In this document: positions 1-64,000 of the stretch, in pieces
Numbering within the stretch: the stretch's first letter is position 1
Layout: the number at the start of each line of letters is the position of its first letter
IMG/VR virus record: IMGVR_UViG_3300009285_001996
Strand: one strand, 5' to 3'
Length of the DNA stretch: 64,000 nucleotides
Source of the DNA: a virus
Translations under genes and position numbers: made by a program
The notes under the pieces: generated by a model
The model's input: the letters and a program-made list of their open reading frames with translations, nothing else
Database searches by the model: none
Told to the model about the DNA's origin: nothing

Positions 1-4
1 GAAA

Positions 5-253
5 TTGATTACTGTACAATGCGTTCGTTGTGGAAAGTGGTTAAATAGCATGACAAACGGAGATTTAGATGCCAGCCATGATATGTGGAGCAATGGGGCG
101 ACGGTTGTTATGGATGTTGGTTACGGGTCCGATTTTGACGAATCTAGACTTCTTATTGCCCTATGTGATGACTGTATAAAAGAACAATTAAAGGAAGGTA
201 TAATTAAGAAAATGGATAAAACCTTCTGTAAACTTTGTGGACACGAAATGTAA
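5..253 (+). CDS. hypothetical Zn-finger protein
   Basis: 82-aa ORF, TTG start, three CxxC motifs (CVRC, CDDC, CKLC). Confidence 0.6.
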   Translation: MITVQCVRCGKWLNSMTNGDLDASHDMWSNGATVVMDVGYGSDFDESRLLIALCDDCIKEQLKEGIIKKMDKTFCKLCGHEM

Positions 254-275
254 TATTATTTTTGGAGGTGGAATT

Positions 276-572
276 GTGAAATACTTTTATTTTGTGGGAA
301 TGGTGTTCTTGGTGTGCGCGATTGGAGAAACAGAACGACAGTTTGGACGGATTTCCGACTCGATTGACGCTCATAGGCAAGAAGTTTCTAGGTTAAAGAT
401 GAAGGCGGAACAAATAAACTATAACTTAGAATGTATTTACGGTGAGGCTCACAAAATAGATAATGTTCTAACGCTGTTGGATGACGATGTGTGGTCGTTA
501 AAAGCAACGTTGCATGGAGACATTGAAAAACTTAACAACACAATATCTGGATTAAAATTTGGAGGTGGTTAG
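276..572 (+). CDS. hypothetical membrane-anchored coiled-coil protein
   Basis: GTG at 276 after GGAGGTG; N-terminal hydrophobic segment then heptad-rich region; TAGTG overlap with the next gene. Confidence 0.6.
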   Translation: MKYFYFVGMVFLVCAIGETERQFGRISDSIDAHRQEVSRLKMKAEQINYNLECIYGEAHKIDNVLTLLDDDVWSLKATLHGDIEKLNNTISGLKFGGG

Positions 573-790
573 TGAGTGATGTACTGAAAATCGCCGCTCT
601 GGTTATTTTTCTGTTTGTGGGGACCGGCGTAGTAGAAGCAATTAACAATTTAGCAGGAGAGTTAAGTAAGTGTAATGAGCAAATGGCTGGTTTAAATTAT
701 ATGACAATCGAGATGGATAAGAATATGAGGGAATTGAAAGAAACTATGGACAAATTGAACAATATTCCTAAACCACCCTTTCTCAAATAG
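572..790 (+). CDS. hypothetical membrane-anchored coiled-coil protein
   Basis: 72 aa, N-terminal TM segment then coiled coil; GGAGG RBS; coupled to the upstream gene. Confidence 0.6.
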   Translation: MSDVLKIAALVIFLFVGTGVVEAINNLAGELSKCNEQMAGLNYMTIEMDKNMRELKETMDKLNNIPKPPFLK

Positions 791-802
791 TAGAGATTTG
801 TT

Positions 803-1570
803 GTGATTAAATTATTTTGCGGAAATTACAAAAGTGTTATTTTAGGGCAAAATTTTGATTTAATTTTCACATCCCCACCCTATAATATAGGTAGTCAATC
901 TCCTAAAAAAATTACTAATCGTAAGTTTGGCGGATACGACTCAAAATCTTGGGGAGCAATCGAGGATTACCCAGATTCCATCAACGAAGATGAATACCAG
1001 CAACAACAACAGGATTTCTTGCTGTGGTGTGCCGCCCATATTAAAGATAGCGGAAATATAATATATAATCATAAACTAAGACGCAAAAATGGTATATTGA
1101 TTGACCCAATTAGTTGGTTCCCCAATACCCTATATGAGCACGACCGAATAATTTGGGATAGAAAAAGTACACATAATCATTGCACTAAGTTTACATACGA
1201 CCATTATGAATATCTGTATTGTTTGAGAAAGATTGGTAGCGAAAATCACTATTTTAAAAATCAACCATTTTTATGGCAGGAAAATAATAGTAAAGGAGTG
1301 GGGAATGTGTGGGGATTAAGTAAGGAGTATGGGAATAATCACAATGCCCCCTTTCCCCTGCTATTAGCTCGTCAGGTTATCAGAATGTGGTGTCCGTCAA
1401 ACGGGTTAGTGTGCGACCCGTATAGTGGTTCTGGTACAACTATGATAGGTTGTTATCTTGAAAATAGGGACTTTATAGGAGCGGAAATATTACAAAAATA
1501 TTATAAATACAGCCTAGAGAGGTTATCTTGTATAAAAAAAACCAATTCGACAGAGATGGTAAGTGTTTGA
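803..1570 (+). CDS. DNA methyltransferase, N4-C/N6-A beta class
   Basis: catalytic TSPPY precedes SAM-binding DPYSGSGTT; HNAPFP motif. Confidence 0.9.
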   Translation: MIKLFCGNYKSVILGQNFDLIFTSPPYNIGSQSPKKITNRKFGGYDSKSWGAIEDYPDSINEDEYQQQQQDFLLWCAAHIKDSGNIIYNHKLRRKNGILIDPISWFPNTLYEHDRIIWDRKSTHNHCTKFTYDHYEYLYCLRKIGSENHYFKNQPFLWQENNSKGVGNVWGLSKEYGNNHNAPFPLLLARQVIRMWCPSNGLVCDPYSGSGTTMIGCYLENRDFIGAEILQKYYKYSLERLSCIKKTNSTEMVSV

Positions 1571-2052
1571 AAAGCGGTAATGATGCTGTTGTTAAATTTA
1601 AGCGAATTGCAAAAAAGACTGGATTACAATTTAGGGATTCTTCTTTTAATGACGACGTTAATAAACACATAGATATTTGGGTAGATAATAAAAGTTATGA
1701 TATTAAATCGGCTAAAAAACGTAATAGAAGTGATAAACAAAAAGATTATGACTCGATATGGATAGAATTACACGGGGTTAGACCTAATGATGGGGGGTGG
1801 TTGTATGATGGTAATGCCGACTTTATAGCGTTTGAGACTAGGGGTGGCTTTATTATATTTGACAGATTAAAATTATTGAAGTATGTAGACGGTGTACAAA
1901 AAAAGATAAGATTAAAAGACGGCGTTCATTCTTCTAGTACATCCAAAAAATTAAATAGAATTTATTCCCGAAGGGATAGACCAGACGAAATTATTTGCTT
2001 TGCGTTAGAAGAATTAAAGGAAAATGTAGAATATGAGGAACGGCGTGAGTAA
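1528..2052 (+). CDS. PD-(D/E)xK-family nuclease
   Basis: HID-x7-YDIK core, later WIELxG..GWL..ADFIAFE; TTG start with GAGAGG RBS. Confidence 0.6.
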   Translation: MYKKNQFDRDGKCLKSGNDAVVKFKRIAKKTGLQFRDSSFNDDVNKHIDIWVDNKSYDIKSAKKRNRSDKQKDYDSIWIELHGVRPNDGGWLYDGNADFIAFETRGGFIIFDRLKLLKYVDGVQKKIRLKDGVHSSSTSKKLNRIYSRRDRPDEIICFALEELKENVEYEERRE

Positions 2053-2644
2053 TATATATACGGCAATAGTCGCTAATAATGACACTGTAATTAAAAACGC
2101 TGTTGATTTATATATCAAAGAAGGGGTTAAAATTGCGGATGTGACATACGGCAAAGGTGTATTTTGGCGATTAGTAGACATATCTAAATACGACTTTCAC
2201 CCCTCCGATATATTAACACTACCAGATTCCCCCTGTGATTTTCGCAACTTACCCTATGAAAATGAGACATTTGATCTAGTTGTATTTGACCCACCATACG
2301 CCCACAATCCAGGTAGAATGCTGGTTAATAACAATTATAAAAACGCGGAAACAACCAAGGGGTTTTATCACAACGACATAATACAGTTGTACTACGAGGG
2401 TATTAACGAGGCAAAACGTATATTAAAATATAATGGTTTTTTGTTTGTCAAATGTAAAGATGAAATTGAATCCTCTAAACAAAAAATGAGCCATATCGAA
2501 ATTCACGATTACTGTACAAGCAACGGTTTTGAAGTAATTGATTTATTCGTAGTTGTGCAAAAAGTTAATCCAGTGGTACAATTCGCACAACAACACGCCA
2601 GAAAAAATCATTCTTATTTATGGGTATTCCAAAAACAGGATTAG
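2045..2644 (+). CDS. DNA adenine methyltransferase-like protein
   Basis: SAM motif ADVTYGKGVFW, then DFRNLP and catalytic VFDPPY; GTG at 2045 after GAGGA. Confidence 0.8.
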   Translation: MSNIYTAIVANNDTVIKNAVDLYIKEGVKIADVTYGKGVFWRLVDISKYDFHPSDILTLPDSPCDFRNLPYENETFDLVVFDPPYAHNPGRMLVNNNYKNAETTKGFYHNDIIQLYYEGINEAKRILKYNGFLFVKCKDEIESSKQKMSHIEIHDYCTSNGFEVIDLFVVVQKVNPVVQFAQQHARKNHSYLWVFQKQD

Positions 2645-2649
2645 GTTGA

Positions 2650-2907
2650 ATGTTAGTATACATGCTTAGAGAAGCCGAAAATGGTCAGTATTACAAAAAG
2701 AGTGGGGCTATACCAAAGTGGGTAGAGCAGGAAAAGGGGACTGTTTGGCAAACTAAACAAGGGGTGACTGGGGCTTTAGTGTATGCAAAACAACGGTGCT
2801 CTTACGCCCATTATGAAATCGTGGCTTTTGGCTTAATAGAGGTGGGAATATTAGAGAGATCGACAAAACCTAGTAATGGTAGATTTAATTGGGATATTGG
2901 AGAATAA
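2650..2907 (+). CDS. hypothetical protein
   Basis: 85-aa ORF in the operon, AGGT RBS. Confidence 0.55.
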   Translation: MLVYMLREAENGQYYKKSGAIPKWVEQEKGTVWQTKQGVTGALVYAKQRCSYAHYEIVAFGLIEVGILERSTKPSNGRFNWDIGE

Positions 2908-2914
2908 AACAAAA

Positions 2915-3724
2915 ATGTTTTCACTATTAGTATTTTCAAAAGACAGAGCCGCACAGTTAGATTTATTACTAAACTCTATAGCTAGAAATACACACTCTAT
3001 CGGCACCGTCTCTGTATTATGGAAGGCTTCTACGCCAGAGTTTGAGACTGCCTACAAGATTTTGCAGGAAGAAAGACCAGATGTTATATGGATTAAGGAG
3101 TTTGATTTTAAGAGAAATGTGTATTATATGCTGGAGTGGGCAAGTGAATATTTTGCGTTTGCCACCGATGATGATATTCTATATAGAGAGTTCAACGTAG
3201 ACGGCGATGAATTAGAGCATTTATTTAATAGTCATAACATAGCGTGTTTATCTATGCGATTAGGTTGGAACTGTACTGTCCAATATAATTATAGCGGTGA
3301 AAAAAGTGTATTTCCAAGATCGGTAATAAGAAGTGGTCAATTCTATATATGGGATCATAGATATGTTGGGAGAGGTAATTTTGCCTATAAATGGAGTGTC
3401 GATGGACATATTATGTCTAAAACATCATTTATACCAGTATTAAATACTATCGAGTTTGTCGGTCCTAATGAGATGGAAGGTAAATTGAGTATGAAAATGA
3501 GTATGGGACCACCGAATATGTCGTGTGTAGAACACTCAGTTATTGTTAATACTCCAACTAACAGAGTTCAAAACGCGGCGGCTAATAGGGCTGGAGAAGT
3601 GTACGGTAAAACCGCCGATGAATTAAATAAGTTATTTTTGCAGGGGAAAAGAATAGTATACGACAAGATTGATTTCAGCGGAATTTGTGGGTGTCACCAA
3701 GAACTTTTATTAACACTGGAATAG
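2915..3724 (+). CDS. GT-A fold glycosyltransferase-like protein
   Basis: N-terminal LLVFSKDRAAQL strand and DxD-type FATDDDI motif. Confidence 0.6.
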   Translation: MFSLLVFSKDRAAQLDLLLNSIARNTHSIGTVSVLWKASTPEFETAYKILQEERPDVIWIKEFDFKRNVYYMLEWASEYFAFATDDDILYREFNVDGDELEHLFNSHNIACLSMRLGWNCTVQYNYSGEKSVFPRSVIRSGQFYIWDHRYVGRGNFAYKWSVDGHIMSKTSFIPVLNTIEFVGPNEMEGKLSMKMSMGPPNMSCVEHSVIVNTPTNRVQNAAANRAGEVYGKTADELNKLFLQGKRIVYDKIDFSGICGCHQELLLTLE

Positions 3725-3726
3725 AA

Positions 3727-3900
3727 ATGGCTAGTATAAAAGAATCAGAAGAAGCACTAAATAAACTTATTGCCGATGGATTAGCTTATATTTATATTAG
3801 AAAAGATTATTCTGTAAGTCTAGATGGGAATTTTAAGGCTGAAGAATTAAGACTAATAGCAAACGCATTAAATAACCTAGAAAAAAATAGATGTGGGTAG
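3727..3900 (+). CDS. hypothetical protein
   Basis: short ORF filling the gap between coupled genes. Confidence 0.5.
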   Translation: MASIKESEEALNKLIADGLAYIYIRKDYSVSLDGNFKAEELRLIANALNNLEKNRCG

Positions 3901-5018
3901 ATATTTTAACAAAAGAATTTTTAACAAAAGAAATTCTTATAAACAACAAAGATTCTTTAGTAATAGCTACAGAGATTGGGTGTTCTGTAGATACAGTATG
4001 GAGACAGTGTAGAAAATTTAATATAACGAAGAAATTGTTTATTAGCGATATTAACCCAGAATGGTTGGCGTTATGGGATAACGATAAAAACACAAACATG
4101 GATATCTCAAAATTAACTTGTGGGTCAGAGCAAGAGGCGTGGTTTAAATGTGTTAATGGTCATTCTTGGATACAAAAAATTAACCAAATCAACAGAGGTA
4201 GTCAGTGTCCATACTGTACACATAAAAGAGTGGATATTGGAAAAACAGATATGGAAACACTATTTCCAGATATAACAACAATATGGAATTACAATAAAAA
4301 TTACCCAACATTACCAAGTGATATATTCCCGTATAGTATAAAAAAATATTGGTGGAGGTGTCTACTAGGACACGAATGGATTGCTCACCCAGGTAAGCTA
4401 ATAGGGTATTATAAAAAAACTAAAAAATGGGGATGTCCGTATTGTTCAAACAGAAGGGTTTTAGTTGGATTTAATGACATTCAAACCCAAAGACCAGACC
4501 TAGCAATAGAATGGGATTACGAAAGAAATATTGGTTTTGGACCAGAAGATGTAACGGTTGGTAGTAATCTAATAGTAAACTGGGTAGATGAATTTGGGCA
4601 TAGGTGGAGAACAAGAATTACTCATAGAATTCAAGATGGTACTAATTGTCCAATATGCAATGAAAGCAAATTAGAAAAACGAACAAGGAATACATTAGAA
4701 AAGTATAAAGTTAAATATGAACGTCAAAAAAGATTTGATGGGTGTAAAGACATTATTGCTTTGCCGTTTGATTTTTATTTGCCAGACTACAACATATTGA
4801 TTGAATGTCAGGGAATTCAACACTTTGCTACCGATCATAAAATATCAAAAAAATTTGCTAAATCAACCATGTTTTCGCCAAACGATTTATTAAAGTTAAA
4901 ACTACACGACGAAATTAAATTATTATTTTGTATAGATAGGCAAATAAGATTTATAAGAATATCATATTTAGAAATGGAAAATATAGAAGAAATATTAGTT
5001 AAGGAGCTATGTTTATAA
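3891..5018 (+). CDS. free-standing endonuclease: HTH + zinc-ribbon (DUF4379-like) repeats + PD-(D/E)xK domain
   Basis: repeated WxC..GHxW..R..G.CPYC units; C-terminal FDFYLPDYNILIECQGIQHF. Confidence 0.8.
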   Translation: MWVDILTKEFLTKEILINNKDSLVIATEIGCSVDTVWRQCRKFNITKKLFISDINPEWLALWDNDKNTNMDISKLTCGSEQEAWFKCVNGHSWIQKINQINRGSQCPYCTHKRVDIGKTDMETLFPDITTIWNYNKNYPTLPSDIFPYSIKKYWWRCLLGHEWIAHPGKLIGYYKKTKKWGCPYCSNRRVLVGFNDIQTQRPDLAIEWDYERNIGFGPEDVTVGSNLIVNWVDEFGHRWRTRITHRIQDGTNCPICNESKLEKRTRNTLEKYKVKYERQKRFDGCKDIIALPFDFYLPDYNILIECQGIQHFATDHKISKKFAKSTMFSPNDLLKLKLHDEIKLLFCIDRQIRFIRISYLEMENIEEILVKELCL

Positions 5019-5019
5019 T

Positions 5020-5589
5020 ATGCAGCCTTCTATTTTTGATCCAAAATGTCCACATTCTACGCATTTCCCTCTACTTAAATACTTATTAGAACAAAGCAAT
5101 GGTTTCGTAATCGAAATCGGATCAGGATATTCGAGTACGCCGCTATGTTATGAGATCGCCCATCAAAAGAATGGGTTTTGTTTATCACTAGAAAACGATA
5201 AATTCTTTTATAATAAATTTTTAGTAGATAATGACGCCAATTTTAAGATAGAGTCTGTTAAGGAATGGGTTTCGCATTTTCAGTCGCCAGAAATGGTTGA
5301 CCTACCTAAATCGAGGGATTGGTTCGTATGCCTAGTGGATAACGCACCTTGGGTGGCAAGATTAACGGCCATTGAATATGTTAAAAACTTCGTTCCATAC
5401 ATTCTCCTGCATGACTGTGATTTTTACACAAGAGAAAAGTTAGTTGATGATTGGGGAAAATACTTTAAATATTATCGAATATATAACGTACACAGTAAAC
5501 CATATAAATCTGGACCGCCGACATTACTTGGGTCTAATTTAGTGGAAAACCTAGAATTCAAAATTGAAGGTATGTATATCGAGCCATGA
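5020..5589 (+). CDS. class I SAM-dependent methyltransferase-like protein
   Basis: VIEIGSGYSST motif I; LVDN..R; ILLHD. Confidence 0.6.
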   Translation: MQPSIFDPKCPHSTHFPLLKYLLEQSNGFVIEIGSGYSSTPLCYEIAHQKNGFCLSLENDKFFYNKFLVDNDANFKIESVKEWVSHFQSPEMVDLPKSRDWFVCLVDNAPWVARLTAIEYVKNFVPYILLHDCDFYTREKLVDDWGKYFKYYRIYNVHSKPYKSGPPTLLGSNLVENLEFKIEGMYIEP

Positions 5590-6134
5590 TACCTATAACT
5601 CCCGCTAATAATAATCCGTTTGGTTCCCATCAGGCGGTATTAAATGCCGTAGTAGCGTCTCCCCTAGTTGGCAATAGAGTTTTAGAGTTTGGTTTGGGTG
5701 GATTTAGCACTGGTATTTTGTATAAAAAGGCTAGGCAGGGAAATGAGGGGTTGTTATTATCGTTCGAGACTGATATAAAATATGTCAAACAGTTTGAGTC
5801 ATATCAGGATATTTGGTTTACTATTTTTCATGTTCAACATGGATGGAATTGGGTGTTCGATAATCATCCCGCTATGAAAGAGCGGTGGAATTTGGTGTTT
5901 GTGGACCAACATCCGTACCCCCCCAGAGTTGAAACTATAAATAGGTTAAAGGATCAAGCCGACTATATTATATTACACGACGCTGTTCATCTAATAGGAT
6001 ATCCAAAAAAAGAGAGAGAATATACCGATTATTTTAAGTATGCGCAAGAGTATCCCGTGGGGGGAAGTGACCCCAGAACATTCCCCAATACTATTATTGG
6101 TAGTAATTTTCACGTTTGCGAGTTTAAAATATGA
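5586..6134 (+). CDS. class I SAM-dependent methyltransferase-like protein, paralog of 5020-5589
   Basis: VLEFGLGGFST; VFVDQ..R; IILHD; ATGA overlaps at both ends. Confidence 0.6.
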   Translation: MIPITPANNNPFGSHQAVLNAVVASPLVGNRVLEFGLGGFSTGILYKKARQGNEGLLLSFETDIKYVKQFESYQDIWFTIFHVQHGWNWVFDNHPAMKERWNLVFVDQHPYPPRVETINRLKDQADYIILHDAVHLIGYPKKEREYTDYFKYAQEYPVGGSDPRTFPNTIIGSNFHVCEFKI

Positions 6135-6865
6135 CGACAACATACGACCTATTTATACCAGCCGCCCCCAAGGACTACTCAAAAGTCCCCTATAGTATTT
6201 CCTCTGCTAAAAAATATTTAATACCACAACCAGAGAACATATATGTTGTGTCGCCATCGCCAATACTAATGGATGGCGTAAGAAATTATAATGACGATTA
6301 TGTATTAGACCTAGATTTGTCGTTATGTAAGCATAGAAGACCTCCGTGGTTAAAAATTATGTTTACAAAATTATTCCAAGATATAACCAAAAACAATCAA
6401 TATTTTGTGATTGACGCCGACGCCATATTTCTAAAGCCATTTCCGCTGTTCTCCAATGATGATAAGCCAATTTTTTTCTTTGCTTGGGAACAGGATCATC
6501 AACCATATTTTAATCTGATGAAAAAGCTATATGGATATGGCAAATTACGCAAGAGCTTTATTTGTGAGATGATGATGTTCCAAAGAGATATATGCAGGGA
6601 ATTATTATTGGGGATGTCTATCGAAGATTTTTGGGCTATAGTATGTGGAATAATAGGTGACGGAAGTAAATACCTCTTTGATGACTATGACTTTTATGGT
6701 AACTATTGTATGTATCATTATCCTACACTATACGACCACAAAGATATATCGTTAAATATGAGTGGTGGTAGAGATAAATATTATACGGCAGAGGAAATAC
6801 AACGAGCAATAGACGAACAATCTAGAAGCGAGGCTTCGGTTATGACTTTACATACGTGGCTATAA
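6131..6865 (+). CDS. GT-A / nucleotide-sugar transferase-like protein (DUF6492-like)
   Basis: DLFIPAAPKD N-terminal strand; YFVIDADAIFLKP DxD motif. Confidence 0.6.
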   Translation: MTTTYDLFIPAAPKDYSKVPYSISSAKKYLIPQPENIYVVSPSPILMDGVRNYNDDYVLDLDLSLCKHRRPPWLKIMFTKLFQDITKNNQYFVIDADAIFLKPFPLFSNDDKPIFFFAWEQDHQPYFNLMKKLYGYGKLRKSFICEMMMFQRDICRELLLGMSIEDFWAIVCGIIGDGSKYLFDDYDFYGNYCMYHYPTLYDHKDISLNMSGGRDKYYTAEEIQRAIDEQSRSEASVMTLHTWL

Positions 6866-7199
6866 CCAATGGGGATGTGCCGATGGTGAAGACGTTACAC
6901 CAGTAAATTTATCACAATTAGAACAAGCTATATTAGATTGTGGGGAAGGGGAATATCTAAGTTCTGGTTTATTTGCCGCCAGACAAAGGAAAATGCGACC
7001 ACAAGGGGCTTATTATCAACAATGTGTTCCGTTAGAATTATATCACTTATTTGATGAATGCGGACCCGAAAGAGAGGTTGGGTTTGGAAATCCAAAACCA
7101 CAACATAAAGACAAAAGTAAAGAATTATAGATTGACGAGAATATTATACATGGGATTGGATACGATATACCTGGGACGCCATATAAAAGAGAAATGTAG
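6846..7199 (+). pseudogene. degenerate ORF without a 5' start and with an internal TAG
   Basis: 94 open codons (6846-7127), TAG at 7128-7130, 22 more codons, then TAG at 7197-7199 overlapping the next GTG. Confidence 0.45.
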
Positions 7200-7783
7200 T
7201 GCCATCACAATTTAACGAAGACCTAATCTTACAAAACCTATTCTGTGACAGGGGCGGCGGCACTTACTTAGATGTTGGTGGTGGTCCCCCGATTGTTTCC
7301 TCGAATACGTTTTCGCTATACGAAAAAGGGTGGAACGGTTTGGTCATCGAACCCCAATCCGAATACGCCAAGCAATATAAAGAAATAAGACCGCGAGATA
7401 TAGTACTTACAATCGCCGCCTCCAACAAAAGCGGAAAAACCACGCTCTATGACCATAGTATGTGGGCGACACTAGAGAAACCGTCAAAACGCCGCTTTAG
7501 CGAATTAGTGGAAAACCCAGTTGACGCCTATACATTAAACGACATATTAGATAACTTTCCTGCTATACGTGATAACTGTCAATTATGTGATATAGACGTA
7601 GAACATCATGAAAAGTGTGTGATTGAGGGCATAGACATTAGTAAATTTAGACCAGAGGTATTTTTAGTGGAGGCGTTTGAATACAAGCAGTGGGAGAACA
7701 TATTACTAGATAATGGTTATAAATATTATATGGCGAGTTCGCCCGTGCCAGTAAATAGGTTTTATCTAAGAGAGGATTTATAG
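7199..7783 (+). CDS. FkbM-family methyltransferase
   Basis: YLDVGGG..SNT..GWNGLVIEP; DIDVEHHE..VIEG. Confidence 0.85.
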   Translation: MPSQFNEDLILQNLFCDRGGGTYLDVGGGPPIVSSNTFSLYEKGWNGLVIEPQSEYAKQYKEIRPRDIVLTIAASNKSGKTTLYDHSMWATLEKPSKRRFSELVENPVDAYTLNDILDNFPAIRDNCQLCDIDVEHHEKCVIEGIDISKFRPEVFLVEAFEYKQWENILLDNGYKYYMASSPVPVNRFYLREDL

Positions 7784-7806
7784 ATGAAGATTGAATGTGA
7801 AGTTGG

Positions 7807-8439
7807 GTGGAATATACTTTGAAAAACACATATTCGAGTAATGGGCAAGACCTGTGGATATTAGATCGAGTTGGTCCTAGTGGGTATTTTATTGAGGTGG
7901 GAGCCTCGGATGGAATTTCCGCGAGTAATTGCTATCTTTTGGAACAAAAAGGGTGGAGCGGCGTAGCCATAGATCCCTACACACCCAATTACCCCCTGCT
8001 TATTCAAAATAGGAAGTGCGAAATATGTTGCGCCGTAATCGACAGCGAAGAAAGAACGACTGACTTCTTATGCCAAACTAAATCATTAAGCGGACATTAT
8101 GGATTATCTGGAATTACAGACCACTTTCCGTCCTCTCAACATAAGCAGTCAATTATTGATAAGTATGGCGGGGTCTTACAAAAAGTCCAAACCCACACAC
8201 TAACTAATGTGTTACGACTGTGTAATGCACCATCCCACATAGATTATCTCTCAATTGACACAGAAGGGGGAGATTATAATGTGCTTTTAGGATTGAATTT
8301 CGATGAGTTTTCTGTATCATATATTAGCGTGGAATGTGCGAATCCTCAAAAATTTATTGATTTACTTGAGCCACACAAATTTAGATTGATTTATGACTTT
8401 AAACCGTGGCCGGATAAGATGTTCGGCAGGGAGAATTAG
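7807..8439 (+). CDS. FkbM-family methyltransferase
   Basis: GQD; FIEVGASDG..SN..GWSGVAIDP; IDYLSIDTEG. Confidence 0.9.
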   Translation: MEYTLKNTYSSNGQDLWILDRVGPSGYFIEVGASDGISASNCYLLEQKGWSGVAIDPYTPNYPLLIQNRKCEICCAVIDSEERTTDFLCQTKSLSGHYGLSGITDHFPSSQHKQSIIDKYGGVLQKVQTHTLTNVLRLCNAPSHIDYLSIDTEGGDYNVLLGLNFDEFSVSYISVECANPQKFIDLLEPHKFRLIYDFKPWPDKMFGREN

Positions 8440-9033
8440 GTGTCAAATAGCCAATTTAACGAATTCGAGATTATACGAGAGCTACTTCCCAATATTGATG
8501 ATGGGGTATATGTAGATGTTGGGGCGGGCGACCCAATTAAATTTTCAAATACTTATGATTTGTATAATTTAGGTTGGTACGGACTGTGTATTGACTTACA
8601 ATCACAATTCGTGAATGAGCATAGGCAAAAACGCCCTAGAGATATTTGCGTGTGTACCGCCCTATCTAATTATGTTGGTACAACAGAGGTATTTGGTGGA
8701 GGACACCATTGCACTATAGAAAAGGGCTACTTAAAAAATACCAATGTAAAAGTGTCAGTAACTACGTTTGATAAGGTTAGAGAACAGTACGAAGAATTAT
8801 GTGCGAAATGTCTACTTTGCTCAATTGACGTAGATTACCATGAAGATAAATTTTTTCAAGGTATGAATCTGTCATTATTTCACCCCAAGTTATTTATAGT
8901 GGAGTCGGTCAAGAAATATAAAGATGGTGCCGACGCCGAAGAGTTATGGGAAAATAAGCTGTTTGAAAACGATTATAAATTAATTAAAATTAGTAATATT
9001 GCAATTAATTACTTTTATATAAAAGCATATTAA
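8440..9033 (+). CDS. FkbM-family methyltransferase, paralog of 7199-7783
   Basis: SQFNE; YVDVGAGDP..SNT..GWYG; SIDVD. Confidence 0.85.
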   Translation: MSNSQFNEFEIIRELLPNIDDGVYVDVGAGDPIKFSNTYDLYNLGWYGLCIDLQSQFVNEHRQKRPRDICVCTALSNYVGTTEVFGGGHHCTIEKGYLKNTNVKVSVTTFDKVREQYEELCAKCLLCSIDVDYHEDKFFQGMNLSLFHPKLFIVESVKKYKDGADAEELWENKLFENDYKLIKISNIAINYFYIKAY

Positions 9034-9036
9034 ATT

Positions 9037-9690
9037 ATGAGCAAAAATAACACCTATCTTTCCCCACTATTTTTAGAAAACATTAACAAAAGCGAGGTCT
9101 CAACCATCATTGAGTGCGGGGCGGCGGACGGAGAGGACACCGTAGGAATTTATAACCACTATAACGCAAATGTGTACGCTTTTGAATGCGATCCAACTCT
9201 CCTGCTAATTTTACGCAAAAAGGCTGACTCTCGCATACACGTAATTGAAAACGGATTGTGGAGCGAGGAGTGTAGCAGGGAATTCCTATGTGTGGATAGA
9301 GATAAAAGTGTTAATAAAACGATGGGTATTTCATCAATGTATAAGTGGGCGAATTTGCCTGGTGAAAATGCCCGCAATCCACTATATCTAATACAAACGC
9401 CAATTCTAGTACAATGTACCGCGATTGATGCTTTTTGTGAAAAAAATGATGTACACCCAGATATGTTGTGATTGGATGCTCAGGGAAGTTAGTTAGAAAT
9501 ATTAAGGGGGGCTGTTAAAACTTTAACCTATGTTAAATATATCATTACAGAAGTTAACTACAAACCACAGTATGAAGGTGGTTGTAATTTTGGGCAAATT
9601 AAAGAATTTCTATTGAAGAATAATCTTAAAATAAGAGTGGACATACCCCTGTGTGGATTATTCGGTAACGCACTATTTACTAGGGGATAA
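9037..9690 (+). pseudogene. FkbM-family methyltransferase with two in-frame stops
   Basis: IIECGAADG motif; reads DML*LDAQGS*LEILRG (TGA 9469-9471, TAG 9490-9492), then stays open to TAA 9688-9690 just before the next ATG. Confidence 0.85.
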
Positions 9691-9691
9691 A

Positions 9692-10582
9692 ATGAACGTC
9701 ATTCTTACTCATGTTGGTTCAAATATACAAAGTTATTCTAAATATGGATGGCATCAATTACGTGTATTTAATCCAAATATTGATATATATTTTATAGGGC
9801 AATCTCAATCGTTATTAGATAATAAAGATGATTTAAGAAAATATAATATTATACCAATTGAGGCAGAACAGTTTAATAATAATCAACTGATTAAAGAATT
9901 TAGAAGACTACAATGGTATGACGCCTGGGGTTCTCCAAACACGGTTTTCCCTAGTCCAAAAAACTTTGTTACAGGGACAAGTTTGAGATTATATACATTA
10001 AATGCGTTTTTGGAGCAAGCTAATTTAATAGATAGTATTCATTTAGAAAATGATATAATGATTTTTGCCGACCTATACAACCTAATGGTAAAAATAAAGA
10101 ATATCTATAATAAGTTTACTTGCACTGAAATACAAGACCATTACTCGTGTTGCGGGTTTACATATATACCACACCAAAAGCATTTAAATGATGTTTGCGT
10201 GTTTATGCTTAAACTATTAGAGTTAGGTGATAGTGGTATAAAAAATAAGTACAAATTTATTCCAATGGTACATGAAATGTTATTGATTTCTTTATGGGAA
10301 GATAAGATGCTCTTTCCCATATTGCCCACCGACCAATATTATGAAGAATTGGGGTGTTTGGTTGACGGATGTAGCGTTGGTCAGTTTTTGGGTGGCACGA
10401 ATTGTTTTGGTCAGGGCGAAGGGTATGTGTCTAGCGAGCATTTTGTTGGTCGTAAAATAATGGACGGTACATATAAACCAGTGATATTGGAAAAACTACC
10501 CTATCTGGTTGATAAAGAGGGTAAATTACACAAACTAGCAAATTTGCATATACACTCAAAGAAATTAGAAAATTTTTGTTAG
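9692..10582 (+). CDS. putative nucleotide-sugar transferase-like protein
   Basis: IHLENDIMIF (ExD), DGCSVGQFLGG, NLHIHSK; paralog of 10639-11505. Confidence 0.5.
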   Translation: MNVILTHVGSNIQSYSKYGWHQLRVFNPNIDIYFIGQSQSLLDNKDDLRKYNIIPIEAEQFNNNQLIKEFRRLQWYDAWGSPNTVFPSPKNFVTGTSLRLYTLNAFLEQANLIDSIHLENDIMIFADLYNLMVKIKNIYNKFTCTEIQDHYSCCGFTYIPHQKHLNDVCVFMLKLLELGDSGIKNKYKFIPMVHEMLLISLWEDKMLFPILPTDQYYEELGCLVDGCSVGQFLGGTNCFGQGEGYVSSEHFVGRKIMDGTYKPVILEKLPYLVDKEGKLHKLANLHIHSKKLENFC

Positions 10583-10642
10583 ATAATTAACGAAATTAAC
10601 AAAATAGAAGAAATACTAAAACAAGCATTAAATATACCATGA
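10583..10642 (+). pseudogene. 3'-terminal scar of a zinc-ribbon endonuclease gene
   Basis: encodes IINEINKIEEILKQALNIP*; 10592-10619 matches 15301-15328 at 26 of 28 nt. Confidence 0.7.
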
Positions 10643-11505
10643 AAATCGTACTCACCAGTGTGGGAAATTATCCCCCTCCGTATTTGCACCACTGTTTATC
10701 GCAAATTCGCCATTACGATAAAGATATAGAGGTAGTATTATTAACAGATCAGCTAATAAAATATAATGAGTGGGCAAAATATGATGTAGAATTAAAACTG
10801 GTTTGTGGACGGTGGTTAGACTCTATAAAAGAAGTTTCTCCGCACAAAGGATTAAAATCACCAAACGGGTATGAAGAAAATGACTGGTTATTTGGTACTT
10901 GCGCCCGCATTTTCGCTATAGCGGATTACCTAGAGGGGAACGATCAAAGTCTTTATCATTTAGAGTCGGACGTTTTGTTGTATACATCCCTGTCTGAGTT
11001 AGACCATAATTTTAGACAACTTACTCAATTTTCCTGCTTACGAGCCACGTTATCACATATAAGCCTTGCTTTCTCATACATCCCTAGTTATAGATCAATA
11101 GTTGGTGTTTGCGAACACATCTTGAGTGAGTATTCTAAAAGTGAAGAGTTTTTACTAAAAAAATATGAGACCACCCCAACCGAGATGGTTATATTGTCAA
11201 AATTTAATGATTTATACATACTACCTTCCTGCAATACAGATTTTGGATATGGTCAGTTTGGAGCCTACGATCCCGCCGCGATTGGTCAATTCCTAGCAGG
11301 ACGCCACGGACACGAGAATGATGAAAGCTGGTGTGAAGACAGACATTTTCTAGGAGCAAAATTTAAGTCAAAAGAATGGACGCCTGTTTTTCAGGATGGG
11401 GAACCATTTATTAGGGATAACACTGGCGGTTTATTGTACAAACTCAATTCTCTTCATATGCACGAAAAATCTAAAATGAGTCTATTTTTAAGTGGAGATA
11501 AATAA
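10639..11505 (+). CDS. putative nucleotide-sugar transferase-like protein
   Basis: YHLESDVLLY, DPAAIGQFLAG, NSLHMH; paralog of 9692-10582. Confidence 0.5.
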   Translation: MKIVLTSVGNYPPPYLHHCLSQIRHYDKDIEVVLLTDQLIKYNEWAKYDVELKLVCGRWLDSIKEVSPHKGLKSPNGYEENDWLFGTCARIFAIADYLEGNDQSLYHLESDVLLYTSLSELDHNFRQLTQFSCLRATLSHISLAFSYIPSYRSIVGVCEHILSEYSKSEEFLLKKYETTPTEMVILSKFNDLYILPSCNTDFGYGQFGAYDPAAIGQFLAGRHGHENDESWCEDRHFLGAKFKSKEWTPVFQDGEPFIRDNTGGLLYKLNSLHMHEKSKMSLFLSGDK

Positions 11506-11506
11506 T

Positions 11507-12178
11507 ATGGGAACGTTCATTGATGTTTATATGGAACAGTATTACAATATTCTAAACCAATTACCAGATAGACAACGAGGTGATTCATTTTTGAAAATGT
11601 TTGAATTTTTGTGTCAACAACCTAATCAGCAAGATGGACTAACTATAATTGAGACCGGAAGCCTGAGACCAGGAGGTTATGATATGCCGGGGGATGGGCA
11701 GAGCACTCTTTTATTCGACCATTTTTGCCGATGGCATAACTCGACTAGGCAAAAGCCATTTAAACACACAGAGTTATTTTCGATAGATATTAATTCTAAT
11801 ACTACACAACACGCCCACTCAAAGACAAGCGAATATACAAAATGTATAAATGATGATTCTATTAACTTTTTGTGGAATTTTCAAAGAACACCGAGCCTTG
11901 TTTACTTAGATAGCGCGGATATTAACTTTCATAATCCAATGGAGTCAAGCATCCATCACCTAAAAGAATTTGCCTGTGTAATGAGATTATTAGGGCTACC
12001 ACATAATCATCAGACATTGATTTGTGTTGATGACAACTGGTTCTCAGACCAAGACGGACGTATACCTAAAAATATCAAACCATCAGACGTTGGGAAGGGT
12101 AAACTAATCAAGGAGCTATTTGCCTCAATAGGCATAAAAGCGACACACGATAATTATCAGTTAATTTATATTATATAA
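11507..12178 (+). CDS. class I SAM-dependent methyltransferase (Methyltransf_24-like)
   Basis: IIETGSLR, LVYLDS, ICVDD, GKG motifs. Confidence 0.7.
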   Translation: MGTFIDVYMEQYYNILNQLPDRQRGDSFLKMFEFLCQQPNQQDGLTIIETGSLRPGGYDMPGDGQSTLLFDHFCRWHNSTRQKPFKHTELFSIDINSNTTQHAHSKTSEYTKCINDDSINFLWNFQRTPSLVYLDSADINFHNPMESSIHHLKEFACVMRLLGLPHNHQTLICVDDNWFSDQDGRIPKNIKPSDVGKGKLIKELFASIGIKATHDNYQLIYII

Positions 12179-12183
12179 CTAAC

Positions 12184-12873
12184 ATGGAATTGTACTTTTA
12201 TTATATGCAAAGATCGGGTAGTCACGCCATTGTAAATTGGTTAGCTAATTGTATACACTTAACTACTAACGAAACAGTCAGATTACATAATGTAGGGACA
12301 AAACATGATTATGGAAAAGGTAATTTCAAACATTTTCTTAAAGTACACGAGAATATACCGCCACCATCAAAGACCAAAAAAACCACAATTGTAATAATTA
12401 GAGATGTCTTCAATTGGGCAGCAAGCATCAGACAGTGCGACCTACAAAAATTTAAAAAAATCGAAACACCCAGAGAGAACTTTCCACTTGGGATTACTAT
12501 TACTGAAAAGGTTGGGACTACGCATAACCCGATACAAACCGCTCAAAAATATATCGAGATTGCCCATTCACAAAGCAAGAAAATCATTATCTTATTTAAT
12601 AAGTGGTTTTTAGAAGAAGATTATCGCCAAAATATATGTTCACAATTAAATATAGACTATTTTGAGGATGGATTAGATTGCGTTCCGTACTTTGGTGGAG
12701 GTGGAAGTTCGTTCGATGGTACAACTATGGATGGAAATGGCAGGAAGATGTTAGTAATAGAAAGGTGGCGGAATTTCGTAGATGACGACATATACATGAA
12801 TTTTTTGCGCGGAAATCCACGTTTAATAGAAGTGTCTAATTCACTGTTTAATTTTTGCCCAATCTCGCTATGA
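12184..12873 (+). CDS. sulfotransferase-fold protein
   Basis: 5'-PSB-like QRSGSHAI and 3'-PB-like R-x7-S (RDVFNWAAS). Confidence 0.6.
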   Translation: MELYFYYMQRSGSHAIVNWLANCIHLTTNETVRLHNVGTKHDYGKGNFKHFLKVHENIPPPSKTKKTTIVIIRDVFNWAASIRQCDLQKFKKIETPRENFPLGITITEKVGTTHNPIQTAQKYIEIAHSQSKKIIILFNKWFLEEDYRQNICSQLNIDYFEDGLDCVPYFGGGGSSFDGTTMDGNGRKMLVIERWRNFVDDDIYMNFLRGNPRLIEVSNSLFNFCPISL

Positions 12874-13517
12874 TTTCAGTAATAATTCCCTGCTTAGATA
12901 AGCATGTTTACCTTTTACCCGAGTTATTTGTGGCTTACGAAAACCAAACCGTTCGCCCTGATGAACTAATAGTGGTGGTTTCGGGCGACTTCAACACAAG
13001 TGAAATTTCCTGCTTAAATACCACGATCCCCCTAATAGTGTCCGTTTCAAAACAACGATTGTATGCGGGTGCCGCCAGACAGCGTGGCGTTGATATTTCC
13101 AATGGTGAGATAATTATATTTAATGACGCTGACGATATTCCGCATAGACAGAGGGTGGAGATAACCCATTATTTTTTCAATAAATTTAACACTGTACATT
13201 TAAACGGACTGTGGAAAAGTGGTGATTTCAAATTCACCTACAATATACCCAGAATACCATTTATATTAGCAGAGGAAATAATAGAGAGAAGTATACTTAA
13301 TTATAAGCCGTATGGGGGGTGGCTAGCGGCAAACGTTCACGCGGGCAACGTAGCGGTATCTAGAGAAGTTTTCGATAAGGTGGCGTGGACCAACAGTCAA
13401 AAGGGACAGGATATGGTGTTCTGTTTAGACTTACTACATACATTTAATAGGTCAATTATTGTGTTGGCAAATCTTATCAGATATAGAATTGAGTTATCGT
13501 CATGGGGGGTTGTGTGA
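12870..13517 (+). CDS. GT2 glycosyltransferase
   Basis: ISVIIPC, AGAARQRG, IIFNDADD. Confidence 0.85.
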   Translation: MISVIIPCLDKHVYLLPELFVAYENQTVRPDELIVVVSGDFNTSEISCLNTTIPLIVSVSKQRLYAGAARQRGVDISNGEIIIFNDADDIPHRQRVEITHYFFNKFNTVHLNGLWKSGDFKFTYNIPRIPFILAEEIIERSILNYKPYGGWLAANVHAGNVAVSREVFDKVAWTNSQKGQDMVFCLDLLHTFNRSIIVLANLIRYRIELSSWGVV

Positions 13518-14209
13518 TTAAATTAAATAGTGATGATATCTATTATATTTATAATATGTTTGTGGAGCCATACCATAAACAATTGGGTAAATACGAGGAT
13601 TTCTTCTGGTGGCTACAAAACTATAATAATAAAAAGTGGAATTGGGAAGGTAAAGACTTTCCTAGAGTTATAGCGTTATTAGAGTTCGCCAGTTATGTAA
13701 AAAAATATAATTTAGTTAGTAAAAAGGTTTTAACATTTAATGGAATTCACGACCCAGAATTAGAGTATCTTCCACATAACTCTGGTGTGGATTACTTGTA
13801 CGATAAACGAACTGAAGAAAACGATCTACATATTTGGAACCCGCCAATACATGACTTTGATTTTTGTTTATTAAATCAGACATTGGAACACGTTTATGAT
13901 CCCATACTTTGTTTACAAAATATACATACACATCTCCTGCCTAATTCATATATTTGGATAACCACACCTACAATTTCCATCCCTCACGAAACTCCACTAC
14001 ATTATTATAGTTATACGCCAACTGGACTTGGAGCAGTTATTATGTCTGCGGGGTTAAAAATTGTGGAGTGTGGCTGGTGGGGGAATCGTGAGTATCTTGA
14101 TAAACTTTTAAATATAGGATGGATTGATTATACAAATCTATGTATTGAGCCATTAAAAAATGATCCTAGATTTTCAGTAATAACATGGGTGCTAGCGAAA
14201 AAAATATAA
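13514..14209 (+). CDS. SAM-dependent methyltransferase (type 11-like)
   Basis: FDFCLLNQTLEHVYDP..L.P..ITTP..HETP.HY. Confidence 0.75.
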   Translation: MIKLNSDDIYYIYNMFVEPYHKQLGKYEDFFWWLQNYNNKKWNWEGKDFPRVIALLEFASYVKKYNLVSKKVLTFNGIHDPELEYLPHNSGVDYLYDKRTEENDLHIWNPPIHDFDFCLLNQTLEHVYDPILCLQNIHTHLLPNSYIWITTPTISIPHETPLHYYSYTPTGLGAVIMSAGLKIVECGWWGNREYLDKLLNIGWIDYTNLCIEPLKNDPRFSVITWVLAKKI

Positions 14210-14211
14210 AA

Positions 14212-15363
14212 ATGTATAAGTACAACAATATATTAACGAAAGAATTACTAGAAAAAATGTATATTGCGGACCAATTAAAACCAAAACAAATAGCTAAACT
14301 AGTAGGATGTAATATAAAAACAGTAAATTATTGGTTATATAAACACAAGGTTGTGGATAAAAAAGGCCACAAATTAATTGTTGGCGTAAATGATTTTAGT
14401 ACATTAAGACCGGATTTAGCTCAACAATGGCATCCAGAAAAAAACGGTAATAAACAGCCAAAAGATTTTACTATTGGAAGCGATAAAAAAATATGGTGGG
14501 TTGATGAATTAGGGCATGAGTGGTTGGCTGATATAAACCGTAGAGTAAATAGGGGGAGCGGCTGTCCTTATTGTGCTGGCAAACGAGTATTAATTGGTTT
14601 TAATGATTTAATTACAACACACCCACAACTTTGTAAACAATGGTCCCCTAAAAACCAATTTGGACCAGAAATGGTTAGTAAGGGCAGCAAAAAAATTGTA
14701 ATTTGGGTTGACGAAATTGGGCATGAGTGGAAAGCTTCTGTTTTAAGCAGAACGCATGGAAATGGTTGCCCTTATTGTGCTAGTAATATAGTTTTGGTAG
14801 GTTTTAATGATTTAGCCACAAAAAGACCTGATTTAATTAAAGAATGGAATTATGAAAAAAACATAAATATATTGCCAACACAATTTACACAATGTAGCGG
14901 TAAAAAGGTGTGGTGGAAATGTTTGAAGTGTGGAAATGAATGGGTATCAACTATTAGTAATAGATTTAATGGCTGTGGGTGCCCAAGATGTAGCAAGAGT
15001 CAATTAGAAAAAAGCACACATCTTGTTTTAGATAAACTTTTTATTAAATGTGAACCACAATATACCTCAACTAGATGTAAATATAAAAAATCGCTTCCAT
15101 TTGATTTTTATTTACCAGAATACAATTGTTGCATAGAATGTCAAGGAATTCAACATTATCCAAAAGAATTTAAGAAATCACATTTCGCTCAACTAGATTG
15201 GACTACAAACGACCAATTAATTGCTCAAAATAAAAGAGATAAAATCAAGCGTAATTTCTGCAAAAAGAATAAAATTAAACTAATTTATATAAAATACGAC
15301 GAAATTGACAAAATAGAAGAAATACTAATTAGAGAGTTAAATTTACAAGGAGAAAAGTTATGA
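14212..15363 (+). CDS. free-standing endonuclease: HTH + three zinc-ribbon repeats + PD-(D/E)xK domain, paralog of 3891-5018
   Basis: GFNDL.T..P.L..W..KN..GHEW..GCPYC repeats; FDFYLPEYNCCIECQGIQH. Confidence 0.8.
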   Translation: MYKYNNILTKELLEKMYIADQLKPKQIAKLVGCNIKTVNYWLYKHKVVDKKGHKLIVGVNDFSTLRPDLAQQWHPEKNGNKQPKDFTIGSDKKIWWVDELGHEWLADINRRVNRGSGCPYCAGKRVLIGFNDLITTHPQLCKQWSPKNQFGPEMVSKGSKKIVIWVDEIGHEWKASVLSRTHGNGCPYCASNIVLVGFNDLATKRPDLIKEWNYEKNINILPTQFTQCSGKKVWWKCLKCGNEWVSTISNRFNGCGCPRCSKSQLEKSTHLVLDKLFIKCEPQYTSTRCKYKKSLPFDFYLPEYNCCIECQGIQHYPKEFKKSHFAQLDWTTNDQLIAQNKRDKIKRNFCKKNKIKLIYIKYDEIDKIEEILIRELNLQGEKL

Positions 15364-15482
15364 CCTTACTAGAATTGGTGATAGTATTTTCAATTGGCTT
15401 ATTTGTTGGATGGAATTTTATACCACAACCGCAGTTTATTAAAGATTGGTTTGAAAATATAAAAAATCATTACTTAAAATAG
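15360..15482 (+). CDS. small membrane protein (40 aa), absent from the ORF track
   Basis: MTLLELVIVFSIGLFVGWNFIPQPQFIKDWFENIKNHYLK; AAGGAG RBS; ATGA overlap. Confidence 0.65.
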   Translation: MTLLELVIVFSIGLFVGWNFIPQPQFIKDWFENIKNHYLK

Positions 15483-15491
15483 GAGTAGTAA

Positions 15492-15935
15492 ATGAAGTAT
15501 TTATATATTATAATGGTCTTGTTGATTAGTTGTGGATGTGAGCAAGATAGTCCGCGTGTTACTCAAACCGTCGATCAAAACCAGACAGCAATAATAACGA
15601 GATCAAAAATTCCGCCTGATTATCTTGATGTTTACAATTGGTCAGAATGGGCGAAGCCTCCATTATGTTTAATCCAATTTGAAAAGGGTGAAGGCAATGA
15701 TTTTATATGCAGTAGAAATATAATCACAATTGATGACGGTGGCATAGTATTAAATGTAGATGGAAAAGAAAGTATATATCACAAGTCATTTTCTTTAACA
15801 CCATATAGGGGCGACCATAGATATCCGTGTCCAACGTTTAATGTTTGGCATCATTACCCAAATGGTAACGATTGCACATCAGAAAAATGTCCTAACTGTG
15901 GGAAAACAATTTGTGGGACAGTGTTTTATCATTAA
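15492..15935 (+). CDS. putative lipoprotein
   Basis: MKY + hydrophobic stretch + ISCGC lipobox-like motif; AGGAG RBS. Confidence 0.55.
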   Translation: MKYLYIIMVLLISCGCEQDSPRVTQTVDQNQTAIITRSKIPPDYLDVYNWSEWAKPPLCLIQFEKGEGNDFICSRNIITIDDGGIVLNVDGKESIYHKSFSLTPYRGDHRYPCPTFNVWHHYPNGNDCTSEKCPNCGKTICGTVFYH

Positions 15936-15946
15936 CGGAGAAAAAT

Positions 15947-16294
15947 ATGAAATATAAATATAAGTATACTGGCATAATTCTTAAGGTTGTAGACGGTGAT
16001 ACGATTGATGTCGATCTTGACCTTGGGTTTCGTATCTGGGTACGAGACCGCTTTCGACTATATGGCATCAACGCGCCCGAAATGAGCACTCCAGAGGGTG
16101 TGAAAGCTAAGAAGGAATTAGAAAAACTATTGCCAGTGGGCAAATTGGTTAACATAGATAGTCGCAAGGATAAGAAGGAGAAATATGGAAGATGGCTAGC
16201 TATTATTAAGTGTGGAAGTATAAATGTTAATAAACATATGTTGGAGAGTGGAAACGCTGTAGAATTTATGCTAGGGAAAGAGGAACATCTATAA
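15947..16294 (+). CDS. thermonuclease (SNase-like)
   Basis: VVDGDTIDV, RLYGINAPE, KYGRWLA. Confidence 0.92.
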   Translation: MKYKYKYTGIILKVVDGDTIDVDLDLGFRIWVRDRFRLYGINAPEMSTPEGVKAKKELEKLLPVGKLVNIDSRKDKKEKYGRWLAIIKCGSINVNKHMLESGNAVEFMLGKEEHL

Positions 16295-16740
16295 TGAATT
16301 TTCAGACAAGAGAAAAAGAATGTGAACTAATGGTATCTTTATTACCAAAAGACATAAAAACAGTATTAGAACCAACACCAGGGAAAGGAAACTTGGTGCG
16401 AGTATTGAAAAAACACGGATATGATGTAGTTGCACCAAATAATTTTTGGGATATTGATGGAAGATTTGATGCCGTTGTAATGAATCCACCATTTAGTCCA
16501 ATGAAAGTTGGTTATGAAATACTATACAAGGTTATGGAAATGACAGATGTAATTATAGCACTTATGCCGTGGTTAACAATAATAAATTCAAAAAAGAGAA
16601 CTAAAGACATTTATAATTTTGGTGTCAAATCTATACATAATTTACCAAGAGACGCTTTTAAGGGCTCTCGGGTACAAACATGTATATTAAATATGGAAAA
16701 TGGATATAATGGTAAAACATATATAGAACTTATTGTGTAA
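16294..16740 (+). CDS. compact N6-adenine DNA methyltransferase (gamma class)
   Basis: LEPTPGKGNL then FDAVVMNPPF; TAATG overlap with the SNase gene. Confidence 0.85.
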   Translation: MNFQTREKECELMVSLLPKDIKTVLEPTPGKGNLVRVLKKHGYDVVAPNNFWDIDGRFDAVVMNPPFSPMKVGYEILYKVMEMTDVIIALMPWLTIINSKKRTKDIYNFGVKSIHNLPRDAFKGSRVQTCILNMENGYNGKTYIELIV

Positions 16741-16758
16741 TATGATGGGGGTAATATA

Positions 16759-17559
16759 GTGAAATTAATACAAGGAACGCTATTTAAAGAGTTAGCTCAA
16801 CAGTATTCGCACACAAGACGAGGTTTTCGATTAGAATATGCACATACCCATGATACTAAAGACTTATTTGATAATATAAGGAAAGATAGCGAGAATTTGT
16901 ATGTGTGTATTACCCATAATAGTGATGGTTGTGTAATTCGTGGTAGTAATAGACCATACGATATTGATCCACTGGAGATGCCGCGAAATGTGGTTAAATT
17001 GTATTCTCAAAACGTATGTTATAATGATGATAGAATTATTCCCCTCGGTATTTTCCTCGAAAACAGTTATTGCTTCCCGTCCATAAATAAGCTAGAACAA
17101 ATTAGCAGGAAAAGGAACAGTATAAATTTAGATGGGGACAGACCTAATCTCGTTTATATGAATTTTAACCCTACCACTAATCCTGCAACTAGAACACCAG
17201 TATATGAATACTTTAAACAATTTGATTGGGTTACTGTTGACTGCCACCCTAATGGATTTCGGTATGAGTCATTTTTAGACAATTTGGCAACTCACAGATA
17301 CGTCCTCTGTCCCCCTGGTAATGGCGCAAGCTGTCACCGTGAATTCGAGGCGAGTTACCTTGGTTGTATACCTATTATGCTTTCCTGCATAAATAATCGT
17401 GAGTTTGAAGAAAACATGCCAATAGTAGCCATTAACGACTGGAGAGAGGTGGATGAACGCTATTTGGAAAGTTTTTATGTAGGCGTTAATTTAAGCGAAT
17501 TATATGATAACGATATGTTAGACTTTAATTACTGGAAAGAGCGGATATTAAATACATAG
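16759..17559 (+). CDS. exostosin-like (GT47-type) glycosyltransferase
   Basis: RYVLCPPGNG..HREFEA.YLGCIPI C-terminal signature. Confidence 0.7.
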   Translation: MKLIQGTLFKELAQQYSHTRRGFRLEYAHTHDTKDLFDNIRKDSENLYVCITHNSDGCVIRGSNRPYDIDPLEMPRNVVKLYSQNVCYNDDRIIPLGIFLENSYCFPSINKLEQISRKRNSINLDGDRPNLVYMNFNPTTNPATRTPVYEYFKQFDWVTVDCHPNGFRYESFLDNLATHRYVLCPPGNGASCHREFEASYLGCIPIMLSCINNREFEENMPIVAINDWREVDERYLESFYVGVNLSELYDNDMLDFNYWKERILNT

Positions 17560-17568
17560 AAATTACTA

Positions 17569-17879
17569 ATGGCAACACTTAAAAAAACTTTAACAAAAAA
17601 ATTTCTTTATCAAAAATATATAATAGAACAACTGTCATCATATCAGATAGCAAAGAGTGTTGGGTGTGATAGAAAAACAGTATCTAGGTATTTGAAAAAA
17701 TACTTTTTGAGACAAAAATATTTACATGATAACCTATCAACTATAGAAATAGCCACAAGTGTTGGTTGTTCTACAAGAACAGTATTAGACTACATAAAAA
17801 AATTGAGATAAAATTAATATATATAAAATATACAAAAATAGATCAAATAGAGGATATTTTAAATAATAACTTAATATAG
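17569..17879 (+). pseudogene. internally deleted endonuclease derivative: two HTH units + endonuclease C-terminal tail in the -1 frame
   Basis: LTKKFLYQKY..LS..IA..VGC...TV unit twice; A7 run at 17796-17802; -1 frame reads IEIKLIYIKYTKIDQIEDILNNNLI*. Confidence 0.65.
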
Positions 17880-17888
17880 GGAATAAAT

Positions 17889-18392
17889 ATGATTGAGTTG
17901 AATTTTGCAATAGATAGTTTAGATAAGTCACAGTGCTCTTTTTATCTAATAAATGAGTTATGTAAACATAAAAATAAAATTTCGCCGTTAATCTTTGTAT
18001 CAAATATTACAATCCTACCATTTGCGCCCCCCTGCCCCGTCCTGCACGCCGCTGAAGCATGGGGGCAGGAAGGAATTATGATTACGACCACGCCAGCCAC
18101 CACCTTTAAGTGTTTTAAATTTCCTAGATTAACAAGACGAATTTTTTACCTTTGGGATTTGTACTATTTAAGGGGAGGTAGAAGAGTATACGAGCCATAC
18201 CTAGACCTATTTAGCAGGGAAAACCTAGAAATAGTAGTAAGAAGCGAAAGTCATAAGCGGGCGGTGGAAAATTGTTTTAATGTTCAAGTTAAGGGTATAG
18301 TTGACAATTTTAACATGGACGATATGCTCAATGTGTTAAACATTGTAGATGATGGCTCGCCCAACAAACAGGTTTTAGTGCATGGTATTTAA
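17889..18392 (+). CDS. hypothetical protein, possibly glycosyltransferase-related
   Basis: 167-aa ORF; alpha/beta pattern with IFYLWD; function weakly supported. Confidence 0.45.
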   Translation: MIELNFAIDSLDKSQCSFYLINELCKHKNKISPLIFVSNITILPFAPPCPVLHAAEAWGQEGIMITTTPATTFKCFKFPRLTRRIFYLWDLYYLRGGRRVYEPYLDLFSRENLEIVVRSESHKRAVENCFNVQVKGIVDNFNMDDMLNVLNIVDDGSPNKQVLVHGI

Positions 18393-18407
18393 TATAGGGG
18401 TACAAAC

Positions 18408-19178
18408 ATGATTGAAAAAGACGAACTTTACAAGTTATATATTACTGATAGACTTTCCCCTGCACAAATCGCGGCTCTCCACAATACCTACACTAAGAAA
18501 ATACAGCGGTTAATTACCAGATACGGCTTCCCCACCCGCACTCAATCCGAAGCTCAAAAACTAGCCCTTTCAGAAGGTAGAACAAAACACCCAACCAAGG
18601 GCAGGAAGAGAACTAGGGAAGAACGCCTAAAAATGGCGAAATCTCAGGTAGACACCTGGAAAAGCCTCGATGTCGATGAACAGAAACGCCGCAAAAACCT
18701 AGCAATTAAACACCTAGAGGATATGACGGATTATGAAAAAGAATTGGGTAAACTCAAGGCGGCGGAAGCCATTAGGGTAGCCTCCCAAGAAGGCTCTAAA
18801 TTAGAAAAATTTGTGGAAAATATATTGACGGAGAGCGGTTTGGTAGTAGAATATCACAGGAAAGGGCTGACCCCAAGTGAGCCCGACCTAGAGGTTGATC
18901 TATTTTTACCCCACCTTTCCCTTGCTATAGAAATTGACGGCCCTGGACACTGGCTACCAATATATGGGCAGGAAAGTTTAGATAGGAATATGCTGGCGGA
19001 CTTTCGCAAAGACTCTTCGCTCATTTATTGTGGATGTTATGTATTGAGGATTAGATGTAAAGATAATTCGGACTCACTTTATAGTATGAATGAAGTAGCA
19101 AGCAAGGTTTTGGAATTAGTGAAAGAGTATAGTAGGGGCGGGGTCGATCAAACAACGGTACGAACTGTAGAGGTATAA
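18408..19178 (+). CDS. free-standing endonuclease: HTH + NUMOD3-like + Vsr/DUF559-like domain
   Basis: HPTKGRKRT motif; EVDLFLPHLSLAIEIDGPGHW. Confidence 0.75.
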   Translation: MIEKDELYKLYITDRLSPAQIAALHNTYTKKIQRLITRYGFPTRTQSEAQKLALSEGRTKHPTKGRKRTREERLKMAKSQVDTWKSLDVDEQKRRKNLAIKHLEDMTDYEKELGKLKAAEAIRVASQEGSKLEKFVENILTESGLVVEYHRKGLTPSEPDLEVDLFLPHLSLAIEIDGPGHWLPIYGQESLDRNMLADFRKDSSLIYCGCYVLRIRCKDNSDSLYSMNEVASKVLELVKEYSRGGVDQTTVRTVEV

Positions 19179-19182
19179 ATTT

Positions 19183-20091
19183 ATGTCTCATGGTTATGAA
19201 CAAACTTCAGTATCAGAATTACGAGAAATCCTACGCACTCAATATTGTGTAACCGACGAGGAAACTTTGTCCCAAAAGAAGTCCGCTCTAGTTGACCTTC
19301 TATTATCAATACAAAATATAAAGGTGTTGCCAGAGCCAGAACCTAACAGCAGCAACGTATTTACTGGTGGTGTGGAACCCGACAATATGTTTAGCGAAAC
19401 CGTGGAGGAACCCGAAATTGTTAACCTCCCCCTAGATTCCCTGCCAATTTTCGGCTCAAAGGAATGGCACGAGTTGGTGATGGCTAACTTTGAAAAGGAC
19501 GAACTATTTAATGGAAATCCAACCTGTGATGGATTACGCCGAGTGTTAGAACTAATGGTCGGTCCAATCTCAAAGAAAGAACTGTCGTTTATTAAACCTC
19601 CTGATAATCCAAAGGGAATCGCCACTATTGCTGTTTCCGTCACCTGTCAAGTTGGCAACCCAAACCATCCACTTTACGGGACCGCAGTTGTAGAGCAAGA
19701 TATTGCAGATTGTGGACCACATAATACAGATGACCCGAAATACTCAAAATATCAATCTGCGATGGCAGAGACTAGAGCGGAAGCCCGCTGCTATCGCAAA
19801 CTACTGCGGCTTCGCAAAGTGGTAGCATCCGAAGAGACTAGTGATGGTAACTTTATCGACTTTAACCCCAACGATAAGATAGACGATAAACAGTTGGATA
19901 TTGTTGATTTGATTGCGAAACGCGGAAATGTAAGTATACCAGATGTTATCGTAAAACTGGGGTATAAGAATGTAAAGGAATTGACTAAGGACCAAGCCAC
20001 TAACTTAATTAAGATGTTGGGGGATTTAAGTGCTGGCAGGGAAGAGAAAGGGGATTTGGGAGAATATAGGTCAGATTGGAGAGATAAGTAA
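19183..20091 (+). CDS. Rad52/Erf-like single-strand annealing recombinase
   Basis: AMAETRAEARCYRKLL helix; C-terminal LTKDQATNLI module. Confidence 0.6.
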   Translation: MSHGYEQTSVSELREILRTQYCVTDEETLSQKKSALVDLLLSIQNIKVLPEPEPNSSNVFTGGVEPDNMFSETVEEPEIVNLPLDSLPIFGSKEWHELVMANFEKDELFNGNPTCDGLRRVLELMVGPISKKELSFIKPPDNPKGIATIAVSVTCQVGNPNHPLYGTAVVEQDIADCGPHNTDDPKYSKYQSAMAETRAEARCYRKLLRLRKVVASEETSDGNFIDFNPNDKIDDKQLDIVDLIAKRGNVSIPDVIVKLGYKNVKELTKDQATNLIKMLGDLSAGREEKGDLGEYRSDWRDK

Positions 20092-20108
20092 TAACCAATG
20101 GTGGCTTT

Positions 20109-20492
20109 ATGAGCGATGGAACTACGATATATGTTGTTACGGCATATAAATGGGGGCTACGCGACAATCATAGCTATGTGGTTGGAGCATATACGGATTT
20201 GGAACAGGCGAAGTGCATAGCTGACTCCCATGTCGAATATCGCGGAAATAAGTACGGATGCGAAGTAACATCGTGTGTTCAAAATGATAACGAATTAGAA
20301 GATGGTAATGACGAACTTCGTATGTATTATGTGGAATGCCCGTATTTTGGCAACGGCGTTGGTATGCGGTCGTCTCAACCAGTAGATAGTAGTAAGTGGT
20401 TAGAAGTGCAGGAAATATTAGGTAAAATTAAAGACAGAGAATACATTAAAATACAAAGTATCGAACATGACGCCACAAGAAATAAAAGCTAA
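20109..20492 (+). CDS. hypothetical protein
   Basis: 127-aa ORF, GGTGG RBS. Confidence 0.55.
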   Translation: MSDGTTIYVVTAYKWGLRDNHSYVVGAYTDLEQAKCIADSHVEYRGNKYGCEVTSCVQNDNELEDGNDELRMYYVECPYFGNGVGMRSSQPVDSSKWLEVQEILGKIKDREYIKIQSIEHDATRNKS

Positions 20493-20625
20493 ATTATACG
20501 ATCTACAACATCACAATTGTAATGGGGGATTAACGATACACCCAGACGGCAAAATAGACCCTGATGATAAACCGTGCGATTATTGTGCTAGAATCTTATA
20601 TCTTACCATGAATTACGGAAATTAG
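20467..20625 (+). CDS. small Cys-containing hypothetical protein (52 aa)
   Basis: hand-translated MTPQEIKAKLYDLQHHNCNGGLTIHPDGKIDPDDKPCDYCARILYLTMNYGN. Confidence 0.5.
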   Translation: MTPQEIKAKLYDLQHHNCNGGLTIHPDGKIDPDDKPCDYCARILYLTMNYGN

Positions 20626-20628
20626 CTA

Positions 20629-20715
20629 ATGGATAACGATAACAAAAAATTCTTAACTATGTTATTGATATTTATTATTACTGCTTTATTGATAAAAATC
20701 TTTTTTCTAACATGA
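20629..20715 (+). CDS. 28-aa single-TM peptide
   Basis: MDNDNKKFLTMLLIFIITALLIKIFFLT; fills the gap between adjacent ORFs. Confidence 0.4.
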   Translation: MDNDNKKFLTMLLIFIITALLIKIFFLT

Positions 20716-20718
20716 AAG

Positions 20719-21060
20719 GTGTGTGACATGAAGGCCAGTTTTAGGGTGAAACCCACATTATTGGTTGAAATCGAGTCAGAAACAGAGTCTCAACTATGGA
20801 AGGATTTAGCTAGTTTGCAGGAAGTGTTCGGTGAAAGTAAATGCGGGAAGTGCGGATGTGAAGATTTAAAAATGATCGTTAGGACAGTTGACGAAAATGA
20901 GTATTTTGAGTTACGTTGTACTAAATGTTTCGCTAGACTTAGTTACGGACAACATAAAAAGGGTGGGGGATTATTTCCAAAGCGAAAGGATGGAGAGAAT
21001 AATTATTTACCAAATGGCGGTTGGGTAAAGTGGAATGCTGAAAAACAGACTAACGAGTAA
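20719..21060 (+). CDS. hypothetical Zn-binding protein
   Basis: CGKC..CTKC; GAAAGG RBS. Confidence 0.6.
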   Translation: MCDMKASFRVKPTLLVEIESETESQLWKDLASLQEVFGESKCGKCGCEDLKMIVRTVDENEYFELRCTKCFARLSYGQHKKGGGLFPKRKDGENNYLPNGGWVKWNAEKQTNE

Positions 21061-21065
21061 TAATA

Positions 21066-21476
21066 ATGATAAATTTTATATTTAAATTACTTAGTTGTTT
21101 ATTGGTAATCGTTATACCTGTTTATATTGTATATTTATTCTGTAATGGGATTGTGAATATTATATCAGCCGACCACACCATAAAAGCCATCTGTCCACAA
21201 TGCGGGCACGCCTTAGAGAGGTATAGATGGGAAATGAAAGAAAAATCAGAATTGGGTATGGACGAACCCATTAGTCCAATGCAAAAAGAGGGGCTAGTAA
21301 AACTTCTGAGCGAAAAACCGTTTGCTATTCCTGTAGCTAAAAAGATGGTGGAAGACGGTGTTCTAACATATAGGGATATTAGCTTAATTCACGAATATGT
21401 TTATGATAAAAATAAAATGGAGCAGGAAAGGTTAGCTGACAAAGCGTTGAAAGATATACTATTGGAGAAACCTTAG
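21066..21476 (+). CDS. hypothetical membrane protein with CxxC
   Basis: N-terminal TM segment, CPQC; last + strand gene. Confidence 0.55.
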   Translation: MINFIFKLLSCLLVIVIPVYIVYLFCNGIVNIISADHTIKAICPQCGHALERYRWEMKEKSELGMDEPISPMQKEGLVKLLSEKPFAIPVAKKMVEDGVLTYRDISLIHEYVYDKNKMEQERLADKALKDILLEKP

Positions 21477-21524
21477 TGATACAAATGTGGATAGACAATT
21501 ACGAGAAATTATCACAAGGGGTGA

Positions 21525-21692
21525 TTAGGGAATTATACAGATATTGACATTCTCATCTGTAGTATAAGATTGTTGGGTTGGTGGGGCGGGGCACACGCCC
21601 CCATCGCTTGGGCAACACGGGGGCGGTTGTGTTTGGGGAGGGGCGCAGGCTGAAAGAATTAGCAGGAGGATGAGGGGGAGGATGTATTTCAT
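21525..21692 (-). CDS. Pro/Cys-rich lipoprotein (o-spanin candidate), absent from the ORF track
   Basis: MKYILPLILLLILSA-C lipobox; 10 Pro in the 40-aa mature chain; GGAG 8 nt upstream; ATGA overlap. Confidence 0.7.
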   Translation of the reverse strand: MKYILPLILLLILSACAPPQTQPPPCCPSDGGVCPAPPTQQSYTTDENVNICIIP

Positions 21693-22678
21693 AACACTGA
21701 CTCCATATTTTTACGTTCTCTAATTGATTGAAAAGTGTCACCCTTGCCCCAACCATCTAACACAATCATATAATGTTTAGAATCTTTATTTTCTGTAACG
21801 GTTTGGATAGCTTGGTCTAGTTGGTCTTGGGTGGGTGAATTATTACTTGCTAAAACCTGTATAACATACCAACCGTTTTCAATTAACTTTTCTATTCGCT
21901 GTTGGTCTTGTTTGGATTTATGTCCATGCCAATACCATTCGTCGTACTCTACACAAATTTTTTTATTATTAGAAGAAAAAGCTATATCAACCCAAGCTGA
22001 TTCTCCATCAATTTTTGTTTTGAAATTATGTATACCTCTTCCAATCATTTTGTGCAATAGTAAAGCCATACTAGATGTTTGTTTTCCATTTCTAAAGTTT
22101 TTACAATTACCACAACTTAGAACTCGTTTAGCCATTAAATAATTACTTGAAACATTTTTTGTTTTGCCACAATCACATATGCAATACCAAAGATAACACC
22201 CTTTCCACATTTCATCTAGTCTATATATAGCTGTTAATTTTCCGAATTTCCTTCCTGCGATATCTATTCTTTGCCCTTCAGCGGCTCGTATTTTTTGATA
22301 ACACCCACAAGATTGTGTGTGTCCCGTCCATATCTTAATCGGAGATGTAACGAATATATTGCCACAATATGGGCATTCAAATTCTGTATTAACGTGTGCC
22401 TTTGTATAGTCGCCAACCATTTTAATACCAAAACTTAAACATCGCTCAATTGCTTCTTGTTGTGTTAGCGTTTGTTTTTCGCTTGAGAAAAAAGCGGTTT
22501 TACATCCACACGATCTAGTGGTTTTGCGCCAAATTTTTTCTGGAGATGTTACAAATAGTTTTCCGCAATAACATATGTGTTCAGTATTATTATTTGATCC
22601 TAAATATGGTCCATAAAGTTTAATATCACAATCTATATATCTTAAATCTACCTCTTCTTGAGTTAATTTCCTTGGCAC
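21689..22678 (-). CDS. free-standing (homing-type) endonuclease
   Basis: repeated CxCG..SCGC modules, WYCICDCGK; C-terminal VDIAF..ICVEYDEWYWH. Confidence 0.7.
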   Translation of the reverse strand: MPRKLTQEEVDLRYIDCDIKLYGPYLGSNNNTEHICYCGKLFVTSPEKIWRKTTRSCGCKTAFFSSEKQTLTQQEAIERCLSFGIKMVGDYTKAHVNTEFECPYCGNIFVTSPIKIWTGHTQSCGCYQKIRAAEGQRIDIAGRKFGKLTAIYRLDEMWKGCYLWYCICDCGKTKNVSSNYLMAKRVLSCGNCKNFRNGKQTSSMALLLHKMIGRGIHNFKTKIDGESAWVDIAFSSNNKKICVEYDEWYWHGHKSKQDQQRIEKLIENGWYVIQVLASNNSPTQDQLDQAIQTVTENKDSKHYMIVLDGWGKGDTFQSIRERKNMESVL

Positions 22679-22689
22679 AATTTATCCTA

Positions 22690-23316
22690 TTAGAAATATT
22701 CTGTAGAAAAATATAATCCAAAATATTTTGACCCTATCGAATCTGGTGAACAACTAGCGGCAATCCAATATGAATGTTCCGTATCAGAATAGCCTGTATT
22801 ATTAATCTGCCAACCAGACATACCTGGGCTAAAATTCATAGAAAGAATAGCGTCTATACCGCTACCACCCATACTTGTCCAAGTTGTATCTCCAGAACCC
22901 AATGCTGCTTCTTCTGTAATATATGGATGCTGAATACAAGCCATTTTACAAGTCACGCCAGACTGAGCATTGTTGATAGAAACACGGTCATACGATATAA
23001 TACGACTATTAGCTAAAGTTATTGGTGTATCATTAGAAATAGAAATCCTTAAAGTAGCCTGATGGTTACAAAGTTCTGCTAACGTAACTGGTGAAGCATT
23101 AGGATCATTGCCAACTATACAAGATGATGGACTATGATAAATCACGTTATCAAGCTGAAAATTTTCCACCACACCATTAGCGTCAGTACAGTACGTTCTC
23201 GTATTGTATGACCCCACTGGAACGCTACCACCAAAGGTATCATAATAAAAACCAACCCCGGAACCCGGACCTAATGGGAAGTTTTCGCCACCTAAGAATT
23301 GAATTGCAACAGCCAC
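22690..23316 (-). CDS. virion structural protein (tail tip region)
   Basis: beta-rich 208 aa, AAAGGAG RBS, late-operon position. Confidence 0.55.
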   Translation of the reverse strand: MAVAIQFLGGENFPLGPGSGVGFYYDTFGGSVPVGSYNTRTYCTDANGVVENFQLDNVIYHSPSSCIVGNDPNASPVTLAELCNHQATLRISISNDTPITLANSRIISYDRVSINNAQSGVTCKMACIQHPYITEEAALGSGDTTWTSMGGSGIDAILSMNFSPGMSGWQINNTGYSDTEHSYWIAASCSPDSIGSKYFGLYFSTEYF

Positions 23317-23344
23317 TTTTATCTCCTTTGTAATATTTCTACTG

Positions 23345-23354
23345 TAATATACAC
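23345..23354 (-). promoter_or_regulatory. putative late promoter motif GTGTATATTA
   Basis: intergenic, ~30 nt upstream of the 23316 start; identical 10-mer at 45343-45352. Confidence 0.5.
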
Positions 23355-23420
23355 TTTCGCACTCTCTAACCGCTAGTTATTTTAATTGGATAAAATTATT
23401 AAATGACTAGTTTAAAGTCA

Positions 23421-23831
23421 TTACCATTTCCCAATTGGACATTTTTCCCCCTTCCAAAAAATTTTTCCTTCTGTACCCAAAATTCCATTTATTAGAAAAC
23501 ACCCACATTGGCGGCACCTTCCGCTATCTTTAGCAAAAAACTCGCACTCATTACATATACTTATCCTCTGTTTAATCTCTTCTTCGGACGTTCGTTGAAA
23601 CCCGCCCCTTGCGTGTTCTACGACCGCCCCTGCAAAATTTTTAGCCTGTTGTATTAGGGATGGAAATTCTTTAGTGGGGATTGCTTTGTCGCAAAATCCA
23701 CACCTTATGGGTAAAACGGTCGCCTTTATCACAACGCCCGTATTTTTACACCTATATGTATTCTCTGCTATTTGTTCTATACACTGTGAGTTACCGGCAT
23801 TAGCTCCAAAAGTGGGGGGTGAATTGTTCAT
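23421..23831 (-). CDS. Cys-rich protein with DUF6171-like C-terminus
   Basis: RISICNEC..CRQCGC..K..CPIGKW. Confidence 0.6.
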   Translation of the reverse strand: MNNSPPTFGANAGNSQCIEQIAENTYRCKNTGVVIKATVLPIRCGFCDKAIPTKEFPSLIQQAKNFAGAVVEHARGGFQRTSEEEIKQRISICNECEFFAKDSGRCRQCGCFLINGILGTEGKIFWKGEKCPIGKW

Positions 23832-23842
23832 TAAACTGTATC

Positions 23843-26800
23843 TTACCAAATTGGGGAAATTTCTATATACGGAGGACCAATACATTGGTGTTCATTAAAA
23901 CCCCCATATAGATAGGTTTTATTTAACATTACTCCTTCTGCCGCTACATTATAGTGTTTAAATTGCGTACCCAGTTTAACATCATCTATATAATATTCTG
24001 GGGTTATTTCCACCATAGCTATAGGTAATTTATTTGGTAATTTATCGTGTAATTCTTGTCTAGTATAATTGTGACCAAGCGTTGTCGGTTTTGTATACCC
24101 TAAATCAGCATACCCTAAATTATAATCGCCCGATACCGCCCCCAACCCGTTTTCGTCATAATACACCAGCCAACACGCCCTATCATTATCTAATTGTATA
24201 CTCCATCCACTTTCTTGTATATATTTCTCTCCTGCTATCCAATACGACTGAGGATTTACGCAGCTAGCCCAACAAAATATTCCACTATAGTTTGGCCCAA
24301 AGCCAACCGATATATTTATTCCGCTAGGACTCTCGAATCCATATTTAACATCTCCGCTCACTGGCGGACGAATATCGGTGAAACTAAAAGAGCCCTCGGA
24401 TGGGTCGTCGGTATATCCAGTCCAGTCTACGTGCATCAAGGGTAAAAATTGTGGGTATGTTCCACTAACAGCACTGGATATTCTGAAATTGGGCCACCCA
24501 CTTCCTGTTACTAGGTCAACATTATTGGTAAATTGGGGTGAAGCAGTACTCGTAGTCTTTCCAAAACAAAGTGTTTTATGATATCCAACTTGGGGTTGCT
24601 CTAAAGGAAAATATAAGTGCCCAAACTTATTATATCCATCAATGCCATATCTATTAGTTCCATCGGAATACCACCCATTAAATAACTCGAAATAATCACT
24701 AGTGGGATAAATATGCAATAAAGAACAGTATTTACCCATACCACCATAACGCAGGTTTGTTTGGTTATCTGGAATTTGTCCTACATTTTCTATTTGTGAT
24801 ATATATTCCCATGTAAATTGATCTAGGTCAAAATATGTTGTGGGGCGGACAACTATTTGGGGGCTGGCTGTTCTGGAATTTACAAAATTCTGCGTAGAAA
24901 GTGGTTGAGAACTATTTCTGAAATGTATTCCCTCTTTTAATATTGGCACATAAAGTGAAGCATTTGTGTTTGCTCTCTCTCTAACTATAGACCCACTAAT
25001 GTATATGTCGGAGGCGTGTAGTCTATTGGGAATATCTGGAAATTGCTCTAGTTGCCAATTTTGACTATCATCTACATAAATAGAATGTCTTCCGCAATAG
25101 TTTCGTCCAGGTAAATTAAATGTACCAGATGGGTAATTATAAATTTCGTTATCAAATACATACCAAATATTAGAGTAAGTTAATGTGTTAGACTCTCGTA
25201 TTCTACTATAATTTACGCCACCATAGCTTGTATATTGCGGTGATGAAAATGTCGGATAATTTCCGTATACGAACCCATCCCACACTGGCTTTTGCCACAT
25301 AATACGTTCATCTCGCATTCCCTCTATTACACCACTACCAACTTCCAGTGTAGCTATTAAGTAACGACCATCTGCTGGCGAATCGTGTTGTGTAAGAGAA
25401 CCGTCGCCAGATAAACAAACAGCAATATTTATACCAGGACTATATTGACTAAATTCATAATCATCTAATGTTATAGAGCCTTGTGTAGATGTAATAATTC
25501 CATTTGGTGTCAAATATTTCGTACCAACATCCATTGATAATACATTACCAGCCACACTTAAATCACCAGTGTTATAAAAATATGGTATAGGACTATAAAC
25601 CTTGCCACCACCCCAAGGTTGAGATGAACCAGTAGCTAAATAAAATTGGTTATTGTAATTTGCTGCCGCTATATAGTTATGTCCAGCGAGATTGGCTTCC
25701 CAATGTACATATTTGCCACTACCAACATGAGATAAACCGTCATCGCTAGCGTTTTGTACGCCGTATACAGCAATACCACTAACCGACTGACACGTACAAG
25801 AAGTCATTACGGCAGAAGGAAATACATAAAAATAACTAGGATAAGTGCTTTCGACGCCAACTCGCGGTAAAATATACGTACCATTCAAATCTGAACACTG
25901 CGTATTGCACATAGCGTTGTAAGCTAATCCACCACCTAATTTGGGATTTCTGGGGGCAATTAAATTTCCAGTAAATGGTGCATATTCGATAAATCCTCCA
26001 TAATTATATCCATAAGCATAAGGTCTACTTACCCAATTAGCGCTCTCTACAAGGATAGCCGCGTTAGCCGGCTTAACACCCGTAGCTGGCGTGAGCGACC
26101 AACTGAAATTACCGCCAAAATCAGCGTAAACCCAAATTTTCGTCTCTGCAATTGGACCAGGATCAATGCTTAATTCTACCCCATCCCTTTCATAATACGT
26201 TCCGTTTATCCAAAAAGTTATTTTTGGGTATCCTACTGTTGGATATATATAGTATGGTATAAGATGAATTTGATCTTCATATTGCCCTGTACAAGTGCCG
26301 CCCGGATACGGACCTAAGACGCCACAAGCTCCGCCCCAAGGACCACCACTTACCATTGGTCCGTTACACACATTAAAAAAATTGCCTGTTGCCGCAGTGT
26401 TTTCGGTAAAATTATTAATCGTTACCTGTAAAGCCTTTGGTAAATATTGTGCCGCAACGGTAAAATCCCTTTCATCAACTAGCGATGTATACTTATATGT
26501 CGTATCATTGACCACTTCTACCATTTTACCAGGATTCAAATAACCAATTTCGTATAAATAAAACTCGCCATCTACATCATCAACAGTAATTTCTATGTTT
26601 GTAAATAAATCTGGTGTATCAAACCAGTATGGTGTTTTATCAATTTGTATGTGTGTACCGCTTGGTGTACCATAAAACGATAATTGTTTAATATCATAAA
26701 ATTCACCAAAACCACAGTCTGGATCGTCATATTCGCCAATACATGTACTACTACGACCTTGTAGTTCAAAACTTCCATATCTAAAAGCATTATTTCTACC

Positions 26801-27256
26801 ATCAAACTCTAAACCGTTTATATCAACAATACCAGATTTATTATCAAATATTAAATAGGCATAAAAATAATCACCATTAAAACCCCAATCACTTAATGAT
26901 GGATAGTTATTCTTAAATGTAAGCGTACTACCATTTTGGGTGCATTTTAGATAAGTATCACCTACCCCAAGGTGTTCATCGTTAGTACTAATTGACCAAT
27001 CGCCAGTATAATCCCACAATAAGGGGTGTGGCGTATCATCTAAAATATTTGTAGTAGCCAATCCATCTAAACCACCAGACAAAGGAACAAAACCATCAAA
27101 TAAAGGCGTAAAACTATTTAACCACATATAATCATAAGATGGTCCAACAGAGGGCGAACTGGGACTTTTGTAAACCAAATCATAATTATCGTGTCCAGCT
27201 AAAGTATGCCACGGTCTATCTCTATATACTGGTAAATATGGATAGCGACTTAACAT
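23843..27256 (-). CDS. large tail-tip / receptor-binding structural protein
   Basis: 1137 aa, rich in Gly/Asn/Tyr; TAATG overlap with the upstream tail gene. Confidence 0.6.
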   Translation of the reverse strand: MLSRYPYLPVYRDRPWHTLAGHDNYDLVYKSPSSPSVGPSYDYMWLNSFTPLFDGFVPLSGGLDGLATTNILDDTPHPLLWDYTGDWSISTNDEHLGVGDTYLKCTQNGSTLTFKNNYPSLSDWGFNGDYFYAYLIFDNKSGIVDINGLEFDGRNNAFRYGSFELQGRSSTCIGEYDDPDCGFGEFYDIKQLSFYGTPSGTHIQIDKTPYWFDTPDLFTNIEITVDDVDGEFYLYEIGYLNPGKMVEVVNDTTYKYTSLVDERDFTVAAQYLPKALQVTINNFTENTAATGNFFNVCNGPMVSGGPWGGACGVLGPYPGGTCTGQYEDQIHLIPYYIYPTVGYPKITFWINGTYYERDGVELSIDPGPIAETKIWVYADFGGNFSWSLTPATGVKPANAAILVESANWVSRPYAYGYNYGGFIEYAPFTGNLIAPRNPKLGGGLAYNAMCNTQCSDLNGTYILPRVGVESTYPSYFYVFPSAVMTSCTCQSVSGIAVYGVQNASDDGLSHVGSGKYVHWEANLAGHNYIAAANYNNQFYLATGSSQPWGGGKVYSPIPYFYNTGDLSVAGNVLSMDVGTKYLTPNGIITSTQGSITLDDYEFSQYSPGINIAVCLSGDGSLTQHDSPADGRYLIATLEVGSGVIEGMRDERIMWQKPVWDGFVYGNYPTFSSPQYTSYGGVNYSRIRESNTLTYSNIWYVFDNEIYNYPSGTFNLPGRNYCGRHSIYVDDSQNWQLEQFPDIPNRLHASDIYISGSIVRERANTNASLYVPILKEGIHFRNSSQPLSTQNFVNSRTASPQIVVRPTTYFDLDQFTWEYISQIENVGQIPDNQTNLRYGGMGKYCSLLHIYPTSDYFELFNGWYSDGTNRYGIDGYNKFGHLYFPLEQPQVGYHKTLCFGKTTSTASPQFTNNVDLVTGSGWPNFRISSAVSGTYPQFLPLMHVDWTGYTDDPSEGSFSFTDIRPPVSGDVKYGFESPSGINISVGFGPNYSGIFCWASCVNPQSYWIAGEKYIQESGWSIQLDNDRACWLVYYDENGLGAVSGDYNLGYADLGYTKPTTLGHNYTRQELHDKLPNKLPIAMVEITPEYYIDDVKLGTQFKHYNVAAEGVMLNKTYLYGGFNEHQCIGPPYIEISPIW

Positions 27257-30200
27257 TATGGAACCACATTAGTAACTGGGCTATTAAATGCTTCACTATT
27301 AACGACTATCCAAGAATTACTATTATTCCACTGCAAATTAACACGCGCCCCCACTGGAATTTGCAGGGAGTTTATCACAGGGACACTTTGGGGGACTGCG
27401 CCAGCGCCCAAATCTGCGGTAGTAGAACCCGTTAATGTGCCCCCCCTTAACACCGTGGGATAGGCTTGGGGCATAAACGTGTATCTATCGGTAGACTCAT
27501 CATAAGCAGAGAAAGTACATTGATAATTATATCCCGAAACATCGGGTCCACCATTTATATAAGCATTCCATTGCGTCATATCACTTGCGAATGGACTAGC
27601 ACTTGTAATATACCCACTTCCCTGCCCCTGTCCATTAGTACGTATGGTGAAAGCTGGACTAGAATTATAATAAAGTAATTGGTAGTCAGCATAATTTTCA
27701 GATAGTCCACCCGAATAGCTGGGATCGTAAAATGCCCACGCAGAAGTTCCGCTAGCTACCGTAAACCCTAGCGGATTTCTCACATTAATATAACGATTAG
27801 CAAGTCCCGACCCCTCTTGGTTGTATGCCTGTGGAAGTTCGGATGTGTGTAATTTAGCGTTAATAACATTGTAATTTCCAAGTGCGCTTTCGCAAAACTG
27901 TATTTGAACTATTCGATAAGAAGGGGGCGCGGTCCACACGCCCCTACTATCATCCCATCTTACATCTAACGGTCCAGCCTTCCAATCTTGCGGTTTTTGT
28001 AGCCAATTATCTTCAAAATAGGCGGTCGGATTACCATTGTCGGCTTTCTTATTAGGGACTGGTCGCCCATACACGTCATAACCCCAACCAACCAAAACCA
28101 AGGGGGTTTTCACGCCATATGCTCTATACCAATTATCTTCGCTATAATTTCCACTAGGATATAGCACGGAAAGGTCTATAGGATAAGCCCCATCCCTAAT
28201 AATGTATTCTATGTCATGCCCACACCCGCTCCCTAATATAAACCTCATCATATGCTGGGGATTATGTAATGTGGTAATTAGACCATCACCCCCATCTCCG
28301 CTGGGTTGTAAAAACGGATTTAGTGTGGCTGCTACAATGGGGGGTCTTCCCTCCGCTAAACACGGTCCCCTATCCATATAGACATAATGATTGGCATAAT
28401 TATACTCACTAGAGGGACATGTTGGGGTCTGAAAAAACTGATTTTGATATGAGGCAGTTCTATCGGTGCCGCTAGTTTGCGGCATATTAGATAAATACCC
28501 ATAATTAGTGGAGTACGGTCTAAATAACCCATTTAACTCCATTCCAGCCTTTCTCTGCCACAACCCGTCATTATCGGCATTCATTTCTGGTAGGGCTTTA
28601 CGCAAATCCGTAAATACTACTGGTGTAAGTACACGGCTAGATAATTGTAAGTCTCCACTATCGTCTACATCACCATTTTGCAGGGGAGGTATAGGCTCAT
28701 AATCGTATAAGGCTTCCCCAAATATAAATGGGTGGGAAGATGTGCGAGTATATCTATCTGGTCGGTCATTTATTACGCCTAGTCCACTCTTTCTATTGGT
28801 TGTCCCCCTTACTTCCGCCAACCTACCCAGATTATTTAAGCGTTGAATTTGCCGCCCCATTTCCCCTTGCCGTCTCATACTATCAATGCGAACCTGAGAA
28901 ATAGCACCATAATTTGGCGTAAACGTTCGCATCTCGTATGTTGTGGTAACAGCCCCCTCTCCCACATTAACTAATATATTGGTAATTTCGGGAGCAACAC
29001 CACTGGAAGATAATAAAGGTTGCCCCAAACTATAGGACGGAGAACCCGCAACCGTAAAACTCCCTACTTCTATAACTTCCTGCCTAGAGATTTTTCCGTT
29101 AGCCGCCGTACTTCCCGCAAAATTCATATTGGTTGTGGAGCCGAAGGTCCAAGGGTTAAGACTGGCGTTAACCTCTACAGTTGTTTTATTAGCTGCCCCA
29201 AAAGACAAACCATAATTGGCATCATTACCAGACCCAAATACGGTAGGTGCCACGTTCCCTAGCGAATCAACCATCGCCTTCCAAGGTCCATAGGTCAAAT
29301 TAGTACTGCGTAGTGGAATAGCCACCGAATCTGGGAGTATGGGTGTAGGATTAACGCCCCACATAGTTGTATCAAAACCAACACCAGAAGCCATAGCCCT
29401 ATTTAATGCTTCACCTAAAGATGTATTGGGGGCTAACATTGCCCTAGCACCGCCAAATCTATTAAGGAATGTTAAATCGGTGGCAACACCCTCTAAAATA
29501 ATCTGATTAGAATAAATGGGATTATCAAATGAGATTACGGCCCTAGCTCCAGAATTGGCTATTGGGTCGAGAAATATTATGTCATCTACTTTACACTTTA
29601 CATAGGCTAATTCCTCTGTGGGTTGTATATAATCTTCAATAACATATGCGGATAGGTCTAACTGAATACTTGGTGTGTTAAATTTACCCACACCCCCTAT
29701 TCTACCGTCATCACCCCTAAATACCTCTAATTCTGTAGCGTCATTAGCTATTCCAAGAACTGAATTTTCTGTCCACCCACCATCAGAAACATCCCAGTTT
29801 ATTTGGGTAGAGTATGGTTTATTTGGGTCAGCGTGATAACACGTAATAGGTAATCTAACTATAAATTGTTTGCCAAAAAAGTCTCTAGCGTATGTGTATA
29901 ACGTATCGTATAGTCTATCTATTAGTTCCGCGTCTGGATCAAAGGCTTCGCTTGCCATTTTTTGGGCAGTAAATTGGCGAGTGTCATGTAAAGAATAGCC
30001 TTTACCAGCCCCCTTAATTATCTTCCATGCTTCTACCTCATTAAGTTCGGCTGGACATACACTTAATAAATTAGATAAACTAGTATGGTATTTGTCTACA
30101 TACTCTTTCCAGGTGTCAACCCCGTCTAAAATGCAGGAAAGTTCTCTGGCGGTAACATTATAGGTTGTGCCCACAATAGGATTAGCTATTATGGCGTCGG

Positions 30201-31401
30201 GCAAAATTCCACTAATGTTTATAGTGAAAGTGTGTAAATCGTTGTAACCACTACCAACAATAGCCCGCCCATCCCTATCCTTGCCCCAATAAGGCCAAAT
30301 AGTGTCAGAATACCCATTTCCAATTCCGTCATATTCAATTTGCCATACGTCTTGACGTTTATCTCCTATGATTACAGCATTGGTGACTTCATTTCGTAAT
30401 TCTAAACCTTTAGCGTTGTCGGAATTATTAACCCCCTGAATTGCCTGATTTATTTTACCCAACCCCAACCTTGTATTAATTGGTAGTCCTACGTTTATGT
30501 CTATATTTTTAGCAGGAACAGGCTGGGAAAATCTGCGGATAGTGCGAATCTTGATAAACTTACTAATGGTCGAGCTAATGTGTCCGCCCACCCCAGTATT
30601 GCAATTAGAGTTCCCAACAAAAATCAGTTCACAAAACCAGTCCATATTTGCGTATGCGCAAACCTCATCTATAATACTTAATAAAGTAGTGCTATCGCCC
30701 CCTAACCTATAATCGTCTAGTGTGGCAGGAAGTTCAGATATATCGACATAATAAAAGGTATCTCTATATTGTAATCTCCCCCCATATCTTCCTGCATATA
30801 GGGTGGGAACCGCATTTATTATTAAGCCTAGAGCCGCCCGAACGTCGTTCCACCGTAAACCAGCTTCGTTTAACCTAGAGCCTCCAAAACCCGCCGCTGG
30901 AATATAGTCCAACATTGCCTGTAGAGATGGGTCGATTGGGCAGGAGGTTCCGTTGTACTCTTCCAGAAAACCATAAACATTCAACAGGTTGGGCACATAC
31001 CCAGTATTACCGTTGTAGCCACCCAGAATAACGCTAGTACCCGCTAAAATATCTTTGGGGTCTGTAACCCTAACAGTAATAACTTCCCCACTACTCGTCT
31101 TATTCTTTTTCCAATTTTGTAAAATTCCAGTAAAAGTAAAAGTATTGTATTGAAAATATACTGGAGAACCCAATTTGGGTGGATTAAAGAAATCAGAACT
31201 GGTGTGTATAGCGGAATTTCCACATCCATCATAATAGGTTTTATTACCGCCGCAACCGTCTTCCACTAACTGTACTTGTAATTCGCTAGGTGTACTATTT
31301 AGACCAAGAGAGGCCGTAAACGATGATATACTCGCCCCTAGAAATAGGGTATGCGTGTATGGTCCGACTATATTTGTGGTTAATTCTGGGCAACTGCTCA
31401 T
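27256..31401 (-). CDS. tail protein (hub/central spike-like)
   Basis: 1381 aa, downstream of TMP, beta-rich. Confidence 0.65.
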   Translation of the reverse strand: MSSCPELTTNIVGPYTHTLFLGASISSFTASLGLNSTPSELQVQLVEDGCGGNKTYYDGCGNSAIHTSSDFFNPPKLGSPVYFQYNTFTFTGILQNWKKNKTSSGEVITVRVTDPKDILAGTSVILGGYNGNTGYVPNLLNVYGFLEEYNGTSCPIDPSLQAMLDYIPAAGFGGSRLNEAGLRWNDVRAALGLIINAVPTLYAGRYGGRLQYRDTFYYVDISELPATLDDYRLGGDSTTLLSIIDEVCAYANMDWFCELIFVGNSNCNTGVGGHISSTISKFIKIRTIRRFSQPVPAKNIDINVGLPINTRLGLGKINQAIQGVNNSDNAKGLELRNEVTNAVIIGDKRQDVWQIEYDGIGNGYSDTIWPYWGKDRDGRAIVGSGYNDLHTFTINISGILPDAIIANPIVGTTYNVTARELSCILDGVDTWKEYVDKYHTSLSNLLSVCPAELNEVEAWKIIKGAGKGYSLHDTRQFTAQKMASEAFDPDAELIDRLYDTLYTYARDFFGKQFIVRLPITCYHADPNKPYSTQINWDVSDGGWTENSVLGIANDATELEVFRGDDGRIGGVGKFNTPSIQLDLSAYVIEDYIQPTEELAYVKCKVDDIIFLDPIANSGARAVISFDNPIYSNQIILEGVATDLTFLNRFGGARAMLAPNTSLGEALNRAMASGVGFDTTMWGVNPTPILPDSVAIPLRSTNLTYGPWKAMVDSLGNVAPTVFGSGNDANYGLSFGAANKTTVEVNASLNPWTFGSTTNMNFAGSTAANGKISRQEVIEVGSFTVAGSPSYSLGQPLLSSSGVAPEITNILVNVGEGAVTTTYEMRTFTPNYGAISQVRIDSMRRQGEMGRQIQRLNNLGRLAEVRGTTNRKSGLGVINDRPDRYTRTSSHPFIFGEALYDYEPIPPLQNGDVDDSGDLQLSSRVLTPVVFTDLRKALPEMNADNDGLWQRKAGMELNGLFRPYSTNYGYLSNMPQTSGTDRTASYQNQFFQTPTCPSSEYNYANHYVYMDRGPCLAEGRPPIVAATLNPFLQPSGDGGDGLITTLHNPQHMMRFILGSGCGHDIEYIIRDGAYPIDLSVLYPSGNYSEDNWYRAYGVKTPLVLVGWGYDVYGRPVPNKKADNGNPTAYFEDNWLQKPQDWKAGPLDVRWDDSRGVWTAPPSYRIVQIQFCESALGNYNVINAKLHTSELPQAYNQEGSGLANRYINVRNPLGFTVASGTSAWAFYDPSYSGGLSENYADYQLLYYNSSPAFTIRTNGQGQGSGYITSASPFASDMTQWNAYINGGPDVSGYNYQCTFSAYDESTDRYTFMPQAYPTVLRGGTLTGSTTADLGAGAVPQSVPVINSLQIPVGARVNLQWNNSNSWIVVNSEAFNSPVTNVVP

Positions 31402-31430
31402 ATTATATTTCCTGCATTAGACTAGCTATA

Positions 31431-32972
31431 CTAGATAGCCCCACTATACGGCGGATTAACTGACGACAACACACAGTCTTGATAAAGCCAAGTAACATTA
31501 CGCGAATATTGTCCTGTTTTTGGGTTCCAAGTCGGCGTATCGTTCTCGATAAAAACTTGATTGTACGAATTTCTTAGGTTCACATCAAAAGCGTCAACAA
31601 TTGTTTGCACCTGTAGGGTGGGGGCAACCGCTAACATGGTGGTGACATTACTGGCGTTTGTGGGAGCGACACCCGAATAGTGTGGCATAATTATTTCTAT
31701 ATTCAACGTCCTTTTGGTTTCCGTAATTGTGCCCATGTCCTGCAATACGGGACCAGCCGCCCTCCCCAACACTAAAACTCGACCCACAACATCGGTTGGC
31801 TTGGTATCGTTAATCGTAACGCTTTCCGCCCTAGCCCCCGTTATATAATTTGACGGTCTATCGTTGTACACATATGAATACCCTATATTTCCTCCTGCTA
31901 CGTTTTTTGACACCGTACTTTGAACTGGAGTTGTATTTAAGGATATTCCCGCGTACATTTGTGTGCGAGTGAAAATTTCATGGGTAGGTCCACCAGCCAC
32001 AAGGGTATTCCACTTAAACAAGGCCGTGTCCCATTTACTTAGACTTGCTGTTTTCAAACCTTGTACGGACCCCTCCACGTTTACATCCACGGTGGTTTTA
32101 TCTAGTGACTCATTCAGTGATAACTTAAAATCTTCGATTACATCTCCACTAGCCACCACCCAAGTTTCCGTAATAGTATAAGACCCATTTAATTCGCTGG
32201 GGTTTTCGGTAATAATATGATTTAATGATTGGTAATAAGCAGGAAGGTTTAGTCCACTAGTTGAATGTACAAAATTAGTGTCTAACCCCTTTCTGGTTAT
32301 CACCCAATCCCTTGCTTGTTCCCACCCTGGCGATTCTAAACCGTCACCCGTATACGCCATTTTGCCCACGGCGTTAATATTGTGAGTCAATCGATAGGTA
32401 TAATCCGACACAAATAGTTCTGGTTGTTCTTGGGTTTCTAAAGTCCAGGATTCATCGGCATTACTAATATATAGTTTATTACCTTGGCTATCTACAAAAT
32501 AATCTTCTCCATCTCTATAATCTTCACTATCGAATAACCCGAATACCTCTATCGCTTCTAGCGTAATACTGTAATCACAATATTGTACCCATAAACCTTC
32601 TGGGAAATTTATGTTGAGAACTCTGGGATAACACTTCATTGGGGTGGCTGCCCCACACTGTATTTCCAGCGACTTACCATTTTGGGAAAATAAATGCCGT
32701 ATAACCTCCTGCTTTATTAATATACCCTCAAGTCCTTGGTCCGCCTCGTCTGGTGGATAGCCTGATAATATCCAAAAATATGACTCTGGAGATGTCCCAC
32801 CACTAAACCCAACCGTGGCTGGCGAACCCCTATTGGATAGTAATTTACCAGTTAAAGTAACAGTAAATGTACTTCCAACCTTATGCCCATCCTCTGTATT
32901 ATTATAGGTTTTAGCTATATTAACAAGTGGGGCTGGAATAAGTTTTTTACCATCATATGTTACGGTTGCCAT
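31431..32972 (-). CDS. tail/baseplate structural protein (distal-tail-like)
   Basis: 513 aa, post-TMP position. Confidence 0.55.
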   Translation of the reverse strand: MATVTYDGKKLIPAPLVNIAKTYNNTEDGHKVGSTFTVTLTGKLLSNRGSPATVGFSGGTSPESYFWILSGYPPDEADQGLEGILIKQEVIRHLFSQNGKSLEIQCGAATPMKCYPRVLNINFPEGLWVQYCDYSITLEAIEVFGLFDSEDYRDGEDYFVDSQGNKLYISNADESWTLETQEQPELFVSDYTYRLTHNINAVGKMAYTGDGLESPGWEQARDWVITRKGLDTNFVHSTSGLNLPAYYQSLNHIITENPSELNGSYTITETWVVASGDVIEDFKLSLNESLDKTTVDVNVEGSVQGLKTASLSKWDTALFKWNTLVAGGPTHEIFTRTQMYAGISLNTTPVQSTVSKNVAGGNIGYSYVYNDRPSNYITGARAESVTINDTKPTDVVGRVLVLGRAAGPVLQDMGTITETKRTLNIEIIMPHYSGVAPTNASNVTTMLAVAPTLQVQTIVDAFDVNLRNSYNQVFIENDTPTWNPKTGQYSRNVTWLYQDCVLSSVNPPYSGAI

Positions 32973-32993
32973 ATTATCATTTCCAATATTATA

Positions 32994-34571
32994 TTAATAG
33001 CCATGTGTATATAACTTCAATGTTTGCGTCACGGTATCAACCACATTTGGAATCACCAACGGTATATTTGAATTTACCCCAATAGAACCTTCAACAAATA
33101 GCGGAATATCATCGTTAATATCTGCACCACCATTTATAAATAATGGTATTATGTCTAAAACATAATCGTTGCGACCAATATATAGTGTTATACTACTCGA
33201 TAATGGTAAGGCTCCATCGGTAACACCATCTCCAATTATTAGCAGGGGAATGTAATCAGATGTGGATAATGTGGATTGTTGTAAAAATAGTGGGATATAA
33301 TTTGAGGCAAACGGATACGACCCTTGTATAAATAGTGTAATAAAATCATCGAATCCAGAAATAACATCAATAGCCGAACTTATTACAGAATCAGAATCAA
33401 TATTGGAAACTATACCTACAATCAATGATGTTTCATTAATTATACTTGACACACCCTCTATGGTTGCGCCAAGCTGAACAACAATTATAACATCTAAGTC
33501 AACAACAATTTCACTTGTGCTAACTAACGACGCCCCCATATATATAATAAAGGATAAATGGGCGTTAATTCCAGATATTGGGACTATATTACACGACAAA
33601 TCTATCGTTGAATAAACAAAAGCCCCTATTGTAGATACACCGTCAATAATACCATTTATTAAATAGGTAGTATTACAAGACGAAGATATACTAGACTCAC
33701 CAACAACAGAACTTTCATAACCGATAATCCTATATAAATCGCTTGTTGTAATTGTGGAATTACCGACAATACTCAATGACTGTACATCAATAATAATTCC
33801 TACTTCAGCAGAAATTTCAGACGAATCTACTAACGAACAACCAACGTACTGATTAAATGATAATAACCCACTAATGGTAGAAGACGAATTTACAACTGGT
33901 GATAAACCACATATAACCGATAATGACTGTAATAGACTTGTTGCACTGTTAATATCTACAGATAATGAATATACTGCATTCGCCGTTATTTGTATGTTGG
34001 AAGCACTCGAAATAATACACGAATAACTAGCAATACTATTTAATCTATCCACTTCTATGGTAGACACACCGTTAATTATTGCCGCAATCTCTATATAATT
34101 CGGTGGAACATATATATTTAGAGATGTAAAAACATTGTCATTATAAAGTGTGCCGGAAGCTGTAAGGGCATAATTTGTATTTGCGTAACCCGAAAAATTA
34201 ACACTTGGATAACCAGTGGTATTACCCCACATATCCCAAAGATTTTTAAATACATAATCAGAAAGTATAGGAGTTGAAAGTGTAGAGGGTGTGCTAGCAA
34301 CAAAACTGCCAGCAGAAAGCCAAATTTCATAATCGTATTGGGCAACAAAAAGATAAGCCGCAATCGCATTCGTACCACTAGAAAACCTTACTCGAATACG
34401 ATTGGTTGTATTATCTGGAGTCTCCGTACCATTTTCCGAATAATATGCGTTATTGGCATCAGAGGATATTTTGTACAAATAAACAATATCATACTCAGAT
34501 AACCCTTGCCACCCATTCCAGGATTGACCCAAAATAACGGATATAATATCAGGAAATGACACAACAGACAT
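32994..34571 (-). CDS. fibre-like protein with ~20-aa Ser/Ile/Val-rich repeats
   Basis: about 12 degenerate 20-22-aa units plus C-terminal IPLF repeats. Confidence 0.6.
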   Translation of the reverse strand: MSVVSFPDIISVILGQSWNGWQGLSEYDIVYLYKISSDANNAYYSENGTETPDNTTNRIRVRFSSGTNAIAAYLFVAQYDYEIWLSAGSFVASTPSTLSTPILSDYVFKNLWDMWGNTTGYPSVNFSGYANTNYALTASGTLYNDNVFTSLNIYVPPNYIEIAAIINGVSTIEVDRLNSIASYSCIISSASNIQITANAVYSLSVDINSATSLLQSLSVICGLSPVVNSSSTISGLLSFNQYVGCSLVDSSEISAEVGIIIDVQSLSIVGNSTITTSDLYRIIGYESSVVGESSISSSCNTTYLINGIIDGVSTIGAFVYSTIDLSCNIVPISGINAHLSFIIYMGASLVSTSEIVVDLDVIIVVQLGATIEGVSSIINETSLIVGIVSNIDSDSVISSAIDVISGFDDFITLFIQGSYPFASNYIPLFLQQSTLSTSDYIPLLIIGDGVTDGALPLSSSITLYIGRNDYVLDIIPLFINGGADINDDIPLFVEGSIGVNSNIPLVIPNVVDTVTQTLKLYTHGY

Positions 34572-34574
34572 TTG

Positions 34575-35789
34575 TTACCAACTCCAATTCCATTGTGACA
34601 GTTTTATTTGATTTACAGGCGGTGATGTTTTAGATATCTTAGAAATTTGATGTATAGAAAAGGCTTGTTCTCTAGTGAGTATTTTACCATTACAATTAAC
34701 ATAATTAACAGTTAAATCACCCAAATCAGCAGGACGATGAATAATATATACCTCTGGCGAAATCTCATATCCTTCACATACCTGTGGGTGCCATCCGGTT
34801 CTAAGGCTTGTATTGGCAACATTACGCAATTTAGTAAGAAAAACATTGTCTATTAATAATTTCCTGGCTATATCAGCGTTTATTAGCCAACCCACAGACG
34901 GTTCATACCATCTGACCTGTTCTAATTTATTATTTTCTAAATAATTATCACGAGCTAATTTGACTACTTCTAAAGATTGAGTGGTAAACTCTTTTAAACC
35001 ATTATAGATTATATCGGCTGTTTCTCCCTCTAATTTAATTTTATCTGCCCAATCAGTAAAGTTTTGGTTAGATCGTCTTAATCTACCACTATAATTTGCT
35101 ACTGCTAAATCGAACTGTTCTGTGGTCGGTTTATATTCTATAAAGTTAAATACCCTCTGTAATTCCCTCATGGGATTATCTACAATTTCATCATAATCAA
35201 TAACCAACCAATTAACAATAGGTATGCCACCACCCAAAATAAAGTTAGCTAAACCACCATTAAATCGAATAAAACGAATTGGGTTGGGGTTGCCTCGAAA
35301 GTTTTCCCATTCTTCTCCTACTACCTCTACATTACCAACTAAATCCCTTTGAGACTCACCTACATATTTAGGATTGCGTAAGCATAAAATAATCTTATAT
35401 ACTAAAGATGTATTAGATCGTACTATACCTTTAGATATAATTTTTACAGCTTTACCACCACTATCACCTATTTCATTGATACCTCTTGTGACAATTTTAC
35501 CATCTTCATAAAATCCACCAGGATTCATTGTCAGCATTCTATCACGAAATTTGTTCCACCGCTCCAATAATACAGACTTTCTCTTGTTTAATTCTAATAT
35601 GGCTAATTCATTATGTTGCAAGGCAATAATATCGCTATCAATCTGTTTTAATTGTTCGTTAAATTTTACTTCTTGCGGCCACTTATCTCCGTGTGTTGGT
35701 ACTCCAGCTAAATTTAGAGATTGCATCATTGCGGAGGTTCCACTGCGGGCTTCTCCGCTCACTACTAAAATCTTATCGTTAGGAATCAT
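34575..35789 (-). CDS. sulfotransferase-family protein within the tail operon
   Basis: VVSGEARSGTSAMMQSL (5'-PSB), NPGGFYE, GKAVKII, R-x7-S (RNPKYVGES). Confidence 0.75.
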   Translation of the reverse strand: MIPNDKILVVSGEARSGTSAMMQSLNLAGVPTHGDKWPQEVKFNEQLKQIDSDIIALQHNELAILELNKRKSVLLERWNKFRDRMLTMNPGGFYEDGKIVTRGINEIGDSGGKAVKIISKGIVRSNTSLVYKIILCLRNPKYVGESQRDLVGNVEVVGEEWENFRGNPNPIRFIRFNGGLANFILGGGIPIVNWLVIDYDEIVDNPMRELQRVFNFIEYKPTTEQFDLAVANYSGRLRRSNQNFTDWADKIKLEGETADIIYNGLKEFTTQSLEVVKLARDNYLENNKLEQVRWYEPSVGWLINADIARKLLIDNVFLTKLRNVANTSLRTGWHPQVCEGYEISPEVYIIHRPADLGDLTVNYVNCNGKILTREQAFSIHQISKISKTSPPVNQIKLSQWNWSW

Positions 35790-35798
35790 ACCTCTCTC

Positions 35799-38700
35799 CT
35801 ATGGTTTTGGCACATTTCTATTATTTGGCGGTAAATCACCACCACGCAAAGCCGCATTTCCACCATCAGCTTTCATACGACGTACAACCTCATCAGCTAT
35901 AGCTTGCACTATACCATTTCCACCCGCTACCGTAACATTGTGTTCGCCTATATTTATTTCGTGGCTAACAGTAGTCGGCATTGTGCTAACTATTTCCTTC
36001 CAGTCTTTAGTCAACCTTTCTAAACTTGTGCTAAAGTTAGTTAAACTCCCCCCTAGAGCGCTAGTGTCTCTGGTAAGAGCGGGATTAATAGCGTCGGGTA
36101 ATCCCCTTGGCGGTAAAGCTCTTCGGAGATCATTAATTGGTTGTTGTTGTGGTACAAACCCACTTCTCTGCATAAACAAATTTTGGCGACGTATATTCTC
36201 GTCTGGTTCTCTTCCTAATCTTTTTAGTCTTTCATCTGCGGATGTTCTACCTAAATTTTTCTCTATTTGTTCTTTAGATTGTCTACCTATAAATTTCATT
36301 CTTTGAGATGGAGTTAGAACACCACCACCAACCCCAATGTCCCGCCCAGGATAGGCAGGAGAAACCAAGATGGGTAACGGCGGTCTATTTCTTTTCCATT
36401 CTTCATAATCGGTGATACCACCACCAGCCATCATGCTTACACCACCACGATTAATAGCATCCAACATTACTCTATACTTATTAGCTTTATCAGCATTAAC
36501 TACATATTCACCTCTAGTTAACATGGCGGGAACCTTATCTATGCCGCCTGGACCACGCACTGTACCACCACTAGCAAATCCTCTATTGGCTATGTTTTGA
36601 GCGAACGTATTTAAGTTGGCGAATAATTTCTCCTGCTTTATTTCAAGTCCAGCTAAAAATAGTGAAAATGAATCTGTGAGTACACCACTTAAACCACTAA
36701 CGGCATCTCTCTGATTAGCCATTAAAACATCTTCCATTTTGCGCAATCCAGTTTTTTCAATTTCGTCATCCACACCACCACCTAGACCAGCAAACGGTCC
36801 ACCTTTAAATATGCCACGTAAAACTTGGTTGCCAGTTCGACCAGTGACGCCACTTAATTCACCAGTAGATTGTAATCCTCTTATCGCTAGCTGTTGTTGT
36901 CGAATTGACAATCCTTCAAAACCACCTCGTTGAGCCACCATTTGACCAGCCTGTATTTCCCGTGTGAGATTACGGCGGTCGCTCGCACTACCACTATAGT
37001 ATCTCGTGAATAAATCAAAGCGGTTTTCCTCTGATTTTTGTAGTTCACTTAGGCGACGTTGAACCTCACTTAATACTTCTGTGCTGTCGGCTAAGTTAAT
37101 AAGCCCTTGACGAGCGCGGTCGGTTGCCAACTGCAATTCGACAATCTTCTTACCAGCATTAGTAATATCCTCTCTGCTAGCATTTGGGTTAGCGGATAAA
37201 TTTAGATAATCAGCATTCGCCTGTTGAAGTTGGGCAGGAAGGTTTCTGAGTTGTTGGATGAGAGTACGGGCGTCTGTGGAACCAGCCATTCCAGTTATTC
37301 TAAATTGCTGCGCCCGAAAAGCCCTAGCTACACCACCAATATCGGTAGATGTGCCAGACTGGAAATCTTCAAATTTTCTCTGAGCGCGAACCCTAACCAT
37401 GTTTAGGTCTAAATTATATAGTTTACTTTGTACTTCTATAATTTGTTTTTGGAGGTTTGCCGCCTGTGATAAGTTATCAATATACTCTTGATATACTTCC
37501 CGTTCTTGTTTTACGAACTCCTCAAATAGTTGTGATATACCCTCCCAACGGCTCGTGATCCTTTGGGATAAACCCTCCCGATCTTTTACGCTCATTCCAC
37601 GCAACTCGGCTAAACCAGCCCCTTGTTCTCTCGACACTAATAATTCTGATATTTGCCCAACCAATAAGGATACAGCACCGCCAGAAATAGAACCCCCAAA
37701 CTCTCTTGCTATAGCATCCTCAATGGTTACAGCACCAGTGCCTTCTCCCTCTATCATATTACCTATGTTTTCTAATACTCCAGAAAGTTTAGCCTGAATA
37801 ACGTTGCCCTCAATTGCCATTGTTTGCAATGATTTAGGGATGTTATAACGAGAGCCAACGCCACCAACAGTCGCCCCAAACTGTGTCGGCATTAAAGCTC
37901 TATTCTTAAAAACGTCTTCTTGATAAGTGGAGGCTTTAAAGCCAATCTGTCCGCTAAAAACCCCAGCGGTTATGTCTAACGACGATTGAAAGCCTTTTAC
38001 GGAATCACGAGCTGTAGAAAATGCTTTGGCTAAACTAGAAGCCATAGTTTCTACTGCCGTAAATTGTTTATTAACTTTATCAATAGCTTGTTGTACACCC
38101 TTAACCGCGAAAATAGTATCAACTTCCGACTTAGCTTGCTTAGTAACAGCGCCACCTTTTTGACTTTCTTCATAGCTCAACCTTGATTTCGCAACAGTTA
38201 TAATCTTACCAAGATACTTTTCTTCAAAATCTTTCCTACCCATACCCATAGCCGCCTTCTGTAATTCTGGTTCTAACAACGCAGCCTGAGACACCAGCCT
38301 ATCCTCTTGCTGATAAAATAACGCTTCAGCTTTAGGAGCATTTCGTTCCGCCTCTAATTCATCATAAGTCTTTTTAGAGAACATACCCACAATACCAGAT
38401 TTTAGAAAACCACCCAAATTGGCAAATCCACCCTCCTGTTGTCTTTTTAACGCTTCATCCTGTCTACTACCAGCTTCGGCGAACCTTCTTTCAGCAGCTT
38501 GCATACCCGCTTTAGACAATATACCCTTACTATATCTGTCTACCGCATCGCTCAAATTAGATAAAGATGAACTTACTTGCTCGTCTGCAATCTTTTTCTC
38601 TAAGTCCAACATCGCATTTTCAAAGCTAGCCATACCAGTAATTGTACCAGCGATTACAGCACCCCACGGACCAGCCACCATACCACCAATAAAAGCGCCC

Positions 38701-41465
38701 CCCAATGCACTACCAGCGGCTTGTTTTCTTGCCTCTCCTTTTATATTGGTCGATTTTTCGTTTGGATTTAATACACCACTCATTTGTAGTGCAAACATAG
38801 CGCCCAAACTATAATTACCTATATTCCTACCAATTCCACTCAACTTACCTCCTGCCCATCTTCCAACACCACCAATTCCAGCCCCCAAATTCCCCATCAA
38901 CCCCCGTTTGCTTTGATTTCTAATCTGTTGGGTTAACACACGTTGAGCGGCAACGTAGGCATCGGCAGCATTTCCCCCTTGCAAAATCACCCTGTCATAC
39001 ATTCGCATTGAACGTTGAACTAAGGTTTCCTGCCTAGCTAATCCTTTAGTTGTCTCCATGCTTAAACCAATCATTTGTGTTCTTTTCGCCATCATTGACG
39101 AAAGTTGTTTTTCGGACATTCCTCGGGATTGAGCAAACTGAGTTAAGGCTGGACCACCAAGTTGTTGTCTAGTTTGTAATCCAACTCCTAAAAATTGTTG
39201 ACCAACATTTCTAGTAGTGTATTGAAATTGGGAGTTGGAAACTCCAGAGGGGGCAACGGCACCACTGGCATATCTCTGTTGGTATTGTCGTATTCTAGCG
39301 GCAGCCACGTTTGCTTGTCGTCCTTGGGTACCTTGTACTGGAATTTGCTGAGAAGATATATCCTCCAAATTAACTGATGGTCTACCTAATGCTCTACCTA
39401 GAGACATCGAATTAACATACCGCATTCTCCTACTACGAAAACCACTTCCACCAGTCAAAATGTTTGGTGGTTTAATACCTATGTCTGTAGAACTAATTGA
39501 TTGAGAATAAATATTCTGCGGCATCGCCACCGCTGTTGTACTAGTCAAATGCGCGAATTGTTGAATTGACGCCACTCTAGTTTTAGCAATACTAACAGAT
39601 AATTTCCTTTGCTGTTCTTCTTGTTGTAATAATTGTTGAGCCGCGTATTTTTCCTCGCCTAATTGTTTCTTTCTTGCCGCAAGTATTACGGAAATATCAG
39701 ATAATTTAGCACTACCAATACCACCTCCTTTGAGTGGACCGCCTGTAGCCATCTTTTTAGCCCCAAAAACCTTCCCCATAGCCCTCTTCCTAATCACGTA
39801 AGAACCAGCAGGAAGTGTAGTGTTGTAAGAGTCCGTGTCACCAATACCGGGAACAACTGCGATACCAGTTTTATCGACTCTATTTAATCTATCTAATGCG
39901 GCTAACCCTACCTTATTCACGGTAGCTGGATTTGTAATTACGCCCTCTCCAGGCATAAGCTTTACAGGGACGGAACCGCCCCTAGCATAACCAACACGCC
40001 CCCCCTGAGCTTTATGTGAAGTCATAACTCCAGAATACAAATTTTTACCAAATGGTAGAACTGCTCTAGCAAGTTTCATAGCCCCCAAAGCTGTAAGCAG
40101 GGGAATTGCTGGTGTAATAGCGTTAGCTAATGAGATAAATGCTTTAGCCAACTCTAAAATAGTAGATGTAATAGCCTTGAAACTTTGCGTTCCCACTATA
40201 TCTCTCATTAAGGCTAAGAACTCTTCTCGCACTTTCTGTAATTGAACCGACAGAGTTTGGAGAACTTCCTCGTATCCCCCTAAGCCAGACTTGCGACCCT
40301 CTAATGCTACCTGTAATGCTGGTTCTGCCCTTGTCTGAAATTGTTGTATCAACGGAATAACATTTCTAAGTTGACGGAATCCACCAAGTTCTTCAACAAT
40401 CTTGGCGTAAACTTCACTTCTGGTGTCTGTTTCGGCTAACGCCTTATTTAATCGGCGAACAGCCTCATATGGTCCAACGAATAAACCGTTTGCGTCTCTC
40501 AACTGAATATTCATATCCCTCAACATGTTAATTAGACTAGCTCGTTGTAATCTAGCAATAATCGTGTTAAAGCCAGTCGCAATAGACTCGGCGGACGCTC
40601 GGGTGGTAGACCTAACAGCAGTAAACAGTGCTAGTAATTCCTCTAGACTCCCCCCCGCACTCTTAAATGAACCTCCCGCCCTCCTTATCAACGCAATTAA
40701 ATCTGGAAATTCCACAGCGAAAGCGGCAGATACAGCATCTAGAGAACCAAATACTCCCTTTAAATCATTGGCTTGTTTACCAAACTGTCCAAAAACAGCA
40801 ATTGCGGCTTCAGCAGCACTTTGCATATCGACGAAAGTAGGAGTTAAAGAAGCTTCGGCTATTGCCTCCAACGCCGTCTTAACTTGTTGAGCGTTTTGCC
40901 CAGCCTGTGCCAAAATCATTGAAACCTTAACTAACTCATTTGAAGAAGTGCCAAATTTTGTGCTCAACCTTGTAATTTCATCAGATAAGAATTTTAGGGT
41001 GGCAATAGGTCTACCCCCAACCTGAGCGACCTTTACTAACTCTCGTTCAAATTCAATAGCAGCTTTGACGCCTTTAGAAAAAGCGCCTACAGCACCCAAA
41101 ATTGGTGTTGCTACTACAGTAAATGCAGCAAACCGTTTGATAGCCAGCCCAGCAGAATATCCGAACTTTTCAGTTAAACTAGTTAATTCAGCCGTGGCAG
41201 CAGAATGTCCCCTTATAGCCGAAGTAGTAGATTTAGAGGCTGCGCCGTATGCTGTAGTAGCCGCCGTTAACTTTTGAACAGCATTACCAGCTAAAACGGT
41301 CTGATTTGTTAATCCCTTTAGGTTACTCTTAGCCTGAGTCGATGTCTTAACATTTATATTAGCGGAGATATTCCTAACGGCATTCCTAATACTATTTGCT
41401 ACACTACTGAGTTCGGCAGAAGTTGGACCCAGCAATCTTATCTTAGCCTGAATGTTAAATGACAT
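35799..41465 (-). CDS. tape measure protein
   Basis: ~1888 aa, helical and Ala/Gly/Gln-rich; TP901-like core (EFERELVKV..LTPTF); FASGG..VPAMLTRGEYV motifs. Confidence 0.92.
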   Translation of the reverse strand: MSFNIQAKIRLLGPTSAELSSVANSIRNAVRNISANINVKTSTQAKSNLKGLTNQTVLAGNAVQKLTAATTAYGAASKSTTSAIRGHSAATAELTSLTEKFGYSAGLAIKRFAAFTVVATPILGAVGAFSKGVKAAIEFERELVKVAQVGGRPIATLKFLSDEITRLSTKFGTSSNELVKVSMILAQAGQNAQQVKTALEAIAEASLTPTFVDMQSAAEAAIAVFGQFGKQANDLKGVFGSLDAVSAAFAVEFPDLIALIRRAGGSFKSAGGSLEELLALFTAVRSTTRASAESIATGFNTIIARLQRASLINMLRDMNIQLRDANGLFVGPYEAVRRLNKALAETDTRSEVYAKIVEELGGFRQLRNVIPLIQQFQTRAEPALQVALEGRKSGLGGYEEVLQTLSVQLQKVREEFLALMRDIVGTQSFKAITSTILELAKAFISLANAITPAIPLLTALGAMKLARAVLPFGKNLYSGVMTSHKAQGGRVGYARGGSVPVKLMPGEGVITNPATVNKVGLAALDRLNRVDKTGIAVVPGIGDTDSYNTTLPAGSYVIRKRAMGKVFGAKKMATGGPLKGGGIGSAKLSDISVILAARKKQLGEEKYAAQQLLQQEEQQRKLSVSIAKTRVASIQQFAHLTSTTAVAMPQNIYSQSISSTDIGIKPPNILTGGSGFRSRRMRYVNSMSLGRALGRPSVNLEDISSQQIPVQGTQGRQANVAAARIRQYQQRYASGAVAPSGVSNSQFQYTTRNVGQQFLGVGLQTRQQLGGPALTQFAQSRGMSEKQLSSMMAKRTQMIGLSMETTKGLARQETLVQRSMRMYDRVILQGGNAADAYVAAQRVLTQQIRNQSKRGLMGNLGAGIGGVGRWAGGKLSGIGRNIGNYSLGAMFALQMSGVLNPNEKSTNIKGEARKQAAGSALGGAFIGGMVAGPWGAVIAGTITGMASFENAMLDLEKKIADEQVSSSLSNLSDAVDRYSKGILSKAGMQAAERRFAEAGSRQDEALKRQQEGGFANLGGFLKSGIVGMFSKKTYDELEAERNAPKAEALFYQQEDRLVSQAALLEPELQKAAMGMGRKDFEEKYLGKIITVAKSRLSYEESQKGGAVTKQAKSEVDTIFAVKGVQQAIDKVNKQFTAVETMASSLAKAFSTARDSVKGFQSSLDITAGVFSGQIGFKASTYQEDVFKNRALMPTQFGATVGGVGSRYNIPKSLQTMAIEGNVIQAKLSGVLENIGNMIEGEGTGAVTIEDAIAREFGGSISGGAVSLLVGQISELLVSREQGAGLAELRGMSVKDREGLSQRITSRWEGISQLFEEFVKQEREVYQEYIDNLSQAANLQKQIIEVQSKLYNLDLNMVRVRAQRKFEDFQSGTSTDIGGVARAFRAQQFRITGMAGSTDARTLIQQLRNLPAQLQQANADYLNLSANPNASREDITNAGKKIVELQLATDRARQGLINLADSTEVLSEVQRRLSELQKSEENRFDLFTRYYSGSASDRRNLTREIQAGQMVAQRGGFEGLSIRQQQLAIRGLQSTGELSGVTGRTGNQVLRGIFKGGPFAGLGGGVDDEIEKTGLRKMEDVLMANQRDAVSGLSGVLTDSFSLFLAGLEIKQEKLFANLNTFAQNIANRGFASGGTVRGPGGIDKVPAMLTRGEYVVNADKANKYRVMLDAINRGGVSMMAGGGITDYEEWKRNRPPLPILVSPAYPGRDIGVGGGVLTPSQRMKFIGRQSKEQIEKNLGRTSADERLKRLGREPDENIRRQNLFMQRSGFVPQQQPINDLRRALPPRGLPDAINPALTRDTSALGGSLTNFSTSLERLTKDWKEIVSTMPTTVSHEINIGEHNVTVAGGNGIVQAIADEVVRRMKADGGNAALRGGDLPPNNRNVPKP

Positions 41466-41483
41466 ATCTAACTCCACTATATA

Positions 41484-42332
41484 TTATGCAGGAGGATTAG
41501 GGATAGTATTTTGATCTTCGCCACCCCCGCCGTTTGTTTTAACTATCGGATTTCCGTCCTCATCTAGAAATGGCTGTTTTTCCACCGCATAATTGCCGTC
41601 CTTATCAATCGGATTTCCGTTAACGTCAAGACGAACACCGTTTTCATCCACAATAAATCCATCCTCATCTATTAGGTTGCCCTTCTCATCCACTAATTTT
41701 CCCTGCTTATCCACCAATCGTAATTTATCATCAATAAATCCCCACTCTCGCAAAAACTTATTTTCTGGCAATCCAGCCTCTAAATTCTCGTCATGTTTAT
41801 TTATTAGAGAACTAAACTTGATAGCCGCCATTAACCCCATTTCTTCATTTATATGGGAATAATAATCGTCTAATGTTTTAAAATATAAATCACCACTATC
41901 ATTATAAACCAAACATCTTTGTACTTGAAAATTAAACCTAGCGTTATCCGCCTGTGATTCAGCCGTATTGGTTTCCATAACAACCCGCTCCGCCATCAAC
42001 CGTTGCCATTGAATACGGTAATCTCGCATTTTTAAGGCAATTTCTCTACCCTCAGACAATTTAATACCACCCTTATCCAACTTATATTCGGCAGCTAAAA
42101 TATCCTTGCGAAGTCGCTCATAATCTTGTTGTTTAGTGTCATCCCAAATTCCCCGCTTACGCATTTCTTGCTCTAGCTCTTGCTGTATAATAACGCCCGC
42201 GCGTAGCAGTTTATTGAAAGTCCTACCATACTCTATGTTGGCTTCCTGCATCACTTGTGCAGAAGGTTTAATGACAGCTAATTCCACGTCTTTACCTTCG
42301 ACATTAACTGTAAATACTTCTTTAGTTTTCAT
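41484..42332 (-). CDS. putative tail assembly chaperone
   Basis: acidic helical 282 aa directly upstream of TMP. Confidence 0.45.
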   Translation of the reverse strand: MKTKEVFTVNVEGKDVELAVIKPSAQVMQEANIEYGRTFNKLLRAGVIIQQELEQEMRKRGIWDDTKQQDYERLRKDILAAEYKLDKGGIKLSEGREIALKMRDYRIQWQRLMAERVVMETNTAESQADNARFNFQVQRCLVYNDSGDLYFKTLDDYYSHINEEMGLMAAIKFSSLINKHDENLEAGLPENKFLREWGFIDDKLRLVDKQGKLVDEKGNLIDEDGFIVDENGVRLDVNGNPIDKDGNYAVEKQPFLDEDGNPIVKTNGGGGEDQNTIPNPPA

Positions 42333-42385
42333 GCTAATTCTCCTACATTATCCTTTTCTAATTTATAAACGTATGTACTAAACAA

Positions 42386-42745
42386 CTACTTAATTACCAC
42401 TGGCATTTCTATACTATATTTCTTCCACGAAATTGTATGATTTTCAATCTCATTTAATAAACCGCGTAGCTGAGAGTGTCCCTTATCCAAAATCTCGGTG
42501 CGGGCACGCTGCCAAATCTCAAACCACCTATCTTGTTCATCATTGTTTGGCCCACCTTCTTCCTGCCCCCATAGAAATCCAAACGCCTTTTCAAATACAT
42601 CCAAAGAGCCAATGAAAGCGGTTGTCATCTTCGTGCTACAAATTTTCTCCAACCTCTTCTTACAATCGTCCAAGTATTTCTGCTCGCGGGATTCCTTCTG
42701 CTTTTTCTGTAATTGTTTTAACTGTGAAAAACTTAAATCGTCCAT
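42386..42745 (-). CDS. hypothetical protein
   Basis: 119 aa, AAGGAG RBS. Confidence 0.6.
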   Translation of the reverse strand: MDDLSFSQLKQLQKKQKESREQKYLDDCKKRLEKICSTKMTTAFIGSLDVFEKAFGFLWGQEEGGPNNDEQDRWFEIWQRARTEILDKGHSQLRGLLNEIENHTISWKKYSIEMPVVIK

Positions 42746-42779
42746 TTTTACACTCCTTACGTTAAATTATTATCCACCA

Positions 42780-43781
42780 TTATTTCATTAACTGTTGTTG
42801 CGCCTGCATACGAATCTTTAATTTAGAGTCGGGTAAATCCTCCTCTTTTACGGTTCCTAACTTTTGTATAACCCTCATTCTTTGTTGTTTGGTTGATTTA
42901 GCAGGGGAAGTGTTTAGGTCGTTTATTCGGGCGGCTTCGTCAACGGTGGACACTGGTATAAAAACTTCTCCATGCCCGCTAAACTTTTCCTGCTGTTTCT
43001 GTTTTTGTTCTTCTTTATGTCGTTTATGTTGCCAAATTAACCAACCATCTAATAAATCGTCGTCATTTATAACAGCTTCAGGCGGGGGTTCTGCACTATC
43101 TCGTATTCTATCATAAGAATTTGACCACGATAATAATGACAACTGGGATTGACATAATTTATAGGTGGGCAACCCGAATAGTTGTGTACTATCTTTACTC
43201 GCCCCCCACATCCTCTGCCATAAATCACAGCGGGCAATTCCTCGTATAATATTGTCGTCTAATATGGAATTAATATATTCGTTACACAAACTCATTGATA
43301 AAGCCCCATCGCACCTAAATGGGTCAACTTCGCAACCCACACATGCCACATACTGATTTCTTGCAAACCTAGCTATACTCTCTGCCGAATACATTATCAA
43401 AGATTGTTTTTTGGTTAATAACACCTCAATCTTGTCTCTAATGCCAACTATTGACTGTCGTATTTTGTCTAGTGGTTTAAATGCAGAGAAAGTATCGTAT
43501 AATTGTAGTTTTAGATTATCAAGTAATTCTATTGTCTTATTCAACTCTCTATCGCTGTCTCGTTCGTATAAACTCTTCTTTATGTATATATCTAACTGTT
43601 GTTGTTCTGTTGGTATATCTAAAAAAACAGCCCGTTTGAATGTATTATCGTAAATAGTTTCCGCAATATATAATTGCTGGGGCGGCGGTTGCTCAAATCT
43701 ATAGGTCGAGCCACCATATTCACACCTGAACCCCCCATCTAAAATCTGATATAAATATTTTGTAATTTCCCGTTCATCCAC
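42780..43781 (-). CDS. hypothetical protein between tail tube and TMP (possible chaperone)
   Basis: 333 aa, GGTG RBS, position. Confidence 0.55.
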   Translation of the reverse strand: MDEREITKYLYQILDGGFRCEYGGSTYRFEQPPPQQLYIAETIYDNTFKRAVFLDIPTEQQQLDIYIKKSLYERDSDRELNKTIELLDNLKLQLYDTFSAFKPLDKIRQSIVGIRDKIEVLLTKKQSLIMYSAESIARFARNQYVACVGCEVDPFRCDGALSMSLCNEYINSILDDNIIRGIARCDLWQRMWGASKDSTQLFGLPTYKLCQSQLSLLSWSNSYDRIRDSAEPPPEAVINDDDLLDGWLIWQHKRHKEEQKQKQQEKFSGHGEVFIPVSTVDEAARINDLNTSPAKSTKQQRMRVIQKLGTVKEEDLPDSKLKIRMQAQQQLMK

Positions 43782-43793
43782 ACCACTAATATC

Positions 43794-43994
43794 CTAAATT
43801 TTATTACTTAATTGTTGTTCCAATATAAACTTTTCCATTTTGAGAGATTCAACACTTTGAGATAATTCCTCGACCCGTTTTTGCAGGGGAAGTATCAATG
43901 ATTGTATTTCGCGGTCCTTATCTAGAATGGCGTGATTTGACTCTACCACCAACCGCCCCACTAATAGGTGGATTTCCTCATTGGTAATGTTCAT
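43794..43994 (-). CDS. small coiled-coil protein
   Basis: ATG at 43994 after AGGA; heptad pattern. Confidence 0.5.
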   Translation of the reverse strand: MNITNEEIHLLVGRLVVESNHAILDKDREIQSLILPLQKRVEELSQSVESLKMEKFILEQQLSNKI

Positions 43995-44036
43995 ATTCAG
44001 ATTCCTACTAAATTGTGATTGCGTTAGTATCGCCAA

Positions 44037-44073
44037 TAAAAAAGCCCGCACCAATAATCAACTGGTCGGGCTT
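44037..44073 (-). terminator. Rho-independent terminator after the tail tube gene
   Basis: AAGCCCG-ACCA..TGGT-GCGGGCTT stem followed by a T run on the - strand. Confidence 0.75.
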
Positions 44074-44166
44074 GTACTTTTTATTTGCGCACGACCACAT
44101 TCCTTAAATGGTCTACTATCTTCTACCTACATCCTACCTACTATCCACACACTAAAATCACCAACC

Positions 44167-45267
44167 TTAGAAACCGCCTGGAGGATTAAACGCCGCTTCA
44201 GCTACTCTTGGGTCTTGAGGGTGATATACACTCATTGAGTTGAAATTGTTATATGTATAAGTCACCTCTACGTTGCCACCATTTGCGTCTCCACCAGTTT
44301 GCCCAACACTAGCCAGTTTGTTATTTGTGCCCAAATCAATATGTAAACCTTCGCACATCTTAATATAAATTGCTTGGTTAACTAAGTTATCACTACCGCC
44401 ACATCCCGTACTAACATCCTCTGTAGCGTCAATTTGATCGCCACTCGCACTAGTCATACTAATTTCGGTAGTAACCTGAATCGGGAAGTTTACAAATCGG
44501 AAATATGGACCCTTGCGGCCTAACTCGAATAGGTCTTCCCTACCTAAATCAACGCTAACCGACAAATTCTGTAAGTGAGAACTATAATCGCCGTCAGCCT
44601 GTAGTGCTACATAACCAGAGCCAGTACCCAAACTGACAACACCTGGAAGTTCGCTGGGGAACAATGAACCCGTCGCCCCAAGTAGTACGTCTTCTCGTCT
44701 ATTGACACCACCAGAACCACCAATTGCAAGCGGTTGATCGTCGTTATCAGCAAATGGGTCATCAGCAAAGGTTAGGGCGTCACCTACCCCCCATGCCTTA
44801 TTATTACCAACCAAAGTAATACTTTCCGTGCAATTCCCGTTCACGGGCATGTTATAAGCAACAGAGCTTACATATAATCCAGAAACATTTACCGAAGCAC
44901 CAGGAGTATAAGTGACATCACTAGCAGAATTAACCGTGTCGGAGAAAATTTGCATACCTAGAGTACAACGAGCGGTAGAACGTCCCGTTAGAGATGCAGA
45001 AGTAGACCCGCCCGCCCCAGACTGTTGAGTAGCTAGCAAATAAACTGGACAATAACCGTCTAGTAACTTTTCGGTAGTGACCTGAACGTCTGGATTACCC
45101 TCGATATTTTCATAGATTTCTAATTGACCAACCTCAAACGCCTGTTCTAGATTAAACGTGGTAGTCATACCCACGGATTGTAGACCTCGAACAGTTGTGA
45201 AGTTTGGGTCGCCCATCGGGGCTATACCCGCACGATATACGGCATAAAATAAACGCCTATTTGCCAT
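44167..45267 (-). CDS. major tail (tube) protein
   Basis: GLQSVGMTTTFNLEQAFEVGQLEIYEN; DLGREDLFELG..R.VNFP; own promoter motif and terminator. Confidence 0.7.
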   Translation of the reverse strand: MANRRLFYAVYRAGIAPMGDPNFTTVRGLQSVGMTTTFNLEQAFEVGQLEIYENIEGNPDVQVTTEKLLDGYCPVYLLATQQSGAGGSTSASLTGRSTARCTLGMQIFSDTVNSASDVTYTPGASVNVSGLYVSSVAYNMPVNGNCTESITLVGNNKAWGVGDALTFADDPFADNDDQPLAIGGSGGVNRREDVLLGATGSLFPSELPGVVSLGTGSGYVALQADGDYSSHLQNLSVSVDLGREDLFELGRKGPYFRFVNFPIQVTTEISMTSASGDQIDATEDVSTGCGGSDNLVNQAIYIKMCEGLHIDLGTNNKLASVGQTGGDANGGNVEVTYTYNNFNSMSVYHPQDPRVAEAAFNPPGGF

Positions 45268-45342
45268 TTTTACTCTCCCTTAAAGGATATTCCAAGATAA
45301 TAATATATGTGTAACGGGTCTATATTTTTAGGACTGTCACTC

Positions 45343-45352
45343 TAATATACAC
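45343..45352 (-). promoter_or_regulatory. putative late promoter motif GTGTATATTA
   Basis: intergenic, upstream of the tail tube gene. Confidence 0.5.
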
Positions 45353-45440
45353 CGCAAGTCGGGCTAATCTTGTGATATTTTGGTAAAACTATACGTTTGG
45401 CGACACAACGGTTTATTTACTACAGTACAATCTTCTCGTA

Positions 45441-46406
45441 TTAAATTTCGTGCAAAATAATCTCAAAAGTGGTCGTCACAGTAGACCTATATAGCCAATT
45501 ATTATTGCTATCAACAGTTTCCTTGGAAGTATTTCTAAATTGAATTTTTCTCCACTGCCATGTCTCGTCAGACACTATATCAGGATATTGAATGGGTGAG
45601 TCTACAAGACTTCCTAAATAATTTATATCATAGGGGTAAACTCCACTTTCTTTCATCAACGCCCGATTAGCAATCCATATAGTCTTATCATTTTGTCTGG
45701 CTATAATATCTGTGATCTGATCGCGTTCAAAAGAGTTATCGGCAAAAATATAGAATTTAGCCGAGATATGCCCGTATTGACCACCCCCTATCTGATATGG
45801 AGAAAAAGTACCAACTGGTACAACTCTCACGCCCACGCACGGAAGTTGCACCCTATAATCACCTAAGTAGTTCCACGCTCCCGAGCCAGCCACATCAAAA
45901 TCAGATTTATCAACCCGAAAAGACTCATACATTAAATTTCTAATATACGGGTGTTCCACCTCAACTACGTTTACCGTTCTATGGCTAAACTCTTCCTGCA
46001 CTAATAAAGTTGATGATTTTGCACTATTAAATACTACTCTACCCCTCGGGTAGTCTATATAATGACCGTAAGTTGCGTCCGCTGGTCCATAAAAAGTACC
46101 ACCAACCTGCACGCCTGATATTACCAACGGTTGAGTAGAATAATCTAATCCGCTCTCCCAAACCCAATCTCCACGAAATCCCTCCCAAACTTGATAGTTG
46201 TTAAATCGCGGGTCTGAGACTGGTCGTAAATAAGACTTATTCCCGCCGTACACGCCCGAAACGCCAGTTGTTATATTTTGGAATGCCCCCACCTCCAAAA
46301 ACCCATAGCGCAAGAAATCTACTACACCGTGCAGGAGATTTTGAGTCTCTAAATCACGATATACTTGCTGTACGCCTTTGAATTTAGTGTAAGTAGGCTG
46401 GGTCAT
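45441..46406 (-). CDS. tail terminator/completion-like protein
   Basis: position before the tail tube gene; LPCVGV..beta-rich C-terminus. Confidence 0.5.
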   Translation of the reverse strand: MTQPTYTKFKGVQQVYRDLETQNLLHGVVDFLRYGFLEVGAFQNITTGVSGVYGGNKSYLRPVSDPRFNNYQVWEGFRGDWVWESGLDYSTQPLVISGVQVGGTFYGPADATYGHYIDYPRGRVVFNSAKSSTLLVQEEFSHRTVNVVEVEHPYIRNLMYESFRVDKSDFDVAGSGAWNYLGDYRVQLPCVGVRVVPVGTFSPYQIGGGQYGHISAKFYIFADNSFERDQITDIIARQNDKTIWIANRALMKESGVYPYDINYLGSLVDSPIQYPDIVSDETWQWRKIQFRNTSKETVDSNNNWLYRSTVTTTFEIILHEI

Positions 46407-46409
46407 ATA

Positions 46410-47075
46410 TTATGTGAATATTTGAGCAAAAGTTCGTTCCATCAATGGTACAAATTCCTTTTCCCTGTGATAAATGGCTCTAGTAACAAAATTATCATTT
46501 AAAGTTCCCTGATGCGAATCTGGTATGTAATATGGTATATTCTCATCGCCCGTTTTTCTCATCAACATAGCGCCAGTACGAGAATACTCACTATCAACAT
46601 AATATGAAATATATCCCTTTAAGATTGCTTCGCCACCCCTAGTTAGCAACCATCTTAACCAATCTACTTCTTTGGGACCTTCTTTGCCGTGCGATGTATA
46701 TTTAGCCAATGTCATTACGTCTTCATAGGACGCCTCAATTGCTCTAATTTCTATTTCAACACTAAGTTCGCCACTTTTTATACCAATGCTAGTAACCGTC
46801 ACAATCACACTCTCTTCCCACACGGCTAAAATTTGCTTCAAAGCAGCCGCTTCGGCTGGCCCTAAACCTAGTTCAAATCTCAAATCATCATATACTTCTA
46901 GTTCTCGCCATGTAGGGGAATTTTTAACGACGTTCACCACCCAAATTTTTACCTCTCGTGTAAGCCTTTCTGTTAATACTTTTAATTTTGCCTCTACATA
47001 TATTTTTATCTCTTTGGCTATGTTATTCGATATGGTTTTATCACTATCAATAACCTCTAATATAATAGCGGACAT
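46410..47075 (-). CDS. neck protein (HK97 gp10-like position)
   Basis: WLRWLL..G..NFVTRA; synteny. Confidence 0.5.
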   Translation of the reverse strand: MSAIILEVIDSDKTISNNIAKEIKIYVEAKLKVLTERLTREVKIWVVNVVKNSPTWRELEVYDDLRFELGLGPAEAAALKQILAVWEESVIVTVTSIGIKSGELSVEIEIRAIEASYEDVMTLAKYTSHGKEGPKEVDWLRWLLTRGGEAILKGYISYYVDSEYSRTGAMLMRKTGDENIPYYIPDSHQGTLNDNFVTRAIYHREKEFVPLMERTFAQIFT

Positions 47076-47084
47076 ATTCTTGTT

Positions 47085-47621
47085 TTATCCACCTGACCTT
47101 TGTAATAGTTGAATAAAATATCGGTCGTGACCTAAACCGTGTGGTTGCGGTCCACCGTCAAACTGATATTTCCATTGCTTGATTCCGCGTAAGGGAGAAT
47201 TAACAACAATTTCTACCGCTCTCTGAAATTTAGGCAAATCAGATATGTAGGCTATTAAATAGGCTTTTCCGTCTGGGTTTGCTAGTCGAACTTCCAATGA
47301 TAAATATTTGGAGGGTTTAGCGTAAAATCGTACTCGCACAGCCTCCTCTTGGGGTATTGTTAGACGACCTTCCCCCCCACAAAATGGGCAGAGAGTACCA
47401 GTGGTAAACGGATAAAGTCCACCACTTTTATATATTCCACTAGAGCGATTGGTTTGGGGTGAATATATACAGTTTTCGCACTCATCGTGTTTTGGCGGGT
47501 AAATCAACTTACAGACGGTAGCATCATTACTATCGAGTAACGAATCGGCTATCCACTTATATTCATTTATAAGAGCGTCGGGAACTGAAAACGCTGTTCT
47601 GTGCGGAAATAATCCAGACAT
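47085..47621 (-). CDS. head closure/stopper-like protein with Zn motifs
   Basis: CENC, CPFCGGEG; synteny. Confidence 0.5.
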   Translation of the reverse strand: MSGLFPHRTAFSVPDALINEYKWIADSLLDSNDATVCKLIYPPKHDECENCIYSPQTNRSSGIYKSGGLYPFTTGTLCPFCGGEGRLTIPQEEAVRVRFYAKPSKYLSLEVRLANPDGKAYLIAYISDLPKFQRAVEIVVNSPLRGIKQWKYQFDGGPQPHGLGHDRYFIQLLQRSGG

Positions 47622-47647
47622 ATAACTAAATTTATATTTGCAGGAGG

Positions 47648-47836
47648 TTAATAATAGGTAGGATTATCAAAGCGGTCTGTTAACCCCTGTTCTACCCCAG
47701 ATGGCGGCATTGGACTGCCCATATCCGCAATCCTATTTAGTGTGTCATACTCAAAGGGGGTTGCATGATTTACCGCCCTATTCCGCACTACCTCATCGCT
47801 TGTAATATACATACATACATCTTCGCCCAGGGGCAT
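47648..47836 (-). CDS. hypothetical protein
   Basis: 62 aa, GGAG RBS. Confidence 0.55.
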   Translation of the reverse strand: MPLGEDVCMYITSDEVVRNRAVNHATPFEYDTLNRIADMGSPMPPSGVEQGLTDRFDNPTYY

Positions 47837-47864
47837 GATTATTCTCCATTACTAAATTTTAAGG

Positions 47865-48386
47865 TTATGAAATAACATCTGTGTTAATTGGATATCTATA
47901 AAAACCAGCTTTTTCAGTATTTCCATCATATATAAATCGGTAGGGACCAACAATGGCTTGTCCAGGAGCGTGATTACCCGCTCTGTATTGTTTGACCGCC
48001 TCATTAAAGTTCTTTGTCATCTCTTTGGCTAAAGCCTGTTTTTCCGCAGATACACTCTTGGCATCTATGGAGGCGGCATCGTCTTTGAATGACATAGCCT
48101 TATTGGATGCTGTTCTCCACTCAGAAGTAAGTATAATTACCGCCGTTTTTAAGCATGTTAGATTGATAAAACCGTCGTCTTTCGTGTTAAGGGTAGGGTC
48201 TGGCGATAGAGTAATTTCGTCAACATCTATAGTATAGGATTGGGCAAAGTCTATTTCCCCTTTAAGGGTTTGCGCGGCTACCAAAACCAACTCTTGTAGT
48301 CGCACATTGGAGTATTCTGGATTGGTCTCATCAAAATCCCCCACTAAACCACGAACGATTTGCACTAATTCTATGTCCCAAGCCAT
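47865..48386 (-). CDS. head-tail adaptor-like protein
   Basis: helical N-terminus (VRGLVGD..YS..L), synteny. Confidence 0.55.
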   Translation of the reverse strand: MAWDIELVQIVRGLVGDFDETNPEYSNVRLQELVLVAAQTLKGEIDFAQSYTIDVDEITLSPDPTLNTKDDGFINLTCLKTAVIILTSEWRTASNKAMSFKDDAASIDAKSVSAEKQALAKEMTKNFNEAVKQYRAGNHAPGQAIVGPYRFIYDGNTEKAGFYRYPINTDVIS

Positions 48387-48390
48387 AATT

Positions 48391-48783
48391 TTATTCCTTT
48401 ACAAGTGTAACTTCGTACACATCGCTATTTTTACTTTTAGGATTTGCTGACACCGCCCTATATCCACTATTACCACTCTCTGCCGTTTTTAAGGCTTCGG
48501 ATTCACTGTTGGCGTTGATGTTTACTGTTTTAGTTCGTTTTGCCAACACTAATTCATTTACCACCATTGCCCCAACAATATCTCCGCTTTCGGCTAACAA
48601 GCTGGATGCTATCATCAATTCGTCTATTTCCCCCTTAGACATTTCCTGCTTAAATTTTTTTGGGTCAATAGCTATACCTTGACGTATTGCTCGTTTTTTA
48701 GCGTCTTTTTGTGTATAACAAGCCCCAGAGTCTCCCCATTTCCACCCGCTCTTTCCATCTTTGGTACATTTTTTCAGAGGCAT
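48391..48783 (-). CDS. hypothetical phage protein
   Basis: MPLKKC..GWKWG..CY..A.RQG N-terminal motif. Confidence 0.6.
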   Translation of the reverse strand: MPLKKCTKDGKSGWKWGDSGACYTQKDAKKRAIRQGIAIDPKKFKQEMSKGEIDELMIASSLLAESGDIVGAMVVNELVLAKRTKTVNINANSESEALKTAESGNSGYRAVSANPKSKNSDVYEVTLVKE

Positions 48784-48796
48784 ATTATCACTATCA

Positions 48797-49114
48797 CTAC
48801 GCTAAGTTTGTATATACTTTGAATTGGGCAACATCAGATTTCCAGGAATTATCACCATCTAATACCCTAGCCTGAAAATACCATGTGCCCGCTACATCCA
48901 AAAAACCAGACTCAGTAGTATATTTTACTTGCCCATCACTGCCGTCACTCACCAATACGCCAGCCTTACTCACTACTGTATTGTTAGGTTTCTTAAAATA
49001 AAAAGTAAGGGTGGCACCGGAAATGTCTATTATACTACTGCCATCTTTAATGGTTGTGGTTAAAACGGTGCCCACATCTCCCACATGAATTTCGTTAACT
49101 GGCATGTCATTCAC
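48797..49114 (-). CDS. BppU N-terminal-like Ig-fold structural protein
   Basis: GD.GT....I.D..DISGAT..F.KP..G.V.Y..LDVAG.W. Confidence 0.65.
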   Translation of the reverse strand: MNDMPVNEIHVGDVGTVLTTTIKDGSSIIDISGATLTFYFKKPNNTVVSKAGVLVSDGSDGQVKYTTESGFLDVAGTWYFQARVLDGDNSWKSDVAQFKVYTNLA

Positions 49115-51078
49115 TATCTTTCCAGAACAAAATCTTTAGATTGCTCTATATAAGATGTAAAACTGGCGGTTTGATCTATATAGGACGTAATATTAGTCCC
49201 CCTACAAATATACACTATGCCGCCCCCAATCACCACTATTTCTTGCTCAACGGATATACCTAAACTAGCCAAAACGCTAGATATGCAGGAGATGTTACCG
49301 CTAAGATATACTGATATAAAAGCGGTTAGCCCGCATATTATAGTGGAGGAGCGGTTAATTTGCCCAATAAAAACTAGAGAGCGGTTTAAATCACACAAAA
49401 CCGTAGTGTTGTCGGTAATGGTGGTAGATAATGACCTAGTTACAGATATAGAATTGATTAGCAAGGGTTGAGTGGTTATATCGGAATCCAATCCCAGTAT
49501 TGTATTTTCTGCTACCGATATAACACTTTGCCCAATTACTCCCGCCCCAATTGAAAATTCCCTTAATAATCCAATGTTAATTAAAGATGAGGAGTCAATC
49601 GCCCCAACCAACAAAACAATACCACCAACGCTAATTTCGCCAATGATACTAGACTCAGCCTCAACTATTAATGTTAACTTTCTATTTACACTAATTCCAC
49701 CCTCAAGGTTGGTTTCACCATCAACATTCAAACCAACACCAACAATAGCGTTAACCCCAATATTTATATCAGAAATACTTATGAGTGAAAGATATAGCGA
49801 ACTCTCTAATGATATATATTCTAAAGATATTACGGACCCCCCCTCAATATTTCCTGCAATAGATATAAACGCACCAATATCTACGGTGCAAGTAAACGAT
49901 GACTCTGACAATATTACTACACCAAGACTTTGCAATAAATCAACATTTACACCCACATTAGTATTATCTAATAGTGAACCGCCCACACCCAATAATAAAT
50001 TGGCATAACCATCAATAATAGATGTGGAACTAATAGTGTTATCGTTGAAAAGTCTGGTTAGTTGTACTGCGCTATTAAGATCGCTTTCACTTACTAAAAC
50101 AGAACCAATACCGCTAACTAGAGATAAGCCGTTTAATATAGATGATGTTGACTCAACACTATTGACTAAACCAACTATTAGTGATATATTTAATGTGTTG
50201 ATTGATTGAGACGATATTTCGCCAACTATAGAATTAATAGAGTTTAGAAGGTTTACCAAAGTAGAATTAGAGGTTATATTTGATACAATATCTACAAAAG
50301 TCGCTCCCCCCACCACGAAGCCGGGCCAGAGATTGCGGCTGGGCTGGGCGATGAGCAGACCAGAGAGCATCACGTTGCTGCGGTCGGCCAGTTCGGAGAT
50401 TTCGGAGGAAGAGCGGGGGACGGACCAAATAATCGGGTCGGCGATAAGCTGTGTAGAGTATGATGGCGAACTCCTGAAGAACTGTGCGCCCAACGTCAAA
50501 CGATCTATTCCTACTGGAACCTTCAACGCCGTTTGGGTTGCACTGGGCTGCCCGTTGAGATATGCAATGATCGAAGATGAAGACGCAAAGACTCCCGCAG
50601 CGTGTTGCCACTGATTGGCAACATAGCTCGCCGTAGTGTCCGCGATTGCGTAGCTTCCGTGCCCAGCAAACGCGCGTATCGGATCACCTGCGACCGCCCC
50701 CTGTGCCTCAAGGTGAAATGATTCGTCTCCCACTACATCCCAGTTGTCGAGAGAAATCAACCAATGACGCGCAGTCACGTCTGGTGCATTGAACCAACAG
50801 CACATCGAAAACGGTGCGGCAGTCACCGGAGGCAGACCGATGATATAATCATTACTACCATCAAACGCCATTGCCCACCGCCCCAACTCCGGTACATACG
50901 TCCATCCGCTCGTCGCCGTGGCGGGGATGGCCATGTTGGTGAGTAAACCGGCATTGTTGTACAACGAGGAGTCGTGATAGTAGCTGCTGTTGACATGCCT
51001 CCCTAATCCAGCAAACACCAGCCCGTTCGCCAAGTGGTGGCCGTAGTTCATGCGGAATTGGGGAGGTCGTTCTGCCAT
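49114..51078 (-). CDS. LamG/concanavalin-like domain + repetitive beta-stalk fibre protein
   Basis: FDGSNDY..FSMCCWF..WQHAAGVF..YLNG; then ~17 repeats of 20-22 aa. Confidence 0.75.
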   Translation of the reverse strand: MAERPPQFRMNYGHHLANGLVFAGLGRHVNSSYYHDSSLYNNAGLLTNMAIPATATSGWTYVPELGRWAMAFDGSNDYIIGLPPVTAAPFSMCCWFNAPDVTARHWLISLDNWDVVGDESFHLEAQGAVAGDPIRAFAGHGSYAIADTTASYVANQWQHAAGVFASSSSIIAYLNGQPSATQTALKVPVGIDRLTLGAQFFRSSPSYSTQLIADPIIWSVPRSSSEISELADRSNVMLSGLLIAQPSRNLWPGFVVGGATFVDIVSNITSNSTLVNLLNSINSIVGEISSQSINTLNISLIVGLVNSVESTSSILNGLSLVSGIGSVLVSESDLNSAVQLTRLFNDNTISSTSIIDGYANLLLGVGGSLLDNTNVGVNVDLLQSLGVVILSESSFTCTVDIGAFISIAGNIEGGSVISLEYISLESSLYLSLISISDINIGVNAIVGVGLNVDGETNLEGGISVNRKLTLIVEAESSIIGEISVGGIVLLVGAIDSSSLINIGLLREFSIGAGVIGQSVISVAENTILGLDSDITTQPLLINSISVTRSLSTTITDNTTVLCDLNRSLVFIGQINRSSTIICGLTAFISVYLSGNISCISSVLASLGISVEQEIVVIGGGIVYICRGTNITSYIDQTASFTSYIEQSKDFVLER

Positions 51079-51610
51079 CAGCTTTGGGCCATTTTCGAGA
51101 ATACCGGCTTAATAGTCACTTGATTGGGCGTGTCCGTGCTCTCAAGCCCAGCAGTCGTTGTTGTAGTTGGGTTGCCGGTGATAAAGACCACGAATTTCGC
51201 AGGACAGAAACCGCCGAAGAGGTTGGCGACGGAGAAAGGCCCGAAGTAGTACGTTGCTGCTGCGTCCGCTGTAACGGCAACATTCGCCCCCATCTTGCAC
51301 ACCTGATCGCGGATTGATGTTGTAGTCACAGTCTCGGCCGATTCGGTCCCATCGAATACATCCGGCCAGGTCGAGTCGTCTAGCATCGCCACGACGTAGA
51401 CACGAATCTGTCCGACTTGGTTGTTAGCTCCCTCGACGACGAACTTGCCGCTCACCAGATAATCGAGATAGAGGTTGCTGGTGTTGTCGATTGCGGCGGA
51501 CTCCCACCCGCCAACCCACGTCTGAGACGAGGCGAGTCCGTGGAGATTGGTCACGACGAGGTTGGAACTCGCCGCGTACTGTAGCTGAATGTCACCGACA
51601 GCCATACATC
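50300..51610. other. high-GC module inside the structural operon
   Basis: hand counts of 38/60 (50341-50400) and 39/60 (50881-50940) GC versus 16/60 (50161-50220). Confidence 0.8.
51078..51605 (-). CDS. beta-rich virion protein
   Basis: 175 aa, GAGGTG RBS, coupled to the LamG gene. Confidence 0.6.
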   Translation of the reverse strand: MAVGDIQLQYAASSNLVVTNLHGLASSQTWVGGWESAAIDNTSNLYLDYLVSGKFVVEGANNQVGQIRVYVVAMLDDSTWPDVFDGTESAETVTTTSIRDQVCKMGANVAVTADAAATYYFGPFSVANLFGGFCPAKFVVFITGNPTTTTTAGLESTDTPNQVTIKPVFSKMAQS

Positions 51611-51634
51611 ACCTCATAGTAAAAATGTTTTAAA

Positions 51635-52117
51635 TTAAAGTAGGTTTCTAGCCCTATCTACATCGAAATAAGACAAGCCACCCTCGAATACCATTGTTGC
51701 TGGCGAAGCATCTGTACCCGTTCCACTGGAGAATAGCTTTTCAACACGAGTGGCTTCGCGCTTACAGTGAGTATAGACCATTGCGCGAACAGCCAAATCC
51801 GCCGCAGTACCCACCCACGTAGCATCAATACCAGCTCGAATATTGATTTTTGAGGCGTCAAGCGCCCCGAGTTTTGTCAGCCAATCCCAAATGCGAGCTT
51901 TACCAACACTTAGATTATCTACACGAGTCCAGTCCATACCATTACGCATAATTTCTTCTGGATTAACATTTGTCTTCCAAACGATCCAGATTGGCGATGC
52001 TGGTAGATTATATGCGACAGCGATTTCATAAGAACCATCACTGCCTATTGGATACGCAGCTAAAATTGGGTCCGCTAGAATGTCTGCTTTTAAAATAAGT
52101 AATTGTTCGTATAACAT
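51635..52117 (-). CDS. hypothetical virion-associated protein
   Basis: 160 aa, GAAAGG RBS. Confidence 0.55.
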   Translation of the reverse strand: MLYEQLLILKADILADPILAAYPIGSDGSYEIAVAYNLPASPIWIVWKTNVNPEEIMRNGMDWTRVDNLSVGKARIWDWLTKLGALDASKINIRAGIDATWVGTAADLAVRAMVYTHCKREATRVEKLFSSGTGTDASPATMVFEGGLSYFDVDRARNLL

Positions 52118-52164
52118 TTATTACCTTTCTAGTTAAATATGTAAGACCATTCCATATCACCAAT

Positions 52165-52200
52165 AAAAAACCCTCCACCACCTGTCGTGGTGGCGAAGGG
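52165..52200 (-). terminator. Rho-independent terminator downstream of the capsid genes
   Basis: CCCTTCGCCACCAC-GACAG-GTGGTGGAGGG-TTTTTT on the - strand. Confidence 0.8.
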
Positions 52201-52264
52201 CAAGGTTGTTTATTTTTAATTATCTAACTATATATTCGTGAATACTATATTATTGTAGCACTCA

Positions 52265-52420
52265 CTATATGTCGGTAGAAATTATGTTATAAGAGCCACA
52301 ATCGGCACAACACATTACTTTTCCTTTACCGTGTTTACCCTGGCGGAGTTGTAAGTTAGATATGTCGTTGTTTTGTCTATTACCATCTATATGATGCACT
52401 GTTTCATTTTTGGTTAATGA
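52265..52420 (-). pseudogene. HNH endonuclease C-terminal remnant
   Basis: SLTKNETVHHIDGNRQNNDISNLQLRQGKHGKGKVMCCADCGSYNI*; no start codon in frame. Confidence 0.75.
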
Positions 52421-52475
52421 TAGATATATACACTCTTTGGTGGCGATGGTACGAAAAATAATTATTCTCTCATTC

Positions 52476-52886
52476 CTAAACTAAGCTAATATCAAGGTTG
52501 CCCACAGAAATTTTCCCGGTATCCCCAGAAAGAATTGTCTTTGCAACATTTAGGTCAGCAGCCCCTAAACACGGACCTCCTGAGCTTTGACACATAATAG
52601 CAAGATGAGTAATAAGTGACCAGTCCCCCGTGGCTTCCGGCCACGTAATCTCAATATCGTTACTTAAAGCTCCAGCAGCCGCATTACTCCATGTGGTTTT
52701 GTCGTTATCAATGGCAGCTCTAGCATATCCGCTAGCTGCCAACGGTTCATCTAAACCACTACCATCGTCTGTTGGATCGGCGAGAGAAAGCGCTAAATGC
52801 AACATTCCGCTAGGCGTAAACGCCGTTGCCCCAAAAGTATAATCCAATAACGCATTTTCCAAATAATCAGAGAATGAACCAGCCAT
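52476..52886 (-). CDS. small beta-rich structural protein (head fibre/decoration or tail-fibre-like)
   Basis: FSDYLENALLD..Y.R..N...I.WP.A..W..ITH; lies between MCP and the terminator. Confidence 0.6.
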   Translation of the reverse strand: MAGSFSDYLENALLDYTFGATAFTPSGMLHLALSLADPTDDGSGLDEPLAASGYARAAIDNDKTTWSNAAAGALSNDIEITWPEATGDWSLITHLAIMCQSSGGPCLGAADLNVAKTILSGDTGKISVGNLDISLV

Positions 52887-52954
52887 GTAATACCTCTAAC
52901 CTGGTATATTTTTTATGTTAAAAATAAAATCTACTTATAGTTTGCACGGCAAAC

Positions 52955-53962
52955 TTAGAATGAACCCGCAATCGCCCGACGACCATCAAGAGCCGCCAAA
53001 CCGAACTCGATCCACCCGTAATACCCAGCCCGTCTTTGACGGTGCATGGTTTCATCTGGGAAAATCTGAAGTGACTGCTTAACCGGCATAATAAAGGAAT
53101 CGTTCTTTTCGCGGTCCAAACCGATTACTAATTCAAGGTCTCCACTCGCTAGTGACCCTGATAAAGTGCTCGTGAAAAAGTTCTGATATTCTTGACCTTC
53201 ACCAAATTCATCAAGATCATGTAGAACAACACCGAAAATACGATTGAGAGAGCCATCGCTAGCGAGATAAATTTCGCGCCTAGTCTGCTCATCTACTTGG
53301 TCTACTTTCCAATCCCGAATATCTTCCACACCCTCTGGTGAGAGATAAAGATCGGTTAACTTACCACGATTCATAGAGGTGGAGTTACCACCACCGTTAC
53401 GCCTCATTACTGTCTTCATCAAACTAACGAGTCGTTTGGTGAACTGTCCAGCGGAGGCATCGGCATCATAAACCAAAATGTTTCGATCAGCAGCCGCACT
53501 AATAAGTACGTGCCACTTATCGTCATTCATTTTCTTGACGAAACCAGCATCGAGAACTTGCAATGCTCTACTTACAATATCCCAACGGGCGCTACGTGCG
53601 TACCGTAATAGCCAGTCAATAGCATTACCAACCTCATAGGTCGGAACCATAACATAATCGCCCTCGATATTCCGCTCTGGCAAACGACCGTGATTGGGTA
53701 GCGTGTAAGCCACGAAATTCTTTTCAGTGCCAGGCGCAAGAAAATCTAAAGGAAATTCTGGACTAGCATCTGGGGCTAGTGTAACTTGCTGGAAAATGTC
53801 GTCCGCAAGTGGACCGCTCATAACGCCTTGGCGAAGTGGCTCTTGTAAAGCGACAGACATTTCATATAGAGCCGCTACAGACTCTTGCATGTTAAGTGAA
53901 CCACTCTTGCGAAGTAGTTCATCCATTTTTGGGGTTGGTTCCGTAATTACGTTTTCGGGCAT
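52955..53962 (-). CDS. major capsid protein (HK97 fold)
   Basis: 335 aa after protease and decoration genes; C-terminal GYYGWIEFGLAALD. Confidence 0.85.
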   Translation of the reverse strand: MPENVITEPTPKMDELLRKSGSLNMQESVAALYEMSVALQEPLRQGVMSGPLADDIFQQVTLAPDASPEFPLDFLAPGTEKNFVAYTLPNHGRLPERNIEGDYVMVPTYEVGNAIDWLLRYARSARWDIVSRALQVLDAGFVKKMNDDKWHVLISAAADRNILVYDADASAGQFTKRLVSLMKTVMRRNGGGNSTSMNRGKLTDLYLSPEGVEDIRDWKVDQVDEQTRREIYLASDGSLNRIFGVVLHDLDEFGEGQEYQNFFTSTLSGSLASGDLELVIGLDREKNDSFIMPVKQSLQIFPDETMHRQRRAGYYGWIEFGLAALDGRRAIAGSF

Positions 53963-54018
53963 GTCTATAACTCCTGTTCGATTATTCTAGTTTATTAAAG
54001 TAACTCTCATTTATTTGA

Positions 54019-54486
54019 CTAGTTGGGCAGATCAATATATACTTTTGCGTAACCATCTTCGTCTTTGGTTGAGCCAAATCGACCAACCTTACCAGCCGTG
54101 TTACCATTATCTACATTATGAAGTAGACCGCTCTCAGCAACATAGGCTGTGTTGCTAGCCGCTGGAGTGCATTGATAATGGATCATGTCAGTCGTAACCC
54201 AACCCTTCTGCAAGAGAGTTACGGGACGCCCTTTTAGAACCTCGTTCTTATGGAAATTGACATGCTGACGAGCCGTGTCAATATCAACCATATCGTTGAG
54301 CAATAGACCCGGAAGCAACCTTCCGCTAGGCACGGTTGCTAAATAAGTGCATAGTTGAGTGGCTTGGTCAATAGCAGTACCGCTACCAACAGTTGAGACG
54401 GACACGATACCACCGCGCTCTGCGGCTTCGTTCATCCACCACCCAATATCTTGGACTAGTTCAGCCCTGTCACCTTTTAAAGCCAT
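54019..54486 (-). CDS. head decoration/cement protein
   Basis: 155 aa between protease and MCP; GYAKVYIDLP end. Confidence 0.6.
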   Translation of the reverse strand: MALKGDRAELVQDIGWWMNEAAERGGIVSVSTVGSGTAIDQATQLCTYLATVPSGRLLPGLLLNDMVDIDTARQHVNFHKNEVLKGRPVTLLQKGWVTTDMIHYQCTPAASNTAYVAESGLLHNVDNGNTAGKVGRFGSTKDEDGYAKVYIDLPN

Positions 54487-54514
54487 ATTAATACACCTTT
54501 ATAATAGAGAATAT

Positions 54515-56002
54515 TTACTTTTTGTTGATAATACTTGAAAGATAACTTGTTAGTTCGGCAACGACTTCTGGTGTTTCACTGGTGCTACCAGTCGTCATGT
54601 CGGGCGTAACCTCGGAAGTGACTTGAGTAAGGTCCGTATCGGCAGCAGCCTCTTCGGCTGTAGTAGACTCTTCATCAGAAACCGCCCCGGTTTCAGTATT
54701 AGCAGGAAGTGTTTCTGGTTTAATTGCCTTAGCCGTAGCGTCCGCTAATAGCTGAAATTGTTCGTCAGTCATCGTTCCCGCCCTATCAACCAAGATTTCG
54801 GCTTCCGCCTTATCTACACCTTTATCAACCAGAACTGAAACTCGGTTAGCCCGAGAGGCTTTAACTTCAACCTCGTGCAACTTTTCGTTGGCAGCCGCAA
54901 ACTCTTTATCGAGAGTAGATTTAGCGGTTACTAACTCTTCGTGCTTTTTAGAAATTTCATTATAGGAGGCGGTCATCTCATCAATTTTCTTATCACGCTC
55001 AGTGATAGTAACATCTTTTTGTGCGATAACCTCTTTTAGACTGGTAATTTCAGCCGTGACCTTATCTTCGTCCATTTTTTGTAAACGGTCCCGAAGAGAT
55101 TTAATCTCGTTTTGGGCATCGGCATATTGCCGTTCCATCTTTAGAACTTTCTCATTATCTTCTGCCATTATTTCGCTCTCCAATACCGAATTTGATTGTT
55201 TGATGTCAGCCGCAGTGGCAAAAACGCCGTTAAAAATATTTGTATCGTTAAAAATCACACTGGCGGGATTTGCGGGCTTTTTAGTCAAACCTTTACCTGA
55301 AAATGTTATGTTTCGTAAAAGTCGCCCTATCCGCTTACCCTCATATACACCTTCTCCACCAAAAATTCTTAAATATTTTGTTAAAAATGCAGTTTCTTCA
55401 TTTCTCGCAACAACTTTTTGACTTCCATCAGTAAAAATAACCCCATAATCAAAGTTAGAAAATAAAGCCTCCATAGAGACAAACCACTCATTTTTAGCAA
55501 TACTTTCGATCAATTCCTGGGTTTTTTCTTCAACTTCCTTATTGCGTGACGCTATGTGTTTATAGATAACAGCACTAGTAAGTAAATGTAATCTAGACGG
55601 CAAATCTTCTACTGACTTAACATCATTAACTAAATCCAATTTATCATCAACTACCCACCCACCAGTTATATGTCCAATTACATGATCGGGTTGGTGTTCT
55701 AAATTAAATGGTTTATCTTCTGGAGTATCCTTAGCCTCATACACCTCCCATCTATCAAAAATATCGTCGTTTTTGTTCCAACCAGTACTAACTAAAATAG
55801 TATAGAGTGGATATAGATCAAAATTGGTATTTTTGGCTTTTGCCAACATAAACCGTTCGGCAAGGGAAATTTGCAGGGAAGATATGGGGGGGGAATCCAA
55901 AGAAATCACATTACAGTCGGCTAAAACAGCGTTTGAAACCGCCAGTTTTTCCCCCAACCCAGCTTCTAACTCAGTTTTGTATATTTTTAGGAATCTATTC
56001 AC
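54515..56002 (-). CDS. prohead protease-scaffold fusion
   Basis: STGWNKNDD, PFNLEH, FVSMEA, FSGKG; acidic coiled-coil C-terminus. Confidence 0.75.
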   Translation of the reverse strand: MNRFLKIYKTELEAGLGEKLAVSNAVLADCNVISLDSPPISSLQISLAERFMLAKAKNTNFDLYPLYTILVSTGWNKNDDIFDRWEVYEAKDTPEDKPFNLEHQPDHVIGHITGGWVVDDKLDLVNDVKSVEDLPSRLHLLTSAVIYKHIASRNKEVEEKTQELIESIAKNEWFVSMEALFSNFDYGVIFTDGSQKVVARNEETAFLTKYLRIFGGEGVYEGKRIGRLLRNITFSGKGLTKKPANPASVIFNDTNIFNGVFATAADIKQSNSVLESEIMAEDNEKVLKMERQYADAQNEIKSLRDRLQKMDEDKVTAEITSLKEVIAQKDVTITERDKKIDEMTASYNEISKKHEELVTAKSTLDKEFAAANEKLHEVEVKASRANRVSVLVDKGVDKAEAEILVDRAGTMTDEQFQLLADATAKAIKPETLPANTETGAVSDEESTTAEEAAADTDLTQVTSEVTPDMTTGSTSETPEVVAELTSYLSSIINKK

Positions 56003-56048
56003 TATATATTTTCCGTCATATTAATGTTTGTATATTAACACATACTTT

Positions 56049-56381
56049 CTAGGCAAGTTTTTTCGTTAAAAATTGACTAATCTCGGTTTTGACATCCGTA
56101 TCTTTTATAAACCCAACCCATTCGGCGATAGTGCGGTCTACAACCCGATTTTCAGCTTCAGCCCTTTTGGCTTCCGGCATTGTATTGTGCATATACGTTA
56201 CTTCCTTCATTACCCCGTCTTTTTCCTCTGCCGTTGTGACGGAACACCCCATACGCTCTTTACCTTCATAATCTTTATATTTGTTAGCGTATACGCCAAC
56301 AACATTTTCTAGTTTGTTTTTACCCATAGACACATCCATGCTTTTTTTATCCATATCCATCATCATACTAATCTTATTCAT
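56049..56381 (-). CDS. hypothetical protein with Met-rich N-terminus
   Basis: 110 aa overlapping the portal stop. Confidence 0.55.
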   Translation of the reverse strand: MNKISMMMDMDKKSMDVSMGKNKLENVVGVYANKYKDYEGKERMGCSVTTAEEKDGVMKEVTYMHNTMPEAKRAEAENRVVDRTIAEWVGFIKDTDVKTEISQFLTKKLA

Positions 56382-58605
56382 CGTTATTGCCTTTCAGAAT
56401 TGAAAAAACTGTTGATTGAATAACCCGCTTATCCTTGATGGTCGGCTCTCTATGTTGTGTCGCCACCACATTATTGTAGAACAAATTATATAATTGATTA
56501 AAATCAGTTGGTAATTGTAAACCGCCCTTCATTACCTTATACACCGTTTCGGCTGTAATTTCCGCAAAAGGTTCAAAACTAGCCAAAACACTAAACTTTA
56601 TATGTTCTGATTCGTTAAACTCTTTGGCGGACATTTGCCGTGCATTTTCCTTGCCATAAATTGACAATAAACCAGGCATCACTATTTCGTGTATTTGATC
56701 TTGAGCTTCTTTAGCCCACAACATAAGCATAGCAAAGTTAGACCCCAATTTAGGTTTATCCGTTTTGGTTCTTTTGCTGGTATCACCACTGTTTTTGGGG
56801 CGACCTTGTTTACCATCGGGCGAATCCTTTGTGGAAGCCCCTGGTTTAGCAGCAGAAGTCTTAGATTGTTTATCAAGACTGTCTAAAAATGGGTTTTTCT
56901 TAAACATCTCCTCAACATCTACACCAGCCTGTTTGGGCGAAAGTAGTAATCTTGAAAGAGCCGCCTTTCTCATGTCGTGATCTTTATCTTCCATGTGATA
57001 AGGGCTAGCCTTTCTAAGACGGGTTTCACTTTTCCGCTCTCGCTCTTCTCTGCGTGTGCGTAAGACTTCTAACCAGGCGTCTTCGCCAAACCTCTCTAGG
57101 ATTGTTGAATCTGACACTAGGTTGCGGTCCCACATTTGGATAAGCAACGATTTCTCCGCTGCCTCATCTGAGAGCACCATTCGGTCAAACCTAATAGAGG
57201 CAGGAAGCCTAATAGACATAGCTTGTCTGAATAACTCTATTTCTTTATTCCAAAACTGCTCTAATAAACGGCGTCCATATTCCAATCTCTGAACCAACGT
57301 TTTGAGAGAAATATAATTATTTGTAGTGCCAGCCGCGTTTTGTGAGCCAGTTAAAGTGGGCGGAACACCTAAACCGCTGTAAATTTGCTCTAAGCATGGT
57401 TCGTACTTTGTTTTACCCAAAAACTGGTGAACGTCTGTCCCAACCGTATCCACCGTTAAATCTGGACCCCAAATAATGTCGTAGGCACCCCCGCCTGGAT
57501 TGGCTAGTAGAATTTCCATCAATTTAGTAATAGCGGTATCTGTCGGGAAAAGTCCCGCCGCTATGTCTCCCAATTTCCAAACCCGCACCTGAGAGATTGC
57601 GCCATCAAGAGCGGCTAAATCAGCCAACTTCATTTTCTCTAAAAGAATAACGTCATCCAGTATAGAGTAAATCATGGGGTCCGCCCAATCTTGCCAATCA
57701 TCCTTTTTGTAGTGGAAAACCTGTAGTTTATCTTGTGGGAGTTCCACATACATTTTGTCGGACTTAAACTGGCGTAAAAGATCGGCAGGAAGTTCCTTGA
57801 TGAGAGAGCGGGCAAATTCGTCTTTCGGATAACTAACGGCTTGTTTTAGTGTAGGACTTATCTTTAATACATATATTTTCCTGCCTACGAATTGGGATAA
57901 TTCCCCGCCAATAACATCCACTATATATGGGTTTATAAAAGTGTATCGCCACGGAATTACCATCTTATCTGGTGTTAAACTTGGCGAAATATCCACATCC
58001 TTATGTAGTTTGTTATCTTCTTTAGCAATAGCTAATAACATTTTCGCGGTCTTCTCTGGTAATTTACCCATTATTCTCCTGCAAACTATATTACCAGACC
58101 GATAAAGATAATTTAGAAAACGTTCTGACCGCTCGGGACCGTTCACTGAGTAAAACCAATCCTGATATAACTTTTGAATTCGAGGGTTAGAATGGACAAG
58201 CGTAATCCCCTGTGTGCCAAAATCGGACATTAAATCAATTACATTCTTGAGGATGCCAACCCTACGATACGCCTCCATGCAATACCCTATAATATCCTTC
58301 TGCCTTTTTGGCAGGGCTTCGCCAGGGCGAAAATATTCGTAATCACCCCTATTAAACTCGTTTCGTACTGATATATTGGTTTCAACTCCCGCGTACAAAT
58401 CTCTACTGCCGTGCGACCTACTAAGAGTGCGGGATGAGTGAGCCTGATGGGTTACACCCTCATAAGCATTCATGGCTTTACCGATGGCGGCTAACGATTC
58501 TACATTTAAACTGCCATCTTGGTTTTTGTAGGAAACTAAGGCGGAGGGTTCTTTACCCGTATTTAGATAGTTTGTTTTTAATGGTAAATTTGGGTTCATC
58601 ATCAC
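56374..58605 (-). CDS. portal protein
   Basis: 743 aa after terL; YTFINP, FHYKKDDWQDWA.P, LGVPP.L.G. Confidence 0.85.
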   Translation of the reverse strand: MMMNPNLPLKTNYLNTGKEPSALVSYKNQDGSLNVESLAAIGKAMNAYEGVTHQAHSSRTLSRSHGSRDLYAGVETNISVRNEFNRGDYEYFRPGEALPKRQKDIIGYCMEAYRRVGILKNVIDLMSDFGTQGITLVHSNPRIQKLYQDWFYSVNGPERSERFLNYLYRSGNIVCRRIMGKLPEKTAKMLLAIAKEDNKLHKDVDISPSLTPDKMVIPWRYTFINPYIVDVIGGELSQFVGRKIYVLKISPTLKQAVSYPKDEFARSLIKELPADLLRQFKSDKMYVELPQDKLQVFHYKKDDWQDWADPMIYSILDDVILLEKMKLADLAALDGAISQVRVWKLGDIAAGLFPTDTAITKLMEILLANPGGGAYDIIWGPDLTVDTVGTDVHQFLGKTKYEPCLEQIYSGLGVPPTLTGSQNAAGTTNNYISLKTLVQRLEYGRRLLEQFWNKEIELFRQAMSIRLPASIRFDRMVLSDEAAEKSLLIQMWDRNLVSDSTILERFGEDAWLEVLRTRREERERKSETRLRKASPYHMEDKDHDMRKAALSRLLLSPKQAGVDVEEMFKKNPFLDSLDKQSKTSAAKPGASTKDSPDGKQGRPKNSGDTSKRTKTDKPKLGSNFAMLMLWAKEAQDQIHEIVMPGLLSIYGKENARQMSAKEFNESEHIKFSVLASFEPFAEITAETVYKVMKGGLQLPTDFNQLYNLFYNNVVATQHREPTIKDKRVIQSTVFSILKGNNDE

Positions 58606-58648
58606 CCCACGGTAAAACTAGCCGTTAATGAATAGACAATCACTACCA

Positions 58649-58658
58649 TAGTATACAC
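58649..58658 (-). promoter_or_regulatory. putative late promoter motif GTGTATACTA
   Basis: terL-portal intergenic gap, ~45 nt upstream of the portal start. Confidence 0.45.
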
Positions 58659-58690
58659 CACAAGGAGGAGCGATCCCGAAAAAGAATTAC

Positions 58691-60784
58691 CTATCGTAAA
58701 ACCCCAGCCCCATAAGCCCCCGACATTTTCGACACAATATGTTCGGGTCCAACATACATGCGACCACCACCACCGCTTTTCCTTTGTTGTCCTACATACC
58801 CACCTACAACTGGATATGCAGGAGGTTTAAGGGGATTATTTATTAGGCGAGCAATCTGATTAGATATACAGAGGGCGGTATAGCGGTCCTTGCGAAGACG
58901 CCCCACCTTTCCTCCCGCCTTTTTAATTTCGGGGGTATCCCAGCGATCTCGCCCGCTACCAGTTTGGTCGTGAACGATAGTCGTTAACTCGTCTTTAAGG
59001 GATTCTATGTCTAATACACAATCTTCCAGTGTGTCGTATTCGCGGCTCTGCGCTCGGTCTACTTCTATTGCCCTACCTATTTCCGCACTATCGAAAAATG
59101 GGAAAAGGGTAGTTTTACTCTCTAAATCCTTACGTAAACCGTGGTTTGCCTCAGAGGTAAATTGCACATTTGCAAACTGAACCATGTGTAAAATATGAAG
59201 TCCCGCTTGACCGTCAGTTGGTTTATTTTCTTGCTCCCACCAAAACACATCATCCTTGCCTTGGCGAATATAGGGCCAGAAGGGTAATTCGCCGGGTTGT
59301 AATAACTCATTGTCGTGGAGGGCTTCCATGATGGCGATGCCACCGCCCTGTGCGTCAATACCAACGTGTTCGCTAGGAAAGATAGCTAACAACTCTCGTA
59401 TTTTCCTTGCACAGTAATTGTAGTACGATTTATCATTGGTAATTCCCTGTTTTTTTAGACGTTCACGCAATGTTTGTCGGTTGACAGTCCAACAGTACAC
59501 TATACGTTTGTGATCTCCACATAACTCCTCAATTACGATTGCAAAATTATCACTTTCTGAGGCGGGGTCTATTCCTAATATGTACTTTTTATTAGGATTT
59601 CCTCTAATAATAGCAGAAAAAGTAACAGGACCAGACGGCAGCACTATCGGCTTAATATCGGACGCCACACAACTTTCTATAAGGGAACGGCGGAAGAATC
59701 CCTCACTATCTTGCTGAAATATAGCGCAATACTCCATATTAAATAACGATTTCTGCATTGTTGCTTTTGCGGAAGCAATAGTGTCTGGGTCCATCAATCC
59801 TCGCGGAACTTGTGTCCAAGGAATTCTTAGTACCGAATAATTCCTCCAATTAAATCCATCTGGTATACTACCCATAAATATTTCTTCTAATTTATTCTTA
59901 TCACCCTGACTTTCTATTATTGCCTTATATCTTTTCCAGTATGAATGAAAAAAATTAAAACTGTATGTTGCCGTACCTGAAATCACGCATTGATTTCCGA
60001 ACCCCAAAGACTCTATTATATCAATAGCTTCTTCTTTTCGCCCTTGTTCATCTAGGAATTGTGCCCATAATATATTACTAATCTTTTCCTCTGGACTTGC
60101 CGACACAGATGTAAACCCTCTAATAACCACCTCGAAAATCTCTAATGGTATAGATGCCATTTCATCAGCTAAAACATAATTAGCTCGTAAACCCCTAATC
60201 TTTTCGCCTGTGCCTAATGGTATAGAATAAACTTCACTTTCCGCTATTTTAAAGGTGCATCTGTCGATGTCTCTTTTCGGACCCTCTCTTGTACTATTAC
60301 TACTACGAGTAACAAAGTCTCTAAATACAGGACTATTTAACCACATTCTCTCCATATACTCAAAAATCAGCTTTGATTGACGATAAGAACCAGCACATAG
60401 AACTGTTTTACTACCCTGATGAAATATAGCGCGTAATGTTGCATATAAAGCTAAAAGGAACGTTTTACCTAAACCTCTCACACCGATTAACATTGGTGAT
60501 TTTCTTGTCCATAATTCGTATAATATTGGCAACTGAAGTGGAATTAGTTTAATATTTAATAAGTGTTTGCATGTAAAATAAAAGTTTTCTGGCTTCCCCA
60601 TAAATCTTAAAAATTCATCGACTGGATCAGTAAGATCGCTAGAAAAAAGAAGGTCATTAAATTCGTCTGTCTTAATCAATGATGTATCAAAAAGTTTTTC
60701 TGTTTTAAAGTATTGCGTAAGGGGTCCAGCAAATACAATCTCCTCTCTTCTTGCGTCGTCCAACATAATATTAGTTGTTTCCAT
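58691..60784 (-). CDS. terL: terminase large subunit
   Basis: Walker A RGLGKT, IRGLRA..ADE Walker B, RNaseH-like LGIDPA, KDRYTA. Confidence 0.92.
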   Translation of the reverse strand: METTNIMLDDARREEIVFAGPLTQYFKTEKLFDTSLIKTDEFNDLLFSSDLTDPVDEFLRFMGKPENFYFTCKHLLNIKLIPLQLPILYELWTRKSPMLIGVRGLGKTFLLALYATLRAIFHQGSKTVLCAGSYRQSKLIFEYMERMWLNSPVFRDFVTRSSNSTREGPKRDIDRCTFKIAESEVYSIPLGTGEKIRGLRANYVLADEMASIPLEIFEVVIRGFTSVSASPEEKISNILWAQFLDEQGRKEEAIDIIESLGFGNQCVISGTATYSFNFFHSYWKRYKAIIESQGDKNKLEEIFMGSIPDGFNWRNYSVLRIPWTQVPRGLMDPDTIASAKATMQKSLFNMEYCAIFQQDSEGFFRRSLIESCVASDIKPIVLPSGPVTFSAIIRGNPNKKYILGIDPASESDNFAIVIEELCGDHKRIVYCWTVNRQTLRERLKKQGITNDKSYYNYCARKIRELLAIFPSEHVGIDAQGGGIAIMEALHDNELLQPGELPFWPYIRQGKDDVFWWEQENKPTDGQAGLHILHMVQFANVQFTSEANHGLRKDLESKTTLFPFFDSAEIGRAIEVDRAQSREYDTLEDCVLDIESLKDELTTIVHDQTGSGRDRWDTPEIKKAGGKVGRLRKDRYTALCISNQIARLINNPLKPPAYPVVGGYVGQQRKSGGGGRMYVGPEHIVSKMSGAYGAGVLR

Positions 60785-61235
60785 TATTTACAACCTCTTT
60801 AAAAATACAAGACGCCATTTCTTTACCACTATTACCACAAAACAAAATTTTAGTGTTATACTTCATTAGTAATTCCACGGTCTTTTTCATTACAAACTTT
60901 CCACTAAACTTACACTTAGATACAACCCGTGGTGGTAGCCCACAATTATGCGGATATAACAACATATCTGTTAGTTCAAATTCTAGTATAATAAACGAAT
61001 ATTTGTACAACTCTAAACGTTCAATCTCATTGACAAATCTTTGTTCTATAACATTATGGGCGAATTCGGCTACGCTACCCTTACGCTCGATAGATAGTAT
61101 ACTTTCAAACCCTTCTAAACTATAGTCTCCACTATCCAATTTTTTAACCATAGTCCCTAGACACTCTTTATATTTAGAGAAATACCATCCTTGATTTTCT
61201 TTTTCTCTTGTGTCACGGATTACGGTGTAGTTCAT
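60771..61235 (-). CDS. ERCC4-domain nuclease
   Basis: IRDTRE, LDSGDYSL, SIERK. Confidence 0.85.
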   Translation of the reverse strand: MNYTVIRDTREKENQGWYFSKYKECLGTMVKKLDSGDYSLEGFESILSIERKGSVAEFAHNVIEQRFVNEIERLELYKYSFIILEFELTDMLLYPHNCGLPPRVVSKCKFSGKFVMKKTVELLMKYNTKILFCGNSGKEMASCIFKEVVNNGNN

Positions 61236-62245
61236 TAGCAATTCTTACTTGAATAATCATGGTTAATTCTATTTTTTAATTGTTGTACCACATCGCTTTC
61301 CACCATAATCTTCACTAATTCCTTAAATTTTACTTTTGGCTCCCATCCCAAAACCCTCTTTGCTTTATCCGCACATCCTTTTAGATAATTAACTTCAGCG
61401 GGACGGATAAACTTCTGATCTACTTCCACGTAATCTCTATAATCTTTATTTATTACCGAAAACGCCTCTTGACAAAACTGTTCTACGCTATGTGTTTCGC
61501 TGGTAGCTATGACATAATCATCAGGTTTATCCTGCTGTAACATTAACCACATAGCATTACAATATTCGGGAGCATACCCCCAATCACGACTAGCCGAAAG
61601 ATTGCCTAATAATAAAGGTTTGGAATAACCATTAACGTAAAGGTCTGCGCAGTATTCGGAAATTTTTTTGGTTAAAAATAGAGACCCGCGACGTGGACCT
61701 TCGTGATTGAACAAAATTCCGCAACTAGCATGTAATCCATACGTTTCTCTATATAGTCTAACCAAATGATATGAAGCAACCTTACTAATAGCATATGGAG
61801 ACTGTGGTTGAAATGGAGTTGTTTCCCTTTGAAAACCGTCTTCATCAATAGATGAACCAAACTGTTCTGATGAACCAGCAAAATATAACCTAGAATTTAG
61901 CGATAATAATTTAATAGATTCTAATACGTTAATTGTACCTATTGTATTTATAGAAAAGCTCGCCGAGCTTTCTGAAAAAGAAGTACCCACATGGCTTTGT
62001 GCTGCTAAATGAAAAACATAATCGGGCTTTTCTTTAATAATATTATTTACTGATACTGGATCAGTTACGTCACATTCCCTATATTCAAACAACGGATTGT
62101 TTAACAGATGGCGTATTCTACACTTATTATCTGTGCTACTTCTCCTGCTAACACCTATGACACGAATTCCTTTTTCAACCATTTGATCGGCGACAGTCGA
62201 ACCATCCATGCCAGTACAGCCTATAACCGTCGCAAGTTTACTCAT
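61235..62245 (-). CDS. gmd: GDP-mannose 4,6-dehydratase
   Basis: GxxGxDGS, HLAAQSHV, SSE.FG, SPYAISK, GILFNHE.PRRG, LGNL.A.RDWG, RPAEV. Confidence 0.93.
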   Translation of the reverse strand: MSKLATVIGCTGMDGSTVADQMVEKGIRVIGVSRRSSTDNKCRIRHLLNNPLFEYRECDVTDPVSVNNIIKEKPDYVFHLAAQSHVGTSFSESSASFSINTIGTINVLESIKLLSLNSRLYFAGSSEQFGSSIDEDGFQRETTPFQPQSPYAISKVASYHLVRLYRETYGLHASCGILFNHEGPRRGSLFLTKKISEYCADLYVNGYSKPLLLGNLSASRDWGYAPEYCNAMWLMLQQDKPDDYVIATSETHSVEQFCQEAFSVINKDYRDYVEVDQKFIRPAEVNYLKGCADKAKRVLGWEPKVKFKELVKIMVESDVVQQLKNRINHDYSSKNC

Positions 62246-62255
62246 ATATAATCTC

Positions 62256-63083
62256 CTATTTATCATTCTTTAGCGGCGGACATAAAAACGGTATATCTAA
62301 CCCACCAGTATCATCGCCATAATCTACTGGTTGAGACAATCGTAATCTTTCTATTTCACCAGCTATTTGAGCTAAAACGTTAAGTCTACCCTCTTTGCGC
62401 CTATTTGGTTTCTCGCTTAAAATCTTTACTTTTTCCAAAAAGTTAACCCTAGATTCCTGCGCACTCTTAAAACGATTAGCACGATCCATCTTGAGTTGTC
62501 TTTGAGCCTCCTCTTTATGCTTCTGAATTTCCGCCGATTGCTTTTTCATCCCAGTAATAGTAATCAACCCAGTATTTCTTAACTGACTTAAAACTTGAAC
62601 TAATTGAGTATCCCTTTCCCCTATTGGTTTCTCATTCTCTTTTTTTAATGCTTTATTATTTTCTTTAATGTCAGACTCTATGGCTTTACACTGTCTACTT
62701 ATACGGTTAATTTCTATATCAAATAAGATATAATCTCGGACCATCAATTCGTCTGAATAAGAAATGCCTTGATCTGCGAACTGCTCCATCATTTTTGCCC
62801 ATGACTGTTCAAAATAAGCAATCTCATCTGGAAATAACTGCAATTTAATAGCGTTCCAGAGGTGAGAATTATGTAGTTTGTCGATTTCGTCCGTAAAAAT
62901 CTGAACTAATTCAGCTACGGGCTTCTTAGCTCGATATCTCATAACACAGTCTGTACTTCTATGCACCACATCCGAAATTTCCTTATCTGTATACCCGCTA
63001 TCTATCATGGTGTCGATTTGAAGTTTCTCATCTATCGTTAGACCCCCAGTTCTCAAACCACCCTTTTTATTGCTAGCCACCAT
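62256..63083 (-). CDS. HTH + coiled-coil protein (terminase small subunit candidate)
   Basis: N-terminal HTH-like segment, helical body, upstream of terL. Confidence 0.4.
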   Translation of the reverse strand: MVASNKKGGLRTGGLTIDEKLQIDTMIDSGYTDKEISDVVHRSTDCVMRYRAKKPVAELVQIFTDEIDKLHNSHLWNAIKLQLFPDEIAYFEQSWAKMMEQFADQGISYSDELMVRDYILFDIEINRISRQCKAIESDIKENNKALKKENEKPIGERDTQLVQVLSQLRNTGLITITGMKKQSAEIQKHKEEAQRQLKMDRANRFKSAQESRVNFLEKVKILSEKPNRRKEGRLNVLAQIAGEIERLRLSQPVDYGDDTGGLDIPFLCPPLKNDK

Positions 63084-63098
63084 ATCGTTACTCCAACA

Positions 63099-63599
63099 TT
63101 ATAAAATGCTTGGCACTATATTATTTATCTTTTTATCTTTCAACTTGTCACTATTTAATACTGGTGAATCAGTCCCAACTTTCTTACTATTTAATCTTTC
63201 CACGTATTCATCAAACTTTTTAATTACAGAAGTTTTAGCCTCAATATTGGTTTTACTTTCTAAGACATCGACGGTTTCCTGCACTGGCTCATAATAACCA
63301 CAAAACGGATAATATACACACATCTTCTCAAACTCCAAAATTTCATCTTCTGTTAATTCGTATATATCAAACAATTCTTCTTCAAATTCTTCTAAGTCTC
63401 TAATGCCTCGTTTCTTAGCTGGTTTCAAAAATCTGCTAACAAATAATGTTAATTCGTTAAGAGTTTCCGCCCTGACTTGCTGATCTAATAGTTCAACAGC
63501 TACTTTACTAGCCTCTTCAGCCTGTAATACTTTTCTCTGCTTATATCTTTTATACGGTAATATGGGCAGGGAAAGTAATGTAATAACGAAATTCTTCAT
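63099..63599 (-). CDS. hypothetical protein
   Basis: 166 aa, AAGGA RBS. Confidence 0.55.
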   Translation of the reverse strand: MKNFVITLLSLPILPYKRYKQRKVLQAEEASKVAVELLDQQVRAETLNELTLFVSRFLKPAKKRGIRDLEEFEEELFDIYELTEDEILEFEKMCVYYPFCGYYEPVQETVDVLESKTNIEAKTSVIKKFDEYVERLNSKKVGTDSPVLNSDKLKDKKINNIVPSIL

Positions 63600-63616
63600 A
63601 AGAACATCCTTTACAG

Positions 63617-64000
63617 TTAACTTGAAAATTTGTTATAAAAACTCAGTATTCGCTTAACTTCGGCTTCCACTTTTTCTACTCTTTGTTTGGGTATTCTAGT
63701 ACCCTCTCTCCAACACAGATAATCCCGCCGTAAATTAGCAGGAAGGTGTTTATCTACAAATTCCAGAATATCCGCTTTATCTATTTCTTCTGCAAAATCC
63801 ACTTCATAGGCGTTTTGTTCACAGACCGTACTATCAATTCGGGATGGTGTTAAGAGATTTTTCTTTGTGGTATTTAGATTACGCCACTCGTTATAGCGTG
63901 GACATTCCAGTTTGTCTAGGTAAACAGAACATTCGGAACTATAGTGTGGGCAGGAAAGGCAGGGAAGAACATTACGGAAGAACTTGTCTCGGCGCAAATT
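63617..64000 (-). CDS. C-terminal part of a gene cut by the window edge; possibly a sigma-factor-like regulator
   Basis: frame open to the edge; CxxCP..C..C cluster and terminal helical region; heads the late operon. Confidence 0.35.
   Translation of the reverse strand, partial: NLRRDKFFRNVLPCLSCPHYSSECSVYLDKLECPRYNEWRNLNTTKKNLLTPSRIDSTVCEQNAYEVDFAEEIDKADILEFVDKHLPANLRRDYLCWREGTRIPKQRVEKVEAEVKRILSFYNKFSS

Follow-up and report, generated by a model that had tools for sequence, protein, structure and literature searches.

A glycan build-and-decorate island in an uncultured groundwater phage, with virion proteins as its most likely acceptor

What glycan could a tailed phage assemble with more than 30 kb of its own sugar-tailoring genes, and onto which acceptor would it be placed? 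The question is raised by an uncultured groundwater phage with a genome of ~171 kb, analyzed here through a window of 64,000 nucleotides (IMG/VR record IMGVR_UViG_3300009285_001996) in which a first-pass annotation had recognized a glycan build-and-decorate system. The inventory given there was right, and the system, with more than 25 genes, is larger than first seen: the island of soluble enzymes for adding sugars, methyl groups, and sulfate runs on for ~14 kb upstream beyond the window start, where it holds four GT4-type glycosyltransferase genes, one GT2 gene, one methyltransferase, one SDR, and a GDP-L-fucose synthase. The island lies in the early/replication arm on the nonstructural strand, directly downstream of genes for DNA polymerase III, an exonuclease, and SSB, and the candidate late-promoter motif is absent from it. 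None of the RNA runs contained this sequence.

Profile, homologue, or structural evidence backs each of the six genes that had been called glycosyltransferase-like, all of which are on the plus strand. The gene at 2915..3724 (longest open reading frame opening at 2876) encodes a GT-A fold, GT2-like enzyme, family A, assigned by Atlas structure and feature search; its Atlas structure model matches GT2 clusters with TM 0.55-0.64, and it is a member of a large viral family, with a 38% identical homologue in the syntenic locus L004. A DUF6492 GT-A enzyme, family C, is encoded at 6131..6865: 30 of 31 homologues match Pfam DUF6492, and a fold search with its AF2 model (pLDDT 95) placed Stealth sugar-1-phosphate transferases best and GT6 next. 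Two GT-A paralogues with 25% identity, D1 (9692..10582) and D2 (10639..11505), have a fold close to GT8/GT6. D1, assigned by paralogy and family alignment, keeps nine of nine residues invariant in a 53-sequence alignment, and D2, assigned from Atlas and an AF2 model (pLDDT 89), matches BoGT6a, LgtC, and glycogenin in Foldseek. A GT2 glycosyltransferase follows at 12870..13517 (Pfam PF00535, E 1e-9). The sixth gene, at 16759..17559, encodes a GT114 enzyme homologous over its full length to chlorovirus PBCV-1 A075L (family profile E 9e-68; single sequence E 2e-19). A075L (CAZy GT114) is a xylosyltransferase that adds xylose to the fucose of the Vp54 capsid N-glycan, and its donor-binding residues Asn148, Arg158, Asn202, and Arg208 (PMC11571054) align with N135, R145, N188, and R194 of the phage protein.

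Eight small methyltransferases had also been proposed, and profiles, homologues, or structures support them all, seven as intact SAM-dependent enzymes (three FkbM, two family-3-like, one Methyltransf_24, and one Methyltransf_23) and one as a pseudogene. B1 (5020..5589) and B2 (5586..6134), plus-strand paralogues with 34% identity, are class I O-methyltransferases whose family profile (A4) matches family-3 O-methyltransferase structures (3ntv, 7e-5); B1 retains every invariant residue of the family, and the same profile and alignment support B2. Three FkbM genes lie at 7199..7783 and 7807..8439 (+; PF05050, E 6e-14 and 8e-13, both over the Pfam cut-off of 22.7 bits) and at 8440..9033 (+), where the PF05050 score of 20.8 bits is marginally below that cut-off and identity to the gene at 7199 is 36%. 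The FkbM-like gene at 9037..9669 (+) had been described as broken: with full-length homologues (204-221 aa), tblastn aligns 9046-9669 in a single frame containing two stops, TGA at 9469-9471 and TAG 18 nt further on, so this gene is a pseudogene. The class I enzyme at 11507..12178 (+; family E, phrog_24975) has homologues that carry the Methyltransf_24 domain (PF13578) or the name YrrM O-methyltransferase, and the Methyltransf_23 class I enzyme at 13502..14209 (+), assigned by Pfam, has 34-40% identical homologues adjoining related loci (the cassette described below) in L048, L053, L074, and L049-51.

The gene at 12184..12873 (+) has the sulfotransferase fold first ascribed to it, with an Atlas feature score of 0.96, TM of 0.60-0.68 against sulfotransferase clusters, and the PAPS motifs RSGS and R-x7-S in its sequence. 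A second sulfotransferase-like gene, at 34575..35789 on the minus strand, matches PF00685 over a partial stretch (E 3e-7), contains RSGTS and R-x7-S, and lies in the tail module beside the tape-measure gene. A GDP-mannose 4,6-dehydratase gene (gmd; 61235..62266, minus strand; PF16363, E 5e-102) adjoins terL in the packaging module. These two genes had been placed on the late strand by the first-pass annotation, which linked the system to the virion operon; that link holds for them, but the island itself is outside the virion operon and beside replication genes. GDP-L-fucose synthase (fcl/GMER), judging from phmmer matches to the PDB enzymes 7ll6 and 1bws (E about 1e-46), completes the GDP-fucose pathway that gmd starts; only its final bases (1..2, +) are in the window, the whole gene being L085:8232-9200 (window position = L085 position - 9198, in a 100% identical overlap).

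Gene junctions in the block are mostly of -40 to +23 nt, and the block is interrupted by one SNase gene, one DNA-methyltransferase-like gene, and two endonuclease-like DUF4379 zinc-finger genes outside the pathway. The latter are paralogues with 38% identity, at 3891..5018 (+; a triple zinc finger; PF14311, E 3e-36) and 14185..15363 (+; PF14311, E 6e-52).

A collinear cassette drawn from the window, C (6131), D (9692/10639), M (the pseudogene at 9037), GT114 (16759), and B (5020/5586), recurs in hundreds of phage contigs, in giant-virus MAGs, and in some bacteria. Of 80 viral loci carrying D homologues, 66 also have GT114, 49 have C, 25 have gmd, and as many as 26 have B. Homologues of the island's enzymes also occur fused, as D+GT114+E+C in a single 1060-aa protein (L080), A+C (L074), C+D, and D+GT114, and such fusions link the enzyme families to one pathway. 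tblastn with D, C, and A gave no or almost no match among 50,697 phage records. One phage lineage, represented by about 22 contigs and thus equivalent to roughly a single evolutionary event, carries the cassette, together with GT11, GT10, and GT2 genes, between its major capsid and neck genes. In a T4-like lineage the neighbors of the cassette are helicase, gp55, and gp46/47 genes, none of them structural. Bacterial homologues of D, GT114, and C were found in Actinomarina, Pelagibacter, Polynucleobacter, Flavobacterium, many Chlamydiae, and Dependentiae; D and GT114 also occur together on bacterial chromosomes, in some with a 9-12-TM protein directly adjoining D, and there they probably build cell-surface glycans.

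We propose, at about an even chance, that these genes specify a wholly cytoplasmic assembly line that places a methylated and sulfated, fucose-containing glycan on the phage's own virion proteins. Gmd and Fcl would convert host GDP-mannose to GDP-L-fucose, and the second SDR may provide another nucleotide sugar. An oligosaccharide would then be built by about eleven soluble transferases (GT4-type, GT2, the GT2-like A, the GT8/GT6-like D1/D2, the Stealth-like DUF6492 enzyme C, and the A075L-type GT114), O-methylated by the seven intact methyltransferases, and finally sulfated by one or two sulfotransferases using host PAPS. Folds, family assignments, the GDP-fucose pathway, and the conservation and fusions of the cassette are established by the analysis, while the reaction order, any sugar besides fucose, the placement of methyl and sulfate groups on sugar, and the acceptor are inferred. 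A virion target had been suggested earlier; it remains putative but is now better founded, because of the A075L/GT114 homologue, the head-operon cassette of other phages, and the sharing of the cassette with giant viruses. The positions of gmd beside terL and of a sulfotransferase beside the tape-measure gene also support it, as does the lack of predicted TM helices in any of the enzymes and of any open reading frame of ≥150 aa with ≥4 TM segments in about 134 of the about 171 kb. It is weakened by the location of the island after replication genes on the nonstructural strand, without the candidate late motif; by the nonstructural setting of the cassette in the T4-like lineage; by the bacterial co-occurrence of D and GT114, sometimes beside polytopic membrane proteins; and by the derivation of the ~22 head-module loci from a single lineage. 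The scarcity of Ser/Thr-rich tails also counts against it: the major capsid candidate and the majority of structural proteins have none, and no acceptor emerged.

A serious rival, though a less likely one in our estimate, is that the enzymes act at the cytoplasmic membrane face on lipid-linked intermediates of host LPS, EPS, or capsule, which a host flippase and polymerase would export, and that the altered surface would block superinfection or spare progeny loss on cell debris. The bacterial homologues fit this scheme, as do the capsule and EPS phosphotransferases that are the nearest structural relatives of C, and the nonstructural position of the cassette in T4-like contigs. Large blocks of soluble glycosyltransferase, epimerase, and GMD-type genes also occur in the big aquatic cyanomyoviruses P-TIM68, P-SSM2, and S-SCSM2R, and a homologue of E (31% identity) sits in the glycosyltransferase, epimerase, and heptose cluster of P-TIM68. 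Those clusters, which differ in carrying heptose and KDO genes, are read as modifying the host cell wall (PMC12801897), but that target is itself only putative, as here. Against host-surface remodelling, neither about 134 kb of the genome nor the 80 viral loci yielded an initiating phosphoglycosyl transferase, a flippase, a polymerase, an ABC exporter, or any polytopic membrane protein. The first-pass annotation had taken missing exporters to favor a cytoplasmic substrate; the absence is confirmed but makes a weak argument, since host export machinery is available to a phage. The same cassette also occurs in MAGs of giant viruses, which infect hosts lacking a bacterial envelope, one phage lineage has it within the head operon, and A075L, the sole characterized homologue, acts on a protein-linked capsid glycan.

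An improbable alternative is another cytoplasmic acceptor, such as a nonvirion phage or host protein, a lipid, a small molecule, or a free decoy glycan released at lysis; uniformly soluble enzymes, the lack of a nameable acceptor, and the early-arm position would suit it, but nothing speaks for it positively, and it leaves unexplained the head-operon position in relatives and the placement of gmd and the sulfotransferase in virion modules. Glycosylation, and possibly methylation or sulfation, of modified phage bases against restriction is highly improbable: phage GT-A/GT-B enzymes do place di-/trisaccharides on 5hmC, and multi-glycosyltransferase DNA-glycan clusters (Pyle et al., bioRxiv 10.1101/2023.12.21.572611) likewise lie near replication genes and DNA methyltransferases, here with N6/N4 DNA methyltransferases, nucleases, and DUF4406 and YAcAr genes scattered through the island and a weak dNMP-kinase match upstream, but their defining partners, a ThyA-type hydroxymethylase or a C5-methyltransferase with a TET-like dioxygenase (5mYOX), do not appear among the Pfam hits precomputed for about 134 kb of the ~171-kb genome, ThyX and dCMP deaminase form an ordinary dTMP route, the sugar-tailoring families present (FkbM, O-methyltransferase, sulfotransferase, GDP-fucose, A075L homologue) are foreign to known DNA modification pathways, and elsewhere the cassette lies in a head operon or beside other sugar genes.

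Decoration of the virion would have two viral parallels. PBCV-1 builds its Vp54 N-glycan with A075L, A064R, A111/114R, A061L, and the GMD A118R (PMC11571054, PMC9614988); like our phage, it encodes soluble cytoplasmic glycosyltransferases, sugar O-methyltransferases (two in PBCV-1), and GDP-mannose dehydratase, has fucose metabolism, and keeps these genes outside the structural operon, its glycosyltransferase genes being expressed early (PMC9614988). PBCV-1 is, in contrast, a giant virus of an alga rather than a tailed phage of a bacterium, and homology was shown for A075L but not for A064R or A111/114R. The phage has many more methyltransferases (FkbM, Methyltransf_24, and family-3 types), and its two sulfotransferases and Stealth-like enzyme have no reported counterpart in chloroviruses; the text of PMC9614988 makes no mention of a sulfotransferase. 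Mycobacteriophages Che8, Corndog, and Myrna, according to papers citing Freeman et al. 2023 (PMC11600133, PMC12363180), carry glycans on capsid and tail-tube subunits and, by gene content, resemble our tailed phage in having tandem glycosyltransferases and an O-methyltransferase. As described there, they use three to four genes, vs. more than 25 here together with sulfotransferases and nucleotide-sugar synthesis, and C-terminal acceptor tails were not seen in our phage. By analogy with chlorovirus capsid and mycobacteriophage virion glycosylation, virion proteins are the most likely acceptor of the glycan that this phage would build and decorate.

Each enzyme class that the first-pass annotation had named in the glycan island (genes are designated here by their start in the window) has support from Pfam, from homologues, or from structure. 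Direct single-sequence Pfam searches covered part of the set, and the other eight open reading frames (ORFs) were assigned through their homologues and structure. Single-sequence searches with Pfam (E up to 10), PHROGs, and NCBIfam were uninformative for 2876, 5020, 5586, 6131, 9653, 10639, and 12184, and the sole match of 11492 in these databases was phrog_24975, a family without known function; single-sequence phmmer searches of the PDB found no match for 11492, 6131, or 5020. The conserved N-termini are better matched by the starts proposed in that annotation (2915, 9692, 11507, and 12870) than by those of the corresponding longest ORFs (2876, 9653, 11492, and 12855). Gene junctions in the island mostly lie between -40 and +23 nt, and no transmembrane helix was predicted in any island enzyme.

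Among the glycosyltransferases, 12855/12870 has a direct Pfam GT2 match, 16759 has a sub-threshold Pfam match to Exostosin, and 2876/2915 has a GT-A, GT2-like fold and is a member of a large viral family. The GT-A fold of 10639 is nearest to the GT8 and GT6 retaining transferases, and 9653/9692 is its paralogue (25% identical). The family to which these two belong (D) lacks a Pfam model but is large: a search at E up to 0.001 collects 4,371 cluster representatives, and tightening the limit to 1e-30 leaves 1,024. Its profile found no credible match among PDB sequences. The window copy of 6131 falls short of E 0.01 against DUF6492 (PF20102, GT-A clan), a model matched by 30 of its 31 aligned homologues from other loci (best E 7e-13), shares 22-41% identity with those 30, and retains every invariant residue of the family alignment. 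The best Foldseek matches to its AF2 model (pLDDT 95) were CpsY, GNPTAB, SacB, XcbA, and Fcs1 at TM 0.58-0.70, so that the nearest folds are the Stealth capsule and exopolysaccharide sugar-1-phosphate transferases and GlcNAc-1-phosphotransferase, followed by GT6. Stealth_CR2 was touched by just two of the 31 homologues in Pfam searches (E 0.002), and the modeled 6131 appears to resemble Stealth enzymes in fold, short of family membership.

The gene at 16759 is the link to a CHARACTERISED enzyme, A075L of chlorovirus PBCV-1. A075L is a beta-xylosyltransferase (PDB 8avq, 8asa, and 8q8i) that transfers xylose onto O-4 of fucose in the N-glycan carried by the major capsid protein of the chlorovirus, and CAZy family GT114 was founded on it (PMC11571054). 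A profile of a 39-member family including 16759 matched the three structures with E 9e-68 over positions 3-260 of 262, and 16759 alone matched A075L with E 2e-19. Donor binding by A075L involves Asn148, Arg158, and Arg208, and its catalytic base is Asp73 (PMC11571054). Residues N135, R145, N188, and R194 of 16759 align with A075L Asn148, Arg158, Asn202, and Arg208, and the family-invariant S55-D56 is the likely counterpart of Ser72-Asp73 by position only, Asp73 being outside the alignment. On this sequence evidence, 16759 is assigned to GT114 as a full-length A075L homologue, and its candidate activity, by analogy with A075L, would be an inverting, metal-independent beta-xylosyl transfer to fucose O-4. 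Homologues of GT114 have been reported in "viruses and bacteria" (PMC11571054). The likeness to PBCV-1 extends to GMD, soluble glycosyltransferases, and two sugar O-methyltransferases, which are encoded there too (PMC9614988).

Two of the methyltransferases, 7199 (53 bits) and 7807 (49 bits), exceed the FkbM (PF05050) gathering cut-off of 22.7 bits, and 8440 falls slightly under it at 20.8 bits. A direct Pfam match identified 13502 as Methyltransf_23, homologues of 11492/11507 carry Methyltransf_24, and 5020 and 5586, which are 34% identical, give a joint family profile that finds family-3 O-methyltransferase structures. The gene at 9037 had been described as broken, and indeed its one-frame homology to FkbM-like relatives of 204-221 aa runs through to 9669, continuing past both of the stops that cut it, a TGA at 9469-9471 and a TAG 18 nt on. 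We interpret 9037-9669 as a recent pseudogene within an array that is otherwise intact; the double-stop state is the same in every population contig read. Stop-codon recoding of 9037 was considered and rejected, because two different stops occur in one gene and all other genes are open under code 11. Although 12184 has no direct Pfam match, it resembles Sulfotransfer_1/3 clusters (TM 0.60-0.68, feature score 0.96) and contains the motifs RSGS (5'-phosphosulfate loop) and R73-x7-S81 (3'-phosphate); with this fold and both PAPS motifs, it is predicted to be a PAPS-dependent sulfotransferase.

The island extends beyond the window, as read by walking identical metagenome contigs and their precomputed Pfam matches. 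The co-oriented block starts approximately 14.4 kb before window base 1, directly after the split DNA polymerase III alpha, exonuclease, and SSB genes, and begins with GT4-type genes of 567 and 381 aa (weak matches), followed by a DUF4406 gene, a Methyltransf_23 gene, a 339-aa GT4 (firm match), a 256-aa GT2, a YAcAr gene, a 329-aa GT4 (firm match), an SDR akin to UDP-sugar 4-epimerases and UDP-glucuronate decarboxylases, and last a GDP-L-fucose synthase (Fcl; E ~1e-46 to solved enzymes), the stop codon of which ends at window base 2. Because both Fcl and Gmd (PF16363, E 5e-102; minus strand, late modules) are encoded, the phage has a complete GDP-L-fucose pathway. Its totals come to approximately 11 glycosyltransferase-like, nine methyltransferase (one dead), and two sulfotransferase-like genes, with three nucleotide-sugar enzymes. 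DNA polymerase III alpha is encoded in two pieces, one of 641 aa with the PHP and polymerase regions and one of 581 aa with the finger and HhH regions (L091:1-3125 and L096:8086-12428 in two of the walked contigs), separated by a gene for an RNase T-type exonuclease, and further upstream (L098:1-9924) are genes for ThyX, dCMP deaminase, class II ribonucleotide reductase, thioredoxin, ClpP protease, and a sigma-70 region-2-like protein. Dispersed over the early arm are four or more DUF4379 zinc-finger, endonuclease-like genes and an HTH-only mini-derivative (window 3891-5018, 14185-15363, and 17569-17811; L096:1-255 and 2019-3266), adjoining primase, DnaB, DNA methyltransferase, and glycan genes; they look like a homing-endonuclease-type family spreading inside the genome.

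The window comes from a tailed phage whose late genes are on the minus strand at approximately 21.7-64 kb. They encode the large terminase (phrog_2, E 2.5e-22), portal, and a LamG protein, together with a capsid candidate at 52955-53962 and a tail-tube candidate; the 1892-aa ORF of this strand is taken to be the tape measure, the same view as that of the first-pass annotation, and large unannotated ORFs are presumed tail or fibre genes. The nearest isolated-phage counterpart of the terminase is just 24-26% identical. Metagenomes of groundwater and soil, produced in six studies, contain the same DNA at 99.9-100% identity; because contigs carrying it reach 170,961 and 171,070 bp, the genome is estimated at approximately 171 kb. 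The motif GTGTATAYWW occurs eight times in the window, against 2.15 expected from shuffles, with six copies on the late strand (23345, 45343, 49206, 52424, 58649, and 63310) and the plus strand of the island free of it, a pattern that fits a phage-specific late promoter; a scan for sigma-70 promoters and terminators found no excess over shuffled sequence. One presumed tail fibre, an 1137-aa ORF at 23843-27256, is split into genes of 654 and 494 aa at L093:17085-20505, in a population contig 99.95% identical to the window; this may be a receptor-binding gene with a polymorphic stop or frameshift. Approximately 1.8-4.7 kb past the right end of the window, one contig has approximately 3 kb without a called gene (L088:4905-7843), a stretch that in another contig has nothing but ORFs of 37-67 aa and that may contain RNA genes, a regulatory region, or an origin.

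Searches for related loci with single proteins found nothing, and the alignment of the D family alone succeeded, retrieving 178 IMG/VR relatives, some in giant-virus MAGs and others on phage contigs as long as 308 kb; 80 loci were kept. An A075L-like gene is present in 66 of the 80 and DUF6492 in 49, together with the 5020/5586-type O-methyltransferase (B) in up to 26, gmd in 25, and the 9037-type methyltransferase (M) in 18. The usual order is DUF6492-D-M-GT114-B, as in L009:9258-12909. Additional DegT aminotransferase, oxidoreductase, and GMD-like reductase genes in some other contigs fit variable 6-deoxyhexose chemistry. A single 1060-aa viral protein (L080:9770-12952) combines D (GT8-like), GT114, the 11492-type Methyltransf_24, and DUF6492 and is a candidate one-chain glycan synthase; further fusions join the 2876-type GT2-like protein to DUF6492 (L074), DUF6492 to D (L056), and D to GT114 (giant-virus contigs L065-L067). 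Because these families are fused in single proteins, there is strong evidence that their window members would act in one common pathway. The closest syntenic relative, a 6.6-kb ENA contig (L004), encodes FkbM, the GT2-like protein, DUF6492, a B remnant, D, and GT114 at 29-42% identity to the window counterparts, with an IS605 OrfB/TnpB insertion on the opposite strand (L004:3527-4642) between the B remnant and D. Among 50,697 phage records, megablast of the island and tblastn of D found no match, and tblastn of the 2876-type protein found two uncultured megaphage records only.

The cassette occupies different genomic positions in different lineages. In approximately 22 contigs of one lineage, which amount to approximately one evolutionary event, the glycan genes are embedded between capsid and connector genes, in the order portal (phrog_146), minor head protein, phrog_760, head decoration protein, major capsid (phrog_771/264, DUF6260), sialyltransferase/MptE-like gene, GT11, DUF6492, D, M, GT114, B, GT10, GT2, and Neck1. 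In seven contigs of a T4-like lineage, the cassette adjoins helicase, gp55 late sigma factor, and gp47/46. D, GT114, and DUF6492 also occur together in bacterial genomes, including Actinomarina, Pelagibacter, Polynucleobacter, Flavobacterium, and many Chlamydiae and Dependentiae, with D and GT114 co-occurring in 56 of 79 loci.

We rate the chance that virion proteins are the target of the glycan as about even. This target is favored by the A075L homology, by the head-operon placement in one lineage, by the toolkit being common to giant viruses, which infect hosts lacking a bacterial envelope, by the adjacency of gmd to terL and of a sulfotransferase gene to the tape-measure gene, and by the absence of membrane or export components in approximately 134 kb of the genome and all 80 viral loci. 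The tie to the virion operon proposed earlier holds for gmd and one sulfotransferase, which lie in the late modules, and fails for the island itself, which follows the replication genes on the opposite strand. Counted against virion proteins are that no acceptor was found, that the island lies in the early arm without GTGTATAYWW, that the head-operon contigs represent approximately one event, and that the cellular homologues probably make surface glycans. The glycosyltransferase genes of PBCV-1 are expressed early (PMC9614988), and therefore position in the early arm is in itself no argument against a capsid target. Examination of structural proteins for Ser/Thr-rich C-terminal acceptor tails found none convincing and two weak leads only, both on the minus strand: a 175-aa high-GC protein with a PTTTTTAG run near its C-terminus (51078-51605) and, between the portal and capsid genes, a 495-aa protein with a Thr/Ser/Glu-rich C-terminal end (54515-56002). 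These weak candidates are the sole leads to O-glycan acceptor sites.

Glycans of the host surface are a less probable target, though the strongest of the alternatives. Some bacterial loci have a 9-12-TM protein directly next to D, and a polytopic membrane protein lies near D in 29 of 79 cellular loci versus none of the 80 viral loci (none with an ORF of at least seven TM segments), the cellular figure being close to the expectation for any 20 kb of bacterial genome and thus weak evidence. Against an O-antigen, capsule, or exopolysaccharide locus, the window and walked loci have no Pfam match to an initiating phosphoglycosyl transferase, Wzx/Wzy, or an ABC exporter and no ORF with at least four TM segments. 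Other cytoplasmic acceptors are improbable. Hypermodification of DNA is highly improbable, its sole support being a weak dNMP-kinase match and the proximity of DNA methyltransferases and replication genes. Of the partners that define DNA-glycan clusters, a ThyA-type hydroxymethylase or a C5-methyltransferase with a TET-like dioxygenase, none is among the precomputed Pfam matches over approximately 134 of the 171 kb, and the ThyX and dCMP deaminase that are present point to ordinary thymidine.

Among tailed phages, glycosylated virions have to our knowledge been demonstrated for no more than a few mycobacteriophages, whose gene sets for it are small. Papers citing the primary study describe it for Che8, Corndog, and Myrna (PMC11600133, PMC12363180), with the glycans on capsid and tail-tube subunits. 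Placement of the enzyme genes in or beside the structural operon, a feature by which mycobacteriophage-type systems would be recognized, is not seen for the island of this phage and is seen in the lineage with the cassette in its head operon. Large glycosyltransferase clusters are already known in cyanomyoviruses (PMC12801897). We found no description in the literature of an island of this size or of its sulfotransferases, of a Stealth-like DUF6492 enzyme in such an island, of the collinear cassette or the fusions, or of an explicit tie between a tailed phage and chlorovirus capsid-glycan enzymes. We tentatively propose that the GT8-like D, GT114, DUF6492, and methyltransferase families make up a modular glycan toolkit, common to giant viruses, tailed phages, and certain bacteria of intracellular or streamlined type, with which phages coat the particles they produce; in this phage the coat would be a fucose-containing glycan, heavily O-methylated, sulfated, and possibly phosphodiester-linked. 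If true, this would be the first sulfated virion glycan for any bacterial virus and would connect phage and chlorovirus capsid glycosylation by descent. The island provides a concrete pathway context for the Pfam-less D family and DUF6492 and a small set of soluble enzymes, including an A075L homologue, fit for expression and assay. If it does coat the particle, self-encoded virion glycans would be widespread among environmental phages and could match those of giant viruses in elaborateness, and they could include sulfate, which would alter the charge of the particle, its adsorption, and how host defences or grazers recognize it.
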